From Vulcanococcus sp. (GTDB taxonomy: Bacteria > Cyanobacteriota > Cyanobacteriia > PCC-6307 > Cyanobiaceae): a stretch of 64,000 bases of DNA. The translations under genes and the position numbers were made by a program. The notes beneath the pieces were generated by a model. It had not been told where the DNA came from. It made no database searches and worked only from the letters and a program-made list of their open reading frames with translations. Shown one piece after another: positions 1-64,000 of the stretch (positions within the stretch are counted from its first letter, which is position 1; each line of letters begins with the position of its first letter). The stretch lies in assembly GCF_049418265.1 (NCBI RefSeq), contig NZ_JBMSIW010000001.1. The stretch is one strand, 5' to 3'.

Positions 1-265
1 CTTTGACCGCAAAGCCGGAACCCTCACCGTGACCCGTCGCGGCTTCCGTCAGTTGATCAGCATCACCACCCCGCTCAAGGAGATTCAGGCGGTGAAGGTG
101 GATGTGCGCGATGGCCTGAATCCGCGCCGGCGCCTCTCGCTCAGGGTTCAGGGTCGCCGCGACCTTCCCCTCAGCAGCGTGGGTGAACCCATGCCCCTGG
201 CTGATCTCGAGCGTGGTGGCGCTGAGCTGGCTCGCTTCCTGGGTGTGCCGCTGGAGGGCGTCTGA
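1..265 (+). CDS. ycf4: photosystem I assembly protein Ycf4 (5'-truncated by window edge)
   Basis: C-terminal motif ..EGLNPRRRL-like ([21 protein letters not shown]) and ending [14 protein letters not shown]; frame open from position 2. Confidence 0.92.
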
Positions 266-972
266 TGGTCCTGATGCGTTCGTTCTTGCTGGCCGCTGTT
301 CTGGCCTTGACCCCCATGGGCCTGGTGGCCTGTGCGGCACCGTCCCCCACCCAGCAGGTGGGCTGCGGCACCGCCGGCGTTCCCTGCCTCAAGGGCACCG
401 CCGTGGTGGAGCTCAAGACCACCAAGGGGACTGTTGAACTGAGTCTCGATGGCAATGCGGCCCCGCTCACCGCGGGCAATTTCGTGGATCTGGTCCGCCG
501 CGGCACCTACAACGGCACCGTGTTCCACCGGGTCGTGAAGGAACCGATCCCCTTTGTGGTTCAGGGCGGTGACCCCCAGAGCGCCAATCCAGCCACTCCG
601 CTCAGTGCCCTGGGAACGGGCAGCTTCAACGACCCTTCGACCGGCCAGGCCCGATACGTCCCCTTGGAGATCCTGCTCAACGGCGAGTCGGCTCCCCGCT
701 ACGGCGAGATCACAGCCGGTCCCGGTCAGCAGCAGCGCATCAAGCTGCCCCACGACCGTGGCGCCCTGGCCATGGCCCGCTCGAACGATCCCAATTCGGC
801 CAGCGCCCAGTTCTATATCGCCCTGCGCGCTTTGCCGGAGCTGGATGGCCGCTACGCCGTCTTTGGCCGGGTGACCAAGGGCATGGAGGTGGTGGATCGC
901 ATCAGCCAGGGCGACAAGCTGATCAGCGCGACCGTTCTGCAGGGCGGCACCCTGGTCAAGGACGCGAACTAG
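265..972 (+). CDS. cyclophilin-type peptidyl-prolyl cis-trans isomerase with N-terminal signal/lipoprotein peptide
   Basis: APLTAGNFVDLV, FHRVV, VVQGGDP, GALAMARS, SAQFYI, YAVFGRV cyclophilin motifs. Confidence 0.92.
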   Translation: MVLMRSFLLAAVLALTPMGLVACAAPSPTQQVGCGTAGVPCLKGTAVVELKTTKGTVELSLDGNAAPLTAGNFVDLVRRGTYNGTVFHRVVKEPIPFVVQGGDPQSANPATPLSALGTGSFNDPSTGQARYVPLEILLNGESAPRYGEITAGPGQQQRIKLPHDRGALAMARSNDPNSASAQFYIALRALPELDGRYAVFGRVTKGMEVVDRISQGDKLISATVLQGGTLVKDAN

Positions 973-1001
973 CTCCTGCGAACTAGGTCCTGAGAACTAG
1001 G
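966..1001. repeat. imperfect 14-bp tandem repeat (GAACTAGsTCCTGm, about 2.5 copies) between convergent stop codons
   Basis: gaactagctcctgc / gaactaggtcctga / gaactagg read directly. Confidence 0.7.
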
Positions 1002-1527
1002 CCGGGACCCGCTTGTCCAGGCTGGTGACCTTCAGGTAAGCCGTGTTCACACCGGATTCCCGCTCCAGGGCGATGCGTCCGGTGCGCGCGATCTCCAGGA
1101 TCCCGTAGCTCGCCAGCACGTTCTCGAGGGCCACGAGCTTGCCGGGGTCGCCCACGATCTCGATCACCAGCGCGGTGTCGGCCACATCGACCACCTTGGC
1201 GCGGAAGACCTGCACCAGATCCAGGATCGCGGCGCGCTTCTCGGGTGGCGCTGAGACCTTGACCAGCATCAATTCGCGCTCCACCGCCGGGATGCGCGTC
1301 AGGTCGGTGACCCCCAGCACGTTCACCAGCTTGTTGAGCTGTTTGGTGAGTTGCTCGAGGGTTTGGGCGTCGCCGTCCACCACCATGGTCAGACGGGAGC
1401 GGCCTGGCTGTTCCGCGGGGCCCACCGCCAGGCTTTCGATGTTGAAGCCACGGCGAGCAAACAGGCCGGCGATGCGGCTCAGGGCACCGGATTCGTCTTC
1501 CAACAGCACCGAGAGGGTGTGCTTCAT
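997..1527 (-). CDS. ilvN: acetolactate synthase small (regulatory) subunit
   Basis: [39 protein letters not shown] domain; EIARTG. Confidence 0.96.
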
Positions 1528-2507
1528 GCCCAGGGCTGTTTGTGAGGCGGACCGTCCACCAAGTTACGCGCCAGCCAGGTGAGTAGGGCCTCGTGAAAGA
1601 GCTCGGGATGCTCGTCGTGGGGGCAGTGGCCCACACCAGGGAGATGCTGCAGCGTCAGATCGGCTTTGTGTTGGGCCAATTGCGTGCTGACCTCAATCGG
1701 GACCAGGCGGTCCTGAGCGCCCCAGAGCACCAGCAGGGGTTGTCGCATCCGCCGCAGTAGGCAGGCCGCGGTGGCCTGCCTGGGTCTGAGGGCCATGCCG
1801 ATGCTCATCGCCCGCAGGGACCTGGCTGCCGTGGGCCTCAGGGCTGGACGGGCGATCAGGCGCCGCAGTTCACTGTCCACGGCCGATTGATCGCTGTAGG
1901 CGCTGCGCAGCCCCAGATCCAACAGGGGTGAACGCGCGATCAGGGGGATCAGCAGCTCCAGGGGCAGCAGGCGGCAGAGCAGCACGACGATCCAGCGCTG
2001 CAGACATCGCCGCCAACGGGGCCTCCGGGTCTCGATGGGCAATAACAAGGTGGGATCCGGCAGCGGAGCCGCCACCACGGCCTGAACCCAGCGGGGGGAG
2101 AAGACGGCCGCGGTGATCCCCACCAGGGCCCCCAGGGAGTTGCCGACCAGCACGGCGGGACCTTGAACGACCTGCTCCAGGAAGGCCTGCACCTGCCGCG
2201 CCCAGAGACGGTTATCGAGGGGGCTGCGGCGATGGTGCGCTGGTTGGCTCGAGGCGCCAAAGCCCACGAGATCCAGGGCATAGACACACCAGCCGGCCTG
2301 GACCAGGGTGGCCGCGTTGTGGCGCCAATGGCCGCTGGCTGCCCCGAAGCCGTGCAGCAGCAGCAGGGCGGGAGCCTCACGCTGACCCAGCACCCGCCAG
2401 TGGCAGCTGTAGCCCTGCCAGTGCCAGAGGCCGCTCTCTCCCCACTGGGCCCCCGTGGGGGCAGGCTGGAGTTGCGATGGCGGTGGCGGAACCACGGTGA
2501 CCGACAC
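1524..2507 (-). CDS. alpha/beta fold hydrolase
   Basis: [13 protein letters not shown] nucleophile elbow, GHCPHDE catalytic His. Confidence 0.9.
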
Positions 2508-3639
2508 GGCGAATCCTGCTCACTATTGCGAAGGTGCCGCCCAACTGCAGTTGGGGGCGGGCTTCTTTCGCCCCGAGTCACGCCCCTCTCGCGACCTGGG
2601 CGTGCTGCTGGTGCGGCATCTGGCGGCGGATCAGCCCTTGCGCGTGCTCGATCTGATGGCGGGCTGCGGCATCCGCGCCCTGCGCTACGGGCTGGAGGGG
2701 GGTGCGGCGGAGGTCTGGGCCAATGACGCCGATGCGGACCGGCTGCCTCTGCTCGAGCGCAACCTGGAGCCTTTGCAAGCTCAGGGCTGCCGCCTGGAGC
2801 TGAGCGCCCGCACCGCGCAGCATCTGCTCGCGGACTGCCTGATGCAGCAACGGCGTTTCGGCTTCCTGGATCTCGATGCCTTTGGCTGCCCCACCACCTT
2901 GGTGCCCCTGGCCCTGGAGGCGCTGGAGTTTGGCGGGGTGCTCTATCTGGCCAGCACCGATGGACGCTCGCCGACCGGCCATGACAGACCCGCCGCCATT
3001 CGCTCCCTGGGCGCGGCGGCTCGGGCCCATCCCGCCAGCTGGGAGTTGGCCCTGCGCCTGCAGATCGCTGTGGTGGCACGGGCGGCCTGGGCGATGGGGC
3101 GCGGCATCCGTCCCCTGTTCAGCTTCAGTGAGGGGCGCACCTTTCGCACGGCCCTGCAGCTTTGCCGGCGTCCCGGGCCGCGGGAGGAGGAGCAACTAGG
3201 CCTGCTGGCCTCCTGCCATGGCTGCTCAGACCAGCAGCATCAGAGCCTGCTCAAGCTGCGGCAATGGCGAGCCTGCAGCTGCCGCGAGGCGCCGCCGCTC
3301 TCGATCTCCGGACCCCTCTGGCTCGGACCCCTGCAAGATCCCGGCAGCCTCGCCGCCATGGGGGTCGCCGCTGGCTCGCTGCCCGCCGATTCCATCGCAA
3401 AGACTTCTCAGCGGCTGCTCTCCCAGCTGCAGGCTGATTGCGGGCTGCCACTGCACTGTTGGCCTCTGGCGGAGCTGGGACGACGGCTGGGTTCAGGACC
3501 TCCCGCGATGGAGGAACTGCTGCAGCGGCTCCATCAGGAGGGCTATCAGGCCCATCGCTCCGGTGTCATGGCCGGCCAGTTCCGCAGCAATGCGCCCTTT
3601 CAGCGCGTTCTCGAGCTGGCTTCTGCGCTAAATAGGTAG
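2497..3639 (+). CDS. trm1: N2,N2-dimethylguanosine tRNA methyltransferase (Trm1 family)
   Basis: FFRPESRPSRDLGV, VLDLMAGCGIRALRY, LDLDAFG, GPLWLGPL; GTG start at 2497 chosen. Confidence 0.85.
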   Translation: MTDTANPAHYCEGAAQLQLGAGFFRPESRPSRDLGVLLVRHLAADQPLRVLDLMAGCGIRALRYGLEGGAAEVWANDADADRLPLLERNLEPLQAQGCRLELSARTAQHLLADCLMQQRRFGFLDLDAFGCPTTLVPLALEALEFGGVLYLASTDGRSPTGHDRPAAIRSLGAAARAHPASWELALRLQIAVVARAAWAMGRGIRPLFSFSEGRTFRTALQLCRRPGPREEEQLGLLASCHGCSDQQHQSLLKLRQWRACSCREAPPLSISGPLWLGPLQDPGSLAAMGVAAGSLPADSIAKTSQRLLSQLQADCGLPLHCWPLAELGRRLGSGPPAMEELLQRLHQEGYQAHRSGVMAGQFRSNAPFQRVLELASALNR

Positions 3640-3657
3640 CCGTTACGGCACAGGGTC

Positions 3658-3759
3658 ATGGCCTCGGAAATCTTCGGCACCGCAGCGCTGTTCTGGGTTC
3701 TGATCCCCATCGGCCTGGCCGGTGGCGCGCTGCTGCTGAAGCTGCAAGGCGACAACTGA
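3658..3759 (+). CDS. petM: cytochrome b6-f complex subunit PetM
   Basis: Read manually (below ORF-track cutoff): [33 protein letters not shown]; upstream of ycf39 as usual. Confidence 0.93.
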
Positions 3760-3831
3760 AGCCCGGCGGGCGTGGCTGCACACGTCCCGGAACGGCTCAC
3801 CTCTAGGCTCGGGCCTCTCTGACTCAGCCTG

Positions 3832-4794
3832 ATGCAGGTCCTGGTGATCGGTGCGACCGGAACGTTGGGTCGTCAAATCGCTCGGCAGGCCCTGGACGCT
3901 GGCCATCAGGTCCGCTGCATGGTGCGCTCTCCGCGCAAGGCGTCGTTTCTGCAGGAGTGGGGCTGTGAGCTCACCCGCGGAGACCTGCTGGAGCCCGACA
4001 GCCTGGACTACGCCCTGGAAGGCCAAGAGGCGGTCATTGATGCCGCGACGGCCCGAGCGACAGATCCCGGCAGCGTCTACGACACGGACTGGACCGGCAA
4101 ACTGAACCTGCTCAACGCCTGCGAACGCGCCGGCGTCAAGCGCTTCATCTTCCTCTCCTTGCTCGGGGCCGAGAAGCACCGCGATGTCCCCTTGATGGAC
4201 ATCAAGCACTGCACGGAGCGTGCCCTGATCGAGTCGGACTTCGACTACACGATCCTGCGCGGTGTGGCCTTCATGCAGGGCCTGATCAGCCAGGTGGCGA
4301 TTCCTGTGCTGGAGAACCAGACCGTCTGGGTGAGCGGCAGCCCGACATCGATCGCTTACATGAACACCCAGGATCTGGCCCGCTTTGCGGTGGCCGCCCT
4401 GAGTCGCCCTGAAACCAGCCGCCAGGCTTTCCCCGTGGTGGGTCCCCGGGCCTGGAGTACCGGTGAGATCACCCAGATCTGCGAGAAGTACACCAGCAAG
4501 AGCGCCCGGGTGATTCGGGTTCGTCCCTTCCTGCTGCGCCTGATGGAGGGCATCACCTCCTTCTTTGAGCCGTCGGTGAACGTGGCTGAACGCCTCGCCT
4601 TCGACAAGGTGATGGGTGGTGGTGAACCGCTGACGGCTCCCATGGAGGAGAGCTATGCCGCCTTTGGCCTCGATCCCAGCGAGACCACCGAGCTGGAGGC
4701 CTACCTCAAGGAGTACTACGACACGATCCTCAAGCGCCTGCGCGACATGGAGGCCGATCTCGATAAGGACGCCAAGAAGAAGCTCCCCTTCTGA
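3832..4794 (+). CDS. ycf39: Ycf39-like NAD(P)-binding atypical SDR (PSII assembly factor family)
   Basis: GATGTLGRQIAR, FLQEWG, VPLMDIK, AYMNTQDLARF. Confidence 0.88.
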   Translation: MQVLVIGATGTLGRQIARQALDAGHQVRCMVRSPRKASFLQEWGCELTRGDLLEPDSLDYALEGQEAVIDAATARATDPGSVYDTDWTGKLNLLNACERAGVKRFIFLSLLGAEKHRDVPLMDIKHCTERALIESDFDYTILRGVAFMQGLISQVAIPVLENQTVWVSGSPTSIAYMNTQDLARFAVAALSRPETSRQAFPVVGPRAWSTGEITQICEKYTSKSARVIRVRPFLLRLMEGITSFFEPSVNVAERLAFDKVMGGGEPLTAPMEESYAAFGLDPSETTELEAYLKEYYDTILKRLRDMEADLDKDAKKKLPF

Positions 4795-4853
4795 ACCCCT
4801 GGCACCCGCCTATGGTTCGCTTGTACTATTGCCCTGAGTTGACCGGTTGATTC

Positions 4854-5069
4854 GTGGCCATTGCTCAGATCAAGAACCTGCAGCGTCGCCTCGCTCTTCT
4901 GGAGCAGGAAGCCGTTGACGAGGTGAGTCGAGCCTGCGGCCATGACCTCTGGCAGTCCATTGGCCCCGATGCGCTCGACAGCCTCGAGGATCCCGATCGT
5001 CGTGCTCGCGCGAACTACTACTACGGGCAGCTGCAGGTGGTGCGAGAGCTCAAGGACGTTCTGGGTTAA
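4854..5069 (+). CDS. small hypothetical protein
   Basis: 71-aa ORF with host-like codon usage (ANYYYGQLQVVREL). Confidence 0.65.
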   Translation: MAIAQIKNLQRRLALLEQEAVDEVSRACGHDLWQSIGPDALDSLEDPDRRARANYYYGQLQVVRELKDVLG

Positions 5070-5108
5070 GCGCGCCTGCAGGGACCCCGCCGGACTGCGG
5101 CGGCCAAT

Positions 5109-5141
5109 AAAAAACCCGCGGGATCGCTGCTTCCCGCGGGT
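5109..5141 (-). terminator. Rho-independent terminator (minus strand)
   Basis: 10-bp stem acccgcggga/tcccgcgggt with 8-nt loop; A run at 5109-5114 gives a U tract on the minus strand. Confidence 0.8.
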
Positions 5142-5211
5142 GTCTCCCATAAACCCGAGCCAATGGAAGCGATCCCTGGGGGATCCGCCATAGGCACCTT
5201 TACCCATTGGC
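5109..5211 (-). ncRNA. candidate structured small RNA (PsrR1/SyR1-like motif)
   Basis: Nested hairpins, then CTCGGGTTTATGGGAG immediately 5' of the terminator; resembles the recalled PsrR1 CUCGG..UAUGG core. Confidence 0.35.
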
Positions 5212-5394
5212 GAGCGGTTCTTTCTTTTTGACGACGCAGCCGGCCACGCCGCAGACCACTTCAAAGTCATCGCCATCGCGCAGGTTGATGGCGCGCTTGC
5301 TGATCTTGCGCGGCGCGCGCAGACCCGGAACCGTCAGCCTTGAGGCTGATTCGATCAGTCGCTTTTTGATGCTGCGGAAGACGCCAAACGCCAT
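5200..5394 (-). CDS. small hypothetical protein
   Basis: 64-aa basic ORF with ATG start; last of three co-oriented small ORFs. Confidence 0.5.
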   Translation of the reverse strand: MAFGVFRSIKKRLIESASRLTVPGLRAPRKISKRAINLRDGDDFEVVCGVAGCVVKKKEPLANG

Positions 5395-5408
5395 GCCTGA
5401 CTCCGGAT

Positions 5409-5612
5409 CTACCGCTGTCCTAGCAGCGGGGAGAACGGCTGTCTGTTCGCGCTGAGATTCTCATCCACTTCGGCCAGGCGCTCCAGGATCCTGGCCTGAT
5501 CCACAGCCGAAAGTTCGCCGCTGGCTGTCCACTTCATGCAGGTGGAGCCCAGGCAGTCGCGTCGTTGCTCGAGGGTCGTCATGGCGCGCACCTCCGCGCT
5601 CTGATGACTCAA
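5409..5612 (-). CDS. small hypothetical protein (start may be the ATG at 5582)
   Basis: CMKWTASGELSAVDQARILERL; 4-nt overlap with the upstream ORF. Confidence 0.55.
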   Translation of the reverse strand: MSHQSAEVRAMTTLEQRRDCLGSTCMKWTASGELSAVDQARILERLAEVDENLSANRQPFSPLLGQR

Positions 5613-5830
5613 GGCTGCTCGCGAACGTGACCTTGGTCTACCCCCAAAAGGGAGTGATGCCTGTCTGCCTCGGACTGCTCCAGCAGGTCCTCGGCCAGGA
5701 GCAGCAGGGCCATCCCCATCAGGCCCAGGGCCGTACCACGCTCGCTGTCGCTCGTCGCTTCGATGGCGCGGGCGGCTTGGAGGTGGTCCGGCCAGCTGAA
5801 ACGCATCAGAACCTGGGCTTGTGCGCTCAC
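5609..5830 (-). CDS. small hypothetical protein with hydrophobic segment
   Basis: 73-aa ORF containing ALGLMGMALLLLAEDLL. Confidence 0.45.
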   Translation of the reverse strand: MSAQAQVLMRFSWPDHLQAARAIEATSDSERGTALGLMGMALLLLAEDLLEQSEADRHHSLLGVDQGHVREQP

Positions 5831-5898
5831 TATCGAGGGCGCGGACCTCTGGCCGCGAGAATCATTACAACCAGAAACACTGACATTGGCGCGATCCG

Positions 5899-5939
5899 GT
5901 AGTTCTTGTTACGCCTGCCGTGGTTCAGCTGGATACGCT
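5899..5939 (+). promoter_or_regulatory. NtcA-activated promoter (NtcA box plus -10)
   Basis: GTA-gttcttgt-TAC at 5899-5912, 21-nt spacer, TAcgcT at 5934-5939, 25 nt upstream of the ATG at 5965. Confidence 0.75.
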
Positions 5940-5964
5940 TCGCAGCGTCATCGGTTGAGCTGTC

Positions 5965-6186
5965 ATGTCTTCAGCGATTGAACTATCGATTGGCCAACAG
6001 TTTGAGATCGAGCGCTTCAATCGGGCGCTGGATGCCACAACCGATCCGGATCAGCTCAGGCAGCTGGCGAAGCAACTGATGCAGGCCTGGCAGGCTCAGA
6101 AGGCAGCCACCAAATGGGCGATCCATCAGCAGCATTCCCCGCCCAGCTTCCAGGTGCCGCAGGGGTCTGAGGCCATCCATGACTAA
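5965..6186 (+). CDS. NblA-like phycobilisome degradation protein
   Basis: IELSIGQQFEIERF resembles the NblA N-terminal (I)ELSLEQQF motif; helix-loop-helix size; NtcA promoter upstream. Confidence 0.6.
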   Translation: MSSAIELSIGQQFEIERFNRALDATTDPDQLRQLAKQLMQAWQAQKAATKWAIHQQHSPPSFQVPQGSEAIHD

Positions 6187-6210
6187 TCAAAAGGCGTCTG
6201 GATTGGTTCG

Positions 6211-6250
6211 ATTTCTGTTAGCTCAGCCAATTTCTGTTAGCTCAGCCAAT
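6211..6250. repeat. perfect 19-bp tandem duplication
   Basis: atttctgttagctcagcca twice, duplicating the stop-codon region of the 6237..6743 gene. Confidence 0.9.
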
Positions 6251-6743
6251 CGAGAGGCAGTGAAAATGTCAGCACCCCATGGCTGTCTTTTGTGGCACCT
6301 GGGGTGATGGCGATGCAGGCCAGTTCCTGATCATTCCAGGCCTCTCGGGCTTTGGCGGCAAAGGCTGCTGAATCACCCACAGACCAGACAGCTTTGCCCT
6401 TGTCTTGTTGTTCTTCGCGGAAGCGTTCGTAGACCTCTGCAAAGTCATCGGCGTCTTCGCCCTCCAGCATCGCGGCCAGGGCCGTCTCGGGGCCCTCATC
6501 GCGGGCACGTTTGAGAAAGGTCTGGAGAATGGGGTGATCCAGGGCGCTGCTGGCCACCACCACCGAGTTGATGGTGCCCACCGTGCTGGTGACCACCTGT
6601 GGGGTTTCGCCGCGGGCGTCGATCACGGCGCAGATGCTGGAGAAGGACCACTCCCTCTCGGCCCTCACCAGGCTGGCCGGCGCGCGCAGCAACGGGCGCA
6701 CCTCACCGACGAGGTCCTTGATGAATTGGGTGGCCTCATCCAT
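6237..6743 (-). CDS. hypothetical protein
   Basis: 168-aa ORF with ATG start and plausible globular composition. Confidence 0.65.
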   Translation of the reverse strand: MDEATQFIKDLVGEVRPLLRAPASLVRAEREWSFSSICAVIDARGETPQVVTSTVGTINSVVVASSALDHPILQTFLKRARDEGPETALAAMLEGEDADDFAEVYERFREEQQDKGKAVWSVGDSAAFAAKAREAWNDQELACIAITPGATKDSHGVLTFSLPLDWLS

Positions 6744-7077
6744 GGTTCTGTCGCCAGAGCCAGAAGGCGCGAATCAATTTGCGATGCGGTGGGGTGACAT
6801 CGACCATCGGTCTGGTCGAACGGCGTCCCTGCAGGTTGTTGAACAACCCCTCAAAGGGCGTCCCCGCGTAGGGGTTGTAGGGCATGCGCTCCGCTTCCTG
6901 GCGCAGCCGGCGCAGGGTGGGGATCAACAGCAGAGCCACCACCAGCGAGACGATCAGCAGATAGGGCAACAGGCTGGCCAGCCAGATCGTCATGACCACC
7001 GCGCCAAGACCCTGCAGCAGGGCCGCAGCCCAGCGCGGCAGCCTGCCGTGTTGCTCGCGACCCGGAAGTTGTCTCAC
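6736..7077 (-). CDS. hypothetical membrane protein
   Basis: Long hydrophobic stretch (LGAVVMTIWLASLLPYLLIVSLVVALLLIP); C-terminal VDVTP. Confidence 0.6.
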   Translation of the reverse strand: MRQLPGREQHGRLPRWAAALLQGLGAVVMTIWLASLLPYLLIVSLVVALLLIPTLRRLRQEAERMPYNPYAGTPFEGLFNNLQGRRSTRPMVDVTPPHRKLIRAFWLWRQNHG

Positions 7078-7128
7078 CCGGTCATGGTCTCACCCAGTTG
7101 CGATCACAACCAGTCGTGATTGCACGCC

Positions 7129-7242
7129 CTATTCGGCGGTGCTGTGCATCGCGATCGCCAGTTCTCTGATCAGTTCGCGGACGCCGTAGAGGGCCAAACC
7201 AATCACAATTCCACCCACCAGGAGGGGAAGGGCGTAGTCCAT
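7129..7242 (-). CDS. 37-aa single-TM small protein
   Basis: Read manually: MDYALPLLVGGIVIGLALYGVRELIRELAIAMHSTAE. Confidence 0.5.
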   Translation of the reverse strand: MDYALPLLVGGIVIGLALYGVRELIRELAIAMHSTAE

Positions 7243-7308
7243 GGCAGACACCTGCTCTTTGCCCTGTCTTATCTCCGTGTTGCCGAAATGGCAGCTGCGC
7301 CGCTCGGC

Positions 7309-7959
7309 TCAACGCCGCGCCAAGCCACCCTTCCCTCCGCCACCAGCTCTTCCGGATTTCCCGCCACCGGCCCGTCCGCCCCGCCCAGGGGAGTGAGGTG
7401 CTTTCTGCATGAGCGCCTGCAGCCGGCTTTGCTCGCTGGCAGAGACCTGGCGCCATTGCCCGGGTTGGAGCCCCTCAAGGTTCAGGCAGTCGCCGCCATC
7501 CATCAGATCAATCGCGACCCGCAGGAGGCGCAGGGTGGGGTGGCCCACCGCCGCCGTCATCCGCCGGACCTGGCGGTTGCGCCCCTCCCGGAGCTCAAGC
7601 TGCAGCCAGCAGGTGGGGATGCTTTGCCGGCTGCGAATCGGTGGATCGCGCTCCGCCAGGCCGGGATCTTCGATCAGTTGCGCCTTGGCGCTCAGGGTGC
7701 GCTGCCCCTGCACCAGGACCCCGCCCTCCAGTTGCTGGAGCACCTCCTGAGTGGGGAGGCCTTCGAGTTGGGCCCAGTAGCGGCGCCAGTGACCCCAGCG
7801 GGGATCGGTGAGCCGTTGCTGCAGCCGCCCGTCACTGGTCAGGAGCAGCAGACCCTCGCTGTCGGCATCGAGGCGGCCGGCGGCGTAGACCCCCGGGACC
7901 GTGATGTAGTCGGCCAGGCACCCCCAGCGGGATCCCTCTTCTGGGGTGAACTGGCTCAA
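7309..7959 (-). CDS. pseudouridine synthase (RsuA/RluE family); true start probably slightly upstream
   Basis: AGRLDADSEGLLLLT, EGRNRQVRRM, TLRLLRV. Confidence 0.9.
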   Translation of the reverse strand: MSQFTPEEGSRWGCLADYITVPGVYAAGRLDADSEGLLLLTSDGRLQQRLTDPRWGHWRRYWAQLEGLPTQEVLQQLEGGVLVQGQRTLSAKAQLIEDPGLAERDPPIRSRQSIPTCWLQLELREGRNRQVRRMTAAVGHPTLRLLRVAIDLMDGGDCLNLEGLQPGQWRQVSASEQSRLQALMQKAPHSPGRGGRAGGGKSGRAGGGGKGGLARR

Positions 7960-8198
7960 GACCCCGTAGGGCTTGTTGAAGAGCAGTGTCGTCAGGGCCC
8001 TGGAGCAGCGCCGTTCAGGAAGCCTGGCGAGCCTTCCAGAGATTCACAACCCCGATCGAGATCATCAGCAGACCCAGGTCCATCGAGAGAGGAGGCAGAA
8101 CCATGGGGCCGCACGGAGCAGGGAGTCGGGACCTTAGCGGTTTCAGAGGCCACCTAAGCTGTCGGCAGTGCACTTTGATCGGCCTCCAGCAGCGACGC

Positions 8199-8465
8199 AT
8201 GATTGAGACCTCCGGCGTTATCGAGAAGGAACAGGGCAACGGGTTCTACCTGGTCACCCTCGAGCAGCCTGCAGGCCACCAATGCCTTTGCCGGGCGGCG
8301 GGCAAGTTGACCAAGTTCCGCATCAAGCTGCTGGCCGGAGACAAGGTGCTGGTGGAGATCAGCCCCTACGACCTCAGCCGTGGGCGCATCACCTACCGGG
8401 AGCGCAACGCCAATGCCGGCCCGCGTCCCGGTGGTAACCGCCCCGGCGGCCCCCGCCGCCGTTAA
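8199..8465 (+). CDS. infA: translation initiation factor IF-1
   Basis: MIETSGVI..IKLLAGDKVLVEISPYDLSRGRITYR. Confidence 0.95.
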   Translation: MIETSGVIEKEQGNGFYLVTLEQPAGHQCLCRAAGKLTKFRIKLLAGDKVLVEISPYDLSRGRITYRERNANAGPRPGGNRPGGPRRR

Positions 8466-9832
8466 AGCAGGGCCTCGATCGCAGCTTTGAACTCGCTGCG
8501 TTGCTTGACCCCCTTGAACTGTTGCTTGAGCTCCTTGTTCATGAACAGTTGAACCGTGGGGGTCCCGGTGACGCCGGCCTGCTGCGCAATCTCCTGCTCA
8601 GCCTCGATATCGATTTCAACCCCCTGGGCCTGGCCCCCCAGTTCATCGAGCACCCGCTTGAGCTGGGGCTTCAGGACGTGGCAGGGGCCGCAGGTGGGTG
8701 AGGTGTAGACCACCAGCAGGGGCTTGGTGCTGTCGTGATACAGCTTGCGCAGGGCAAAGCTTCCCTTCTGCCAGAGCGCATCAGGGTTGAAGTTGGCCTC
8801 ATCGCTGACGGCGGTGCGCTGGGGTTCACCCACCTCGGCGGGATCCACCGGATCGTGGCTCACCGTGACGGCGAGATCGTGCTCGGTCAGCCAGCGCTCG
8901 GCGGCCAGGGCGGCCTGACAGCCACTGCCGGCTGCCGTGATGCCCTGGCGCCATTCCGCGTCGGCCACGTCGCCGGCGGCGTAGACGCCCTCCAGGCTGG
9001 TCTCGGGATGGCCGGGCTTGGTGATCAGATAGCCCTTGGCATCGGTCTCGAGCTGCCCCTGCACCAGTCGCGTGTTGGGCGTGTGGCCGATCGCATAGAA
9101 GAGGCCCCGCACGGGCAGCTCCTCTGTGCTGCCTGAGGTGCTGTCGCGCAGGGTGAGGGCCTCGAGCCAGTCCCCACCGCTGCAGTCCGCCACCTGGCGG
9201 TTCCAGTGCACCTCGATGCTGGGGTTCGCCAGCACCCGATCGGCCATGGCCTTACTGGCCCGCAACTTGTCGCCCCGCACGATCAGGTGCACGCGGCTGG
9301 CGTACTTGGTGAGATAGACGGCTTCTTCGCAGGCGGAGTCGCCGCCGCCCACCACGGCCAGATCCACGGCGCGGAACTGGGGGGTCGCTCCATCACAGAT
9401 CGCGCAGGCGCTGATGCCGGCGTTCCAGAAGCGCTCCTCGCTGGGGAGCCCCAGGCGGTTGGCACTGGCTCCCGTGGCCAGGATCACGGCCTGGGTCTCG
9501 ATCGTGCGGCCCTCCGCCGTGATGCGGAAGGGGCGCTGCGAGAGATCGATGGCCTCGGCGTCGGCCTCCACCAGCCGGGTGCCCCAGCGGACGGCCTGGG
9601 CCTTGATGCGGTCCATCAGCTCGGGCCCCAGGATTCCATCCGGGAAGCCGGGGAAGTTCTCCACGTGGGTGGTGGTCATCAGCTGACCACCGGGGATGCC
9701 GCCGTCCTTGAAACCCGTGATCACGACAGGGGACAGGTTGGCCCGTGCCGCATAGATGGCTGCTGTGTATCCGGCGGGACCGGATCCAACGATCACCAGG
9801 TTTTCGACGGCCCCTGGAGCAGCAGCTGCCAT
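8462..9832 (-). CDS. trxB: NADPH-dependent thioredoxin reductase with fused C-terminal thioredoxin (NTRC type)
   Basis: GSGPAGYTAAIY, CAIC, GGGDSA; C-terminal CGPC thioredoxin domain. Confidence 0.95.
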   Translation of the reverse strand: MAAAAPGAVENLVIVGSGPAGYTAAIYAARANLSPVVITGFKDGGIPGGQLMTTTHVENFPGFPDGILGPELMDRIKAQAVRWGTRLVEADAEAIDLSQRPFRITAEGRTIETQAVILATGASANRLGLPSEERFWNAGISACAICDGATPQFRAVDLAVVGGGDSACEEAVYLTKYASRVHLIVRGDKLRASKAMADRVLANPSIEVHWNRQVADCSGGDWLEALTLRDSTSGSTEELPVRGLFYAIGHTPNTRLVQGQLETDAKGYLITKPGHPETSLEGVYAAGDVADAEWRQGITAAGSGCQAALAAERWLTEHDLAVTVSHDPVDPAEVGEPQRTAVSDEANFNPDALWQKGSFALRKLYHDSTKPLLVVYTSPTCGPCHVLKPQLKRVLDELGGQAQGVEIDIEAEQEIAQQAGVTGTPTVQLFMNKELKQQFKGVKQRSEFKAAIEALL

Positions 9833-10003
9833 GGCTAAAGCGGAATGACTTCGCTTTAACTCTAGAGAGTCGTCTCCCCGCTTTGGGCGGCCTCGGGTTG
9901 CCCATCAGGGCGCCGGGGCGGACCGGCGAGAGGGTCGTGCGCGAATGTCGAGGGCCCGGGAATCAGGCCGCTCGAAATCAGGAATCGAATCTAAAGATTG
10001 TCT

Positions 10004-10249
10004 TTAGATTTCAAGGAGGCCGTCGGATTCGTTGCTGTTCTCGATACCCGGGAAGGCGCTCAGGTCGGGAACCATCAGCACCTGTTCAGCGAGCAGTTCG
10101 GGGTGCTGGTCAACGCACAGAATCCATTCGCGGAACTCTTCTGTCAGGGCATAGCTCTCTTCGTATTGCTCGCGATCATCCAGACAGGCGATGCGGGTGT
10201 GGGACCAGTTGATCGCGACCGTGAGACGGCGTTGGATCGAACTTTTCAT
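10004..10249 (-). CDS. hypothetical protein
   Basis: MKSSIQRRL..YALTEEFREWI; ATG at 10249. Confidence 0.6.
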   Translation of the reverse strand: MKSSIQRRLTVAINWSHTRIACLDDREQYEESYALTEEFREWILCVDQHPELLAEQVLMVPDLSAFPGIENSNESDGLLEI

Positions 10250-10345
10250 GACTCGCTTGCGCGTGGTGCAACCCTGACGGCCCATGGGCCCCCTTGGGCT
10301 GTTGATTCGCAGAAGTTCGCACTTTTTGCTGCAATCAATGTGTAT

Positions 10346-11818
10346 TCATTGCTGCACTAAGAAGTTTGGAAGCGCGGGGCCGCGCAGGCGAATCACGTCG
10401 CCAGCTCCGTCTTCCACGGCCTGCAATGGGATCGTGCCGCCTCGCCCGGCTCCACCGGGCTCCTCCGGGCTCTCGCTTGGGCGCGGGCGCAGCACGTAGG
10501 GCTCGCTCAGGGACCAGGTGCGGGCGTACTGCATCAGCAGGGGATCAGCCGGGGCAAAGACATAGGAGGGGTGCCTTGGGATGCTTTCTTGCTCGGCGCG
10601 CTGACCGTTCATGCGCACGGCCCGCGTGATGGCCTGCACGAAGCGGGTGCGGGTTGTCACGGTGGTCAGGTAGGCCACGACGCGCAGCCGCGGCGCGTCA
10701 AAGCCCTCGGCGCACATGTCGATGCTCACCAGCCAGTCGGACTCGCCGCGCTTGAAGGCCTCCATCCGCTGCGGTGCCTCCGGATCCTGGGAGTGCACCA
10801 ACTGCACCCGGTCCCCCTCCTCCTCGAGCAAACCGCAGATGCGCCGGGCGTGGGCGATGTCCCGCGCCACCACCAGCCCCCCGGCCTGCGGGTGGTCTTG
10901 CCGCACGGTCTCAAGCCGTTTGCGGGCATTCAGCAGCAGGCGCAGGGCAATGCTGCTGCTGTCCCCCAGGCGGATGGCGCGGCGCAGGTTGCGGGCCCGC
11001 CAGCTCTCCCGCTGTTCCTGGGAGAGGGGGGAGCGCTCCGCATCCCCCAGCTCACCCTGGCGGGAGTGGTCCACCCAGCCGTCCTGGAAGCGAAATTCCA
11101 GGGGGCGTACATCTCCTGCGGCGATGAGCTCCCGCGGCTCCACGCTCAGATCCGGCGCGATCTGCTCCACCCAGTCCTGCCCGTCGCGCACCTGGATGCG
11201 CCGGGCGGCGCAGAAGCCCAGGTTGTCGGCTCGAAACGGTGTGCCGGTCAGTCCCAGCCGCAGGGTGGCGCGCTGGCTGAGTTGGCTGAAGGCATGGCCC
11301 CAGGCGGTGGCCTCCGGTTCCTCGGGATCGAGCCCCAGGTGGTGCACCTCATCGGCAATGGCCAGCCAGGGCCCCCAGCCCCATCCCTGCAACTGCGCCT
11401 GCAGGCTCTCGAGATTGCGGCCAGCGGCCTGATAGGTGATCAGCAGGCCGTGCTGATCCTGGAGATCGGCGCCGCTCAGGCCGGGTTGCCATTCCTGGAG
11501 TTTCAGCTGCAGGCGCTCGCAGGAGGCGATCCATTGGCTGGCGATCGAACTGCGGTGGCAGAACACCAGGAAGCGCTGCAGGCGTCCCTCCCGCAGCAGC
11601 CGCTCGAAGCTCAGCAGGGCGCCCAGGGTCTTGCCGGCCCCTGGCCCTGCATTGATCAGCACATCTGCGCTGCCCCCGAGCTCCAGTCGGCGCCGCAGCA
11701 GCTGGATCAACTGCACCTGCCACTGGCGCGGTTGCAGCGTCACCAGCGGTAGCGGGGCCGGCTGGCCTGTGGCCTGGGCTCGCCTGGGCAGGCGCAGGTC
11801 GAACGACGGTGAGGGCAT
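10346..11818 (-). CDS. superfamily II DEAD/DEAH-box helicase
   Basis: GPGAGKT, DEVHH, LTGTPFR, MCAEGFDAP, QAITRAVR. Confidence 0.9.
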   Translation of the reverse strand: MPSPSFDLRLPRRAQATGQPAPLPLVTLQPRQWQVQLIQLLRRRLELGGSADVLINAGPGAGKTLGALLSFERLLREGRLQRFLVFCHRSSIASQWIASCERLQLKLQEWQPGLSGADLQDQHGLLITYQAAGRNLESLQAQLQGWGWGPWLAIADEVHHLGLDPEEPEATAWGHAFSQLSQRATLRLGLTGTPFRADNLGFCAARRIQVRDGQDWVEQIAPDLSVEPRELIAAGDVRPLEFRFQDGWVDHSRQGELGDAERSPLSQEQRESWRARNLRRAIRLGDSSSIALRLLLNARKRLETVRQDHPQAGGLVVARDIAHARRICGLLEEEGDRVQLVHSQDPEAPQRMEAFKRGESDWLVSIDMCAEGFDAPRLRVVAYLTTVTTRTRFVQAITRAVRMNGQRAEQESIPRHPSYVFAPADPLLMQYARTWSLSEPYVLRPRPSESPEEPGGAGRGGTIPLQAVEDGAGDVIRLRGPALPNFLVQQ

Positions 11819-11937
11819 CCCGCCATTGTGTGGCGATCGGCCCAAAAAAGTTGGGCACATCTACCTATTCGCATTCGCGCTGGAGCCCTTACCGTCCGGC
11901 CATCACCCCGCTCCCGGGCCTTCCGCCCCGTCAGCCC

Positions 11938-12114
11938 ATGGATGAGCGTTCCGCCTTTGCCTGTACCCCCGATGAGTGGCGCCAGCGCCTCGAGCAGGCG
12001 CTGGCGCTGGAGTGCGACCTCGATCCGATGATCCTGCGGGCCCGTCAGTTGCGCCGCCAGGGCTCAGCTCCCCAGGCCCACTGCTTAGAACAGGAGCTTC
12101 TGCCCTTGTTCTGA
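11938..12114 (+). CDS. small hypothetical protein
   Basis: MDERSAF..LEQELLPLF; directly upstream of and co-oriented with the next gene. Confidence 0.55.
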   Translation: MDERSAFACTPDEWRQRLEQALALECDLDPMILRARQLRRQGSAPQAHCLEQELLPLF

Positions 12115-12121
12115 GCGCTGC

Positions 12122-12796
12122 ATGCAGCTGGCTGTCACCGGCGCCTCCGGCAAAACCGGCTGGCGTGTTGTTCAGGAGGCCTTGGCCCGCGGTTACCAGG
12201 TGCGCGCCATCGTGCGGCCCGATTCCCAGTTGCCCGAAGGCCTCAGCGGCGCCGAGGTGCTGCGGCTTGAGCTGGGGGATCGCCCCGCCCTCGAGTCCGC
12301 TCTCCGCGGTTGCGATGCCCTGGTGATTGCCACCGGAGCGCGTCCCAGCATTGATCTGGCGGGTCCCTTGAAGGTGGATGCCCTGGGGGTGCGCCAGCAG
12401 TTGCAGGCCGCCCAGGCGGTCGGGTTGCAGCGGCTCGTGCTGGTGAGCTCCCTCTGCGCCGGTCGCTGGTGGCATCCCCTCAACCTCTTCGGCTTGATCC
12501 TGGTCTGGAAGCGTTTGGGGGAGGCCTGGCTCGAGCAGAGCGGTCTGGCGGTCACCGTGGTGCGCCCCGGCGGTCTCAAGGAAGCCGAAGACGATCTGGC
12601 CTCCCAGCGCCTGCGCCTGTCAGCGGCCGATCAACAGGTGGATGGCAGCATCCCGCGCCGCCTTGTGGCCCAGGTCTGCCTGGATGCCCTGGAGAACCCC
12701 GCCAGCATCGGCCGCATCCTCGAGATCACCTCCAGCCCGACCCAAGGCGATCAGCCTGAAAGCGCCCAGGCCACCCTGGCGGCCTGGCTGGCCTAG
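12122..12796 (+). CDS. NAD(P)H-binding SDR-family oxidoreductase
   Basis: VTGASGKTG, LVSSL, VVRPGGL, IPRRLVA. Confidence 0.88.
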   Translation: MQLAVTGASGKTGWRVVQEALARGYQVRAIVRPDSQLPEGLSGAEVLRLELGDRPALESALRGCDALVIATGARPSIDLAGPLKVDALGVRQQLQAAQAVGLQRLVLVSSLCAGRWWHPLNLFGLILVWKRLGEAWLEQSGLAVTVVRPGGLKEAEDDLASQRLRLSAADQQVDGSIPRRLVAQVCLDALENPASIGRILEITSSPTQGDQPESAQATLAAWLA

Positions 12797-12892
12797 GGCG
12801 TGTGCGGATGTGATCACACGGCCTGAAGAACGGTTGCCTCCAGAGCTGTTGCGGCGAACACTGATTCGGTTGTGACGTGACGGCGAACAGCA

Positions 12893-14038
12893 TTGATCCG
12901 TGTGTTGGTGCCGCGGGAATGTCGCCCGGGCGAAACGCGGGTAGCGGCCACCCCTGAAACCGTGCGCCGCCTCAGCGCCCGCGGTTGCTCCTTTCAGGTG
13001 GAGCGCGGCGCTGGCGCCGCCAGCGGCTACCCCGATGAGGCCTACGAGGAGGCCGGCGCGGCCTTGGTCGATGCCGCCTCTGCGGTCTGGGCCCAGAGCG
13101 ATGTGGTGATGGCCGTGCAGGCCGCTGACCTGGTGCAGCAACGCCCCGAGCTCGAGCAGCTGCCGGCGCAGTCGGTGCTGCTGGGTCTGATGGAACCCCA
13201 TGGCAACGAGGCCCTCAAGGGGCGTCTGCAGGAGCGCCGGCTCCAGGGCCTGGCCCTGGAGCTGCTGCCGCGCATCAGCCGAGCCCAGAGCATGGATGTG
13301 CTCTCCTCGCAGGCCAACATCGCGGGCTACAAGGCGGTGCTGCTGGCCGCCTCAGCTCTGGATCGCTACGTGCCGATGCTGATGACGGCAGCCGGCACCA
13401 TTCAGCCCGCCCGCGCCCTGATCCTGGGGGCTGGCGTCGCCGGCCTGCAGGCCCTTGCGACAGCCCGGAGGCTGGGGGCGGTGGCCTACGTCAGTGATGT
13501 GCGTGCCGCCGCCAAAGAGCAGGTGGAATCTCTGGGGGGCCGCTTTGTTGATCCCCCGGAGCTGGAGCAGAAGCCCGGCGAATCCGGCGGCTATGCCCAG
13601 CAGGCCAGTGAGCGTTTTCTCAGCGAGCAGAGACGTCAGCTCACCGAACAGCTCGCCTTGGCCGACATGGTCATCTGCACGGCTCAGGTCCCGGGCCGCC
13701 CGGCCCCGCGCCTGATCGAGGACGCGATGCTCACGCACATGCGCCCCGGCAGCGTCGTGGTGGATCTGGCGGTCGCCCAGGGCGGGAACTGCGAGGGCAC
13801 CCAGCCCGGTACCACCGTGCTGCGCCATGGGGTCCAGCTGATCGGGGCCGACCAGCTGCCCTGCTCTGTGGGGAACCACGCCAGTGCTCTCTACGCCCGC
13901 AACCTGGCCGCTCTGCTGGAGCACATCCTCAACGCCACACCCGCTGAGGCCACCGGCCTGCATCTCGATCTCAACGACGAGATCGTGGCGGGCTGTCTGT
14001 TCACCCAATCCCCCGTTGCTGTTGGAGGTGCTGCATGA
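12893..14038 (+). CDS. pntA: NAD(P) transhydrogenase subunit alpha, part 1
   Basis: ETRVAATPE, RAQSMDVLSSQANIAGYKAV, GAGVAGLQA, GGNCEGT. Confidence 0.95.
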   Translation: MIRVLVPRECRPGETRVAATPETVRRLSARGCSFQVERGAGAASGYPDEAYEEAGAALVDAASAVWAQSDVVMAVQAADLVQQRPELEQLPAQSVLLGLMEPHGNEALKGRLQERRLQGLALELLPRISRAQSMDVLSSQANIAGYKAVLLAASALDRYVPMLMTAAGTIQPARALILGAGVAGLQALATARRLGAVAYVSDVRAAAKEQVESLGGRFVDPPELEQKPGESGGYAQQASERFLSEQRRQLTEQLALADMVICTAQVPGRPAPRLIEDAMLTHMRPGSVVVDLAVAQGGNCEGTQPGTTVLRHGVQLIGADQLPCSVGNHASALYARNLAALLEHILNATPAEATGLHLDLNDEIVAGCLFTQSPVAVGGAA

Positions 14039-14334
14039 GCAGCCTGAATGAAGCCCTCTGGGTGCTGCTGCTCGGCAGCCTGTTGGGGCTGGAGTTGATC
14101 GGCAAGGTGCCCCCCACCTTGCACACCCCCTTGATGAGTGGCGCCAACGCCATCAGTGGGATCACGGTGCTGGCCTCCCTGAGCCTGATCAGTCAGGCCC
14201 AGGACAATCCCGCCCTGCTGTTGCTCGGGGCCATCTCCCTGGGCTTCGCCCTGTTCAACGTGGTGGGCGGCTTCCTGGTCACCGACCGGATGCTGGCGAT
14301 GTTCGGCCGCAAGAAGTCGGGGGCCGGACGATGA
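14035..14334 (+). CDS. NAD(P) transhydrogenase subunit alpha, part 2 (membrane)
   Basis: LHTPLMSGANAISGI, NVVGGFLVTDRMLAMF. Confidence 0.93.
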   Translation: MSSLNEALWVLLLGSLLGLELIGKVPPTLHTPLMSGANAISGITVLASLSLISQAQDNPALLLLGAISLGFALFNVVGGFLVTDRMLAMFGRKKSGAGR

Positions 14335-15731
14335 GCGCGATTCCCTTCCTCGGTTATCTGATCGATCTGCTGGCGGTTCTGCTGCTGGCCCTGGGCCTCA
14401 AGGGGCTCTCCAAGGTGCGCTCGGCCCGCTCGGCCAATGGCCTGGCCGCCCTGGCCATGGGTCTGGCGGTGGCGGGTCTGCTGCTGCAACTGCAGCCCGG
14501 TGCCCTGGCCTGGCTGGCCATCGTGCTCGGCACCCTGGTGGGTGGCGGCTTGGGTTGGTTGATGGCCCGGCGGGTCGCCATGACGGAAATGCCGGAGACC
14601 GTCGCGCTGTTCAACGGCTGCGGGGGCATGGCCTCCCTGCTGGTGGCCCTGGCCGTGGCGCTGTTCGATGACGGCAGCGCCGACATGGTCGAGCTGGTCT
14701 CGGTGGTCATCTCGGTCTTCGTCGGTGCGATCACCTTCAGCGGCTCCATCGTGGCGATGGGCAAGCTGCAGGGCTGGTTGGGTACACCGGGTTGGACCCA
14801 GAGCCAGGTGCGCCACGCCATCAACATCGCCATCGCCCTGGCTGCCCTGGTCGGCGCCCTGGCGGTGCCCGGCAACCCCTCCGGTTCAGCCCTCTGGCTG
14901 CTGGTGGTGGCCTCCACCCTTCTGGGCATCGGCGTCACCCTGCCCATCGGCGGGGCGGACATGCCGGTGGTGATCTCCCTGCTGAATTCCTATTCCGGCG
15001 TGGCCGCGGCGGCCGCCGGTTTTGTGGTGGGCTCCCAGCTGCTGATCGTGGCCGGCGCCATGGTCGGCGCGGCGGGTCTGATCTTGACCCAGGTGATGTG
15101 CACCGCCATGAACCGCTCCCTGGTGAGCGTGCTCTTCGGGGGTGCCCTCGGTGGCAGTGCCCACGTGGGCGGTGGCGGCGACGAGGCCGGCTACAGCCAC
15201 ATCGTCAGCTGCAGCGCTGAGGAATGCGCCATGGCCCTGGAGACGGCGGAGCGGGTGGTCTTTGTGCCCGGCTACGGCCTGGCGGTGGCCCAGGCCCAGC
15301 ACGCCCTGCGGGAGCTCTCCAAGTTGCTCGAGGCCAAAGGGGCGGAGGTCAGCTACGCCATTCACCCGGTGGCAGGCCGCATGCCCGGCCACATGAATGT
15401 GCTGCTGGCCGAGGCCGATGTGCCCTACGAGCAGTTGGTGGAGATGGAGACCATCAACCCGGAGTTTCCCCGCACCGATGTCGTCATCGTGCTGGGAGCC
15501 AATGACGTGGTGAACCCCGACGCCAAGAACGACCCCAGCAGCCCCCTCTTCGGCATGCCCGTGCTCGAGGTGGACCAGGCCCGTCAGGTCTTCGTCGTCA
15601 AGCGCAGCATGGGCGCTGGCTATGCCGGCATCAAGAACGCCCTCTTTGAGCTGCCGCAAACCGCCATGGTCTTCGGCGATGCCAAGGCCGTGCTGCAGCA
15701 GCTCTGCGCGGAGGTGCGCAGCGCCGCCTAA
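14331..15731 (+). CDS. pntB: NAD(P) transhydrogenase subunit beta
   Basis: GGADMPVVISLLNSYSG, PGYGLAVAQAQ, HPVAGRMPGHMNVLLAEA. Confidence 0.96.
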   Translation: MSAIPFLGYLIDLLAVLLLALGLKGLSKVRSARSANGLAALAMGLAVAGLLLQLQPGALAWLAIVLGTLVGGGLGWLMARRVAMTEMPETVALFNGCGGMASLLVALAVALFDDGSADMVELVSVVISVFVGAITFSGSIVAMGKLQGWLGTPGWTQSQVRHAINIAIALAALVGALAVPGNPSGSALWLLVVASTLLGIGVTLPIGGADMPVVISLLNSYSGVAAAAAGFVVGSQLLIVAGAMVGAAGLILTQVMCTAMNRSLVSVLFGGALGGSAHVGGGGDEAGYSHIVSCSAEECAMALETAERVVFVPGYGLAVAQAQHALRELSKLLEAKGAEVSYAIHPVAGRMPGHMNVLLAEADVPYEQLVEMETINPEFPRTDVVIVLGANDVVNPDAKNDPSSPLFGMPVLEVDQARQVFVVKRSMGAGYAGIKNALFELPQTAMVFGDAKAVLQQLCAEVRSAA

Positions 15732-15741
15732 GACTGGGCCG

Positions 15742-16773
15742 ATGGAGCCCTCCCCCCTGCTGCAGGCGCTGAACCTCCCGCCCTTTCGGCCCCGTTTTCC
15801 CTGGATCGGGGCCGATCTGCAAACCCTGCGCGACACCCTGCGCCGCGATGCCCTCGGCCCCGACACCGGCAGCCCGATCGCCTTTGGCGTAGCCCCTGGG
15901 GAGAGCTTGCTCGGGTTCCTGGATCAGCCGAGCGCCGGTGAGCCCCGCGCCCTGGTGCTCCTGATGCATGGCCTGGGGGGCAACAGTTCCCGCGAGGGTC
16001 TGCGCCGCATGGGACAGACCCTGCAGCAGGCGGGTTTCGCCGTGCTGCGCCTCAACATGCGCGGTGCCGGCCCCGGGCGGCACCTGGCTCCCGGCACCTA
16101 TGCGGCCAACAGCAACCGCGACCTGCTGCCCGTGCTGCGACAGGCCCGGGAGCTCGCGGCCTCGCGGCCCCTGCTCGGCATGGGCATCTCCCTGGGCGGC
16201 ACCAAGTTGCTGAACGCCTGCCTCAGCTCCCCTGGCCTGCTGGATGGGCTGATCACGATCAGCTCACCCCTGGATCTGGAGTCCTGCTCCCGCCAGATCG
16301 AGCAGCCCCGCAATCGCCTCTATCAGCACTGGCTGCTGCAACGGCTGGTGGCCCAGACCCTGGCGGATCCCTTCGGCGTCACCCCCGAGGAACGCCGCGC
16401 TCTCACCGCGCCCGCTCCCGCTTCGATCCGCGCCTTCGACGCCGCCATCACCGCCCCGCGCTGGGGCTACGACTCGGTGGAGAGCTACTACCGGCAGGCC
16501 AGTCCCCTGGCCTCCCTGCTCGCTGGTGCCGCCGCCCTGCCCCCCTGCCTGATCGTCCATGCCGAAGACGATCCCTGGGTGCCGGTGGAGCCCGCCCGCC
16601 AGCTGCAGCAGGTTCAGCGTCCGGGCCTGCAGGTTCTGCTGAGCGAGCAGGGAGGCCACAACGGCTTCCATGGACCGGATGGTTGCTGGGGTGATCAGCT
16701 CAGCGCCCGCTGGCTGCAGCAGCAAGCGGCATCCGCCGCACAATCCACTCCTCGATCGGTGCGCCGTCCATGA
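15742..16773 (+). CDS. YheT-family alpha/beta hydrolase
   Basis: LMHGLGG, LNMRG, GISLGG, AEDDPWV, GGHNGF. Confidence 0.85.
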   Translation: MEPSPLLQALNLPPFRPRFPWIGADLQTLRDTLRRDALGPDTGSPIAFGVAPGESLLGFLDQPSAGEPRALVLLMHGLGGNSSREGLRRMGQTLQQAGFAVLRLNMRGAGPGRHLAPGTYAANSNRDLLPVLRQARELAASRPLLGMGISLGGTKLLNACLSSPGLLDGLITISSPLDLESCSRQIEQPRNRLYQHWLLQRLVAQTLADPFGVTPEERRALTAPAPASIRAFDAAITAPRWGYDSVESYYRQASPLASLLAGAAALPPCLIVHAEDDPWVPVEPARQLQQVQRPGLQVLLSEQGGHNGFHGPDGCWGDQLSARWLQQQAASAAQSTPRSVRRP

Positions 16774-17044
16774 CGTGCTCCCGCAGGATCCGCTCCACCC
16801 GCTCGGGCGTCACCCCGCCGTAGACGATTCCCTCCGGCCAGATCAGCAGCACGGGGCCATCGGCGCAGATGCGGAGGCAATCGGCCTTGGTTCGCAACAC
16901 GATGCCGCCGTCGCGACCCGGATCCTCGAGGCCCCACTCGCGCACCAGCCGTTTGAGGGTCTCCCAGCTGGCCGCTCCTTGCGCCGGGTCACAGCAGAGC
17001 GCCTTGGCCGGCGTCGCGCAGAGCAGCAGATGGTGCGCAATCAC
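16700..17044 (-). CDS. thioredoxin-like [2Fe-2S] ferredoxin
   Basis: [30 protein letters not shown]. Confidence 0.85.
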
Positions 17045-18291
17045 GCCGGCAGCGCAGCCGGCGTCTTGGCCGTGAGCCGGGCTGCAGCTTCACGCACCGC
17101 CTGACGGCTCCAGCCGTCCACGGCCAGCACGTCGTCCAGAGAGGGATTGGCCGTGAGGTCGGCCTTGTGGCGATCACACACCACGTCGATCAAGCGCGGG
17201 ATATCGAGGAAGTGGATCTGTTCCTCGAGGAAGAGCGCCACCGCTTGCTCGTTGGCGGCGTTCATCACCGCCGGCATCGTGCCGCCGGCGCGGCCGGCCG
17301 CGTAGGCCAGCTCCATGCAGGGGTATTTGGCCGGGTCGGGCTTGCGGAAGGTGAGTTGGCCCACCTCGGTGAGATCGAGGCGGCGCCAGGGGGTTTCCAG
17401 GCGCTCGGGCCAGCTCAGGCAGTAGAGGATCGGCAGCTTCATATCGGGCCAGCCCAGTTGCCCCAGCACCGAGGAATCGGCCAGCTCCACCATCGAGTGG
17501 ATGATCGATTGCGGGTGGATCACGATCTCGATGTGGTCGTAATCCAGGCCGAACAGGTAGTGGGCCTCGATCACCTCCAGGCCCTTGTTCATCAGCGAGG
17601 CGCTATCCACCGTGATCTTGCGCCCCATGCTCCAGTTGGGGTGGCTGGTGGCATCGGCCACGGTGGCCTTGTGCAGATCAGCGGCATCCCAGTCGCGGAA
17701 GGCGCCGCCGCTGGCGGTGAGCTGAATGCGGCGCAGGCCGGGGGTGGGCACGCCGGTGCTGAGGCGGGCGGTGTCAGCCCAGGGGGTGCCCTGCAGGCAC
17801 TGGAAGATGGCGGAGTGCTCGGAATCGGCCGGCAGCAGGCGCGAGCCGCTCTTGGCCAGCTCCGGCAGCACCACCGGGCCGGCGGCGATCAGGGTTTCCT
17901 TGTTGGCCAGGGCCAGATCCTTGCCGGCGCGGATGGCGGCCAGGGTGGGCAGCAGGCCGGCACAGCCCACGATGCCTGTGACCACCAGATCAGCCGTGGG
18001 CCAGGCCGCGGCGGTGCAGAGGCCATCGGAGCCGCCCACCAGTTCGGGCAGCTTGGCGGGCCGGGCGCTGGGTTCGAGGTGGTTCAGCCGCTCGCGCAGT
18101 TCAGGCAGCTTCGCCTCGTCCGCCAGGGCCACCACTTCCGGCGCGTGCCGTTGGATCTGGCTGATCAGCAGGTCCAGGTTGTTGCCGGCCGTCAGGGCCA
18201 CCACCCGGAAACGATCGGGGAACTCCTCGACGATCTCGAGGGTCTGCGTGCCGATCGAGCCGGTGGAGCCGAGCACTGAGAGGGCTTTCAC
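17041..18291 (-). CDS. dxr: 1-deoxy-D-xylulose-5-phosphate reductoisomerase
   Basis: [45 protein letters not shown]. Confidence 0.97.
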
Positions 18292-18378
18292 GGCAGGGCT
18301 CCGTCGATCTGGCCCTCAAGTTTCCCATTGCCTGGCCTGGCAGGACGCTTAGCGTTGCGGGCGCTTTGTGTTTTCCCG

Positions 18379-19317
18379 ATGGCCGAGCAGCCAGCCACTG
18401 CCTCCCCCCGGTGGCCCTACGTGTTCGCCAGCGGCCTGGCCATGGGATCGGCCGATGTGGTGCCGGGCGTCTCCGGCGGAACCATGGCCTTCATCCTCGG
18501 CATCTACGGCCAGCTGCTCGAGGCCATCACCGGCTTTGACCTGGAGCTGCTGGCCCTGCTGCGCCGCGGCGACTGGCCGGCCGCCGCCGCCCGCATCCAC
18601 CTCGGCTTCCTGGTGCCCCTGCTCGCGGGCCTGCTCGGGTCAGTGCTGCTGCTGGTGCGGCCCATCACCTGGCTCTATGAGCACCAGCCCGTCCTGCTCT
18701 TCGCCTTCTTCTTTGGTCTGATCGTCGGATCGATCGTGCTGATTGCCCGGCACGCCCACTGGGGTCTGGCGGGCTTGCTGGCCATGGCCCTCGGGGTGAT
18801 CGCGGCCCTCGTGCTCGTGACCCGCACCCCGGTCACCATGCCCCATGACCCATTCACTCTCTTCTGGAGCGGGGCCGTCGCGATCATGGCCATGATCCTG
18901 CCGGGGGTCTCCGGTTCGTTCCTGCTGCTGGTGCTTGGTCAGTACCAGCACGTCATGGAAAGCGTGAAGGGTCTGGAGTTCGGCACCTTGATCCCCTTTG
19001 CCCTGGGTTGCATCACTGGCCTGCTGCTCTTCGTGCGTCTGCTGCGCTGGCTGCTCAGCCGCTGGCACGGTCAGGCCGTCGCCCTGTTGATGGGTTTCAT
19101 GGTCGGTTCCCTCTGGAAGATCTGGCCCTTCCGCACCGTCCTTGAGAGCACCGTCAACGCCAAGGGCAAGCTGGTGGTGCTGCGCGATGCCCTCGCCGCA
19201 CCAGCCGATGGCTCTCAGTTGGCCGTCGCCCTGCTGTTGATGGGCGCTGGTGTGTTGCTCGTCACCGGCCTCGAGCAAGTGCAGCAGCGCATCGGTGCGG
19301 CGGAGATGGGCGGCTAA
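18379..19317 (+). CDS. DUF368-family membrane protein
   Basis: MGSADVVPGVSGGT and MILPGVSGS repeats. Confidence 0.88.
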   Translation: MAEQPATASPRWPYVFASGLAMGSADVVPGVSGGTMAFILGIYGQLLEAITGFDLELLALLRRGDWPAAAARIHLGFLVPLLAGLLGSVLLLVRPITWLYEHQPVLLFAFFFGLIVGSIVLIARHAHWGLAGLLAMALGVIAALVLVTRTPVTMPHDPFTLFWSGAVAIMAMILPGVSGSFLLLVLGQYQHVMESVKGLEFGTLIPFALGCITGLLLFVRLLRWLLSRWHGQAVALLMGFMVGSLWKIWPFRTVLESTVNAKGKLVVLRDALAAPADGSQLAVALLLMGAGVLLVTGLEQVQQRIGAAEMGG

Positions 19318-19364
19318 GCGCTTGCGCGGCCGGGGAAACTAGGGGCTGCACTCAGCAGCCCTCG

Positions 19365-20729
19365 ATGGTGGATTCGGCCTCCGGCGATCGCGGACACCCC
19401 CCGGAGCAGTGGGGTTCCTCCCTTGGTTTCGTCCTGGCCGCCGCCGGCAGTGCGGTGGGCCTGGGAAATCTCTGGGGCTTTGCCTATCGCGCCTCCCAAG
19501 GCGGAGGGGCTGCCTTTGTGCTCCTCTATGTGCTGATCGTCGCGCTCGTCTGCCTGCCGGTGCTGGTGGCCGAGATGGTGCTGGGCCGCAGCACCGGGCA
19601 TTCCCCCCTGGTGGCGCCGATCACCGCCGGCGGCCGCCGCTGGGCACCGCTGGGCTGGCTTTATATCGCTGCCTCCGTCGGGATCCTCAGCTACTACGCC
19701 GTGCTGATGGGCTGGACCGGCCGCAGCCTGCTGCACGCCATCAGCGCGCCCCTGCCCGCGGACATGGCCTCAGCCGAGGCCTTCTTCGCTGGTATCAGCA
19801 GTGGCGGTGACGCCGTGCTCGGCCACCTGCTCAGCCTCGCCCTCACCGGTGTGGTGGTTGCCGCTGGCGTCAAGGCGGGCATTGAGCGCCTCTCGCGCTG
19901 GGGCATGCCGCTGCTGTTTGTCCTGCTGTTGGCCCTGCTGGTTTGGGCCTCCTTCCTGCCCGGTGCCCACCGCGGCTACAGCGAGTTCCTGCTGCGCTGG
20001 GATGCCAGCAAGCTCACCGACCTCACCACCATCCGCAACGCCTTCACCCAGGCCTTCTTCTCAATCGGCGCTGGCATCGGCTGCATCCTGGCCTACGCCT
20101 CCTACCTGGATCGCCGCAGCGGCATCCCCGGTGAAGCCGCCGCCGTGGTGGGCATGGACACCGCCGTGGGGCTGATGGCCGGCTGTGTCACCTTCCCGAT
20201 CGTCGCCAGCTTTGCCCTGGGCGATGTGGTCAGCGGCAGCACCGTCGGCACCCTCTTCATCGCTCTGCCCACCGGCCTGGCGTCCCTCGGTGGGGCCGGT
20301 CGTCTCGTGGCGGCGGCGTTCTTCCTGCTGGCCTACGTCGCCGCGATCACCTCCTCGGTCTCGCTGCTGGAGGTCCCCGTGAGCTCCGCCATGGATCGTC
20401 TGGGCTGGAGCCGCCGCCGGGCCGTCTGGCTGATGGTGCTCGTGATTGCCGTGATCGGTCTCCCCTCGGCCCTCGATGTGGCTGTGCTCGAGCGCATGGA
20501 TGCCATCTTTGGCGGTGTCTGCCTGATCGCCGGCGGCCTGCTGATGGCGCTCTTGATGGGTTGGCGTGCGCCCGATCGCTTCCGCCAGGACCTGCAGGAG
20601 TCGGGGACCTCGCCCCGCCTGCTGCGCTACCTGCAGCTCGGTCTGCGCTGGGTCTCTGTGCCAGTCATCAGCCTTGGCCTGGTGGTCTCCATCGTCGATC
20701 TGCTGCGCAGTTGGTCGCCCGCGAGCTGA
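19365..20729 (+). CDS. sodium-dependent transporter, NSS/SNF family
   Basis: GSAVGLGNLWGF, GGGAAF, QAFFSIG. Confidence 0.92.
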   Translation: MVDSASGDRGHPPEQWGSSLGFVLAAAGSAVGLGNLWGFAYRASQGGGAAFVLLYVLIVALVCLPVLVAEMVLGRSTGHSPLVAPITAGGRRWAPLGWLYIAASVGILSYYAVLMGWTGRSLLHAISAPLPADMASAEAFFAGISSGGDAVLGHLLSLALTGVVVAAGVKAGIERLSRWGMPLLFVLLLALLVWASFLPGAHRGYSEFLLRWDASKLTDLTTIRNAFTQAFFSIGAGIGCILAYASYLDRRSGIPGEAAAVVGMDTAVGLMAGCVTFPIVASFALGDVVSGSTVGTLFIALPTGLASLGGAGRLVAAAFFLLAYVAAITSSVSLLEVPVSSAMDRLGWSRRRAVWLMVLVIAVIGLPSALDVAVLERMDAIFGGVCLIAGGLLMALLMGWRAPDRFRQDLQESGTSPRLLRYLQLGLRWVSVPVISLGLVVSIVDLLRSWSPAS

Positions 20730-20769
20730 GCTGGCAAAGGCTTAACTGGGCGCAGACATCGGCCCCTCC

Positions 20770-20985
20770 ATGGCGATCGGACCCCAGTGGCTTCAACGCT
20801 TCAACTTCATTGAGCGAGCCAAGCTGGAGCGCCAGCTCTGGGATGCCTTTGAGCGAGGTGAAGCGATTGAGCAGCTGGTGGAGCAGTGCGAACCGGGCTT
20901 TCAGAAGGAGGTCTGGAGCACCACGGCCGTTCGCATTCGCAAGATCGAGCAGATGATGAAGGATCAGCAGGCGCCGAAGGGCTGA
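20770..20985 (+). CDS. small hypothetical protein
   Basis: 71-aa ORF with strong host codon usage. Confidence 0.65.
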   Translation: MAIGPQWLQRFNFIERAKLERQLWDAFERGEAIEQLVEQCEPGFQKEVWSTTAVRIRKIEQMMKDQQAPKG

Positions 20986-20988
20986 GGC

Positions 20989-21726
20989 TCAGTCGATCGC
21001 TGTGGCCTGACGCACGGCGGTTGGTGGCCCGTTGCGATTGCTCCCCGGTGCCCAGTGCTGCAACTCCAGGCGGGAGCCGGGGCTCAGGCTCATGGCTGTG
21101 CGCCAGCCACTGATCCAGTCGATCACCACCGTGCTGCCGCTCAGGCGCCACACTCCACCGGCGTTGGCATCGATGTCGTTGAAGGCCAGGCCGTTGGAGA
21201 GCAGCGTGGCGGTGTAGGGCTTCAGATCGGCCTGGGCCGGTGGGAAGCGGTAGACACCCACCGCATCAGCGGCGGTGCCCTTCAGCTTCACGGCGGTGCC
21301 GAAATTGGTGGGGATGCTGTCGCGCATCTGGCCGGGTTTCCAGGAGGCATGGCTCAGGCCGCTGGGCCCCACATAGATCCAGTCGCTCCAGCCGTTGGTG
21401 TAGTCCACGCGGATGCCGTTGCCCCAGGGCTGCCAGCGGCCCAGTTCGCGGAACTGGGCCTTGCCGAGGCGTTCGGCGCCCGCCATCGGCACACCAGCGG
21501 TGCCGATCGTGCTCACGGCCCGGCCACCGGCGTTCACGCGCACGTTGAAGAGGTTGTTGTTGCTATCGGTGAGCGCCCACACGCCCAGGTAGGTGGTGCT
21601 CGCAGGCGCCGTGGTGGAGCTGTTCAGGCTCGGCCGCGCTTGTGCGGCGGCTGGTGGACAGGCAGCGATTGCGCCCGTGAGGCCGATCAGGCTGCTGATC
21701 AACAGCGGGGCAACGGAGCGGTGCAT
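20989..21726 (-). CDS. hypothetical secreted protein with two-fold internal repeat (start may be 21780)
   Basis: Signal-peptide-like MHRSVAPLLISSLIGL..AAAQA; two GVW/GVY..GxW..DY/DW..GW..WxPG modules. Confidence 0.7.
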   Translation of the reverse strand: MHRSVAPLLISSLIGLTGAIAACPPAAAQARPSLNSSTTAPASTTYLGVWALTDSNNNLFNVRVNAGGRAVSTIGTAGVPMAGAERLGKAQFRELGRWQPWGNGIRVDYTNGWSDWIYVGPSGLSHASWKPGQMRDSIPTNFGTAVKLKGTAADAVGVYRFPPAQADLKPYTATLLSNGLAFNDIDANAGGVWRLSGSTVVIDWISGWRTAMSLSPGSRLELQHWAPGSNRNGPPTAVRQATAID

Positions 21727-21764
21727 CGGGAGCGGTCGCAGGCTGCCCCCATCCTGTGCAGGGT

Positions 21765-23204
21765 TCAGCGGCGCAGCCACTCGGTGAGGCCGCCGGGTTT
21801 ATCGATCAGCTCGATCCCCTGAGCTTGGAGCTCATCACGAATGCGGTCGGCGGTGGCGAAATCCTTGGCGGCCTTGGCGGCCTTGCGGGCCTCGATCTGC
21901 GCTTGGATCTGGGCGCTGATCTCGTCGTCGCTGAGCCCAGCCCCGGCCGAGGGGTGGGCGGCGGCTTCATGGCGCAGGCCCAGCACGCCGGCGAGTTCCA
22001 CCAGCAGAGCGAGCTGCGGGGCCAGTTCGGCCACTTCGGCGTGATCGCCCCGCTCGATGCGATTGGCGAGGGCCCGCAGGGGTTTGGCCAGCTCAAACAG
22101 CACCGCCAGGGCGGCGGAGGTGTTGAGGTCATCGTCCATGGCGGCCGCGAAGCGCTCACGGGCCGCGGCGAGATCCGCTGAGAGTTGAGTCGATTCGCAG
22201 GTGGAGTCAGCGGCCAGCCCCAGGGCGGCGTTCAGACCCTTCCAGCCGGTGGCCGCAGCCTCGAGGGCTTCGCCGGTGAAATCGAGCGGTTTGCGGTAGT
22301 GGGCCTGCAGGGTGAAGAGCCGCAGGGTCATCGCTGAGACCCCTGAATCCAGCAGGGCCCGGATGGTGGTGAAGTTGCCCAGGGACTTCGACATCTTCTG
22401 GCCGCCCACGTTGACCATGCCGTTGTGGAGCCAGTAGTGGGCCAGCTCTTTGCCGGTGGCCGCTTCCGACTGGGCGATTTCGTTTTCGTGGTGGGGGAAG
22501 ACCAGATCGGCGCCGCCCAGGTGAATGTCGATGGTTTCGCCCAGCTCTTCGCGCACCATTGCGGAGCACTCGATGTGCCAGCCCGGGCGGCCTTGCCCCC
22601 AGGGGGAGGGGAAGCTGGGCTCGCCGGGTTTGGCGCCCTTCCAGAGGGCGAAATCAAAGGGGTGCTGCTTGCGGGCCTCTTCCTCGGAGGCGACGCGGCC
22701 GGCGGCGTTGTCCTGCTGCTGCTCCAGATCGCGGCCGCTGAGCTTGCCGTAGCCGGCGTGTTTCATCACGGCGAAATACACATCGCCATCGGCGGAGTAG
22801 GCGGCGCCTTTGGCCTCCAGCTCGCTGATCAGGGCCCGGATCGCATCAAGGCTGCGGGTGGCCCGCGGCATGCGGTCGGCCGGAAGGATGTTGAGCCGCG
22901 CCATGTCGGCCACGAAGGCCTCGATGTTGCGCTCGCTCACCGCCTCCATCGAGCTGCCTTCTTCGGCGGCGCGGTTGAGGATCTTGTCGTCGATGTCGGT
23001 GTAGTTCTGCACGAACGTCACCGCGTAGCCGCTCCAGATCAGGTAGCGGCGCAGCACGTCCCAGGCGATGTAGCTGCGGGCATGGCCCAGGTGGCAGAGG
23101 TCATAGACCGTGACACCGCAGCAGTAGATGCTCACCTTGCCGGGCTCCAGCGGCCGGAAGTCCTCAACGCGGCGGGTGAGGGTGTTGGTGAGGCGCAGGG
23201 TCAC
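21765..23204 (-). CDS. cysS: cysteine--tRNA ligase
   Basis: [39 protein letters not shown]; GTG start at 23204. Confidence 0.97.
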
Positions 23205-23502
23205 AGGTGCGGTCGAGCTGAGGTCCGGGCCGCATGGATCGTGGCACACGTGCTGACACACATCCGCCGGCCCAATCAGGCCAAACGGACGAAGAGACAC
23301 CTTGAGTCAGTCCAGTCTTGATGCCGCTTTGAGGCGAGTGAGACTGCGGCGCGCTGGTCGGCGCTCGCTTCGGATCAAGCCTCTTTCCTGTGCAGATCTG
23401 CTTGGCTCTGCGTTGCTGTTCTCGGTGATCTCTAGGTACGACCAGTTGTCCTGGTCCAAGGTGATCTCAACAGCACATCTGGGCTTGCAGGTGGAGCCTG
23501 AG

Positions 23503-24426
23503 ATGGCCGCCTGGCTGTCGCGACTCCAGCTGAATCGAGACTCAGCTTTTGGTGGGCCGAGGATCCGCGATGTGCAGGTCGAAACCTATCGGGGTTCACA
23601 GCTCACCGTCCTCAAGATGTCGGCGGCTGGGATCTCTGATCTGCGCTTTCGTCATCATCCCGCCATGGTGAGCGTCGTGATCCCAACCCGGGGCCGCTTT
23701 CAGGGCGTGGCAGCCGGACGTTCTTTCACGGCGGTGCTCAATCAAGTGGGCTGTGTGCTGCTCCCGGACGATCCGCTCGCGTTGACTGCGGGATCCGATG
23801 TGCTGTCGGCTCTGGTGATGCAGCTGCCGCTGCAGGGCCTTCTGGATCTCTGCCGACGCCAGGGTGTCGCCCAGCCCAATCTGCACCTGTTGCTGGATGC
23901 CCTGGCGGGACAGGAAAGGTTGTTACTGGCTTGCTGCGAGCGGTTGCTGCAGTTGGCACTCCGGCCCGAGGGTGAAGCGCGCTCCACATTGGCGTTGCCA
24001 CTTGAAGCCTCCGTGCTTGCGGTGATGGCAAGCGGGCTGGTGGGGCGTGATCAGTTGCCGCACGGTTCTGTGCAGGATGCCCATGCTCTGCATGTGGAGC
24101 GTGCCATGGCTTACATGGAAAGCCACATGTCCGAGGTGATCGCTCTGCAGGATCTGTGTCAGTCCTGCTACATCTCTGCGCGCACACTTCAGGTGTCGTT
24201 TCAAAAGGTGCGTGGCTGCACGCCTCTGCAGGCCCTTCAGGAGATCCGTCTGGCCAGTCTGCGGAAGCATCTTTTGAAGCGCCTTGATTTAAGAGAAGCC
24301 TGCGCGTTGGTGGGTTTGCCTCCCACAGGACGGATGGCTGCCAATTACAAACGACTGTTCGGTGAACTGCCGAGTCGGACCCGCCAGCGCGCAGGCCGGG
24401 TGATTAGTCGGGTAGACGGTTTGTGA
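23503..24426 (+). CDS. AraC-family transcriptional regulator (start uncertain; frame open from 23302)
   Basis: C-terminal double HTH: IALQDLC..ISARTLQVSF..GCTPLQAL..YKRLFGELPS. Confidence 0.85.
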   Translation: MAAWLSRLQLNRDSAFGGPRIRDVQVETYRGSQLTVLKMSAAGISDLRFRHHPAMVSVVIPTRGRFQGVAAGRSFTAVLNQVGCVLLPDDPLALTAGSDVLSALVMQLPLQGLLDLCRRQGVAQPNLHLLLDALAGQERLLLACCERLLQLALRPEGEARSTLALPLEASVLAVMASGLVGRDQLPHGSVQDAHALHVERAMAYMESHMSEVIALQDLCQSCYISARTLQVSFQKVRGCTPLQALQEIRLASLRKHLLKRLDLREACALVGLPPTGRMAANYKRLFGELPSRTRQRAGRVISRVDGL

Positions 24427-24631
24427 GCTCCTGCAGCAGGGTTCGATGGGCGATGCTCAGATAATCAACATCGCGCCGAAGCCTGGTGATCTGTGTTTCA
24501 CAGTCGTAGGCAGCTTTGACCAGTTTCTGGGCTTCATCGCTGAGATCTGCAATCGGATAGCTCCGATCACCGATGGTGAGTGTCGCGGCTGGGGTGCCGT
24601 TCTCTGTACGGGTGATGGTGGGTTGTTCCAT
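24404..24631 (-). CDS. small DUF6447-like coiled-coil protein, last gene of the T1SS operon
   Basis: TLTIGDRSYPIADLSDEAQKL followed by a coiled coil; family recalled, not searched. Confidence 0.65.
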   Translation of the reverse strand: MEQPTITRTENGTPAATLTIGDRSYPIADLSDEAQKLVKAAYDCETQITRLRRDVDYLSIAHRTLLQELTNRLPD

Positions 24632-24717
24632 AACTTGGGAATGAAGGTAGGAATGTCCGATGTCGCTGTGCCTGATGAGCCGGTTCACCATTCAGGGCGA
24701 GCGTGATCGTGTACACA

Positions 24718-25836
24718 TCAGTGTCGCTCTGCCATCGGTTTGAAGATGTCCTCAAGAAAATCAAAAACAACAGCAATCACTGGTTTTTCATGCAGCACAA
24801 CCCGGGCGGTGATGCCCATTCCAGATCGCAGAGATTCCGCCGGGTAATGCTCTGGAATACCGCTTTTGTTAATACGAATTCGGGCGATGTAGGCCTGTGC
24901 CTGCCCCTTGCCGTCCAACGCAGATGTGGTGGGAGACAATGATTCAATAACACCTCGAAGTGTGCCGTGTTCATTGGCTGGAAAGGCATCCACGGTGATC
25001 TCTGCCCGTTTACCCCGTTGGATGGGTGCTGCCAATTTGGATGACACTTGCACCGAGGCAATCAGGCCATCACTGGGCACCACTTTCGCGAGAACTTCAC
25101 CTTGGTCCACCCGTTGACCAGTCACCTGAACGGCCAGTTGCTGCAGCGATCCACCAATGGGCGAAACCACATCGAATTGTGCTGAGCGGTCGCGCAACTC
25201 CCGTAGTTGCATGCTCAGGTCATTGATCTCGATCCTGCGCTGTAGATCCAACTTGGCTTTCTCTTCCAGCAGGGCCTGGTGCTCGGCTTTGCTTTGAAAG
25301 AGCTCGTTTTCCTTGTCGAGCAACTGCACCTCCTGCGCGGAACCCTGCTGCACCAGATTTCGCAGCCTGGCCACCAGGCCGGTGTTCAATTGGATACGTG
25401 CCTTGGCTTGACTGAGGCGGATGGCAAAGGCGAGGTCATCACGTTGTCCCTTTTGCTTGAGGAGTTCAAGCTTGAGGGGAATACTCTCCAGTCTTGGCTG
25501 TAAATCACCACGGCTTAGGGTGAATAAGACTTGCCCTTGTTGCACCATTTGGTGTTGCACGGCATTCACCCGTTCCACCACGGCTGAATCGGGACTTTTG
25601 ATGCTGGCCTCCGCGCGTATCGTCTCCAGCTGTCCAGGCAGATTGCTGGTTTCTTCAATGCGGCTGAGGCATGACCAGCTCAGCAAGGCTAGAGAACCCA
25701 GCCCCAGCGACCAGATCAGGGCGCGGCTCCAGCGCGGGGGAGGCGTGAGCAGCATCTGGTGACTGGCTGTCGCGTCATTAGCTTGTTGCAGCTTGAGTTT
25801 GGTTAGTTGTCTTAGGTCGGTTAATAGTGATTTCAT
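24718..25836 (-). CDS. HlyD-family secretion membrane fusion protein
   Basis: N-terminal TM, coiled coil, VVSPIGG, VDAFP, LRSGMG. Confidence 0.9.
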   Translation of the reverse strand: MKSLLTDLRQLTKLKLQQANDATASHQMLLTPPPRWSRALIWSLGLGSLALLSWSCLSRIEETSNLPGQLETIRAEASIKSPDSAVVERVNAVQHQMVQQGQVLFTLSRGDLQPRLESIPLKLELLKQKGQRDDLAFAIRLSQAKARIQLNTGLVARLRNLVQQGSAQEVQLLDKENELFQSKAEHQALLEEKAKLDLQRRIEINDLSMQLRELRDRSAQFDVVSPIGGSLQQLAVQVTGQRVDQGEVLAKVVPSDGLIASVQVSSKLAAPIQRGKRAEITVDAFPANEHGTLRGVIESLSPTTSALDGKGQAQAYIARIRINKSGIPEHYPAESLRSGMGITARVVLHEKPVIAVVFDFLEDIFKPMAERH

Positions 25837-28749
25837 TTAGCCTCCAAACTGTTGTTGATAAAGGGCGTAGTAGCGACCTGATTGGGCCATTAATTCTTCA
25901 TGAGTGCCTACGGAGTCGATGCGGCTGTTGTGCATCAGGACAATTTGATCGGCATGAATCAGTGTGGAGAGTCGGTGGGTGATCATCAGTAGGGTGCGGC
26001 CTTTGGCGTGGCTTCGAAGATTCCTCACAACCTGCTGTTCTGTATCCACATCGAGGGCACTTGTGGCCTCATCCAAAATCATCAAACTGGGGTTTTGCAG
26101 CAGCATTCGCGCCAGGGCAATCCGTTGCCGTTGTCCACCAGATAGACCTCCTCCCTTTTCTCCAACCGGAGTGCTGTAGCCATAGGGAAGTCCCATGATG
26201 AAGTCGTGGGCACAGGCAAGGCGTGCCGCTTCTACCACCTGATCCGTTGCGGCTTCCGGATCGGCTACGGCGATGTTGGAGTAGATCGAACCTTCGAATA
26301 GCAGGCAGTCCTGTGGAATAAATCCCAGCTGCCTGCGTAGGGAGTAGAGCTCAACCTTGCTGACATCCAGGCCGTCAATGAGTACTTTTCCTCGGCTTGG
26401 TTCATAGAGCCTGGGAATCAACTTGAGCAGGGTGCTCTTGCCGCAGCCGCTTTGCCCTACCAGACCCGTAAAGCTTCCCTTGGGGATCGTCAAGCTCACC
26501 CCGGACAGCTGTCCGCCACTGGTGGCTCCGTAACTAAAGCTCACCTGATCGAAGCGAATCGTCCCTTCGATTGGGGGCATGCTGATGTTCGCGTCTTCGA
26601 TGTCCTCGGTTTCTAGGGGTTGGTTCACCAGATCCCCCAGCCGTTCCACGGCTAGAGAGACCTCCTGGAAGTTCTGCCAGGTGCCAGCTAGACGCAGGAT
26701 CGGTTGGGTCACATAGCCGCTGATGATCCGAAACGCGATCAGACCGCCCAGTGTCAGCTGGTTCTGCAGAACCAGCCATGCCCCCACGGTGATCACCAGA
26801 ATGTTGCTGCTTTTATTGATCAACTGCAGGGCGTTGGAGCTGGCCGTGTTGGCTAGAACCGAGCGAAATCCCTTGTTGATGCCATCGAGGTGCCGGTCTT
26901 CCCAGTTCCGCCTTGTCGTCAACTCACTGTTTTGCACCTTCACGGTCTGGATGCCATTTAGCACTTCCACCATGTAGGACTGGGTTCTTGAGTACGCCTC
27001 AGCGCGCTGCCGGATCAGGCGCTGGGTAATCGGTGTCAGGCCAAGAATGACTAGCAGTAGTAGTGGAATACTTCCGAGGATGATGCCGGCAAGAATCGGC
27101 GAGTAGAAAAACATCACCCCGAAGTAGAGCATCGCAAACAGTGCATCGAGGACCACCGTGAGTGCAGTGCCAGTAAGGAAGCTGCGGATCTTGTCGAGTT
27201 CATTGAGGCGGCTGGCCAGCTCGCCTACGGGATGCTTTTCGAAATAGCGAATATTGAGTCTCAGCAGGCGGGAAATAATTGCCGAGCCCAGGCTGATATC
27301 AACCCTGTTGGAGATCTCCATGAACTGGAAGGTGCGCAGATTACTGAAGATCAGTTCCAGAACCATTAGCAGCACCATCACCACCGCAAAGCCGCCGAGC
27401 GCATTCACCGAACCCTGGCCAATGACCCGGTCGATGATCTGTTGAAAGAGCAGTGGTGTCGCCAGGGCAAAGAGTTGCGCCAGAAAGCTCGAGATGAAGA
27501 CCTCCACAAGTCCAACCTTGTAGCGGCTCAGGAAGGGCAGGACCCAGCTCAGGCCAAAGCGCTGCTGTGGTGTATGCCGGCCCGCGCTGATGGTCACAGC
27601 CTTTAGATCCGAACCGAACCGCTCGCTCAGGACCTCACCATTGAGTCGCTCAGCCTTTGTGTTGGGGTTGAGAATTAAGAGGCCGGATCCATTGGCTTCA
27701 ATAATGAGGCTCGGATTTTGCTGGGGATCCAGAATCACGGCAGGCGTGGGCAGACGGCTGGCATCGGCAGCCCGAAACGTCACGATTCGCCCGGCCAGCC
27801 CGAACTGATCCGCCACGCTCACCAGCTTTTCCAGGCTGAGGTTCTGTTCGCTGGCGGCGAGAAAATGTCCTGCTTTGCGCAGGTTGTCTCGCCGCATGGG
27901 TAGCCCGTAGAACTGGGCCAGCATCGTGAGCACAGCGGTATGGCACTCCGCCGCCGTACCGCCACCCACGGGGCGAAACCCGAGTTGTCGGATCTGCTGA
28001 GCAAGGCTTGGTTGCTGTTGCTCCAGTGCTGTGGTCTGGCTGTCGGGCGCTGCGTTGGTCGGGGCGTCCCCACGGTCAATCGGTCGTAGCCCGGCGGGGC
28101 GTCTGGAGTGCTCTTCCTTGGGATGTTCAGCGTCGCTCCAGATCAGAACGCGCGGCTTCTCCTCACCCAGGAAGCAGCGAATCGCCTCCGATGTGACCAG
28201 CTGTCCGTAATGAAACCCTTTTGTGGAGCGATCGGCATAAATTAGTGGTCCTTTTGGTTCGCTTTTTGGTGGTGGATCTCCTGTGGGCAATATCTGCCAG
28301 CGCCGCAGGTAGATCTCCGGAGTCTGCTGGTCCTCTGGCACATTGATCCCATAGCCCTGGATGTATTTCTGGATCAGAGGCAGTTCACTGGGGGAGAGGC
28401 CGCTGCGTAAATGATCCAGAACTGCTTCCTCCAGTTTTGGATGCAAGGGAAGTGTCCCAAGCACGATGGCTTCGCAGTCTGTGGAGGCCATCAGCTCTTC
28501 GCCCAAGTCGGTGTTCAGCAGGCTCAGTGCACCGCAGAGATAGGGGCTTTCCGGTCGCAGCACGGTGTGGCTGCCAAAGAGACGATCAGGATCTAGAAGC
28601 CTGCAATGGCCTTGTACCACCAGCAGCACTTCCGGGCTTGAGCCACTGGTCTGTAGGACCGATCCTGCGGGAAATCGGCGATGGTCACAATCCAGTTGTT
28701 GTGCCAGAGAGCGCAAGGCATCTGCATTCGCCGTTGTGAGTTGCATCAC
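25837..28749 (-). CDS. HlyB-type type I secretion ABC transporter (cNMP-like, C39-like, TM and ATPase domains)
   Basis: Walker A GQSGCGKST, LSGGQRQRIALAR, ILDEATSALD, ITHRL; PLLFQQIID TM domain. Confidence 0.93.
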   Translation of the reverse strand: MMQLTTANADALRSLAQQLDCDHRRFPAGSVLQTSGSSPEVLLVVQGHCRLLDPDRLFGSHTVLRPESPYLCGALSLLNTDLGEELMASTDCEAIVLGTLPLHPKLEEAVLDHLRSGLSPSELPLIQKYIQGYGINVPEDQQTPEIYLRRWQILPTGDPPPKSEPKGPLIYADRSTKGFHYGQLVTSEAIRCFLGEEKPRVLIWSDAEHPKEEHSRRPAGLRPIDRGDAPTNAAPDSQTTALEQQQPSLAQQIRQLGFRPVGGGTAAECHTAVLTMLAQFYGLPMRRDNLRKAGHFLAASEQNLSLEKLVSVADQFGLAGRIVTFRAADASRLPTPAVILDPQQNPSLIIEANGSGLLILNPNTKAERLNGEVLSERFGSDLKAVTISAGRHTPQQRFGLSWVLPFLSRYKVGLVEVFISSFLAQLFALATPLLFQQIIDRVIGQGSVNALGGFAVVMVLLMVLELIFSNLRTFQFMEISNRVDISLGSAIISRLLRLNIRYFEKHPVGELASRLNELDKIRSFLTGTALTVVLDALFAMLYFGVMFFYSPILAGIILGSIPLLLLVILGLTPITQRLIRQRAEAYSRTQSYMVEVLNGIQTVKVQNSELTTRRNWEDRHLDGINKGFRSVLANTASSNALQLINKSSNILVITVGAWLVLQNQLTLGGLIAFRIISGYVTQPILRLAGTWQNFQEVSLAVERLGDLVNQPLETEDIEDANISMPPIEGTIRFDQVSFSYGATSGGQLSGVSLTIPKGSFTGLVGQSGCGKSTLLKLIPRLYEPSRGKVLIDGLDVSKVELYSLRRQLGFIPQDCLLFEGSIYSNIAVADPEAATDQVVEAARLACAHDFIMGLPYGYSTPVGEKGGGLSGGQRQRIALARMLLQNPSLMILDEATSALDVDTEQQVVRNLRSHAKGRTLLMITHRLSTLIHADQIVLMHNSRIDSVGTHEELMAQSGRYYALYQQQFGG

Positions 28750-29551
28750 TGAATTGACCCTGCAGCCAGCTCGAGAGTTGTTGCAGTTCGGTCTTGAGAT
28801 CGCCGCAGATCCTCGACTTGAAATTCATTTCCTCGAGGAAGTTTTGCGTATGTGCGTCGTATTCGCTGTCGAACCGGTACTCCAGGCGCAGCAGAGTGTG
28901 CCATTCAGCTGCTTCAAAAGGGCCGATCAACTGGCCGGCCTGAGCCGTGCGCAACCGACCGGCGATCTCCGGATGGGGGGTGGTCAAGTCAACAGGGCCG
29001 ACAATGCCCTGCGTTTTTGCCTCCGGACCCCGTGAATGGAGACGTGCCGCCTCACCGAAGCTGATCTCGCCAGCTTCGATGGCATAGAACAGTTCGCGGC
29101 AGAGGCCCGCATCATCTACGCGAATCAGGCTATACAGCACTCTGTCTAGATTGTCCTTGTAGCGCAGATAGAGTGATTCGACGTTGCCACAGAATTGCTC
29201 GCGGAGTTCTGTGCGGCGCCAGTCATGAATGGCCTCGGAGATGAGATCAGCCCTGCTCATGCCGCGTTGAAGGCACCATTGTTGCTGCTCCTCCTGGTTT
29301 TTGAGACCGTGTTTGCTGCAGTATGTCTTCGTGGCATCTTCGGCAACCTTATTGGGGTCTGACAGGTTGTTGTGTTCAAAGACCACGGCTCTTTCTTTGA
29401 GTTGTCTCAGGAAGGGTTCTGCCAACTCGAAGCGAAATAGCAGTGAAATTAGCTCCACACTGCTGGCATCCTTCAGCGCTGTAAGAAGCGACTCGGCCGT
29501 CAATGTCGAAGGCTCTGCTGTATTCATGATTGGCGAGTTGTTGATTGCCAT
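28685..29551 (-). CDS. PpiC/parvulin-type peptidyl-prolyl isomerase associated with the T1SS (start uncertain: 29608, 29551 or 29527)
   Basis: DRVLYSLIRV..ELFYAIEAGEISFGEAARLHSRGPEAKTQGIVGP, typical of cyanobacterial T1SS-linked PPIases. Confidence 0.85.
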   Translation of the reverse strand: MAINNSPIMNTAEPSTLTAESLLTALKDASSVELISLLFRFELAEPFLRQLKERAVVFEHNNLSDPNKVAEDATKTYCSKHGLKNQEEQQQWCLQRGMSRADLISEAIHDWRRTELREQFCGNVESLYLRYKDNLDRVLYSLIRVDDAGLCRELFYAIEAGEISFGEAARLHSRGPEAKTQGIVGPVDLTTPHPEIAGRLRTAQAGQLIGPFEAAEWHTLLRLEYRFDSEYDAHTQNFLEEMNFKSRICGDLKTELQQLSSWLQGQFSDATHNGECRCLALSGTTTGL

Positions 29552-29561
29552 GTTCGTGATC

Positions 29562-29597
29562 GCAGTCGGTCTGGCAGTCGGTCTGGCAGTAGGTCTG
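29562..29597. repeat. 12-bp tandem repeat x3
   Basis: gcagtcggtctg gcagtcggtctg gcagtaggtctg. Confidence 0.85.
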
Positions 29598-29637
29598 GGA
29601 GTGGTCACGGCGATACTGTTGGTTGTGTTTGATGTGT

Positions 29638-32600
29638 TCAGCCCTTCTGAGGCATCAGTCCCAGCTGCACCTGGCAGTTGAGGAGTTCACTGACCATCAG
29701 GGCATCAGCCATGGCCTGATCAATGTCTTGCGCCAGCAGTAGCGATTGCTTCAACTGCTGCAGTTGGATTCGCTTGTGAGGGTTGGCTGGCGGATCGCGC
29801 TGCCATGCCAGGTGATCCAGCCAGCTGCCCCAATTCAGGTCCTCCTCCTGGTGGTCCAGGACGCGTTCGAGCATGCGGCTCACATCAGCCAGTAGTGCGC
29901 CTGGATGGCTACTGCTGCAGATCAACTGCCACAGAGAGGCCTGCTGATCCAGCTCACGGGTGACCAATAAGGTGTTCGGCGCATGGATCTGATTGGCCTG
30001 CAGGCTGATGCGGCCGTGCTCGATCAACAGCTGAAGTGGCATCGGAGTACCTCTAACGGGGTAAAGCCGCAGATGCCATGCAGCTTTCAGCTCGGGATTA
30101 CGCCGCTGCAGCTGAATCGCTCGGCCGAGCTTCGATTTGAGCAGCAGGGAGCGAAGACCACGCTCACCACCGGCGGGCATCGTCATCATCGTGATCACGA
30201 GGCCCGCCAGGCTCGCTGGATGCTGAAAAAACTCGAGCAGATTCCGTAGCAGGCTGCGGAAGTCATCGGGCTGCTGAGTTTCCATTCGCCGCCTCTGCTG
30301 CCAGGTGTCCATGGCTTCGCGTCCCTGCTCGTCAGGCTCCTTGCCTTGCTGCAGGCGTCCGCGCTTCAGCGCTGACTCGCTCAGAGGAACTTCGGTTTCA
30401 TCCGTCGGTGCTGCCGGGTGCCCTGCCGCTGTCACGGTTAGAAGCAGTGGTTGGTCGTTGCCCCGAAGGTCAGCACCCACTCTTCCGACGTCCAGGGTCG
30501 GAACTTGTGCTGTGCGTGTCTCTGGCCCAGACGGTCCTGATGGATCGAGCTGCAGAGCACTGGCTGATTCGCCGCGCAGCGATGGGCTCTGCGATGGGCT
30601 CGTCTCGACGCCGATGCGAATGCCGACACCGCGGACCCTGTTGGCTTTCTCCTGTCCCTCGCGAATCAATCGATCAATCAGTGTCTGAGCGCTGAGCGAC
30701 TTGATTTCCAGTTGCCGTGCTGCATCGCTGCCATCGGCCATGGCGAGTCCCAGTCCACCCGCTGACTCCTCATTGAGCATCAGATCCAGGCGGATCGGAG
30801 CCGATGGATCCGTGAGCTCAAAATCAAGGACAAGAAACGTCTCGGCTGGCTGGTCACCAAGCGCCTCACCCAGGCCGAGTTCCGGCAGGCTGGCAGCGCT
30901 GAAGCGCAGGCGGTTCTCGTTAAGACGGCTTGGATCGACCTGCCGAAACAGAGGGAAGACCGCAGTGATCGATTCGTCGAGGGGGCGATCGGCTGGCTGT
31001 CTCAGCTGCAGACCTGTCCAGTGCAGATCCAGATCAAGCCCGATCACCCCTGGGTTGAGGCTGCTCTGCCGCTGATCAGTCAGTTCCACACGCATGGACA
31101 GCTGAGTACCAGCGGGCAGGGTCCCAAGTTGCTCCGTCCTGATCCGCTCGCCGCTCCCTGAGAGATAGAGGCGGGGTTCAATGCTGAGCAGGTTGTCCTC
31201 ACCGCGGCTCTGCTTCGTGCCACCCTTCTGGTCAGCTGTGATGACATCGAGGTTGAGTTGATAAAGGCTGATCGCACCACTGCGATCCGTTGCAGTCAGG
31301 GTCAGTCGGTGTAAGCCTTGGTCGCGTTCTCCTGGTGAAAATCTCAGTTCGCCGGTGTCAGGATCAAAAACTAGGTTGCTCTCGCGGTTTTTCTGCAGGC
31401 CGAAACTGAGTTTGTCGCTATGAATCTGATCGAGATCTCCAAATAGATCCCTGGCCTGCAGCCATACATCGCTGTTGATGAGGATGCGGCGCTCATCAAA
31501 CGCCCCATCCAGGTAGAAGGGGGCTTGGTTGCTGTTCTCAACCTGCAGCAAGAAACGCTTCTCTGCTAGGGCTCCAGCTTGATCAATCGCCTGCAGTCGG
31601 ATGCGATGCTCGCCCACTGAATCGTTATCTGTGCTACCGCTAAGTCTGTTTCGCTGTGGATCAACTTCAAGCCAGTCTGGAGCCTCCACCTCAAACCGGA
31701 GCTGGTCGCCAATCAAGATGTCGTCGTCCTGAAAAAGCACCCCAAAATCCAACTGGAATCTATCCCCTTCCTGCAGGATGATCTGCTCCAGCTCTGGACC
31801 AATCCGATATGGACTGCGGTTGAAATCCCTATCTACTACTTTGAGTCGCAATGGCACAGCTGCTGACTCACCGGCAAGATCGGTAGCGACCAGTTTGATG
31901 TTGAGCAGTTGTGTTTCGCCTGCTGGAATCAGGCCGCTAATCGTCCCGCTCTCTGCATCGATTGTCAGCAGCGAAGCAAGCTGCTCAGCATTCTGCAGAT
32001 CCAAGCTGTAGCTCAGCTGATCTCCGGCATCCACATCGCTGATGCTTTGCTCCGGCAGCCTGATTTCGAATGGACGGTCCTGCCGGACCCAGATCTCTGG
32101 GAGAGGTTTCCCATTCCAGAGCGGCGCATCGTTGGTGTTGATCACCACCAGCTTCACGGTCTGCTGTGTGGTCGCTCCACTCTGATCCTGTGCTTCCACG
32201 CCGATCTGCCAGTGGCCCACCTCGCTATTGCTTGCCTGCCCACTGAGCAAGCCGCTTCGTTCATCCAGCACCATCCATTCCGGTGCTCCTCTGCTCAGCT
32301 GATAAGTCAGGCTGTCGCCGACGCTGACATCGTCATCCTGGAAGGCATCGGCCAGATTGATCGTGAATGCTTCGTCTTCCAGGATCTCGATCGGGTCGAT
32401 TGCAATGGCCTTGGGGGAGTCATTGACATTGAGAACGTTGAGAAGCAGCGTCTGCTCCCACGCCCGACCTGAGTTGTCGATGGCTTGCAGCAGCAGTCTG
32501 TGCTCTCCCACCTGTGCTTGCTGGGCAAGGCCGAACAGCACGGGAATGGGTCGGCTCTGGCTGTCGACGACCACCACCTGCTCGGCAGAGAGGGTGGCGT

Positions 32601-33471
32601 TGCCGCGTGCGGGATAGTTGCGGGGAATGATCGTGAGATCGGGCCCTTCTTCCCCATTCGTGAGCAGTCGATAGTTGAGCTGAGCAAAGCTTTCTCGCCA
32701 GCTGTCGCCCAGAATTTCACCGTTACCACTGCTGGGCAGGCTTGCGGCCACCAGACCACTGAGGCTTCCTGCTGCTGCATCGAGGTTGCCCGTATCACGG
32801 AACAGCGGCAGTGATGGTGTGAGGTTGATCTGCTCCAGCTCCATGGCATCGGACTTCCAGAGCAGATCCAGCTCCAGGCCGATCAGTCCCAGGCCGTCAT
32901 GGCGCGTGTCAGTGACCAGCACATCCAGCTGCACGCCATCGCCTGAGGGATCTTGGAACCGGCCTTCAATCACCACCTTCTCCGCCAAGGTGGCGTCGGG
33001 TAATCGCCACTCGTAACTCAGCCAGTCGACGGGCTGACCGTCCTCCTGATTCAGGATCTGGATCTGCTTCAGGTTCTGCGCTTCTGGCACCAGGCTCTGA
33101 AGCTCAAGGCTGAAGGGGCGATCTTCAAGCACCACTCGCTGTTGCAGAGCTAGCGGCTGATGGGTCAGAAACGCGTCCTGGCCAATGGCTGACTGCAGAA
33201 GGGGTGGGTTGCTGACCTCCGTGGGACCTGTCAGTTGATCCGGGACGGTTGTTGTTGTGATCTCTCCTCCAAGGGCCGCGATCGCTGTATCCAGCTGATC
33301 GAACCGCTCTGGTGATGGGATCGGAGGTGTGCTGTCTAGAACTCCCAGCGTGTTCATCACATCGCTGGCTGTCTCAATGGGCTCGCTCAGAGGTGATGTC
33401 AATGGCTCCTGCAGGTCGACAGAGGCGCTGAAGTTGCCGTCGGTCTGCAGAGGATCGCCTGTGATTGCCAT
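29638..33471 (-). CDS. 1277-aa surface/scaffold protein: five cadherin-like (CADG/He_PIG) repeats, two cohesin-like domains, hydrophobic segment and C-terminal domain
   Basis: Repeat ends NVNDSP, NTNDAP, FNRSP, NSNQAP; DxDxGDxL and A.D..GA motifs; duplicated IGL(E/D)LDL.W..PLFR..AASLP..G.GE.LG module. Confidence 0.8.
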   Translation of the reverse strand: MAITGDPLQTDGNFSASVDLQEPLTSPLSEPIETASDVMNTLGVLDSTPPIPSPERFDQLDTAIAALGGEITTTTVPDQLTGPTEVSNPPLLQSAIGQDAFLTHQPLALQQRVVLEDRPFSLELQSLVPEAQNLKQIQILNQEDGQPVDWLSYEWRLPDATLAEKVVIEGRFQDPSGDGVQLDVLVTDTRHDGLGLIGLELDLLWKSDAMELEQINLTPSLPLFRDTGNLDAAAGSLSGLVAASLPSSGNGEILGDSWRESFAQLNYRLLTNGEEGPDLTIIPRNYPARGNATLSAEQVVVVDSQSRPIPVLFGLAQQAQVGEHRLLLQAIDNSGRAWEQTLLLNVLNVNDSPKAIAIDPIEILEDEAFTINLADAFQDDDVSVGDSLTYQLSRGAPEWMVLDERSGLLSGQASNSEVGHWQIGVEAQDQSGATTQQTVKLVVINTNDAPLWNGKPLPEIWVRQDRPFEIRLPEQSISDVDAGDQLSYSLDLQNAEQLASLLTIDAESGTISGLIPAGETQLLNIKLVATDLAGESAAVPLRLKVVDRDFNRSPYRIGPELEQIILQEGDRFQLDFGVLFQDDDILIGDQLRFEVEAPDWLEVDPQRNRLSGSTDNDSVGEHRIRLQAIDQAGALAEKRFLLQVENSNQAPFYLDGAFDERRILINSDVWLQARDLFGDLDQIHSDKLSFGLQKNRESNLVFDPDTGELRFSPGERDQGLHRLTLTATDRSGAISLYQLNLDVITADQKGGTKQSRGEDNLLSIEPRLYLSGSGERIRTEQLGTLPAGTQLSMRVELTDQRQSSLNPGVIGLDLDLHWTGLQLRQPADRPLDESITAVFPLFRQVDPSRLNENRLRFSAASLPELGLGEALGDQPAETFLVLDFELTDPSAPIRLDLMLNEESAGGLGLAMADGSDAARQLEIKSLSAQTLIDRLIREGQEKANRVRGVGIRIGVETSPSQSPSLRGESASALQLDPSGPSGPETRTAQVPTLDVGRVGADLRGNDQPLLLTVTAAGHPAAPTDETEVPLSESALKRGRLQQGKEPDEQGREAMDTWQQRRRMETQQPDDFRSLLRNLLEFFQHPASLAGLVITMMTMPAGGERGLRSLLLKSKLGRAIQLQRRNPELKAAWHLRLYPVRGTPMPLQLLIEHGRISLQANQIHAPNTLLVTRELDQQASLWQLICSSSHPGALLADVSRMLERVLDHQEEDLNWGSWLDHLAWQRDPPANPHKRIQLQQLKQSLLLAQDIDQAMADALMVSELLNCQVQLGLMPQKG

Positions 33472-33737
33472 AGACCAACCAAGACCTCAGCCATGGTGAT
33501 CAGCTGTTTTGTGAATGGCCTGGCTTAGGGATTGGAACGTCGCTTTGGGGACAAGCCTGCGTTTTCTGCTGCTTCTGTGCGCAGGTTTGTCCGATTTGCG
33601 CGGTTCTGGCGTTCTGATCAAGAAGGTCGCTGATTAGCTCGTCATGGTTGTGGCGGTCATAGCTAGCCAGGCCTCAGGTTTCGCAGGCCTCCCTTGGCTA
33701 TGTCACTTCCTCCTGTGCACTTCCTCGGACGCAGTTC

Positions 33738-36700
33738 ATGGCCAGTTCCTTCCACGTTAATTACGCCGACTTACAACGGATTCTTGAGAACATCAAGATT
33801 GCCGAGCGCGAATCCGCTGGTGAAAACCTGCTCGACATCATCACAGAGGTGGCCACTGGCTCCCCGGCGATCACGGGAACAACCTTTGTCAATGCGGCGA
33901 ATCTTCCCCTGGGCCTGCGCCATGTCGATGGCAGCTACAACCAGCTGATTGCTGGATCGCCAGACGGGGTTCTCACGGGCGCGGCTGATCAATCATTTGC
34001 TCGCCTGGTTGATCCCAGCTACATCAGCGGGACAGGAAGCCCCAGCCTGGATCTCAATCCTGATCCCGCCAGTTTGCTTGAGGTCAAGAACACCAGCTAT
34101 GACCCCGGGACTCCGAACCCTCAGAACGATCTAGGGATTCATCCCAACAGTGTTGTTGATGCGTCTGTTCGCACCATTTCGAACCTGATCGTTGATCAGA
34201 CCATCAGCAACCCTGCTGCCATCGCATCCGCCCTGCGTTTGGCGGGTCACGAGGATCCTGATCGCCAGGCGCTCATCCTGCATGAGCAGGCGCGTCTGCT
34301 CCTTGATCCTTTGGCTGCCGAGGAGGACCAGGCTGATGCGCGAACGGCATTCATGAATGCCCTGGCGGAATCCGGTGTCACGATCACGTCGGATGGCTCC
34401 ATTGTTGTCGAGCATCGCAGCGCTGATATCGGCCTTTCGCCGGGCAACAGCAGCTGGATGACGATCTTTGGTCAGTTCTTCGACCACGGACTTGACCTGC
34501 TTGCCAAGGGTGGCCAGGGAACGGTGTACATCCCGCTTCAACCTGATGACCCTTTGTATGTGGAGGGCAGCTCTTCCAATTTCATGGCTCTCACTCGAGC
34601 CGCTGGCAACCCTGGCACGAATCTGATTACACCCTGGATTGATCAGAACCAGACCTATACCTCCCATCCCTCGCATCAGGTCTTCCTCAGGGAGTATCAG
34701 CGCATTGATCGTGACACCGGTGCTCTGCTTGATCCTGGTTCTGATGAGTGGCAGAAAGGTCTCACCGTGGCCACAGGCCGCTTGCTGAACGGTGCGCAAG
34801 GTGGTGTTGCGACTTGGGCTGACGTGAAGGCCCAGGCCCTCACCTACCTCGGCATTGCTCTGGATGATCGGGATGTGCTCAAGATCCCCCAGGTTCTGAC
34901 CGATCCTTACGGTCGCTTCATTGCGGGCCAGAACGGCTATGCCCAGTTACTCGCTGTGGATCCACAGGGCCAGCCGATCACGGTGGAGGGCACTGCTGAA
35001 GGTGTGATTCCATCTGAGCTCAATGTGAGCCGGATTGCCCAAGCTTTCCTGGATGACATCAACCGGGCCGCTGTTCCCGTGATCGTTGATGGACAGCTGC
35101 TGCAGGATGCCGACATGGCTGTTGGCCTCTCTGACGCGGTGCCGGATGGTCGGGGTGGCTTTACCACGTACGACAACGAACTACTGGATGCTCACTATGT
35201 GACCGGCGATGGTCGTGGCAACGAAAACATCGCCCTCACGGCCATCCATAGTGTTTTTCATGGCGAGCATAACCGTGTGCTTGAGGCCAACAAGCTCACG
35301 ATTCTGCGCAGCGGTGACCTGGAGGGTATCAACGAGTGGTTGCGTAGACCCCTCGCTGATGATGTTGCTCTCCCGTCCTCTCAGGCCAGTGATGCTGATC
35401 TGACTGCTTTCGCGGCTGGGCTGCAGTGGGATGGTGAACGCCTATTCCAGGCGGCAAAATTCTCTACCGAGATGCAGTATCAGCATATCGTCTTTGAGGA
35501 ATTCGCTCGTCGGATCCAGCCAAATATCGCTCCATTCGTGTTTACTAACTCGGCAGATCTTGATGCTCGTATTGTTGCCGAGTTCGCCCATGCGGTCTAC
35601 CGCTTTGGTCACTCCCAGCTGGGTGATGGAGTCGCCAGATTGGAAGCGGATCTGGCTTCTAGAGATCTGGGCCTGATTCAATCCTTTCTCAACCCGCTGG
35701 AGTTTGCCAATAGCGGCCTCGATGCCGAGGCGGCTACAGGTGCCATTGCCCGCGGGATCACGCGTGTGGTGGATCAAGAGATCGACGAGTTCATTGTCGA
35801 AGCGCTGCGCAACAACCTGCTAGGGGCGCCGCTTGACTTGGCCAGTCTCAACTTGGCCCGCGGACGTGAACTGGGGATCCCGTCACTCAATCAGACCCGG
35901 GCTCAGCTCTATGCGATGACCGGGGCTGTTCAGCTCAAGCCCTACACCGGTTGGACGGTTGATCCAAATCAAGCTGATTCCCATGGTTTCTTCCAACATC
36001 TGAAGAATCCGATGTCGGTGGTGAATCTCATCGCTGCCTACGGCACACACCACACCATCACAGAGGCTACAAGCGTTGAGGCCAAGCGTCGCGCTGCGAT
36101 GTTGATTGTCTTCAACACGCCGTTTGATGGTCAAGAGCCGCCCGCTGATTCTCTGGACTTCCTGAGGGGTACGGGTGCGTATGCCGACCAGGAGACCGGC
36201 ATCAATGATGTGGACCTTTGGATCGGGGGTCTGGCAGAGCAGGTGAATGAATTCGGCGGCCAGCTGGGAGAAACCTTCAACGCAGTCTTCCAATACCAGA
36301 TGGAGCAGCTGCAGAACGGAGACCGCTTCTATTACCTGAGTCGTACACAGGGGATGAACCTGCTGACCCAGTTGGAGGCCACAACCTTCTCCGATCTGGT
36401 GATGCGGAACTCGGATCTTGGCGATCCGCATGCGACTCACCTGTCTGCGCACATCATGGGTGTGCCGGATCTCATTTTAGAGCTCGATCTCAATACGGCT
36501 CAAGCCAATTACAGCGGTGATCAAGAGCTTGATGCTTTGGTTGGAAGCGAAAATACAGCTGAGCAACGGGGCTCTCTAGACCCCACGGCATCCACGCTCT
36601 TCGATTTCCTCCTGGGGGGTGCGGCCACGAGCAAAGTTATTCGTCAGTACGGATCTTTAGATCTTGACGGTAACGGTTTTGTGGATGGCAACGTCTTGCG

Positions 36701-39700
36701 CTTCACCGGCGGTGAACATGTTGTTCTGGGCGGAACAGAGGGGAATGATGCCATCTATGGCGACAAGGGCATCGATACGCTATGGGGCGATGGCGGTGAT
36801 GACTATCTCAATGCCGGCATGGAGTCTGATCAGGTCTTTGGTGGCGACGGCGATGACATTATTATTGATCCCTTCGGTGATGATTTTCTCCGTGGTGAAA
36901 ATGGAGATGACGTAATCGTCAATGGTGCTGGCCTTGACGTTGATTTTGGCGGTGCGGGTCAAGACGCGATGTTTGCCGTCGTTGATAGCACTGAAATGTT
37001 TGCCGGTGAGGATAACGACTTTATGCGTGGCGGCTCAGCTCCTGATCTCATGATGGGAGGTGAGGGCGACGACTGGATGGAGGGTGGCGAAGGCTTTGAT
37101 TACATGGCCGGCGAAAATTCGGAGCTGTTCTTTGACAGCCCAATTGTCGGTCATGACATTATGAATGGCCAGGGAAACGATACTGATTACGACGGTGAAA
37201 ATGGAGATGACATTATGGTTCAGGGCGTGGGCATTCAGCGAAATAATGGCATGAATGGCTTTGACTGGGCTATTCATAAGGGCGACCCTGTTGCGGCTGA
37301 TACGGACCTCACGCCGCAGATCCCCGGTCTGGTTGAAATCCCAGATGCTGCCTTGGCGGTGATACTGCGCGATCGTTTTGATTCCGTTGAAGGCTTATCG
37401 GGCTGGAAGTATGACGATCATTTGAGGGGATCTGTTCGTTCCATTGGCCAGAATCCTTGGTTCCAGAACCAGCTCACACAGGCTGGTGTTGACAGGATTC
37501 GTGGCCTGCGTGCTGTGCTTGGCGGTGAAGACCTCGTGGATCCGGATGCGGTTGCCTTCGGTGACCTCAACATCGACGGAAATTCAGACAGTCAGATCTT
37601 CCTCGGCGGAGACGGCAGTGACACCATCATGGGTGGAGTTGGCGATGATCTCATCGATGGCGATGCCTGGCTGAATGTTCGCATCGAAGGGACTCGTAAA
37701 GACGGTTCTTATTTTACGGTCGACAGCCTTAGTGATTTGTTTGTTGATCTCGTTTCGGGGGCCATTGATCCGGGGGAGATGCATGCTGTGCGTGAGATTC
37801 TGTATGACGATCGTGCTGATGGCTCTAACCCCGATGATGTCAATCTCGATGTTGCTGTCTTCCAGGACCTGAGGGAGAACTACGACATTACTTTCGAAGT
37901 CGACGGTTCTGTCACTGTGTCGCATCTGATCGTTTCAGACGGCCTGCAGAGTGACGGGATGGATCGGCTTCGCAATATTGAGGTTGCACGTTTCGCCGAC
38001 CAAGATCTACGGCTGGTTAATGATCCGCCAGTCTCTTCGGATCTGCTGGCAACCACGGAGCTCTCAACAACGGGCCTTTTTGGTTTCTTCGGTGCCGCCA
38101 ATCGCGTTGGCCTTGGCGCTCCTGCCCTCTTTGACGCGAATAACGTCACACCTGATAATCCGCGAGGGCTTGTTGATCCAAGCTCGGTTTCTGTTTCCTT
38201 CTTTGATGCCGCTGATTCTGCCACTGCGCTACCGCTCTCGGCGGCTGGTGAGCTGGTGTTGGCCGCCACGCCCGGTCGGCAGCTGTCGATGACAGCCAGC
38301 TACCTCGATGCCGCTGGTTTTGCGAACACCTTTCAAACTCCCGTCTTTAATGCGATTGTCGGTACAGCTTCCGCCAATACGCTGACGGGTACGGCTGGTC
38401 AGGATTACATCTTTGGTGGTGCCGGAGCTGACGTTCTGCTCGGCAATGGAGGTGATGACTATCTCTCTGGTGGCGTGGGCTCTGACCTTCTCAATGGTGG
38501 TGATGGTGTTGACGTTGCCAACTTTGCCGGGGTGGCCACCAGTCTGGGGAATGCATCCAACCCTCCAGCGCAGACGGTCGTGGATGCCCGGTTTGGACTG
38601 AATGGTGTCAACCTCACGGTCTCAACTCTGACCGGCGGTCTTGACACCCTCGTGTCGATTGAACGCCTGCGCTTCAGCGATGGCATCTTTGATCTTGTCG
38701 CTGGTGCCACCAGCTCTGCTGATGCACTCATTTACAGCGGTGATCAGCGCGCGTTGCTGTTTGGTGGTGGTGGCGATGACAACCTGCGCGGCGGCGTTGA
38801 TGACGACGTCTTCACCTACACCGCAGCCGGCTCGACCCTTCAGAACGCCATTAGCGGTGGCGGCCGTGATTTTGTTCATGGTGGTGCCAACCGTGAGCTT
38901 GGTGATCGCCTGGTGATTCATGGCGATAACACCACTGAGTCGTTCCGCGTGATTGCCGTGGCAGGGGATGCCAATGTCTCACGTCGCACTGAGCTTTCGG
39001 CTGCAGGCTTTGCTGCCATCGCTGAAACGACCGAGATCGTGATTCTCAGGGGTACCGGTGCTCTCGCTGCGGATGCACCACTGACGACCGGCAACTTTGC
39101 AATCATCGCCGAAGTGGCAGCGATTGAAGAACTCACAATCAATGTGAGTGGCGCTGGTGGAACCGGTACACAACGTGTCCAGGTTATTGGTGATTTTAAT
39201 CCCACCAGCCTTCGTACCAACACCATCACCGTCAGCAGTGATGGCGCTGGTGTTGATGTTGATGTGACCAGTCTTGAATCCGATCACCGTGTTGTGCTTG
39301 ATGCCGGCACGATCCTCGGTCAGCGCCCTCAGGACCTTGTTCAGGCCATTGCAGATGAATCCATGACAGCTAATTCGATGACTTCCGATCCCATGAATCC
39401 TGCAGAGGCCAATGACAACGCAGGTGGCAATGTGTTGGCGCCCCTGACTTTGAGAGACGCCCAGGATCTTCTTGACCTGGTGCGTGGGATTGCACCAAAT
39501 CGCCTCGATCCAGAGAATGCCGATGCGGTTGGTGTTCGTGACCTGGCTGGCGCTGAGAACAATCGCGCCAATGCCACTTTTGGCGCAGCAAACGAACCGT
39601 TCATCCGTCTCACCGAAGCGCGATTCGGCGCTGTTGACCCCGACTCTGGCACCGCTGAGATCAACCCGATCTTCGCTGGGCTCGACCCCCGCCAGATTTC

Positions 39701-42700
39701 CAACAGTGTGGCTGCCCAGCAGCCGCAGACTTCTCCCAGTCGTCAGGCCAACCTGTTCTGGATGGCCTTCGCCCAGTATTTCGACCATGGCCTCGACTTC
39801 GTTGTGAAGGGCGGCAATGGGACCATTCCCATCGGCGGGTTCGGTTCCGGTGGCGCTGATAACCCTGCAGATCTCACTCGGGCAACGATCACCGGTTGGG
39901 ACGCTGATGGCCCGCAGCACCTCAACCAGACGTCCCCCTTCGTTGATCAAAACCAGGCTTATGGCTCCACTGCCCTGGTTGGTCAGTTCCTGCGTGAATC
40001 AGACGGGGCGCGTGGCTTGGGATCTCATTTGCTCTCAGGTGGCGATGATCCTTCTGCTCCCGGATTCCAGTTGCTGCCGACACTGCGCACACTGTTGGAT
40101 CACCACATCGCTGCCAAGACTATTTTCACTGGCACTGACCGTGGTGACTTGACCCTGACGGAGTACTACCCCGCTCTGATCAGCGCTGACACCTTTGACT
40201 ATGACCCGTCTGTCATTGCTGAGCTGAACCGCGACTTTCTTGGATCGGGTTACTCCCTGCTCGTTGATCTCAACCCATTTGTCTCTCCTCTAGAGCACGT
40301 TGTCGCGGGTGACGGCCGGCCGAACGAGAATGTCGCCCTCTCTTCCATTCACTCGATCTGGGCCCGTAATCACAACTATCATGTTGATCAGTTAACGGAG
40401 CTCTATTCAGCTGCTGGTTTAGCTGCCACGCCGGAGGAGATCTTCCAGGCCGCAAAAATTATCAACGAGACGGAATACCAGCGCATCATCTTCACGGAAT
40501 TTGCTGAGATTCTGTTGGGGAGTGCCGGCATTCGTGGTTCTGGCGAGCACGGCTTTGATGATTATCAGCCGGCGACGGATGCCCGCATTAGCCATGAGTT
40601 TGCGGCAATGGCCTATCGCGTGGGCCACACCATGATTGCTGACGACTTCACGATCCTTGATGCTGATGGGCAGCCAATGCGCGTGCCCTTGGTGGATCTT
40701 TTCCTTAATCCCACCAATGAGGCGGGGGCCTTTGCCTTTGATCCTGACGGTCCGGGGCCTGCAGCGCCACAGACCGGCGAGGCCGCGCTGAGCTCTTTGG
40801 CCTCCAGGGGTTACACCCCCGTGCCTGGCTATGAGCAGCTCGGCGTAGCCCGCATCTTGGGTGGCATGGTGCTGCAGCCTGCTGAGGAGGTTGATCCTCA
40901 GGTGGTCGATGCCGTTCGCAACGATTTGGTGCGGGTGCGTGCTGATCTGGCTGCCTTCAATATCGCCAGGGGCTGGGATCTGGGCCTCGGCACGCTCAAC
41001 CAGGTCAAGGCCGGCCTGCTGGCTTCCACCAACCCTTATGTCCAGGAAGCCCTCAGCTATGTGGGCCTCGAGAACATGACCCCCTATGCCAGCTGGGAGG
41101 ACTTCCAGCTGCGTAATGGTCTTGCCGATGCGGAGCTGGAGCGGCTTCGTGCCGCCTATCCCGATCTTCACCTCGAGTCCACCGCTGTGGAGGCGTTCCG
41201 TCAGTTCAATCCTGATGTGCAGCTATCGGTCCAGGGCGATGGCAGCGCCGTGGTTTCGGGCATCGATCGCGTTGATGCCTGGGTGGGTGGTTTGGCTGAG
41301 CAGAAATTCGAGGATTCACTGCTGGGCACCACCTTCTGGACGATCATCCATGAACAGCTGGATCGCCTGCAGGAGGGTGACCGCTTCTACTACCTCTCCA
41401 GGGTCGATGACCTGGACTTCTATGAGGCCTGGGCCAAGGAGCAGAGTTTTGCTGACATTGTCGAGCGCAATACCGGCCTCACAGGGCTACCCAAAGACAT
41501 CTTCGAAGTCTCTGATTCCGAAGTGTTGATTGGATTGCCGGCTGTGGCTCCTGCAGATGCTGGTGCCACCACGCCTGTCGATCCTGATCCCGCTGATGGG
41601 CTTGCGACCGACGCTGCGACCGACGTTGCATCCGACGTTGCATCCGACGTTGTGACTAAGGCATTGCACCTGGGCCTGAGTCTGCACAAGCTTCCGGATT
41701 TCACCGGTGATGAACCGAATGAGCTCGTGCTGCGCCCCTTCGGTTCACCGGCAGAGCGATCTGCTCAGTTCTACCTGATGCTCACGGCAGAGTCGCTGCG
41801 CGATGCCAGCATCGACACCCTGGATGTCACCTTCGATCTTGGAGAGGACTTCGTCAATGTTTTTGAGCTGAGCGGGGAGCAGATCTTCTTCTCCGATGAC
41901 CTTGCTCTCCAGCGTCGCGTACAGATTGATGGCAGTAAGCTTCGTTTTGAAGGTGCCGGGCTGGGTGCACTTGGCGCTGGCCAGGGTGTTTCAGAAAAGG
42001 CCCCCATTGCGGTGATTGCTCTCACCCCGCGAGAAGACATTGATGAGCAGATTCTTGCGGCGCGCCTGGCCGATCGCTATGGCTTCACCAATTCTGAATC
42101 CTGGCAGCAATCGCTCCAGTTCAGTGTTGATGCCAATGTCCATGAGATCATGTTCTCTGATCTCATGTCGCTCGGTGATCTCGGCGGCGAGGCGGCATTA
42201 CTCACCGACGAGCTTCAGGTGCTTGCCCGTGCTGCTCAGGTGGATCTGCTGACGGACGACGTCTTTGCCTTGGGCACAGAACGCCAGGTGCTCAAACCGG
42301 GTGAAGGAGGATTCACCAACCTGATCCGCTCAGGAGACACCCTGGAGCGCACCACCCAGTGGCAAAACGGCGGTGAATTCACCCTGCAGGACCTGTCGAT
42401 CACCGACCTCAATCAGGCGGGTGTTGCCACCTCCAAGAGCTGGATTGCAGGTGGTTCGGATGCCTTGGCTGTTGGTGCGACAGCCGACATCACCACAGAG
42501 ATCAGTGTGTACGGTCCAGCTGGTTCGGTTCTGGACAGCGCAGCCCTCGGCTTCCAAATTGATGCCCTCGGTGGCTATCACTGGGATACGGCTGCCATGC
42601 CTACGTTCCAGCAGAAAAATCTGGTCACCTACCAGGCCGACCTCAACTATGACGGTCGTGTCAGCATGAAGGACTTGGCCTTCCTGAATGCCGGTGTGAG

Positions 42701-43031
42701 CCGTGGTTACAGCCGTGATGTTGATGCTAACTATGATGGGACCCTCGATATCAATGACCTCGCGGTGATTGATGCCGAATGGGGGCAAAGTCTCCATCAG
42801 GGTGAAGGTCAGTTCCTGGGTTCTGATTTCATGTCTATGGCGGATCTGTCTCAGCAGGGCCTGCAGCAGTGGGACAGCTCCGCCTTCATCGCTCAGAATG
42901 CAATCGAAGCGGAGCAGCAGGTTTCGAATCCTGTTGCTGAATCCGGTGGCACATTCGTCACGGTGCAGGGCTTTGAGGCGCTTCTTGCTCAGCTCGAGCA
43001 GCAGCAAACCCAGCAGTACGACCTGACCTAA
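33738..43031 (+). CDS. 3097-aa double animal-type heme peroxidase (MopA/PepA-like peroxicin) with RTX repeats, cohesin-like domain and C-terminal dockerin
   Basis: Two sets of Q(F/Y)FDHGLD, GDGRxNE and YR(F/V)GH; GGxGxD nonapeptides; two DxNYDGxxxxxD loops near the C-terminus. Confidence 0.9.
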   Translation: MASSFHVNYADLQRILENIKIAERESAGENLLDIITEVATGSPAITGTTFVNAANLPLGLRHVDGSYNQLIAGSPDGVLTGAADQSFARLVDPSYISGTGSPSLDLNPDPASLLEVKNTSYDPGTPNPQNDLGIHPNSVVDASVRTISNLIVDQTISNPAAIASALRLAGHEDPDRQALILHEQARLLLDPLAAEEDQADARTAFMNALAESGVTITSDGSIVVEHRSADIGLSPGNSSWMTIFGQFFDHGLDLLAKGGQGTVYIPLQPDDPLYVEGSSSNFMALTRAAGNPGTNLITPWIDQNQTYTSHPSHQVFLREYQRIDRDTGALLDPGSDEWQKGLTVATGRLLNGAQGGVATWADVKAQALTYLGIALDDRDVLKIPQVLTDPYGRFIAGQNGYAQLLAVDPQGQPITVEGTAEGVIPSELNVSRIAQAFLDDINRAAVPVIVDGQLLQDADMAVGLSDAVPDGRGGFTTYDNELLDAHYVTGDGRGNENIALTAIHSVFHGEHNRVLEANKLTILRSGDLEGINEWLRRPLADDVALPSSQASDADLTAFAAGLQWDGERLFQAAKFSTEMQYQHIVFEEFARRIQPNIAPFVFTNSADLDARIVAEFAHAVYRFGHSQLGDGVARLEADLASRDLGLIQSFLNPLEFANSGLDAEAATGAIARGITRVVDQEIDEFIVEALRNNLLGAPLDLASLNLARGRELGIPSLNQTRAQLYAMTGAVQLKPYTGWTVDPNQADSHGFFQHLKNPMSVVNLIAAYGTHHTITEATSVEAKRRAAMLIVFNTPFDGQEPPADSLDFLRGTGAYADQETGINDVDLWIGGLAEQVNEFGGQLGETFNAVFQYQMEQLQNGDRFYYLSRTQGMNLLTQLEATTFSDLVMRNSDLGDPHATHLSAHIMGVPDLILELDLNTAQANYSGDQELDALVGSENTAEQRGSLDPTASTLFDFLLGGAATSKVIRQYGSLDLDGNGFVDGNVLRFTGGEHVVLGGTEGNDAIYGDKGIDTLWGDGGDDYLNAGMESDQVFGGDGDDIIIDPFGDDFLRGENGDDVIVNGAGLDVDFGGAGQDAMFAVVDSTEMFAGEDNDFMRGGSAPDLMMGGEGDDWMEGGEGFDYMAGENSELFFDSPIVGHDIMNGQGNDTDYDGENGDDIMVQGVGIQRNNGMNGFDWAIHKGDPVAADTDLTPQIPGLVEIPDAALAVILRDRFDSVEGLSGWKYDDHLRGSVRSIGQNPWFQNQLTQAGVDRIRGLRAVLGGEDLVDPDAVAFGDLNIDGNSDSQIFLGGDGSDTIMGGVGDDLIDGDAWLNVRIEGTRKDGSYFTVDSLSDLFVDLVSGAIDPGEMHAVREILYDDRADGSNPDDVNLDVAVFQDLRENYDITFEVDGSVTVSHLIVSDGLQSDGMDRLRNIEVARFADQDLRLVNDPPVSSDLLATTELSTTGLFGFFGAANRVGLGAPALFDANNVTPDNPRGLVDPSSVSVSFFDAADSATALPLSAAGELVLAATPGRQLSMTASYLDAAGFANTFQTPVFNAIVGTASANTLTGTAGQDYIFGGAGADVLLGNGGDDYLSGGVGSDLLNGGDGVDVANFAGVATSLGNASNPPAQTVVDARFGLNGVNLTVSTLTGGLDTLVSIERLRFSDGIFDLVAGATSSADALIYSGDQRALLFGGGGDDNLRGGVDDDVFTYTAAGSTLQNAISGGGRDFVHGGANRELGDRLVIHGDNTTESFRVIAVAGDANVSRRTELSAAGFAAIAETTEIVILRGTGALAADAPLTTGNFAIIAEVAAIEELTINVSGAGGTGTQRVQVIGDFNPTSLRTNTITVSSDGAGVDVDVTSLESDHRVVLDAGTILGQRPQDLVQAIADESMTANSMTSDPMNPAEANDNAGGNVLAPLTLRDAQDLLDLVRGIAPNRLDPENADAVGVRDLAGAENNRANATFGAANEPFIRLTEARFGAVDPDSGTAEINPIFAGLDPRQISNSVAAQQPQTSPSRQANLFWMAFAQYFDHGLDFVVKGGNGTIPIGGFGSGGADNPADLTRATITGWDADGPQHLNQTSPFVDQNQAYGSTALVGQFLRESDGARGLGSHLLSGGDDPSAPGFQLLPTLRTLLDHHIAAKTIFTGTDRGDLTLTEYYPALISADTFDYDPSVIAELNRDFLGSGYSLLVDLNPFVSPLEHVVAGDGRPNENVALSSIHSIWARNHNYHVDQLTELYSAAGLAATPEEIFQAAKIINETEYQRIIFTEFAEILLGSAGIRGSGEHGFDDYQPATDARISHEFAAMAYRVGHTMIADDFTILDADGQPMRVPLVDLFLNPTNEAGAFAFDPDGPGPAAPQTGEAALSSLASRGYTPVPGYEQLGVARILGGMVLQPAEEVDPQVVDAVRNDLVRVRADLAAFNIARGWDLGLGTLNQVKAGLLASTNPYVQEALSYVGLENMTPYASWEDFQLRNGLADAELERLRAAYPDLHLESTAVEAFRQFNPDVQLSVQGDGSAVVSGIDRVDAWVGGLAEQKFEDSLLGTTFWTIIHEQLDRLQEGDRFYYLSRVDDLDFYEAWAKEQSFADIVERNTGLTGLPKDIFEVSDSEVLIGLPAVAPADAGATTPVDPDPADGLATDAATDVASDVASDVVTKALHLGLSLHKLPDFTGDEPNELVLRPFGSPAERSAQFYLMLTAESLRDASIDTLDVTFDLGEDFVNVFELSGEQIFFSDDLALQRRVQIDGSKLRFEGAGLGALGAGQGVSEKAPIAVIALTPREDIDEQILAARLADRYGFTNSESWQQSLQFSVDANVHEIMFSDLMSLGDLGGEAALLTDELQVLARAAQVDLLTDDVFALGTERQVLKPGEGGFTNLIRSGDTLERTTQWQNGGEFTLQDLSITDLNQAGVATSKSWIAGGSDALAVGATADITTEISVYGPAGSVLDSAALGFQIDALGGYHWDTAAMPTFQQKNLVTYQADLNYDGRVSMKDLAFLNAGVSRGYSRDVDANYDGTLDINDLAVIDAEWGQSLHQGEGQFLGSDFMSMADLSQQGLQQWDSSAFIAQNAIEAEQQVSNPVAESGGTFVTVQGFEALLAQLEQQQTQQYDLT
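41602..41652 (+). repeat. 12-bp tandem repeat x4 encoding an ATD/ASD linker
   Basis: ttgcgaccgacg ctgcgaccgacg ttgcatccgacg ttgcatccgacg. Confidence 0.85.
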
Positions 43032-43039
43032 CGGCAATT

Positions 43040-43069
43040 GCCCCTCAGCCTTTGGCTGAGGGGCTTCTT
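43040..43069 (+). terminator. Rho-independent terminator after the giant peroxidase
   Basis: gcccctcagcc-ttt-ggctgaggggc followed by ttctt. Confidence 0.75.
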
Positions 43070-43353
43070 GTCTCTAGAAGCTGGTCAAGAGATCGATGCA
43101 AGAGGGTGGCGTCTCTTGCATCGATTGTTTTGTGTCATGGAGTGGTCGATCCGCTTGGGAGAGTTCAGTGAGGGGAGCGCTGTTAGCGCTCTGCCGGTTT
43201 AATGGTGCTGCGCAGTTATTCAGTGCCTCAGAGTTGATCCGATAGCTAAAGCGGAGTGCCATGCGGTCTACGCGCTGCGTTTAGACGTCTAATTTCTTTG
43301 CAACCGCTAGTGATCAACTGCCGCGGATTTGCCCCGCTGCTGCATCAGCGCTC

Positions 43354-46338
43354 TTATTTCGCTTCCATCCAGTTGGGGCCGACGCCGGTCTCCACCACCA
43401 GGGGCACAGACAGCTGCACGGCGCGCTCCATGGTTTCACGCGTGAGGTTCAGCACCGCATCGAGAGCCTCGGGGGCCGCCTCCAGCACCAGTTCGTCGTG
43501 CACCTGCAGCAGTAGCCGGGCGGGCAGCCCGCTGGCGGCCAGCTGGTGGTGCAGCTGCACCATGGCCAATTTGATGATGTCGGCGCTGGAGCCCTGGATC
43601 GGTGCATTCGCCGCGGCACGCAGCTGCTGGGCTTCCATGCCGCCGCGGCGGGCCACATCCAGCTCGATCTCCAGCGGGTCCTTGCCCAGCAGACGGCCGA
43701 GGCCGCTGGGGTCAAAGGCAAATGGCCGGCGGCGACCCAGGATCGTTTCCACGTAGCCGCGGCTCAGGGCCAGGCGCTCCTGCAGCTCCAGGAAGGCGAA
43801 GACCTTTGGGTAGCGCTGCTTGTACTTGCTGAGGAACTCCTTGGCGTCGGCCTGGCTGACGCCGGTCTCGCGGGCGAAGCGCTGCACGCCCATGCCGTAG
43901 ATGACCCCGAAGTTGATCGTTTTGCCCAGGCGGCGCTCATCGGCGCTCACGCTCTCTTTGTCAAAGAGCAGCCTGGCGGTGAGGGCGTGCACGTCATCGC
44001 CCTGTTGGTAGGCCTGCACCAACACCTCTTCACCCGAGAGATGGGCCAGGATCCGCAGTTCGATCTGGGAGTAGTCGGCGCTGATCAGTTGCCAGCCGGC
44101 CTCCGGCAGGAAGGCCTTGCGGATGCGTCGCGAGAACTCGGTGCGAACAGGGATGTTCTGCAGGTTGGGGTTGCTGCTGGAGAGGCGGCCGGTGGCCGTG
44201 ACGGCCTGGTTGAAATCGGTGTGCACCCGGCCGGTCTCCGGCTCCATCAATGCCGGCAGCGCATCGACATAGGTGCTCTTGAGCTTGCTGAGGGTGCGGT
44301 GCTCGAGCACCAGCGGCACCACCGGATGGGCATCTTCCAGCTTTTCGAGCACGGCGGCGTCAGTGCTCCAGCCGGTTTTGGTCTTGCGGGATTTCTTGCG
44401 ATCAAGGCCGAGGGTGTCGAACAGCAATTCCCCCAGCTGCTTCGGTGAGGCCAGGTTGAACGTGCTGCCCGCGGCGGCGATGGCCTCCCGCTCGAGCCGC
44501 TCCAAGGTGGCCGCGAGCTCCTGGCTCAGCTCCCCCAGGTAGGCGGTGTCGATGCGAATGCCGGTGGCCTCCATCTGGGCCAGCACGGGCTCCAGCGGCA
44601 GTTCCACCTGATCCAGCAGTTGGGGCAGGGCTGGGCCGAGCTGCTCCAGTTGCCCCCGCAGCAAGGGGCTGAGCCGGTAGGTGACATGCACGTCCATGCC
44701 GCAATAGAGCGCGGCCTGCTGCATCGGCACCGCCGAGAAGTTGGCGCCCTTGGGCACCAGTTCGCTGTAGCTGGTGGGCAGGAAGCCGAAGTTTCGCTGT
44801 GCCAGCAGTTCGAGGCCGTGTTTGGCGTTGGCATCCCGCAGGTAGTCCGCCAGCAGCGTGTCCATCACCACCCCGGCCAGGGGCAAGCCGTGGCGCAGCA
44901 GGATCAGCCGGTCGTACTTGGCGTTCTGCAGCGTCTTCGGGTGTTCGGCACTGCCCAGCCAGGGCGCCAGGGCCGCGAGCACCTGATCGAGCGGCAGCTG
45001 CACCGGGTCGCTGAGCTCGGCCTGGTGGCCGATGGGGATGTAGGCCAGATCGCTGAGACCCTCTCCCCAGCACAGGCCGATGCCCACCAGTTCCGCCTGA
45101 AAGGGATTGAGGCTGGTGGTCTCGGTGTCGAGAGCAATGGGCTGCGCCGCCTCGCGCCGCCCCATCAACCGCTCCACCAAAGCCTCCAGGGCTTCCGCTG
45201 TCGTGATCAGCGCGGGTTGCAGGTCCGGCGTGCTGCTCTCGGTGCTGCTCTCCGTAGTGGTGGTGGTGATGGTGCTGCTGTTGCCGGTCCCAGTGGTGGT
45301 GGTCGATGGCGTCGACTCACGCGATGCTGCGACGGCGGCGGTCGCGGCGGGCTCAGGTGGGTTGAGGGAGAAGATCTCGGCAAAGGCGTTGACCTGGCGC
45401 CTGAGGCTGAAGAGCTCGAGCTCTTCGAGGCTTTCGGCGAGGGCGCCGGCGTTGACCGCCCCCAGCTCCAAGCGCGGCTCGGCCGGTAGGGGGATGTCGA
45501 TCAGGATCTCGGCAAGCATGCGCGAGCGGTAGGCGCTCTCCCGGTCGCTGCTGAGCTTGCCCAGCAGGGCCCCTTTGAGGGCGCCCTTGGGATCTTTGGC
45601 CTTGGGCCCCGCTGCCTCCAGCTGCTCGAGGGCGCCATAGATGCCGTCGAGATCACCATGGGCCTGCAGCAGCGTGATGGCGGTCTTGGGACCGACGCCT
45701 TTCACCCCGGGGATGTTGTCGCTGCTGTCTCCGGTGAGGGCCTTGAGGTCCACGACCTCTTCGGGGGTGACGCCGAGTTTGCTGATGACGCCGTCGCGCC
45801 GGATCTCCAGGGGGCCGCTGCTTTTGGCGTAGGGGCCGCCACCCATGTAGAGGACGGCGATGTCGCGTTGGTCGTCGACCAGCTGAAACAGGTCGCGGTC
45901 CCCGGAGAGGATGCGCACCCGCCAGCCCTGATTGGCGGCGCGGTTAGCCAGGGTGCCGAGGACGTCGTCGGCCTCGTAGCCCGGCGCCATGCAGAGGGGA
46001 ATGTCGAGGGCCTGCTCGAGGATCTGCTGGAGATTGGCGAGGTCCTGGAAGAAGTGCTCCGGGGCTACGTCACGATGGGCTTTGTAGGCCTCGTCAGCTT
46101 CATGGCGGAAGGTGGGTTCAGCTGTATCGAAGGCGATCACCACCCCCTGGGGGGTCAGGCCTTTGCAGTTGTCCAGCAGGGCCTTGAGGAAGCCGTAGGT
46201 GACGGAGGTGGGGATGCCCTCTTTGGTGCTGAGGCCCCCCTCGCCCCCCTTGCTGAAGGCGTAGAAGCTGCGGAAGGCCAGGGAATGGCCGTCTACCAGC
46301 AGCAGCAGCGGTTTAGGGGTGGTGTCGCCGCCGGTCAA
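43354..46338 (-). CDS. polA: DNA polymerase I
   Basis: LVDGHSLAFR, GDSSDNIPGV, TGRLSSSNPNLQNIP, DYSQIELR, KTINFGVIYG, QVHDEL. Confidence 0.98.
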   Translation of the reverse strand: MTGGDTTPKPLLLLVDGHSLAFRSFYAFSKGGEGGLSTKEGIPTSVTYGFLKALLDNCKGLTPQGVVIAFDTAEPTFRHEADEAYKAHRDVAPEHFFQDLANLQQILEQALDIPLCMAPGYEADDVLGTLANRAANQGWRVRILSGDRDLFQLVDDQRDIAVLYMGGGPYAKSSGPLEIRRDGVISKLGVTPEEVVDLKALTGDSSDNIPGVKGVGPKTAITLLQAHGDLDGIYGALEQLEAAGPKAKDPKGALKGALLGKLSSDRESAYRSRMLAEILIDIPLPAEPRLELGAVNAGALAESLEELELFSLRRQVNAFAEIFSLNPPEPAATAAVAASRESTPSTTTTGTGNSSTITTTTTESSTESSTPDLQPALITTAEALEALVERLMGRREAAQPIALDTETTSLNPFQAELVGIGLCWGEGLSDLAYIPIGHQAELSDPVQLPLDQVLAALAPWLGSAEHPKTLQNAKYDRLILLRHGLPLAGVVMDTLLADYLRDANAKHGLELLAQRNFGFLPTSYSELVPKGANFSAVPMQQAALYCGMDVHVTYRLSPLLRGQLEQLGPALPQLLDQVELPLEPVLAQMEATGIRIDTAYLGELSQELAATLERLEREAIAAAGSTFNLASPKQLGELLFDTLGLDRKKSRKTKTGWSTDAAVLEKLEDAHPVVPLVLEHRTLSKLKSTYVDALPALMEPETGRVHTDFNQAVTATGRLSSSNPNLQNIPVRTEFSRRIRKAFLPEAGWQLISADYSQIELRILAHLSGEEVLVQAYQQGDDVHALTARLLFDKESVSADERRLGKTINFGVIYGMGVQRFARETGVSQADAKEFLSKYKQRYPKVFAFLELQERLALSRGYVETILGRRRPFAFDPSGLGRLLGKDPLEIELDVARRGGMEAQQLRAAANAPIQGSSADIIKLAMVQLHHQLAASGLPARLLLQVHDELVLEAAPEALDAVLNLTRETMERAVQLSVPLVVETGVGPNWMEAK

Positions 46339-46350
46339 GACGCCCTGGGG

Positions 46351-46911
46351 ATGCAGTCGCCCCAGACTGGCAGAACAGGTCAGGCCGCCCTGAGTGACTG
46401 TGGCCGTTATCGCTGGTGGCTTGAGCGCTGCTGGGATGAGGCCCGGCCGCCCCTGCTGTTCATCGGCCTCAATCCCTCGCGGGCCACGGCGGAGCGTGAT
46501 GACCCGACCCTGCGGCGCCTGCAGGGCTTTGCCCGGGCCTGGGGGTTTGGGCGTTTGGAGGTGCTGAATCTGTTTTCGCGCATGGCGGCCAGTCCGGCGG
46601 TGCTGCGGCGCAGCGCTGATCCCATCGGTTCAGAGACCGATGCCTGGCTGCGGCGGCGGGTGCGGGCCTTGGCGGAGCAGCCCGGGGCCGCGATCTGGCT
46701 CGGATGGGGCAATGGCGGCCAGTGGCGCCATCGCGATCAGCAGGTGCTGGCGCTGTTGCAGGAGCTCCGGGCGCCCCAGTTGCCGCGCCTGGCGCTGGGG
46801 CTCACCGCGAGCGGCCAACCCCGTCATCCTCTTTATGCGGCCAAGGCTGCGCAGCCGCTGGCCTTGGCGCATCCTGGGGAGGAGCCCCGCCCTGGTGCCT
46901 GCTGGCGATGA
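46351..46911 (+). CDS. DUF1643-family protein
   Basis: SDCGRYRWWLER.W, FIGLNPS.A, DDPTLRR, NLF, GQPRHPLY. Confidence 0.85.
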   Translation: MQSPQTGRTGQAALSDCGRYRWWLERCWDEARPPLLFIGLNPSRATAERDDPTLRRLQGFARAWGFGRLEVLNLFSRMAASPAVLRRSADPIGSETDAWLRRRVRALAEQPGAAIWLGWGNGGQWRHRDQQVLALLQELRAPQLPRLALGLTASGQPRHPLYAAKAAQPLALAHPGEEPRPGACWR

Positions 46912-47156
46912 CCCGGACCCCCAGCCGCTACGCGATTCATCTGCTGCTGACGGGCGGCCATGAACAGGTGGTGCACTTCCCCAGCCTCGATGCCTTCCAG
47001 CAGTGGTACGGCACGGTGCTGAACGCAGGGCCCGCCGATGCCTTCATCAACGTCCCGATCACGGATCTGCCCGGGGAGTACCTGGTGGTCCGCCCCAGTG
47101 CGGTGCAGGGCATCCGAGTGGAGCCGATCTATGGCGCCCTCGATGACGAGGACTAG
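46908..47156 (+). CDS. small hypothetical protein
   Basis: MTRTPSRYAIHL..GEYLVVRPSAVQGIRVEP; ATGA overlap with the DUF1643 gene. Confidence 0.7.
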   Translation: MTRTPSRYAIHLLLTGGHEQVVHFPSLDAFQQWYGTVLNAGPADAFINVPITDLPGEYLVVRPSAVQGIRVEPIYGALDDED

Positions 47157-47163
47157 TCGCTAA

Positions 47164-48600
47164 CTAGAGGCTGCGTTCGATGCGGGCACGGGCTTCGCCG
47201 CTCGGTTGCAGCAGCAACCAGGTGGTGAGCAGGTCCGGACCCTGAAGGCTGCCCAGCAGTGCGGCCCGCAGGGTTTTCATCAGGACACCCTTTTTGACGC
47301 CGGCCTCAGCGACGGCTTTGCCCAGCAACTCCTGGGCGGTGTCTGCGCTGATCGGTCCTTCCGGGAGCTGGTGCAGCAGGGCCTGCAGGGCCGGACGGGC
47401 ACCGTCTTGGCCCAGCTGCTGCAGGGCCGCCTCACTGAGCTCAGGACGCTCGAAGAAGGCGCGGGCCTGCTCGATGCCATCCGCGAGCGTGACCAGGGAG
47501 GGGCCGAGCAGAGCGCAGAGTTCCAGCAGCCAGGCCTGGTCAGCGCTACTCCAGCCCTGGGCATTCCAGAGGGGCTGCAGGTCGGCCAGCAGTTGTTCGG
47601 GGCTGCGCTCGTGCAGCACCTGGCTGTTGAGCCAGTTCAGCTTGTCCCAGTCGAAACGGGCTCCGGCCTTGTTGACGCGGTCAAAACCAAAGACGGCGGC
47701 GGCATCGCTCAGGCTGAAGCGCTCATCCATGCCTTCCGGCGGGGACCAGCCCAGCAGGGTCATGTAGTTGGCGAGGGCCTCGGCGGTGTAGCCCTGGGCG
47801 CGGAAGTCGTTGACCGAGGTGACCCCGTCGCGCTTGGAGAGCTTTTTGCCCTCCTTGTTGAGGATCAGGGGGGTGTGGGCGAAGACCGGAGCAGGGGCGC
47901 CGAGGGCTTCGTAGAGCAGGAGCTGTTTGGCGGTGTTGGCGATGTGGTCTTCGCCGCGAATCACGTGGGTGATGGCCATGGCGGCGTCGTCGACCACCAC
48001 GACGAGGTTGTAGAGGGGGTCGCCGATCTGATCGGCAGGGGCGCGCCGGGCAATCACCATGTCGCCGCCGAGGTCCGCGCCGGACCAGCGCATCTCGCCC
48101 CGCACCAGATCGGTCCAGGTGATGACCGCCTCGTCGTCCATGCGGAAGCGAATCGTGGCTTCCCGGCCTTCGGCGATGTAGGCCTGCTCCTGTTCGGCGC
48201 TGAGATCGCGATGGCGGTTGTCGTAGCGGGGGGCGCGGTTCTCGGCGGCCTGGCGCTCCCGCATCTCGGTGAGTTCCGCTTCGCTGGCGTAGCAGCGGTA
48301 GGCCTTGCCGGAATCCAGCAGCTGCTGAATGGCGGCGCGGTGCTCAGCGATCCGCTCGCTCTGAATGACGGGCTCGCTGTCCCAGTTGATGCCGAGCCAC
48401 TGCAGGCCTTCCAGGATGTTGGCGGTGTATTCGGGCTTGCTGCGCTCCTTGTCGGTGTCCTCGATCCGCAGCAGGAACTTCCCGCCGTGATGCCGCGCGA
48501 AGAGCCAGTTGAAGACGGCGGTCCGCGCCGTGCCGATGTGAAGCGTGCCGGTGGGGCTGGGGGCGAGACGCACACGGACCGCCGCTCCAGTTTCAGCCAC
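47164..48600 (-). CDS. gltX: glutamate--tRNA ligase
   Basis: [30 protein letters not shown]. Confidence 0.97.
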
Positions 48601-48624
48601 TGGTCTTGCCTCGAGAGTTGAGAA

Positions 48625-48698
48625 CGGGACTGACGGGGCTCGAACCCGCAACTTCCGCCGTGACAGGGCGGTGCTCTAACCGATTGAACTACAGTCCC
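48625..48698 (-). tRNA. trnD: tRNA-Asp (GTC)
   Basis: Reverse complement GGGACTGTAGTTCAATCGGTTAGAGCACCGCCCTGTCACGGCGGAAGTTGCGGGTTCGAGCCCCGTCAGTCCCG. Confidence 0.96.
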
Positions 48699-48844
48699 AT
48701 GAGTGCTCGAAAGAGCTCTCCCAGTCAGGGCTTTTGGGCCTTGTCTGGATCGCCGCGGCGACCTCAAAAGTATCCGTTGTCGCCCTGCCCTCCGTCAACA
48801 ACCTCGCGCAACAACCTGGCTGAGAACGCCGGCGGATTGGCATC

Positions 48845-48872
48845 AAAAAAGCCCGTCCGAAGACGGGCTTTT
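48845..48872. terminator. bidirectional Rho-independent terminator
   Basis: aaaaaa-gcccgtc-cgaa-gacgggc-tttt. Confidence 0.85.
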
Positions 48873-48910
48873 CACGGCGTTGAACCAGCGGGAGCTGGCA
48901 TCAACTGCGG

Positions 48911-49099
48911 TCAGGGCCGGAAGCCTGCGGGTTCAATCAGGCGAACTTGGTTGCCACGGGCGGTGAATTCGCGGCCTTGGTCGCTTTGAACGACCACGCG
49001 ACCGCCGGATTTGACGCGGATCACCCGGGCACGAACCCAGCCGAGGGCGGCTGATTCCAGAACCTTGACCACATCACCGGGCTGTAGATCCAACTCCAT
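48911..49099 (-). CDS. hcp: Prochlorococcus/Synechococcus hyperconserved protein (PSHCP)
   Basis: MELDLQPGDVVKVLESAALGWVRARVIRVKSGGRVVVQSDQGREFTARGNQVRLIEPAGFRP, in the rplS-tRNA-Trp-hcp-tRNA-Asp-gltX context. Confidence 0.93.
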   Translation of the reverse strand: MELDLQPGDVVKVLESAALGWVRARVIRVKSGGRVVVQSDQGREFTARGNQVRLIEPAGFRP

Positions 49100-49136
49100 G
49101 TCCGGAAACGAGAGACTGCAAGGAGGGGACATCGAA

Positions 49137-49209
49137 CGCGCCGTGGAGGACTTGAACCCCCGACATCAGGTTTTGGAGACCTGCGTTCTACCAACTGAAC
49201 TAACGGCGC
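49137..49209 (-). tRNA. trnW: tRNA-Trp (CCA)
   Basis: Reverse complement GCGCCGTTAGTTCAGTTGGTAGAACGCAGGTCTCCAAAACCTGATGTCGGGGGTTCAAGTCCTCCACGGCGCG. Confidence 0.96.
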
Positions 49210-49307
49210 AGGGCCGATGTCCCCCCAGCTGAACGACCTGATGAGCCAGGTCCTTCAGCAGGCCACAACCAAACAGTTGTGGCCGTTGTGCTGTAACCGC
49301 AAGGGCC

Positions 49308-49820
49308 TCAGCGATCGAAGCGCTGCTTAACGCGAGTGGCTTTGCCCACCCGGTCACGCAGATAGAAGAGCTTCGCCCGGCGCACTTTACCGCGACGCTC
49401 CACCTTGATGGAGGCCACCTGGGGGCTGTGAATCATGAAGACACGCTCAACGCCCACGCCCTGGAAGATGCGGCGAACGGTGATGGTCTCGTTCAGACCG
49501 CCGTGGCGCTTGGCGATCACCACGCCCTCGTAGGGCTGGATGCGTTCCTTGTTGCCCTCGGTGATGCGCACGCCCACGCGGACGGTGTCGCCCACGTAGA
49601 TGTCAGGCAGCTCCTTGGGGTTCTTGGCGATCTGCTCGGCTTCGAAGGCCTGCATCAGCGCGTAGGCGCTGAGCTTGCCCACGGTGGCCTTGGCGGCAGC
49701 AGGCTTCTTCTCGGCAACAGCAACGCTGGCCTCGGCTGCAGGAGCAGCCTCGGTGCTGGCAGCTTCGTTGATCTCTTCGTTCTGGATCTCGTCGGTCATG
49801 TCTTTGGATTCCGCTGCCAT
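49308..49820 (-). CDS. rplS: 50S ribosomal protein L19 with acidic Ala-rich N-terminal extension
   Basis: [41 protein letters not shown]. Confidence 0.96.
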
Positions 49821-49863
49821 CCCAGCTCCGTAAAACGCCTGGCCAAACAACCAGTGTACTGGC

Positions 49864-50169
49864 TCAAGGTGCCACCTCCCCCTGACCCCATTTCCGGAGC
49901 AGGGCCCGGCCCGCGAGGGTGGCGCCAGTGGCCAGCATCCAGAGCAGGCCCAGTCCATTGAGAAGGACATAGATCGGCTCGGCCCAGGAACCCAGCCATT
50001 CGCCCTCGTGCAGGACCATCAGCCAGTGCACCTGGTCGCGGCTGAGGCCGCCCCAGTCCTTGAGCAGGCGGTAACTCATGCCGCTGCAGACGGTGAGCAG
50101 CAGCGGGGCGAGCACCACGGGGGCCATGGCGGCGTGCAGCCGCCGCACCAGAACCAGGGGCTTGCTCAT
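49864..50169 (-). CDS. PepSY-associated TM-helix small membrane protein
   Basis: [23 protein letters not shown]. Confidence 0.7.
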
Positions 50170-50240
50170 CGGAAGAGAGCCTGGCGGCAGGAACTCGGGC
50201 CCAGGTTCTAACTTGCAAAGAGCAGGCCTGCACCGCTGGG

Positions 50241-51110
50241 ATGAACCTCTTCGCTGATTTGCTGGCCGCGACCCAGAAGGAACAGCAGGGTCAAGTCGCC
50301 CAGCCGGTGGTGACCCAGACCGGACCCCGCATCCAGAAAAGTCGGCGGGGCGTGGAGGTCAAGAGCGCCCGCGAGATCGAGACCATGCGCCAGGCCAGCC
50401 GCATCGTGGCGACGGTTCTGCGGGAAATCATGGAGATGGCCGCGCCGGGGATGACCACCGGCGATCTCGATGCGCACGCCGAGAAGCGCATCCGTGAGAT
50501 GGGAGCGGTGCCGAGCTTCAAGGGCTATCACGGTTTTCCGGCCAGCATCTGCGCCTCGATCAACAACGAGGTGGTGCACGGCATCCCCAGCAACAAGCGT
50601 CTGATCAAGGCCGGTGATCTGGTGAAGATCGACACGGGGGCCTATTTCGACGGCTACCACGGCGACAGCTGCGTGAGCATCCTGGTGGGCGATCAGGCGC
50701 CCGAGCAGGCGAAGGCCCTGGCGAAGGTGGCCCAGGAATCCCTGATGAAGGGTCTGGCCACGGTGAAGGCTGGCAGCACCCTCTTTGAGCTGGCCGGCGC
50801 GGTGCAGGACCACGTCGAAGCCCACGGCTTCGCGGTGGTGGAGGACTACACGGGCCACGGCGTGGGCCGCAACCTCCACGAGGAGCCCTCGGTGTTCAAC
50901 TACCGCACCCGCGATCTGCCCAACATGAAGCTGAGGGCCGGCATGACCCTGGCGGTGGAGCCGATCCTCAATGCCGGCAGCAAGGCCTGCCGCACCCTGA
51001 AGGATCGCTGGACGGTGGTGACCGTGGACGGCAGCCTCTCGGCCCAGTGGGAGCACACCATTGCCGTGACCAGTGACGGCTGCGAGATCCTCACGGACCG
51101 CGACTTCTGA
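50241..51110 (+). CDS. map: methionine aminopeptidase type I
   Basis: [37 protein letters not shown]. Confidence 0.96.
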
Positions 51111-51857
51111 TCAGCCCGCTGGCTGGCTGACGGCGCGGAAGTAGAGCCAGCGGCTGCAGGTGGCCAGCGGCATCAGCAGGTAGGTCAGCGGGTTGGGGGT
51201 CACGATCACCAGGGAGCAGTTCCAGCTCACCTGCCGCAGGATTTCCCGCGCGACGAAGCTGGCGCTCATCAGTCCGATCGGATTGAGCGCCGAACGGAAG
51301 GGGCCGAGTACCAGCCGGCGAATGCGAAGGTTCGGACCCGCTAGATCAAGGCTGCGCAGGCTCAGCAGCTGCCCCTGCAGTCGCTTGCTGATCTCGTAGA
51401 GCGGACTGACGGCCGCCTGGATCTCGGCTTCAGAGGTGTTGATCCAGACCTCCCGGGGCCGGCTGGCTTTGAGGGAGGCAAACAGCTCCAGCAGCCTCCA
51501 GCTGCTGAGGGCATTGACTTCCAGGGAGCGCTCAACAGCAGCGGCGCTGCGGTCGCCGTGGCTGTTGATCCCATGGTTGATCACCAGGACGTCGCAGCGC
51601 TCCAGCAGGGGCGCGAGCTCCTGTTCAGCGCCGCAGCGCCAGGAGATCTGCTCAAGGGGAATCGGTGTGCCCTCGGCATCCGCCAGGGTCAGGGGCGTCT
51701 GGCTGCTGGTCAGGGCGATCAACTGGGCCCCTTGGGCGTGCAACTGCTGAAGCAGGGCCTGGCCGAGGCTGCCGCTGGCTCCCGTTACGGCAACGGTGCG
51801 TCCTTGGAACCGCTCGAGGCGCATGCGCAGCTGGGCGTTGCGGTCAGCATGCGTCAT
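51111..51857 (-). CDS. SDR-family oxidoreductase
   Basis: VAVTGASGSLG, INHG, PLYEISKR. Confidence 0.85.
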   Translation of the reverse strand: MTHADRNAQLRMRLERFQGRTVAVTGASGSLGQALLQQLHAQGAQLIALTSSQTPLTLADAEGTPIPLEQISWRCGAEQELAPLLERCDVLVINHGINSHGDRSAAAVERSLEVNALSSWRLLELFASLKASRPREVWINTSEAEIQAAVSPLYEISKRLQGQLLSLRSLDLAGPNLRIRRLVLGPFRSALNPIGLMSASFVAREILRQVSWNCSLVIVTPNPLTYLLMPLATCSRWLYFRAVSQPAG

Positions 51858-51882
51858 CCTCGGATCAGAGAGGTGCGCTGGC

Positions 51883-52257
51883 ATGTCGGCCGGTTTGGTG
51901 GCCTTGTTTGCCCCCTACTGCCAGGGCGGCGTGCGCGCCGAGGCCCTGGGCATGGCACTGGACCTGCTCGCGGTTGGTCAGTTGCGGGGCATGCGCCCCC
52001 TGCGTCCCGCCGGTGAGCGGCCCTTTGTGTTGCGCTGGACGCCCGGTGTTGCTCCCCTGGAGCCGGCTCAGGTGGAGCTGATGGTGGGGGGGGAGGGCAG
52101 CGCCCACTACAGCTTTTCGCTGGCCACTCATCAATTGGTGCTCTGGTTGATGGATTGGCTGGCGGCGGGCGGCAGCGAGACCCAGGCCGCTGATTTGCCT
52201 GAGAGCTTTTGGCAATGGTTGCTGCTGGGGCGGGAACCCACGGCTGGGGAGCCTTAG
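51883..52257 (+). CDS. ebsA: EbsA-like type IV pilus/secretion protein
   Basis: ALFAPY..ALDL..GQLRG.R..PFVLRW; upstream of the phosphotransacetylase-family gene as recalled for cyanobacteria. Confidence 0.6.
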   Translation: MSAGLVALFAPYCQGGVRAEALGMALDLLAVGQLRGMRPLRPAGERPFVLRWTPGVAPLEPAQVELMVGGEGSAHYSFSLATHQLVLWLMDWLAAGGSETQAADLPESFWQWLLLGREPTAGEP

Positions 52258-52281
52258 ATTCCCTCGAACGACTAAGGGTCC

Positions 52282-53406
52282 ATGGATCTGGGAAGCGCGT
52301 CGACATCCGCCCGCTCTTCAGCTCTGTTGATCGGATCCTGTGCGCCGTTCAGCGGCAAGTCAGCGGTGGTGCTCGGTCTGGCCAGGCAGCTGCTGCAACG
52401 GGGCGTGCCGGTGCGGGTGGGCAAGCCCCTGGCCGACAGCGCTGAGAGCACCCCGGCCGCCGGGCCCGATGGCCGTCTGATCGATGACGACGTGCGCTTC
52501 GTCGGTCAGATCCTGGGGTTGGCGGACGAGCAGCTGGTGCCCTCGGTGCTGCTCCAGGACCCCCAAAGCGCCCGCCAGCGTCTGCTGGAAGGCAACCTCC
52601 AACCCGGAGATGGTTTCGCCGCTCTGCGCCAGCAGCTGCAGACCTATCCGGATGGCGTCACGGTGATGGAGGCCTCCGGCAGCCTCAACGACGGTCGCCT
52701 CTATGGCCTCAGCTTGGCCCAGGTGGCCCAGGGCCTGCAGGCGCCTGTGCTGCTGGTGCATGCCTGGGAAGGCAGCGGCAGCGTGGAACCGCTGCTGGCC
52801 GCCAAGGAGCAGCTGGGGGATCTGCTGGCGGGGGTGGTGCTGAACGGGGTGCCGCCGGAGCAGGTCAATGCCCTGCGCTCGGATGTGGTGCCGGCGTTGG
52901 AGCGTCTGGGACTGCCGGTGCTGGGGGTGATGCCCCGTTCGCCCCTGCTGCGCAGCGTCACCGTGGAGGAACTGGCCCGGCGTTTGGATGCCCGCACCCT
53001 CTGCTGCGCGGAGCGCCACGACCTGCTGGTGGAGACACTCTCCATCGGCGCCATGAACGTCAATTCGGCGATGGAGTTCTTCCGCCGCCGCCGCAACATG
53101 GCCGTGGTGACCGGTGCCGATCGCACCGACATTCAGTTGGCGGCCCTGGAGGCCTCCACCCAGTGCCTGATCCTGACGGGGGCGGGCGATCCCTTGCCCC
53201 AGTTGATTTCAAGGGCAGAAGAGCTGGAAGTGCCTTTGCTGAAGGTGGAGCACGACACCCTCACCACGGTCGAGGTGATCGAGAACGCCTTCGGACAGGT
53301 TCGTCTGCATGAATCCGTCAAGGCCACCTATGCCTTCCGCCTGGTGGAAGAGCACTGCGACTTCGAGCCTCTCTTCACCCGTCTGCGGCTGCCGGTTACC
53401 GCATAA
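52282..53406 (+). CDS. phosphotransacetylase-family protein (BioD-like N-terminus, DRTGG domain)
   Basis: FSGKSAVVLGL, IGAMNV, VVTGADRTDIQLAALE. Confidence 0.85.
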   Translation: MDLGSASTSARSSALLIGSCAPFSGKSAVVLGLARQLLQRGVPVRVGKPLADSAESTPAAGPDGRLIDDDVRFVGQILGLADEQLVPSVLLQDPQSARQRLLEGNLQPGDGFAALRQQLQTYPDGVTVMEASGSLNDGRLYGLSLAQVAQGLQAPVLLVHAWEGSGSVEPLLAAKEQLGDLLAGVVLNGVPPEQVNALRSDVVPALERLGLPVLGVMPRSPLLRSVTVEELARRLDARTLCCAERHDLLVETLSIGAMNVNSAMEFFRRRRNMAVVTGADRTDIQLAALEASTQCLILTGAGDPLPQLISRAEELEVPLLKVEHDTLTTVEVIENAFGQVRLHESVKATYAFRLVEEHCDFEPLFTRLRLPVTA

Positions 53407-53443
53407 ACACTGCTAATTTCAAAAAGTCAGCTGGTGTTGTGCG

Positions 53444-53956
53444 TTGACCCGGTCCCTTGATCTGCCGGCCCTCGACCGGATCGACACCCTGGCGCAAGAG
53501 TTGGCCATGCTGCAGGACCGCAGCAAGCGCCGGATCGCGATTCTCGGCAGCCGTCACGTGCCGGTCGTCTCGGTGCATCTGGTGGAGTTGGTCTCCCGCT
53601 CCTTGGCCCAGGAGGGCCACAGCCTGATCACCTCCGGTGCCCAGGGCGTCAACGCCGCGGTGATCCGCAGCGTTTTGGAGGTGGATGCCGCACGGCTCAC
53701 CGTGCTGCTGCCCCAGAGCCTGGAGCGTCAGCCACGGGAATCGCGCGATCAGCTCGATCGCGTGCTGCATCTGGTGGAGAAGCCGGAAAACGATGAGCTG
53801 CCGTTGCCCATGGCCAGCAGCCTCTGCAACCAGGAGATCATTCGCCGCTGCGATCAGCTGATCTGCTTTGCCTTCCACGACAGCGAGACCCTGCTGGCCA
53901 GCTGCAGGGCCGCTGAAGACATGGGCAAGGTGGTCAGCCTGATGTTCTTCGACTGA
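53444..53956 (+). CDS. DprA/Smf-like Rossmann-fold protein (DNA recombination-mediator A family)
   Basis: IAILGSR, ITSGAQGVNAAVIR, LTVLLPQSL, CNQEII. Confidence 0.75.
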   Translation: MTRSLDLPALDRIDTLAQELAMLQDRSKRRIAILGSRHVPVVSVHLVELVSRSLAQEGHSLITSGAQGVNAAVIRSVLEVDAARLTVLLPQSLERQPRESRDQLDRVLHLVEKPENDELPLPMASSLCNQEIIRRCDQLICFAFHDSETLLASCRAAEDMGKVVSLMFFD

Positions 53957-54373
53957 TCAGCCCGCCGCAGCGATCACAGCGCGAAGACCGCTGAGGTAGA
54001 GCCCGCCAGCGCAGACCATGCCCCCCGCCCAGCAGAGGGAGCGCAGGGGGGGCAGGTTCGCGACGTAGGCCGCGATATAGGCCAGTCGCAGGGCGGGGTA
54101 AGCCCAGGCGGCGCTGATGGCGAGGTCGCTATCCACCTTTGCGATCAGGCAGAGCAGGGCGGCCGGTGCGTAGAGGATGTAGGCCTCAAAGCTATTGAGG
54201 TGCGCCCAGTTGGCGCGCTTGCCCCACTCAGGCAGGCGCTCGGCCATCGCCCGTGGTGCTGCCAGATCGCTGATCTGAAAGTTGGCCTTGGAGCGGGCGG
54301 CCCCGAGGGGAACCAGGCTTGCCACCACGACGCCCGCGCTGAGCAGCAGGGACCAGGCAAAGGCGGGATGCAT
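53957..54373 (-). CDS. MAPEG-family membrane protein
   Basis: RANWAHLNSFE, RLAYIAAY..LRSL. Confidence 0.85.
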   Translation of the reverse strand: MHPAFAWSLLLSAGVVVASLVPLGAARSKANFQISDLAAPRAMAERLPEWGKRANWAHLNSFEAYILYAPAALLCLIAKVDSDLAISAAWAYPALRLAYIAAYVANLPPLRSLCWAGGMVCAGGLYLSGLRAVIAAAG

Positions 54374-54435
54374 GGGGCGGTGGGCTGAGTTGCCTCCTTT
54401 TCTAGGCTGTGGGCAGCACGGATCTGGCGCGCTTT

Positions 54436-54927
54436 ATGGCATCCACCTACTCCTTCGACGTCGTTTCTGATTTCGATTGGCAGGAATTGGTGAATACCCT
54501 CGACCAGGTGCGCCGGGATGTCGCCACCCGCTACGACCTGAAGGATTCCGGCACGGAGGTGGATCTGGAAGAGACCAGCTTCACCATCACCACCGCCAGC
54601 GACATGACGCTCCAGGCCGTGGAAGATGTGCTGCGCCAGAAGGCCACCAAGCGCAATCTTTCCCTGAAGATCTTTGATTTTCAGACCCCCGAACCGGTCG
54701 GTGGCAACAAGGTCAAGCAGGTGGTCAAGCTGCGCAAAGGCCTCTCGCAGGACCTGGCCAAAAAGCTGAGCAAGACCATCCGCGACGAGCTCAAAAAAGT
54801 CACGGTCGCGATCCAGGGAGACGCCCTGCGCATCACCGGTAAGAGCAAAGACGATCTCCAGGCCGCCATCAACCTGCTCAAAGAGCAGGACGTCGAAGTG
54901 CCCCTGCAGTTCCAGAACTATCGCTAG
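54436..54927 (+). CDS. yajQ: YajQ-family cyclic-di-GMP/nucleotide-binding protein
   Basis: SFDVVS, RYDLK, IQGDALRITGKSKDDLQ, LQFQNYR. Confidence 0.93.
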   Translation: MASTYSFDVVSDFDWQELVNTLDQVRRDVATRYDLKDSGTEVDLEETSFTITTASDMTLQAVEDVLRQKATKRNLSLKIFDFQTPEPVGGNKVKQVVKLRKGLSQDLAKKLSKTIRDELKKVTVAIQGDALRITGKSKDDLQAAINLLKEQDVEVPLQFQNYR

Positions 54928-55796
54928 GTCGCGATCACGATTTCTGGGTGGCGCGCGGCGATCGGGGCGAGCCGCTCCAGCAGGGTTTGCCGCAGGGCCG
55001 CGATGGAGGGGCTGCTGGCAAAGGCACGCTTGACGATCAGCGCATCGCCCGAGCGGATCGGTAGATCCAGGGGAAGGCGGTGCAGCCCCCCGCCGCTGAT
55101 CTCCAGGCTCATGGCGGTGGCGTAGCCGATGGTGAGCTGCTCTTCGCTGAGCCCTTCCCAGCGGCGGCGGTCGTAGCGATCCATGCGCACCGGTGAGGAC
55201 CAGAGCCCCACCTGCTTGAGGGCAGCCTCGACCTTGGGGTAAGCCCCGCTCGGCAGCGCCAGGCTGGGAAACGGCGATAGGTCCTCAAAGCGCAGCGATG
55301 GGCGCTCGAGCAGCGGGTGATTCGGTCCCACCACGCAGTGCACGGGCATCTCCGAGAGAGGCAAGGCGGTGAGTTCGGGATCCTCCGGCTCCGGGAGGTC
55401 AGGTCCCGCACCGATCCAGGCATCCACAATCCCCAGCCGCAGCAGGCTCAGGTTGCGGGGCATGCCGACGATGTTGCCGAGCCCCAGGACCCAGCCGTTG
55501 GGAGCCGGGTCGCAGAGCAAGGGCCTTGACCAGTAGGTGGCCTCGAGCCTCAGCGGTCCGTGGCCCAACCAGCGGGCCTGCTGATGCACGCTCCGTTCCG
55601 CAAAGAGGAGGGCGTGATCCGCCAGCAGATCCCACTCCCCGTCAACTTTTTTGGTCTCAACGCCAAAGACTCGCTGGCACTGCTGGGCGCGCCGGCAAAT
55701 CGTGGATTGGTTGAGCGAGAGGGTCTGCGCTGCGGCTTCTCCGGTCCGCAGCCAGAGCAAGCCGTCCAGGGCGGCGAGGGTCTCGAGATCAACCAT
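54924..55796 (-). CDS. LysR-family transcriptional regulator
   Basis: N-terminal HTH AAAQTLSLNQSTICRR; substrate domain VGPNHPL. Confidence 0.8.
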   Translation of the reverse strand: MVDLETLAALDGLLWLRTGEAAAQTLSLNQSTICRRAQQCQRVFGVETKKVDGEWDLLADHALLFAERSVHQQARWLGHGPLRLEATYWSRPLLCDPAPNGWVLGLGNIVGMPRNLSLLRLGIVDAWIGAGPDLPEPEDPELTALPLSEMPVHCVVGPNHPLLERPSLRFEDLSPFPSLALPSGAYPKVEAALKQVGLWSSPVRMDRYDRRRWEGLSEEQLTIGYATAMSLEISGGGLHRLPLDLPIRSGDALIVKRAFASSPSIAALRQTLLERLAPIAARHPEIVIAT

Positions 55797-55816
55797 GGTT
55801 CGGAAGGCTACATAGG

Positions 55817-58800
55817 ATGACCCGGTCCGATCAGACCCGCATGGCGCCCCCTGGCTGGCGGTTTTGGATCGATCGCGGCGGCACCTTCACCGACCTGGTG
55901 GCGCGCAGTCCCAGTGGTGAGCTGCAGGTGCGCAAGGTGCTCTCGGAGCAACCCGATCGACCCGGCGATCCTGCGGTGCGCGAGATCCGCGACTGGCTCG
56001 GATTCGGCGGCTCCAGCGCTGAGATTCCACCGGCCTTGGTGGAGGAGGTGCGGCTGGGCACGACGGTGGCGACCAATGCCTTTCTGGAGCGCAAGGGATC
56101 CCCCACCCTGCTGCTGGTGAACGAGGGCTTGGCGGATCTGCTGTCCATCGGTGATCAGCACCGCCCGGATCTCTTCGCCCTCGACATTCAGCGCCCGCAG
56201 CCCTTGCAGCGCTGGGTGATCGAGGTGAGCGGCCGGTTGGATGCCCAGGGCCTGGAGCTGCAGCCCTTGCGGCTGGATCAGAACCTGCACCAAGCCGTCG
56301 CCCAAGCCCGCTCGGATGGCGCCCGCAGCGTCGCCGTTGCTCTGTTGCACAGCACCCTCAATCCGAGGCATGAGCGTGAGCTCGGCTCCTGGCTTGAGAC
56401 GTTCGGCTTTGAGCAGATCGCGCTGTCCCATCGGGTCAGTCCCTTGCCGCGCCTGGTGCCCCGCGCTCAGACCACGGTCCTGGAGGCATCGGTGGGGCCA
56501 GTCCTTGGCCGCTATCTCGGCCAGCTCGAGCAGGCCCTCGGCCCCCATGTCCCGCTGCGGGTGATGCAGTCCAGTGGGGTTCTGGCGGCCCCCGGCGAAC
56601 TGCGGGCCAAGGACACGATCCTTTCGGGCCCGGCCGGGGGGCTGGTGGGTGCGGTGCGCACGGCCGCGGCGGCGGGCTTCGGCCGCATCGTCGGCTTTGA
56701 CATGGGCGGCACCTCCACGGATGTCTGCTACTGCGAGGGCCCCTGGCCGCGGCGCGAGCAGGTGGAGCTGGCGGGGTTGCCGATCCAGGCCCCCATGCTC
56801 GACATCCACACCGTGGCGGCGGGTGGAGGTTCGCGCCTGCAGTTCGATGGGCAGCGCCTACGGGTCGGTCCGGAATCCGCCGGCGCGGATCCAGGACCCG
56901 CCTGTTACCGCCGCGGCGGTCCCTTGACGATCACCGACGCGAACCTGCTGTTGGGGCGCCTCAGGGCCGAGCAGTTCCCGGCCGTCTTTGGCCCGGGCGC
57001 TGATCAACCCCTCGATGGCCAGGTGGTGCGCGAGCAGTTCGCGGAGCTTGCGGCGCGCCTGGGCTGCAGCGCCGAGGAGGCCGCCGAGGGGGCCTTGGCG
57101 GTGGCCCTGGAACACATGGCTGAAGCGATTCGGCGGATCTCGATCCAGCAGGGTCACGACGTCCGCGAAGCCGTGCTCTGTTGTTTCGGCGGAGCCGGCG
57201 GTCAGCACGCCTGCGCGTTGGCCGAGCAGCTGGGGATGACGAAGGTGTTGTTGCATCCCCTGGCGGGGGTGCTGTCTGCCTATGGGATCGGTCTGGCCGA
57301 TGAAGGGCAGCTGTTGGAGCAGGCCGTCGGTAGCCCCCTGCAGCCGTTCCTCCTGAAGGAGTTAGAGCGTCGGGCCGCGGCACTGCTGGCAGCGGGACAA
57401 GGGAGCCGGCCTCCCCGCGTGCGGCGTTGGTTGCAGCTGCGTCTGGCGGGCCGCGATCAAACCCTGCCGGTGGCCTGGCCTGAGGGCTTCCCACAGGTCG
57501 AGCCCTTGCAGGAGCAGTTCCTGGCGCAGTTCCAGGCGCGCTATGGCTACCGGCCGCGTGCCCTCGCAGGTCAGCCCCTGGAGTTGGTGGTGGATCGCTT
57601 CACCGTTGAACTCACCTGGCCGGGCGAGCCCCTGGCCCTCGCCACGGCTCCCCCAGCGGCTGGGGCCGCGAGTCATGAGCACGTCCCCATTTATGTCGAT
57701 GGGAGCTGGATGCAGGCCAGCCTCTGGCAGCGGCAGCAACTGCTGCCAGAGCAGTGCATCGAGGGGCCTGCCTTGCTTTGCGAGCCGACGGGCACCAATT
57801 GGCTCCCTCCGGGTTGGCAAGCCCGCTGCCTTCCCGGGGGTGAGTTGCTCTTGAGCCGTGAGACGTCGACCCAGCCAGAGCCGTGCGCCGCGCTGGGCAG
57901 CACCAGCGCTGATCCCGTCAGCTTGGAGCTCTTCAGCCATCGCTTCATGGCGATCGCCGAGCAGATGGGCACCCGCCTGCAGCAGACCAGCGTCTCGGTG
58001 AACATCAAGGAACGCTTGGATTTTTCCTGCGCCCTCTTTGATGGCCAGGGCCGGCTGGTGGCCAATGCCCCGCACATTCCGGTGCACCTGGGATCCATGG
58101 GGGAGAGCGTGGTGGCCCTGCTGCGGGCCGTGGAGCGCGGCGCGTTGGATCCCCTGGCCCCCGGGGATGCGGTGGTCTCCAACAACCCCTTCAACGGCGG
58201 CACCCACCTGCCAGATCTCACCTTGATTTCGCCGCTGTTTGCGGCCCCTGGAGAGAGCGCCCCGATTGCCTTTGTGGCCTCCCGCGGACACCACGCCGAT
58301 GTGGGTGGCATCAGCCCCGGTTCCATGCCGGCCGTCAGCAGCTCCATCGAGGAGGAGGGTCTGCTGCTCGACAACGTGCCGCTGGTGCGTGGCGGAGAGC
58401 TGTTGGAGGGCCCCTGGCGGGAGCGGCTGGCTCGCGGCCCCTGGCCGGTGCGCAATCCCGATCAATTGCTGGCGGATCTGCAGGCCCAGCTGGCCGCGAA
58501 TGATCTGGGGGTGCAGCGGCTGCAGGCCCTGATGAGGGCGGAGGGGCAGGAGCGGGTCTTGGCCTTCATGGCCCACGGCCAAGCCCAGGCGGCTGAGGCG
58601 GTGCGGCGGGTCCTGGATCGCCTCCACGATGGCGAAGCCTGCGTCGCGCTCGACGACGGCCTGCAGATCGCCGTGCAGCTCCGCATCGATCACCAGCAAC
58701 GCCGGGCCCGCCTTGATTTCAGCGGTACCTCACCCCAGCAGCCCAGCAACCTCAACGCACCGCTCTCGATCACGAAGGCCGTGGTCCTTTACGTCTTCCG

Positions 58801-59455
58801 TTGCCTGGTCCAGGAGCCGATTCCCCTCAACGCCGGTTGTTTTGAGCCGCTTGAGCTGGTGGTTCCGGAAGGCTGCCTGCTGCATCCCCGGCCGCCGGCA
58901 GCGGTGGTGGCGGGCAACGTCGAGACCTCCCAGGCTCTGGCCAATGCGCTCTTTGCCGCGGTCGGTGCCCTGGCGGCCTCCCAGGGCACCATGAACAACC
59001 TCAGCTTCGGCAACGATCGCTGTCAGTACTACGAGACCATCTGCGGAGGCACCGGCGCGGGGCCAGGCTTTGCCGGTGCCGATGCGGTGCAGTCCCACAT
59101 GACGAACTCGCGGCTGACCGATCCGGAGATCCTTGAGCAGCGCCTGCCGGTACGGCTTGAGCGCTTCGCGATTCGCAGGGGCAGTGGCGGCCTTGGCCAG
59201 TGGCCGGGGGGGAGTGGGGTGCTGCGGGAGCTGCGGGCCCTGGAGCCGCTGAGTGCATCGCTCCTGAGTGGTAGCCGTGTGGTGCCGCCGTTTGGCCTGG
59301 CCGGCGGCGGGGCCGGGGCCTGCGGCCAGAACCGGCTGCTCCGCGCCGATGGCACCACGCTGGAGCTCCCGGGTTCGGTGCAGCTCGAGCTCCAGAGCGG
59401 TGATCGTCTCTGCATCGCGACCCCCGGCGGCGGTGGCTACGGAGCCTTGCCGTGA
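55817..59455 (+). CDS. oplA: ATP-dependent 5-oxoprolinase (fused hydantoinase A/B)
   Basis: IDRGGTFTD, SGPAGG, DMGGTSTD, NIKERLDFSCA, HLGSM, TPGGGGYG. Confidence 0.92.
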   Translation: MTRSDQTRMAPPGWRFWIDRGGTFTDLVARSPSGELQVRKVLSEQPDRPGDPAVREIRDWLGFGGSSAEIPPALVEEVRLGTTVATNAFLERKGSPTLLLVNEGLADLLSIGDQHRPDLFALDIQRPQPLQRWVIEVSGRLDAQGLELQPLRLDQNLHQAVAQARSDGARSVAVALLHSTLNPRHERELGSWLETFGFEQIALSHRVSPLPRLVPRAQTTVLEASVGPVLGRYLGQLEQALGPHVPLRVMQSSGVLAAPGELRAKDTILSGPAGGLVGAVRTAAAAGFGRIVGFDMGGTSTDVCYCEGPWPRREQVELAGLPIQAPMLDIHTVAAGGGSRLQFDGQRLRVGPESAGADPGPACYRRGGPLTITDANLLLGRLRAEQFPAVFGPGADQPLDGQVVREQFAELAARLGCSAEEAAEGALAVALEHMAEAIRRISIQQGHDVREAVLCCFGGAGGQHACALAEQLGMTKVLLHPLAGVLSAYGIGLADEGQLLEQAVGSPLQPFLLKELERRAAALLAAGQGSRPPRVRRWLQLRLAGRDQTLPVAWPEGFPQVEPLQEQFLAQFQARYGYRPRALAGQPLELVVDRFTVELTWPGEPLALATAPPAAGAASHEHVPIYVDGSWMQASLWQRQQLLPEQCIEGPALLCEPTGTNWLPPGWQARCLPGGELLLSRETSTQPEPCAALGSTSADPVSLELFSHRFMAIAEQMGTRLQQTSVSVNIKERLDFSCALFDGQGRLVANAPHIPVHLGSMGESVVALLRAVERGALDPLAPGDAVVSNNPFNGGTHLPDLTLISPLFAAPGESAPIAFVASRGHHADVGGISPGSMPAVSSSIEEEGLLLDNVPLVRGGELLEGPWRERLARGPWPVRNPDQLLADLQAQLAANDLGVQRLQALMRAEGQERVLAFMAHGQAQAAEAVRRVLDRLHDGEACVALDDGLQIAVQLRIDHQQRRARLDFSGTSPQQPSNLNAPLSITKAVVLYVFRCLVQEPIPLNAGCFEPLELVVPEGCLLHPRPPAAVVAGNVETSQALANALFAAVGALAASQGTMNNLSFGNDRCQYYETICGGTGAGPGFAGADAVQSHMTNSRLTDPEILEQRLPVRLERFAIRRGSGGLGQWPGGSGVLRELRALEPLSASLLSGSRVVPPFGLAGGGAGACGQNRLLRADGTTLELPGSVQLELQSGDRLCIATPGGGGYGALP

Positions 59456-61284
59456 GGATGCGCAGGCCGATCTTGATGGCGCTGTTGCTGGCAGCGTCTG
59501 CGCCGGGAGCCTCCGTGACGGCAGCTCCGGCGAATGTGCTGCAGGAGGCCGCCCAGCGCTTCCATCCGATCGAATCGGGCGGCGGCCTGGTGGCGGCCCA
59601 GGAGGCCAAGGCGGCGGCGGTGGGAGCTGAGATCTTGCGCCGGGGCGGCAACGCGGTCGATGCGGCCGTGGCCAGCTCCTTTGCCCTGGCCGTGACCCTC
59701 CCCCAGGCCGGCAATCTGGGCGGCGGTGGCTTCCTGGTGCTGTGGCTGCCGCGCAGCGGAGCGATCAGCACCTGCCGGGCCGCGGCCCGCCAGCCCTCGC
59801 TGCCTCAGGCCGTCTCCGTGGGGCGCGGTGAGGCGATCGCCCTGAACTTCCGGGAGATGGCTCCGTCGTCGGCGCGGGCTGATCTCTTCCTGAATCCCGA
59901 TGGCAGCGTGAACCGTGAGCGTGCCCTCCGCAGCCTGCTCAGCAGCGCCGTGCCAGGCACGGTGGCAGGTCTGGCTCAGGTGCAACGCCGCTACGGCTGT
60001 CTTCCCTGGGGTGCGGTGCTGCAGCCCGCCATTGATCTGGCGGAGCAGGGCTTCGTGGTGGGGGCGGAGCTCAGCGGGTCCCTGGAGGCCGCGGCACCGT
60101 TGCTGAAGTCCGATCCCACCAGCGCCCGCCAGTTCTTCCGGCCTGATGGCAGCCCTTACCGCCCCGGAGAGCGGCTGCGCCAGCCCGAATTGGCGTCCAG
60201 CCTGCGCTGCATCGCTCTGGAGGGTCCCGCTTGTTTTTATCGCGGTCGCCTGGCGCAGGCCTTGACCCGGCTGATGGCGCAACGGGGCGGCTTGATCAGC
60301 CGCGCCGATCTGCAGAACTACCGCGCCAGCTGGATGACGCCTCTGCAGGGGCGGTTCAAGGGCTATGGGGTCTTGACCATGCCGCCCCCCAGTGGCGGTG
60401 GCGTCACGCTGCTGCAACTGCTGCAGGTGCTCGAGCCCCTGAATCTGCAGGCCAGTGGGCTCAACAGTGCGGCCACACTGCATCCGATGGTCGAGGCCAT
60501 GAACCTGGCCTACCGGGATCGCAATCGCCTGCTGGGGGATCCCGATCAGGTGACGATGCCGCTCGATCGTCTCCTCAGTGCTCGCTATGCGAGCGAGCAA
60601 CGCCAACGGATCCGCGCCGATCGTCATCGCCCCGCGGCAGACCTCGAAGCAGAACCGAGTCCCGCCCTGGAGGGCACCAACACCACGCACCTCTCCGTGG
60701 TGGATCGCGATGGCGGTCTGGTGGCGACCACGACCACCCTCAACACGGCCTATGGCAACGGCATCACGGTGCCCGCTGCAGGCTTCCTGCTCAACAACGA
60801 GATGGATGACTTCAGCGCCAAGCCGGGTGCGGCCAACGCCTACGGCCTCAGGCAGGGGGATCAGAACGCCATCGCCCCTGGCCGCCGGCCCCTCAGTTCA
60901 ATGACGCCCACGCTGGTGTTTCACCCCGACGGTCGTCCGCTGCTGGCCACGGGCTCCCCGGGGGGCAGTCGGATCATCACCACGGTGTTGCAGGTGCTCC
61001 TCAATCGCCTCCTGCACGGTCTCAACCTGGCCTCTGCGGTGGCCATGCCCCGCATCCATAGCCAGCTCTGGCCCGATCAGATCAGCCTGGAGCAGGGCAT
61101 CAGCCCGGACACCTGGACCCTGCTGCAGCAGAAGGGCCACAGCCTGCGACTGGTGCCGGCCATGGGCTCGGCGAATTCCGTGGAGGTCCGCTACGGCGCC
61201 CCTAACGCTGATCGGCCCAGCGGCAGCTTCGGGGTGGCGGATCCACGGCGGCTCGATGCGGCTGCCGTGGCGGAGGGGCCTTAA
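59452..61284 (+). CDS. ggt: gamma-glutamyltransferase
   Basis: GGNAVDAAVA, catalytic TTHLSVVD, LNNEMDDF, PLSSMTP, GSPGGSRI. Confidence 0.95.
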   Translation: MRMRRPILMALLLAASAPGASVTAAPANVLQEAAQRFHPIESGGGLVAAQEAKAAAVGAEILRRGGNAVDAAVASSFALAVTLPQAGNLGGGGFLVLWLPRSGAISTCRAAARQPSLPQAVSVGRGEAIALNFREMAPSSARADLFLNPDGSVNRERALRSLLSSAVPGTVAGLAQVQRRYGCLPWGAVLQPAIDLAEQGFVVGAELSGSLEAAAPLLKSDPTSARQFFRPDGSPYRPGERLRQPELASSLRCIALEGPACFYRGRLAQALTRLMAQRGGLISRADLQNYRASWMTPLQGRFKGYGVLTMPPPSGGGVTLLQLLQVLEPLNLQASGLNSAATLHPMVEAMNLAYRDRNRLLGDPDQVTMPLDRLLSARYASEQRQRIRADRHRPAADLEAEPSPALEGTNTTHLSVVDRDGGLVATTTTLNTAYGNGITVPAAGFLLNNEMDDFSAKPGAANAYGLRQGDQNAIAPGRRPLSSMTPTLVFHPDGRPLLATGSPGGSRIITTVLQVLLNRLLHGLNLASAVAMPRIHSQLWPDQISLEQGISPDTWTLLQQKGHSLRLVPAMGSANSVEVRYGAPNADRPSGSFGVADPRRLDAAAVAEGP

Positions 61285-61291
61285 CCCGACC

Positions 61292-62668
61292 TCAGGAGGG
61301 ACTGGCCTGCATCAGTCCCGGTAGCCAGGTCACCAGGGGTGGGAAGCAGAGGAGGAGCAGCAGCACCAGCAGTTGCAGGCCGATGAAGGGCCAGGCACCG
61401 CGGTAAATGGCTCGGGTGCTGACCTCCGCAGGGGCCACACCCCGCAGGAAGAACAGCGCAAACCCGAAGGGCGGCGAGAGGAATGAGGTCTGCAGGTTGG
61501 CGCCGATCACGACGCCGAACCAGAGCAGAGCATCGGGCCCCAGCAGTTGGCGGGCACTGGGCAGCAGCAGGGGCAACACGATGAACGCGATCTCAAAGAA
61601 ATCGATGAACAGGCCGAGCACAAAGATCAGAGCCATGCTCACGGCCAGAAAACCCACGGTGCCGCCCGGCAGATTCAGCAGCACGTCGCTGATCAGCTGA
61701 TCACCGCCGACGCCGCGGAACACCAGGCTGAAGGCCGTGGAGCCCAGCAGGATCGCCATCACCATCGCGGTGGTGCGCAGGCTGTCATCGCAGACCTGCT
61801 TGAGGCTGCTGCGGCTGAAGCCCCCATCGAGGGCCGCCAGTCCCATGGCGCCGATGGCGCCGATGGCGCCGGCTTCCGTCGGGGTCGCCAGGCCGAAGAA
61901 GATGCTGCCCAGCACCAGCAGAATCAGACCCAGGGGTGGCACGACCACCCGCAACAACCGCGCGGCGGAGAGGGGCTCCTCCGCGTTAATCGATGCGGCT
62001 GGCGCTAATTCCGGTTTCAGGCTGCTGATCACCACCACGTAGAGGGCGAAGGCCCCGGTCATCAGCAGCCCCGGGATCACCGATCCCATGAAGAGATCGC
62101 CGACCGAGACCCCCAGTTGATCGCCCAGCACCACCAGCACGAGGCTGGGCGGAATGATCTGTCCGAGGGTGCCGGAGGCGGCGATGACTCCGGTGGCCAG
62201 AGAGCGGTCGTAGCCCGCCCGCAGCATCACCGGCAGGGAGATGAGCCCCATGGTGGTCACCGTGGCCGCCACCACCCCCGTGGTCGCCGCCAGCAGGGCG
62301 CCCACCAGCACCACCGCCAGAGCCAGGCCGCCGCGGATGCCCCCCAGCAGCCGCCCCATCGTCACCAGCAAGCGCTCGGCGATGCCGGACTTCTCGAGCA
62401 TCGCCCCCATGAAGACGAAGGCGGGGATGGCAAGCAGCGTGAAGTTGCTCATGATCCCGAAGATCCGCTGGGGCAGGGCGCTCAGGAACTGCGGCTCGAT
62501 CACCCCGAAGGCCATACCCAGCAGGGCAAAGAGCACGGAGATGCCCCCCAGGCCGAAGGCGACCGGATACCCGCTCAGCAACGCGGCGACCAGCGCCAAA
62601 AACATCGCCGGGCCCAGAATTTCGCCGGGCAGGATCGTCAGGATGTAGCCGAAGGCTTCCAGTTCCAT
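61292..62668 (-). CDS. TRAP transporter large permease (DctM)
   Basis: LLAIPAFVFMG, SGTLGQIIPPS, ATPTEAG, TSFLSPPFG. Confidence 0.93.
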   Translation of the reverse strand: MELEAFGYILTILPGEILGPAMFLALVAALLSGYPVAFGLGGISVLFALLGMAFGVIEPQFLSALPQRIFGIMSNFTLLAIPAFVFMGAMLEKSGIAERLLVTMGRLLGGIRGGLALAVVLVGALLAATTGVVAATVTTMGLISLPVMLRAGYDRSLATGVIAASGTLGQIIPPSLVLVVLGDQLGVSVGDLFMGSVIPGLLMTGAFALYVVVISSLKPELAPAASINAEEPLSAARLLRVVVPPLGLILLVLGSIFFGLATPTEAGAIGAIGAMGLAALDGGFSRSSLKQVCDDSLRTTAMVMAILLGSTAFSLVFRGVGGDQLISDVLLNLPGGTVGFLAVSMALIFVLGLFIDFFEIAFIVLPLLLPSARQLLGPDALLWFGVVIGANLQTSFLSPPFGFALFFLRGVAPAEVSTRAIYRGAWPFIGLQLLVLLLLLCFPPLVTWLPGLMQASPS

Positions 62669-62671
62669 GGG

Positions 62672-63184
62672 CTAGCGGCGCAGGCTTCGGCGCAAGCGCA
62701 GGGCCGCCGCCAGACCCTGCAGAGCCAGCAAGGCAAAGCCCAAGGGGATCAGCGCTTTCACCCAAAAGCGGGGCAGTCCGCCGGGATCCGGGGAAGCCTC
62801 CTGGATCAGGAACGACTGCCAGGCCGGTTGCAGCGACACCAGCAGGACCATCAGGCAGAAGGGGAGCAACAAACCGAGGGTTCCCCCGAGTTCCACCTGC
62901 TGTTGGCGGCGCTTGGACCAGCGGCTGTGGAGCACGTCCACGCGCACATGGCCGTCCCGTTGCAGGGTCCAGCCAAGGCCAAGCAGAAAGGCCAGCGAAA
63001 ACAGGTACCACTGGGCCTCCAGCAAGGCGTTCGAGCTCAGGCTGAGCCCCAGCGCCAGACCCAGGAAGCGGCCGATGACGTTCCAGGCTCCGATCGCCAG
63101 CATCACCAGGATCGACCAGCTGCCAAGCCAGCCGGCCCAGCGGTTGAGGCGGTCAATGCCCTCCGGCAGATCAGGGCGGTTCAT
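62672..63184 (-). CDS. TRAP transporter small permease (DctQ)
   Basis: [22 protein letters not shown]. Confidence 0.9.
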
Positions 63185-64000
63185 GGCTCAGCAGCGCCTG
63201 AACCGAGCTGGCCAAAGCTGAACTGGTCATAGGGCAGCTGGTTGATGCGGTTCCAGTTCCAGATCTGCTGGCGGAAGCCGCTCCACTGCTCGTAGACCCG
63301 CCTGAAATCGCCGCTGCCGCGAGCGCTGTCCGCGAAGAGTTGATCGGTGGCAGCGCGGGCAGCCTTCAAGATGCCCTCGCCGTAGAACCGCAGTTGGGTG
63401 CCACCGCTGACGAGCCGCTCCAGGGCGGCGCCGTTGAGGCTCTCGTAGCGGCTGAGCATGGCCAGGTTGGCCTCGTAGCAGGCCGTACTGAACATCGCCT
63501 TGTACTCCTGGGGCAGCTTCCGCCAGGCCTGCTGGTTCACCAGGGCAGCCAGGGTGGGACCCGGCTCCCACCAGCCCGGGTAGTAGTAGAAGCGGGCCGC
63601 CCGAGGCAGTCCCAGCTTTTCGTCGTCGTAGGGCCCCGTCCATTCGGCTGCATCGATGGCACCGCGATCGAGGGCCAGGTAGATCTCCCCGCCGGGGAGC
63701 ACCTGCACGTTCACCCCCAGGGAGGCCATCACCTTGCCGCCAAGGCCGGGGATGCGCATCTTCAGGCCCCGCAGGGAGGTCAGGCCCGCCAGTTCCCGTT
63801 TGAACCAGCCACCCATCTGGGCGCCGGTGTTGCCGGCCGGGAAGCTGATCACCCCAAAGTCGCCGTAGAGGCGGTTGATGGCGTCATTGCCCCCGCCGTC
63901 GTAGAGCCAGGCGTTCTGCTGCTGGGCCGTCAGACCGAAGGGCACGGCCGTGCCAAAGGCCAGGGCGGGGTTTTTGCCGACGTAGTAGTAGCTCGAGGTG
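63181..64000 (-). CDS. TRAP transporter substrate-binding protein (DctP/TakP type), 5'-truncated by window edge
   Basis: [41 protein letters not shown]. Confidence 0.92.

Follow-up and report, generated by a model that had tools for sequence, protein, structure and literature searches.

A low-GC gene block in Vulcanococcus probably encodes a type I-secreted, non-cellulolytic cohesin-dockerin display system

Organization of the gene block

The window, that is, the whole 64,000-nucleotide stretch of Vulcanococcus sp. DNA analysed here, contains a 20-kb block of seven genes, including one for a giant peroxidase, which is flanked by cysS and polA. The block differs from its surroundings in GC content (0.54-0.60 versus 0.64-0.70 across most of the flanks) and in the GC3 of its genes (0.59-0.67 versus 0.84-0.87). 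All open reading frames on which the original prediction was built are present, and the genes for the peroxidase and for a 1277-aa protein are divergent, starting at 33738 on the plus strand and at 33471 on the minus strand, respectively. The features are as follows.

23503..24426, plus strand: AraC-family regulator (HTH_18, E 5.5e-14; the longest reading frame opens at 23302, but translation more likely begins at the ATG of 23503)
24404..24691, minus strand: DUF6447-like small protein (24.4 bits, below the cut-off of 27)
24718..25836, minus strand: HlyD-type periplasmic adaptor of type I secretion (HlyD_3, E 4.4e-17; best NCBIfam match TIGR01843)
25837..28749, minus strand: HlyB-type ABC exporter with a C39-like domain (Peptidase_C39, ABC_membrane, ABC_tran)
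28685..29608, minus strand: PpiC-type peptidyl-prolyl isomerase (Rotamase, 26.1 bits, above cut-off)
29638..33471, minus strand: scaffold-like protein, 1277 aa (no evident signal peptide, no RTX block)
29641..30306, minus strand: conserved C-terminal domain of the scaffold, aa 1056-1277 (alignment of homologues)
30685..31176, minus strand: cohesin-like module B, aa 766-929 (AlphaFold2 beta-sandwich, pLDDT 78.5)
31222..32529, minus strand: He_PIG/cadherin-like Ig repeats separating modules A and B (He_PIG, E 1.4e-27; Big_9; Cadherin_4)
32533..33006, minus strand: cohesin-like module A, aa 156-313 (36% identity to module B)
33738..43031, plus strand: cargo protein, 3097 aa, with two animal-type heme peroxidase domains, RTX repeats and a C-terminal cohesin-like/Ig/dockerin tail (An_peroxidase, HemolysinCabind)
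34440..36419, plus strand: heme peroxidase domain 1, aa about 235-894 (An_peroxidase; motifs at aa 246, 490, 621 and 703)
36723..38792, plus strand: RTX nonapeptide repeats, nine motif matches (HemolysinCabind, motif search)
39528..41507, plus strand: heme peroxidase domain 2, aa about 1931-2590 (motifs at aa 2013, 2191, 2293 and 2406)
41706..42224, plus strand: the cargo's own cohesin-like module, aa 2657-2829 (Pfam matches of homologues, profile match, beta-sandwich in the model)
42225..42629, plus strand: Ig-like (X-type) module preceding the dockerin (DUF7507, E 2.2e-4; all-beta, pLDDT >90 over most of its length)
42639..42785, plus strand: dockerin with two Ca-loop-helix repeats, aa 2968-3016 (Dockerin_1, two modelled helices, conservation)
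43040..43069, plus strand: terminator-like hairpin 3' of the peroxidase gene (11-pair stem, T-run; the total number of hairpins is no higher than in shuffled sequence)

The PpiC, HlyB-type ABC, HlyD and AraC assignments of the original prediction hold up against Pfam and NCBIfam (Rotamase, Peptidase_C39 with ABC, HlyD_3 and HTH_18), whereas the gene it described as DUF6447-like matches that family without reaching its cut-off. The exporter resembles TIGR01846 (E 1.2e-198) at 661.7 bits, below the cut-off of 725.6. Pfam and NCBIfam recognize both type I secretion components encoded here, the ABC exporter and its adaptor; three OEP genes for a TolC-type channel lie on other contigs of the same assembly and none in the block. 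As to the traits of type I substrates, the peroxidase contains nine RTX motifs and the scaffold none, and signal peptides, judged by eye only, are evident in neither protein. A promoter scan of the sequence gave chance-level matches only. Contigs from two RNA libraries of one study covered 29 and 30 of the 30 block bins versus 19 and 20 of the 30 flank bins, the flanks at lower identity, although such contigs cannot show transcription.

Cohesin-like modules of the scaffold

The description of the 1277-aa protein as cadherin-like repeats with two cohesin-like modules is upheld for domains, fold and remote homology, but not at the Pfam Cohesin (PF00963) cut-off, which no scaffold module passes, a point that counts against a docking role. 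One of 26 members reaches E 0.06, and an additional homologue matches at E 0.0025. The two modules, A and B, share 36% identity across 117 aa (E 5e-12) and form two separate clades across all genomes. The module profile matches three proteins (P0111, P0116 and P0149; E 6e-25, 6e-23 and 1.5e-11) over stretches that themselves pass the Pfam Cohesin cut-off, the first of these being a planctomycete protein named Cohesin domain protein of Rosistilla; overall, 4 of the 70 distant module matches scanned contain Cohesin above cut-off. Judging from these sequence relationships, the modules are cohesin-like remote homologues rather than PF00963 members.

The modules are also predicted to adopt the cohesin-type beta-sandwich. 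In the model of module B, eight strands are confident, whereas residues 139-166 fall below pLDDT 50. A Foldseek search with this model returned cohesins at ranks 1-12 and in 32 of the 37 matches listed, in line with the fold originally proposed; the best matches are type II cohesin/X-dockerin structures of Clostridium thermocellum and Acetivibrio cellulolyticus (5g5d, 5k39, 3l8q). In VIA, the best row is again a type II cohesin (3l8q, Z 8.6, rmsd 3.8, 135 aligned), but antigen I/II adhesin domains tie with cohesins (Z 8.4), and fold alone is therefore no proof of a docking role. A cohesin cluster at 0.90 in the ESM Atlas is a lead only, and profile searches of PDB sequences with the modules, the cargo module and the C-terminal domain yielded nothing useful.

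The C-terminal domain, which occurs in 41 fetched proteins, 40 of them with two cohesin-like modules, opens with a moderately hydrophobic segment, although hydrophobicity peaks at only 1.2 in the 1277-aa protein. It is a candidate anchor or export signal. Neither Pfam, NCBIfam, PDB sequences nor the ESM Atlas contained a match to this domain, and searches of the scaffold for a known surface anchor (SLH, sortase motif or equivalent) found none. A degenerate PEP-CTERM anchor is not supported: none of 13 C-terminal domains matches, and a search for exosortase (PF09721) gave no match in any of five genomes. Together with the missing RTX block, this weighs against surface display.

The peroxidase and its three-part tail

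The 3097-aa protein is a double heme peroxidase with a dockerin-type tandem Ca-loop, as originally predicted. Each of the two An_peroxidase domains retains the four distal and proximal heme/catalytic motifs, whose residues presumably play the roles that they have in myeloperoxidase, and the best solved relatives of domain 1 are 8s6c and 6erc. Peroxide, halide or Mn(II) chemistry are candidate activities. MopA of Erythrobacter SD-21 (PMC6247904) and PepA of Pseudomonas putida (PMC3396595) are described as similarly combining An_peroxidase with RTX repeats, and PepA likewise has two peroxidase domains, but the PepA insertion motif is absent from the 3097-aa protein. A homologue from Cyanobium PCC 7001 is tabulated in the PepA paper, the main text of which does not contain the word dockerin (PMC3396595).

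What the original prediction overlooked is that the protein ends in a three-part tail, comprising its own cohesin-like module, an Ig-like module and the dockerin. Excised, the dockerin stretch scores 26.1 bits against Dockerin_1 (PF00404; cut-off 22.9), but the family is not listed when the entire protein is scanned. The Ca-loop motifs at aa 2968 and 2996 form the sole such tandem found in the 1.97-Mb assembly. Of 21 aligned homologues of the cohesin-like module, seven have a Pfam Cohesin match at E 0.1 or lower (best 7.6e-6), and a profile comparison with the scaffold module gave a match at probability 95.7. The model of the 449-aa tail (pTM 0.74), with dockerin helices at tail residues 329-341 and 357-365, predicts a cohesin-like + Ig + dockerin fold. 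Foldseek matches of the whole-tail model are mostly unspecific Ig chains; the cohesin-X-dockerin structure 3kcp (3kcp_A, rank 3) has the same module order as the cargo tail, but the match is weak (TM 0.25/0.35, rmsd 15) and stands amid many unrelated Ig-chain matches.

Occurrence in relatives and exchange of cargo

The proposed co-occurrence of scaffold and tail was borne out among 300 related genomes, 13 of which contain a two-module scaffold, all with a dockerin tail. Single-sequence searches found the module in 14 and the tail in 14 genomes, with 13 in common; profile searches found the module in 13 (two matches each) and the dockerin in 13, with 12 in common, the remaining scaffold genome being G209, in which a contig ends within the tailed gene. 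A weak single-sequence module match in G079 (E 4e-4) was dropped, as the profile gave none. Fisher's test of this co-occurrence (P = 1e-20) is inflated by kinship and island linkage and is no proof: genes within an island are inherited jointly even if their products do not interact, and related genomes are not independent observations. Wherever contigs reach, the order scaffold-ppiC-hlyB-hlyD recurs, with one or more tailed genes immediately upstream. The araC gene adjoins the cluster in G009, G069, G237, G209, G241 and G047, and also the scaffold-less peroxidase gene of G268. Cultured strains carry near-identical scaffolds.

Tail-bearing proteins include peroxidases, a multicopper oxidase, and lectin, LRR, RCC1 and FGE-type proteins, with Prochlorococcus among the hosts. 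The oxidative peroxidase layer initially put forward is not supported as the defining function, since 5 of the 13 scaffold-bearing relatives lack any animal-type peroxidase; conversely, 39 of 47 peroxidase-bearing relatives lack the scaffold, and the cargo is interchangeable. A peroxidase-specific complex was therefore rejected as the general reading. No glycoside hydrolase or CBM3 was found above cut-off in the scanned cargos and scaffolds; the only related matches were weak ones to a GH141 insertion and to a pectate-lyase-like beta-helix.

The block probably encodes a type I-secreted, non-cellulolytic cohesin-dockerin display system, in which swappable secreted cargo is held on an anchoring scaffoldin. 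Such cellulosome-style plug-in display is likely because, in relatives, one type of dockerin tail is attached to a wide range of unrelated proteins. The genes, domains, low GC, conserved gene order, co-occurrence and swappable cargo are observed; the folds of the scaffold modules and of the tail are predicted.

In other cyanobacterial families, dockerin proteins are paired with cohesin-RTX or cohesin-PEP-CTERM neighbours: at 6 of 8 loci fetched, the dockerin protein adjoins a separate protein with an N-terminal cohesin, and two of these six have a PEP-CTERM anchor above cut-off.

Conservation and competing explanations

In 41 dereplicated tails, positions 1, 5, 6 and 12 of the first dockerin repeat and 1, 6 and 12 of the second are invariant, and the recognition positions are far more conserved in the first repeat than in the second. 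When sequences from either side of the deepest split are compared, identity is 57-72% for the dockerin, similar to that of the HlyB core (66-69%), but only 23-34% for modules A and B. That the dockerin follows HlyB and not the modules appears to count against display and would suit a different, though unlikely, explanation, namely, that the tail is a portable export and folding tag for the island's HlyB-HlyD, the 1277-aa protein being a co-secreted, non-binding Ig-repeat adhesin or spacer. Type I secretion signals sit near the C-terminus, usually in the last ~70 aa, and in 63 of 64 tail homologues the dockerin lies in that zone, 61-97 aa from the C-terminus; moreover, most non-peroxidase cargos lack RTX repeats and need some signal. 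Only one complete genome, G268, carries a tail without a scaffold, and its dockerin has drifted furthest (42% versus 57-97%), in keeping with display; its scaffold and secretion genes were lost together, however, and the drift therefore also fits an export tag. Yet, the last 70 aa of the cargo are 24% identical or undetected across the deep split, and P0091 (cluster of 3), a natural fusion of tail and scaffold, retains the tail ~3,900 aa from the C-terminus. A tag also leaves unexplained why both modules persist in 40 of 41 scaffolds ranging from 1277 to 5263 aa, and why the cohesin-dockerin pairs of other families have no hlyB/hlyD cluster within the stretches fetched.

The cargo's own cohesin-like module could satisfy the dockerin instead of the scaffold, and two sites per scaffold are few for up to 11 cargos, the number reached in G032 (a tandem array of eight preceding the scaffold gene, plus three elsewhere). 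Both points would be accommodated if cargos formed head-to-tail chains, each dockerin binding the cohesin-like module of the next cargo in mixed filaments or a mesh that the scaffold only nucleates and anchors. All 64 tail homologues have such a module (it was part of the query profile); this module is a homologue of the one in the scaffold and nearer to Pfam Cohesin. In addition, G645 contains four tandem genes, one for a cohesin...dockerin adaptor-like protein. However, conservation is lower in the cargo module than in the dockerin, pairwise searches spanning the deep split fail to detect the module, and several Prochlorococcus cargos match its profile weakly or not at all, making chains a still less likely alternative. 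That dockerin and cohesin-like modules are calcium-rigidified intramolecular units only, with no intermolecular docking, is improbable: the tail model (pTM 0.74 over 449 aa) would fit a rigid unit and distant homologues often hold both modules in a single chain, but this explains neither why 13 of 14 tail-bearing relatives encode a separate protein with two modules nor why stand-alone cohesin-PEP-CTERM genes adjoin dockerin genes.

Discussion

In the display system that we favour, HlyB-HlyD and a TolC encoded elsewhere would export both signal-peptide-less proteins, with PpiC helping them fold. Extracellular calcium would then fold the dockerin, the first helix of which may dock, in a single orientation, on module A and/or B of the scaffoldin, whose predicted cohesin-fold modules would bind cargo tails in a calcium-dependent manner. 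The C-terminal domain would keep the scaffold on the envelope, with the Ig repeats as a spacer, and the peroxidase, once displayed, would carry out surface reactions involving peroxide, halides or Mn(II); in other strains, the cargo would be of the lectin, LRR, RCC1, beta-helix or oxidase kind. The most plausible use would be a variable surface coat for interactions with grazers, phages or neighbours.

Like a cellulosome, the system has a non-catalytic scaffoldin with more than one cohesin-like module, but dockerin-bearing plant-wall hydrolases and a scaffoldin carbohydrate-binding module were not found among the cargos and scaffolds scanned. Type II cohesin-dockerin pairs are described as tethering complexes to the cell surface (PMC12484212). 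In contrast to clostridial cellulosomes, the host is a diderm phototroph, the annotated cargos include no cellulases or CBM3, there is no SLH or sortase anchor, and a type I secretion module takes the place of a signal peptide, none being evident. Further parallels are the planctosome of freshwater Planctomycetes (PMC6461901) and the cellulosome-like complex of Ca. Stygibacter (PMC8542988), genome-inferred models of non-clostridial assemblies in aquatic diderms that are, as here, known from genes. Their proteins are described as having signal peptides and degrading polypeptides or polysaccharides, whereas oxidase, lectin-like and repeat cargos here share a common 450-aa tail and a dedicated PpiC-HlyB-HlyD module. 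SwmA and SwmB of marine Synechococcus are, likewise, large strain-specific exported proteins, often encoded in islands and thought to shield cells, but they stand alone, and the word cohesin is absent from the main text of that paper (PMC4949707). As originally stated, we found no description of such a cohesin-dockerin system in cyanobacteria in the literature searched.

We tentatively entertain a broader possibility: picocyanobacteria, including Prochlorococcus, may build type I-secreted head-to-tail chains, nucleated by an anchoring scaffold, of interchangeable cargo proteins that each have a cohesin as well as a dockerin and, by recombining new heads (oxidases, lectins, repeat proteins) onto one tail, change the surface chemistry of a strain, the cohesin-RTX and cohesin-PEP-CTERM pairs representing a wider cyanobacterial class. 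Anaerobic polymer degraders are the established source of cohesin-dockerin assemblies, to which a few aquatic heterotrophs have been added by inference. If our reading is correct, this would be an oxygenic picocyanobacterial version with type I secretion and non-hydrolytic cargo, carried by ~4% of sampled genomes (13/300), and it would offer cyanobacteria a native tool for surface display in the form of a divergent cohesin-dockerin pair that brings its own exporter. It would also give many unnamed giant island proteins a testable role and provide a mechanism for strain-specific surface variation in the most abundant phototrophs.

Organization and origin of the gene block

The gene positions and layout given in the original prediction were borne out by the open reading frame (ORF) coordinates. 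The block runs as follows:

first gene, (+), araC
consecutive after araC, all (-), DUF6447-like gene, hlyD, hlyB, ppiC and P0002
29638-33471, (-), ORF of P0002, the 1277-aa scaffold-like protein
33738-43031, (+), ORF of P0001, the 3097-aa double heme peroxidase, divergent from P0002

The block is flanked by cysS and polA and was likely acquired, because its GC content (0.54-0.60 versus 0.64-0.70 in most of the flanks) and GC3 (0.59-0.67 versus 0.84-0.87) differ from those of its surroundings. The cysS-polA site holds the block in two genomes of the same genus, and the block is absent there in six other relatives examined. A 15-pair hairpin, the second one 3' of the peroxidase gene, precedes polA (window 43091-43126), and genes for tRNA-Asp and tRNA-Trp, both (-), lie near gltX outside the block (window 48624-48699 and 49136-49210). 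The same assembly carries more HlyB/HlyD pairs on contigs C98, C150 and C113; the HlyB on C98 is 40% identical to that of the block over its whole length.

Modular architecture of the peroxidase and the putative scaffold

P0001 contains nine RTX motifs and two An_peroxidase domains; four motifs are intact in either domain, and their residues presumably act as in myeloperoxidase. The predicted C-terminal tandem Ca-loop of dockerin type was confirmed: two Ca-loop motifs lie at aa 2968 and 2996, and this stretch, when cut out, scores 26.1 bits against Dockerin_1 (cut-off 22.9). The cohesin-like and Ig-like modules of the tail had escaped the original prediction. For the last 450 aa, the predicted structure (pLDDT 81.6, pTM 0.74) has a pair of beta domains together with two helices and a helical end. 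Profile comparison shows the first of these beta domains to be a homologue of the scaffold module (probability 95.7), and Pfam Cohesin matches 7 of 21 aligned homologues of this domain, at best with E 7.6e-6. In its arrangement of cohesin-like, Ig-like and dockerin parts, the tail resembles the clostridial cohesin-X-dockerin module 3kcp_A, which ranks third for the tail in Foldseek with a TM of only 0.25/0.35, among unspecific Ig matches.

In P0002, He_PIG repeats separate two modules, A and B, which share 36% identity along 117 aa. None of 26 scaffold modules passed the Pfam Cohesin cut-off, one reaching E 0.06. AlphaFold2, run on the alignment of these 26 modules, predicted a beta-sandwich (pLDDT 78.5; final 28 residues unreliable), for which cohesins occupied Foldseek ranks 1-12 and 32 of the 37 rows listed (best match 5g5d_A, E 4.2e-4, TM about 0.42-0.49). 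In a VIA comparison with 48,161 chains, the type II cohesin 3l8q came out on top (Z 8.6, 135 aligned at rmsd 3.8), level with a domain of an antigen I/II adhesin (Z 8.4); these scores fall within the range that the tool describes as possibly only a common arrangement. The module profile matched 229 of 1.84 billion proteins; among the 70 scanned with Pfam, out of 150 listed, four exceeded the Cohesin cut-off, three of them (P0111, P0116 and P0149) on the best-matched stretch, and P0111 is recorded as a Cohesin domain protein from Rosistilla. On account of these fold and profile matches, we regard the module as a remote homologue of planctomycete-type cohesins and term it cohesin-like; the duplicated module originally proposed thus gains a predicted fold and remote homology, while missing the Pfam cut-off.

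In all genomes taken together, modules A and B fall into separate clades, two in number (100/100 support), and exactly two full modules occur in 40 of the 41 fetched proteins with the scaffold C-terminal domain, which range from 1277 to 5263 aa. No anchor was identified in the scaffold, and P0002 has no RTX block.

Distribution and cargo range

Co-occurrence in other genomes, which the original prediction had raised as a check, was found: scaffold and tail are common to 13 of 300 family genomes in single-sequence searches (module in 14, tail in 14) and to 12 with profiles made from the loci so obtained (module in 13, with two matches each; dockerin in 13). One genome, G079, was dropped as a module carrier for its weak match. 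In G209 the tailed gene is truncated by a contig end, and G268 has a tail and no scaffold. At L054:1383-6398(-), L160 and L161, araC and a tailed peroxidase whose dockerin has drifted are retained, with neither scaffold nor secretion genes. Wherever contigs extend far enough, the scaffold gene is followed by ppiC, hlyB and hlyD in that order, and tailed genes lie immediately upstream of it, on one strand or the other. Among 52 metagenome loci, the scaffold gene adjoins a tailed gene in 10, plus one weakly; the majority of the rest do not extend far enough to judge. Named carriers of tail or scaffold, which may overlap the 300-genome set and are not summed, include Prochlorococcus MIT 0707, MIT 1303, MIT 1306, MIT 1313, MIT 1318 and single-cell genomes, Synechococcus BA-120 BA3, UW140, NB0720_010, LA31 and CBW1107, and Cyanobium BA5m-21. 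Of these, the Synechococcus records NB0720_010, LA31 and CBW1107 carry the scaffold itself.

The tail is attached to peroxidases, a multicopper oxidase, FGE-sulfatase/beta-helix proteins, a BspA-type LRR protein, RCC1 repeats, C-type and H-type lectin, pentapeptide, FG-GAP and beta-propeller proteins; one genome, G032, has eight tandem tailed genes ahead of the scaffold and three others elsewhere. The cargo is interchangeable. Of the 300 relatives, 47 have an An_peroxidase, and the scaffold is present in only 8 of those, while 5 of 13 scaffold genomes lack such a peroxidase; the peroxidase is therefore the payload of this lineage, not the definition of the system. Broken or stand-alone tail remnants amid intact tailed genes (L068:4736-5074, L118:7203-9006, L124:7415-9217 and L145:2636-3004) suggest that cargo genes turn over by recombination. 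In G047, a vanadium haloperoxidase-like gene (VCPO second domain) lies directly downstream of hlyD (L031:4715-7132(-)). This genome further has two heme peroxidases with the tail and, at an unlinked site, a tailed multicopper oxidase (L051:9679-14781).

Proposed docking and its alternatives

The reading that we favour, as probable, is that HlyB-HlyD, together with any of the three TolC-type channels whose genes lie outside the block, would export both P0001 and P0002, after which the dockerin, folded by calcium, would bind module A and/or B through its first helix, and the scaffold C-terminal domain would keep the complex on the envelope. Peroxidase chemistry (Mn(II), halide or peroxide) and any defensive role may follow those of MopA/PepA-type relatives.

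Across the deepest split, identity is 57-72% for the dockerin, 66-69% for the HlyB core and 23-34% for modules A and B; the dockerin is conserved like the HlyB core, far above the modules, which counts against docking, as do the lack of an RTX block and of an identified anchor in the scaffold. That the tail is solely an export or folding tag is unlikely. Head-to-tail chaining of cargo, nucleated by the scaffold, seems slightly less likely still and is partly compatible with docking. Several observations speak indirectly for docking. The complete, scaffold-less G268 has the most drifted dockerin (42% versus 57-97%) and no detectable cargo cohesin, but hlyB and hlyD are lost from its locus as well. 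In P0091 (4477 aa), from a cluster of three equal-length members, an X-dockerin tail is fused in frame to a complete scaffold.

Also pointing indirectly to docking is a difference between the two dockerin repeats. In a set of 41 tails obtained by dereplication at 60% identity (136 of 163 parsed), entropies at positions 10, 11, 17 and 18, which we take to be recognition positions as in clostridial dockerins, were 1.2, 1.6, 0.3 and 0.7 bits in repeat 1 versus 2.1, 2.6, 1.3 and 2.4 bits in repeat 2; the tails found through first-repeat patterns bias this set. Packing within the tail could also explain this asymmetry; a purely intramolecular role for tail and modules is improbable.

Related systems

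Outside the family, the module profile matched 12 of 371 cyanobacterial genomes. In six of eight loci fetched, a cohesin...dockerin protein adjoins a second, distinct one with a cohesin-like module at its N-terminus and RTX-type, cadherin or PEP-CTERM parts at its other end (two above the TIGR02595 cut-off), a pairing that is again an indirect sign of docking; of the remaining two, one has the cohesin...dockerin protein only and the other a four-module protein with no dockerin detected. In another cyanobacterial family, cohesin-like PEP-CTERM proteins of 202 and 206 aa in which a signal peptide is not evident (L112:10744-11349(-) and L116:8564-9181(+)) each adjoin a beta-helix/cadherin protein ending in cohesin...dockerin. 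At L104:8369-17404(-) and L105:2450-17440(-), four giant genes in tandem encode cohesin-like modules; two of them end in a dockerin, and one product, with N-terminal cohesin and C-terminal dockerin, is adaptor scaffoldin-like. At L113:8107-16431(-), four consecutive cohesin-like modules occur in a cadherin/VWD protein of 2775 aa that adjoins two other giant cadherin proteins, with no dockerin detected nearby. Single cyanobacterial cohesin or dockerin proteins are reportedly among those that Peer et al. 2009 may list.

The block pair is predicted to work like the type II anchoring pair of the cellulosome (PMC12484212). Judged by domain content, the system is not a cellulosome, since, unlike there, no scanned protein had a plant-wall hydrolase or CBM3 above cut-off. 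The planctosome (PMC6461901) and the Ca. Stygibacter complex (PMC8542988) are genome-inferred analogues whose cargo is hydrolytic and whose proteins bear signal peptides. A survey of genomes for cellulosome displayers (PMC11557425) mentions neither cyanobacteria nor Synechococcus in its main text, nor any of four cyanobacterial terms in six supplements, and we found no description of such a system in literature accessible without subscription.

The cohesin-dockerin-type scaffold genes of picocyanobacteria are real and conserved; the system that they would encode, wider than a peroxidase complex, represents a variant of the cohesin-dockerin scaffold with putative docking.
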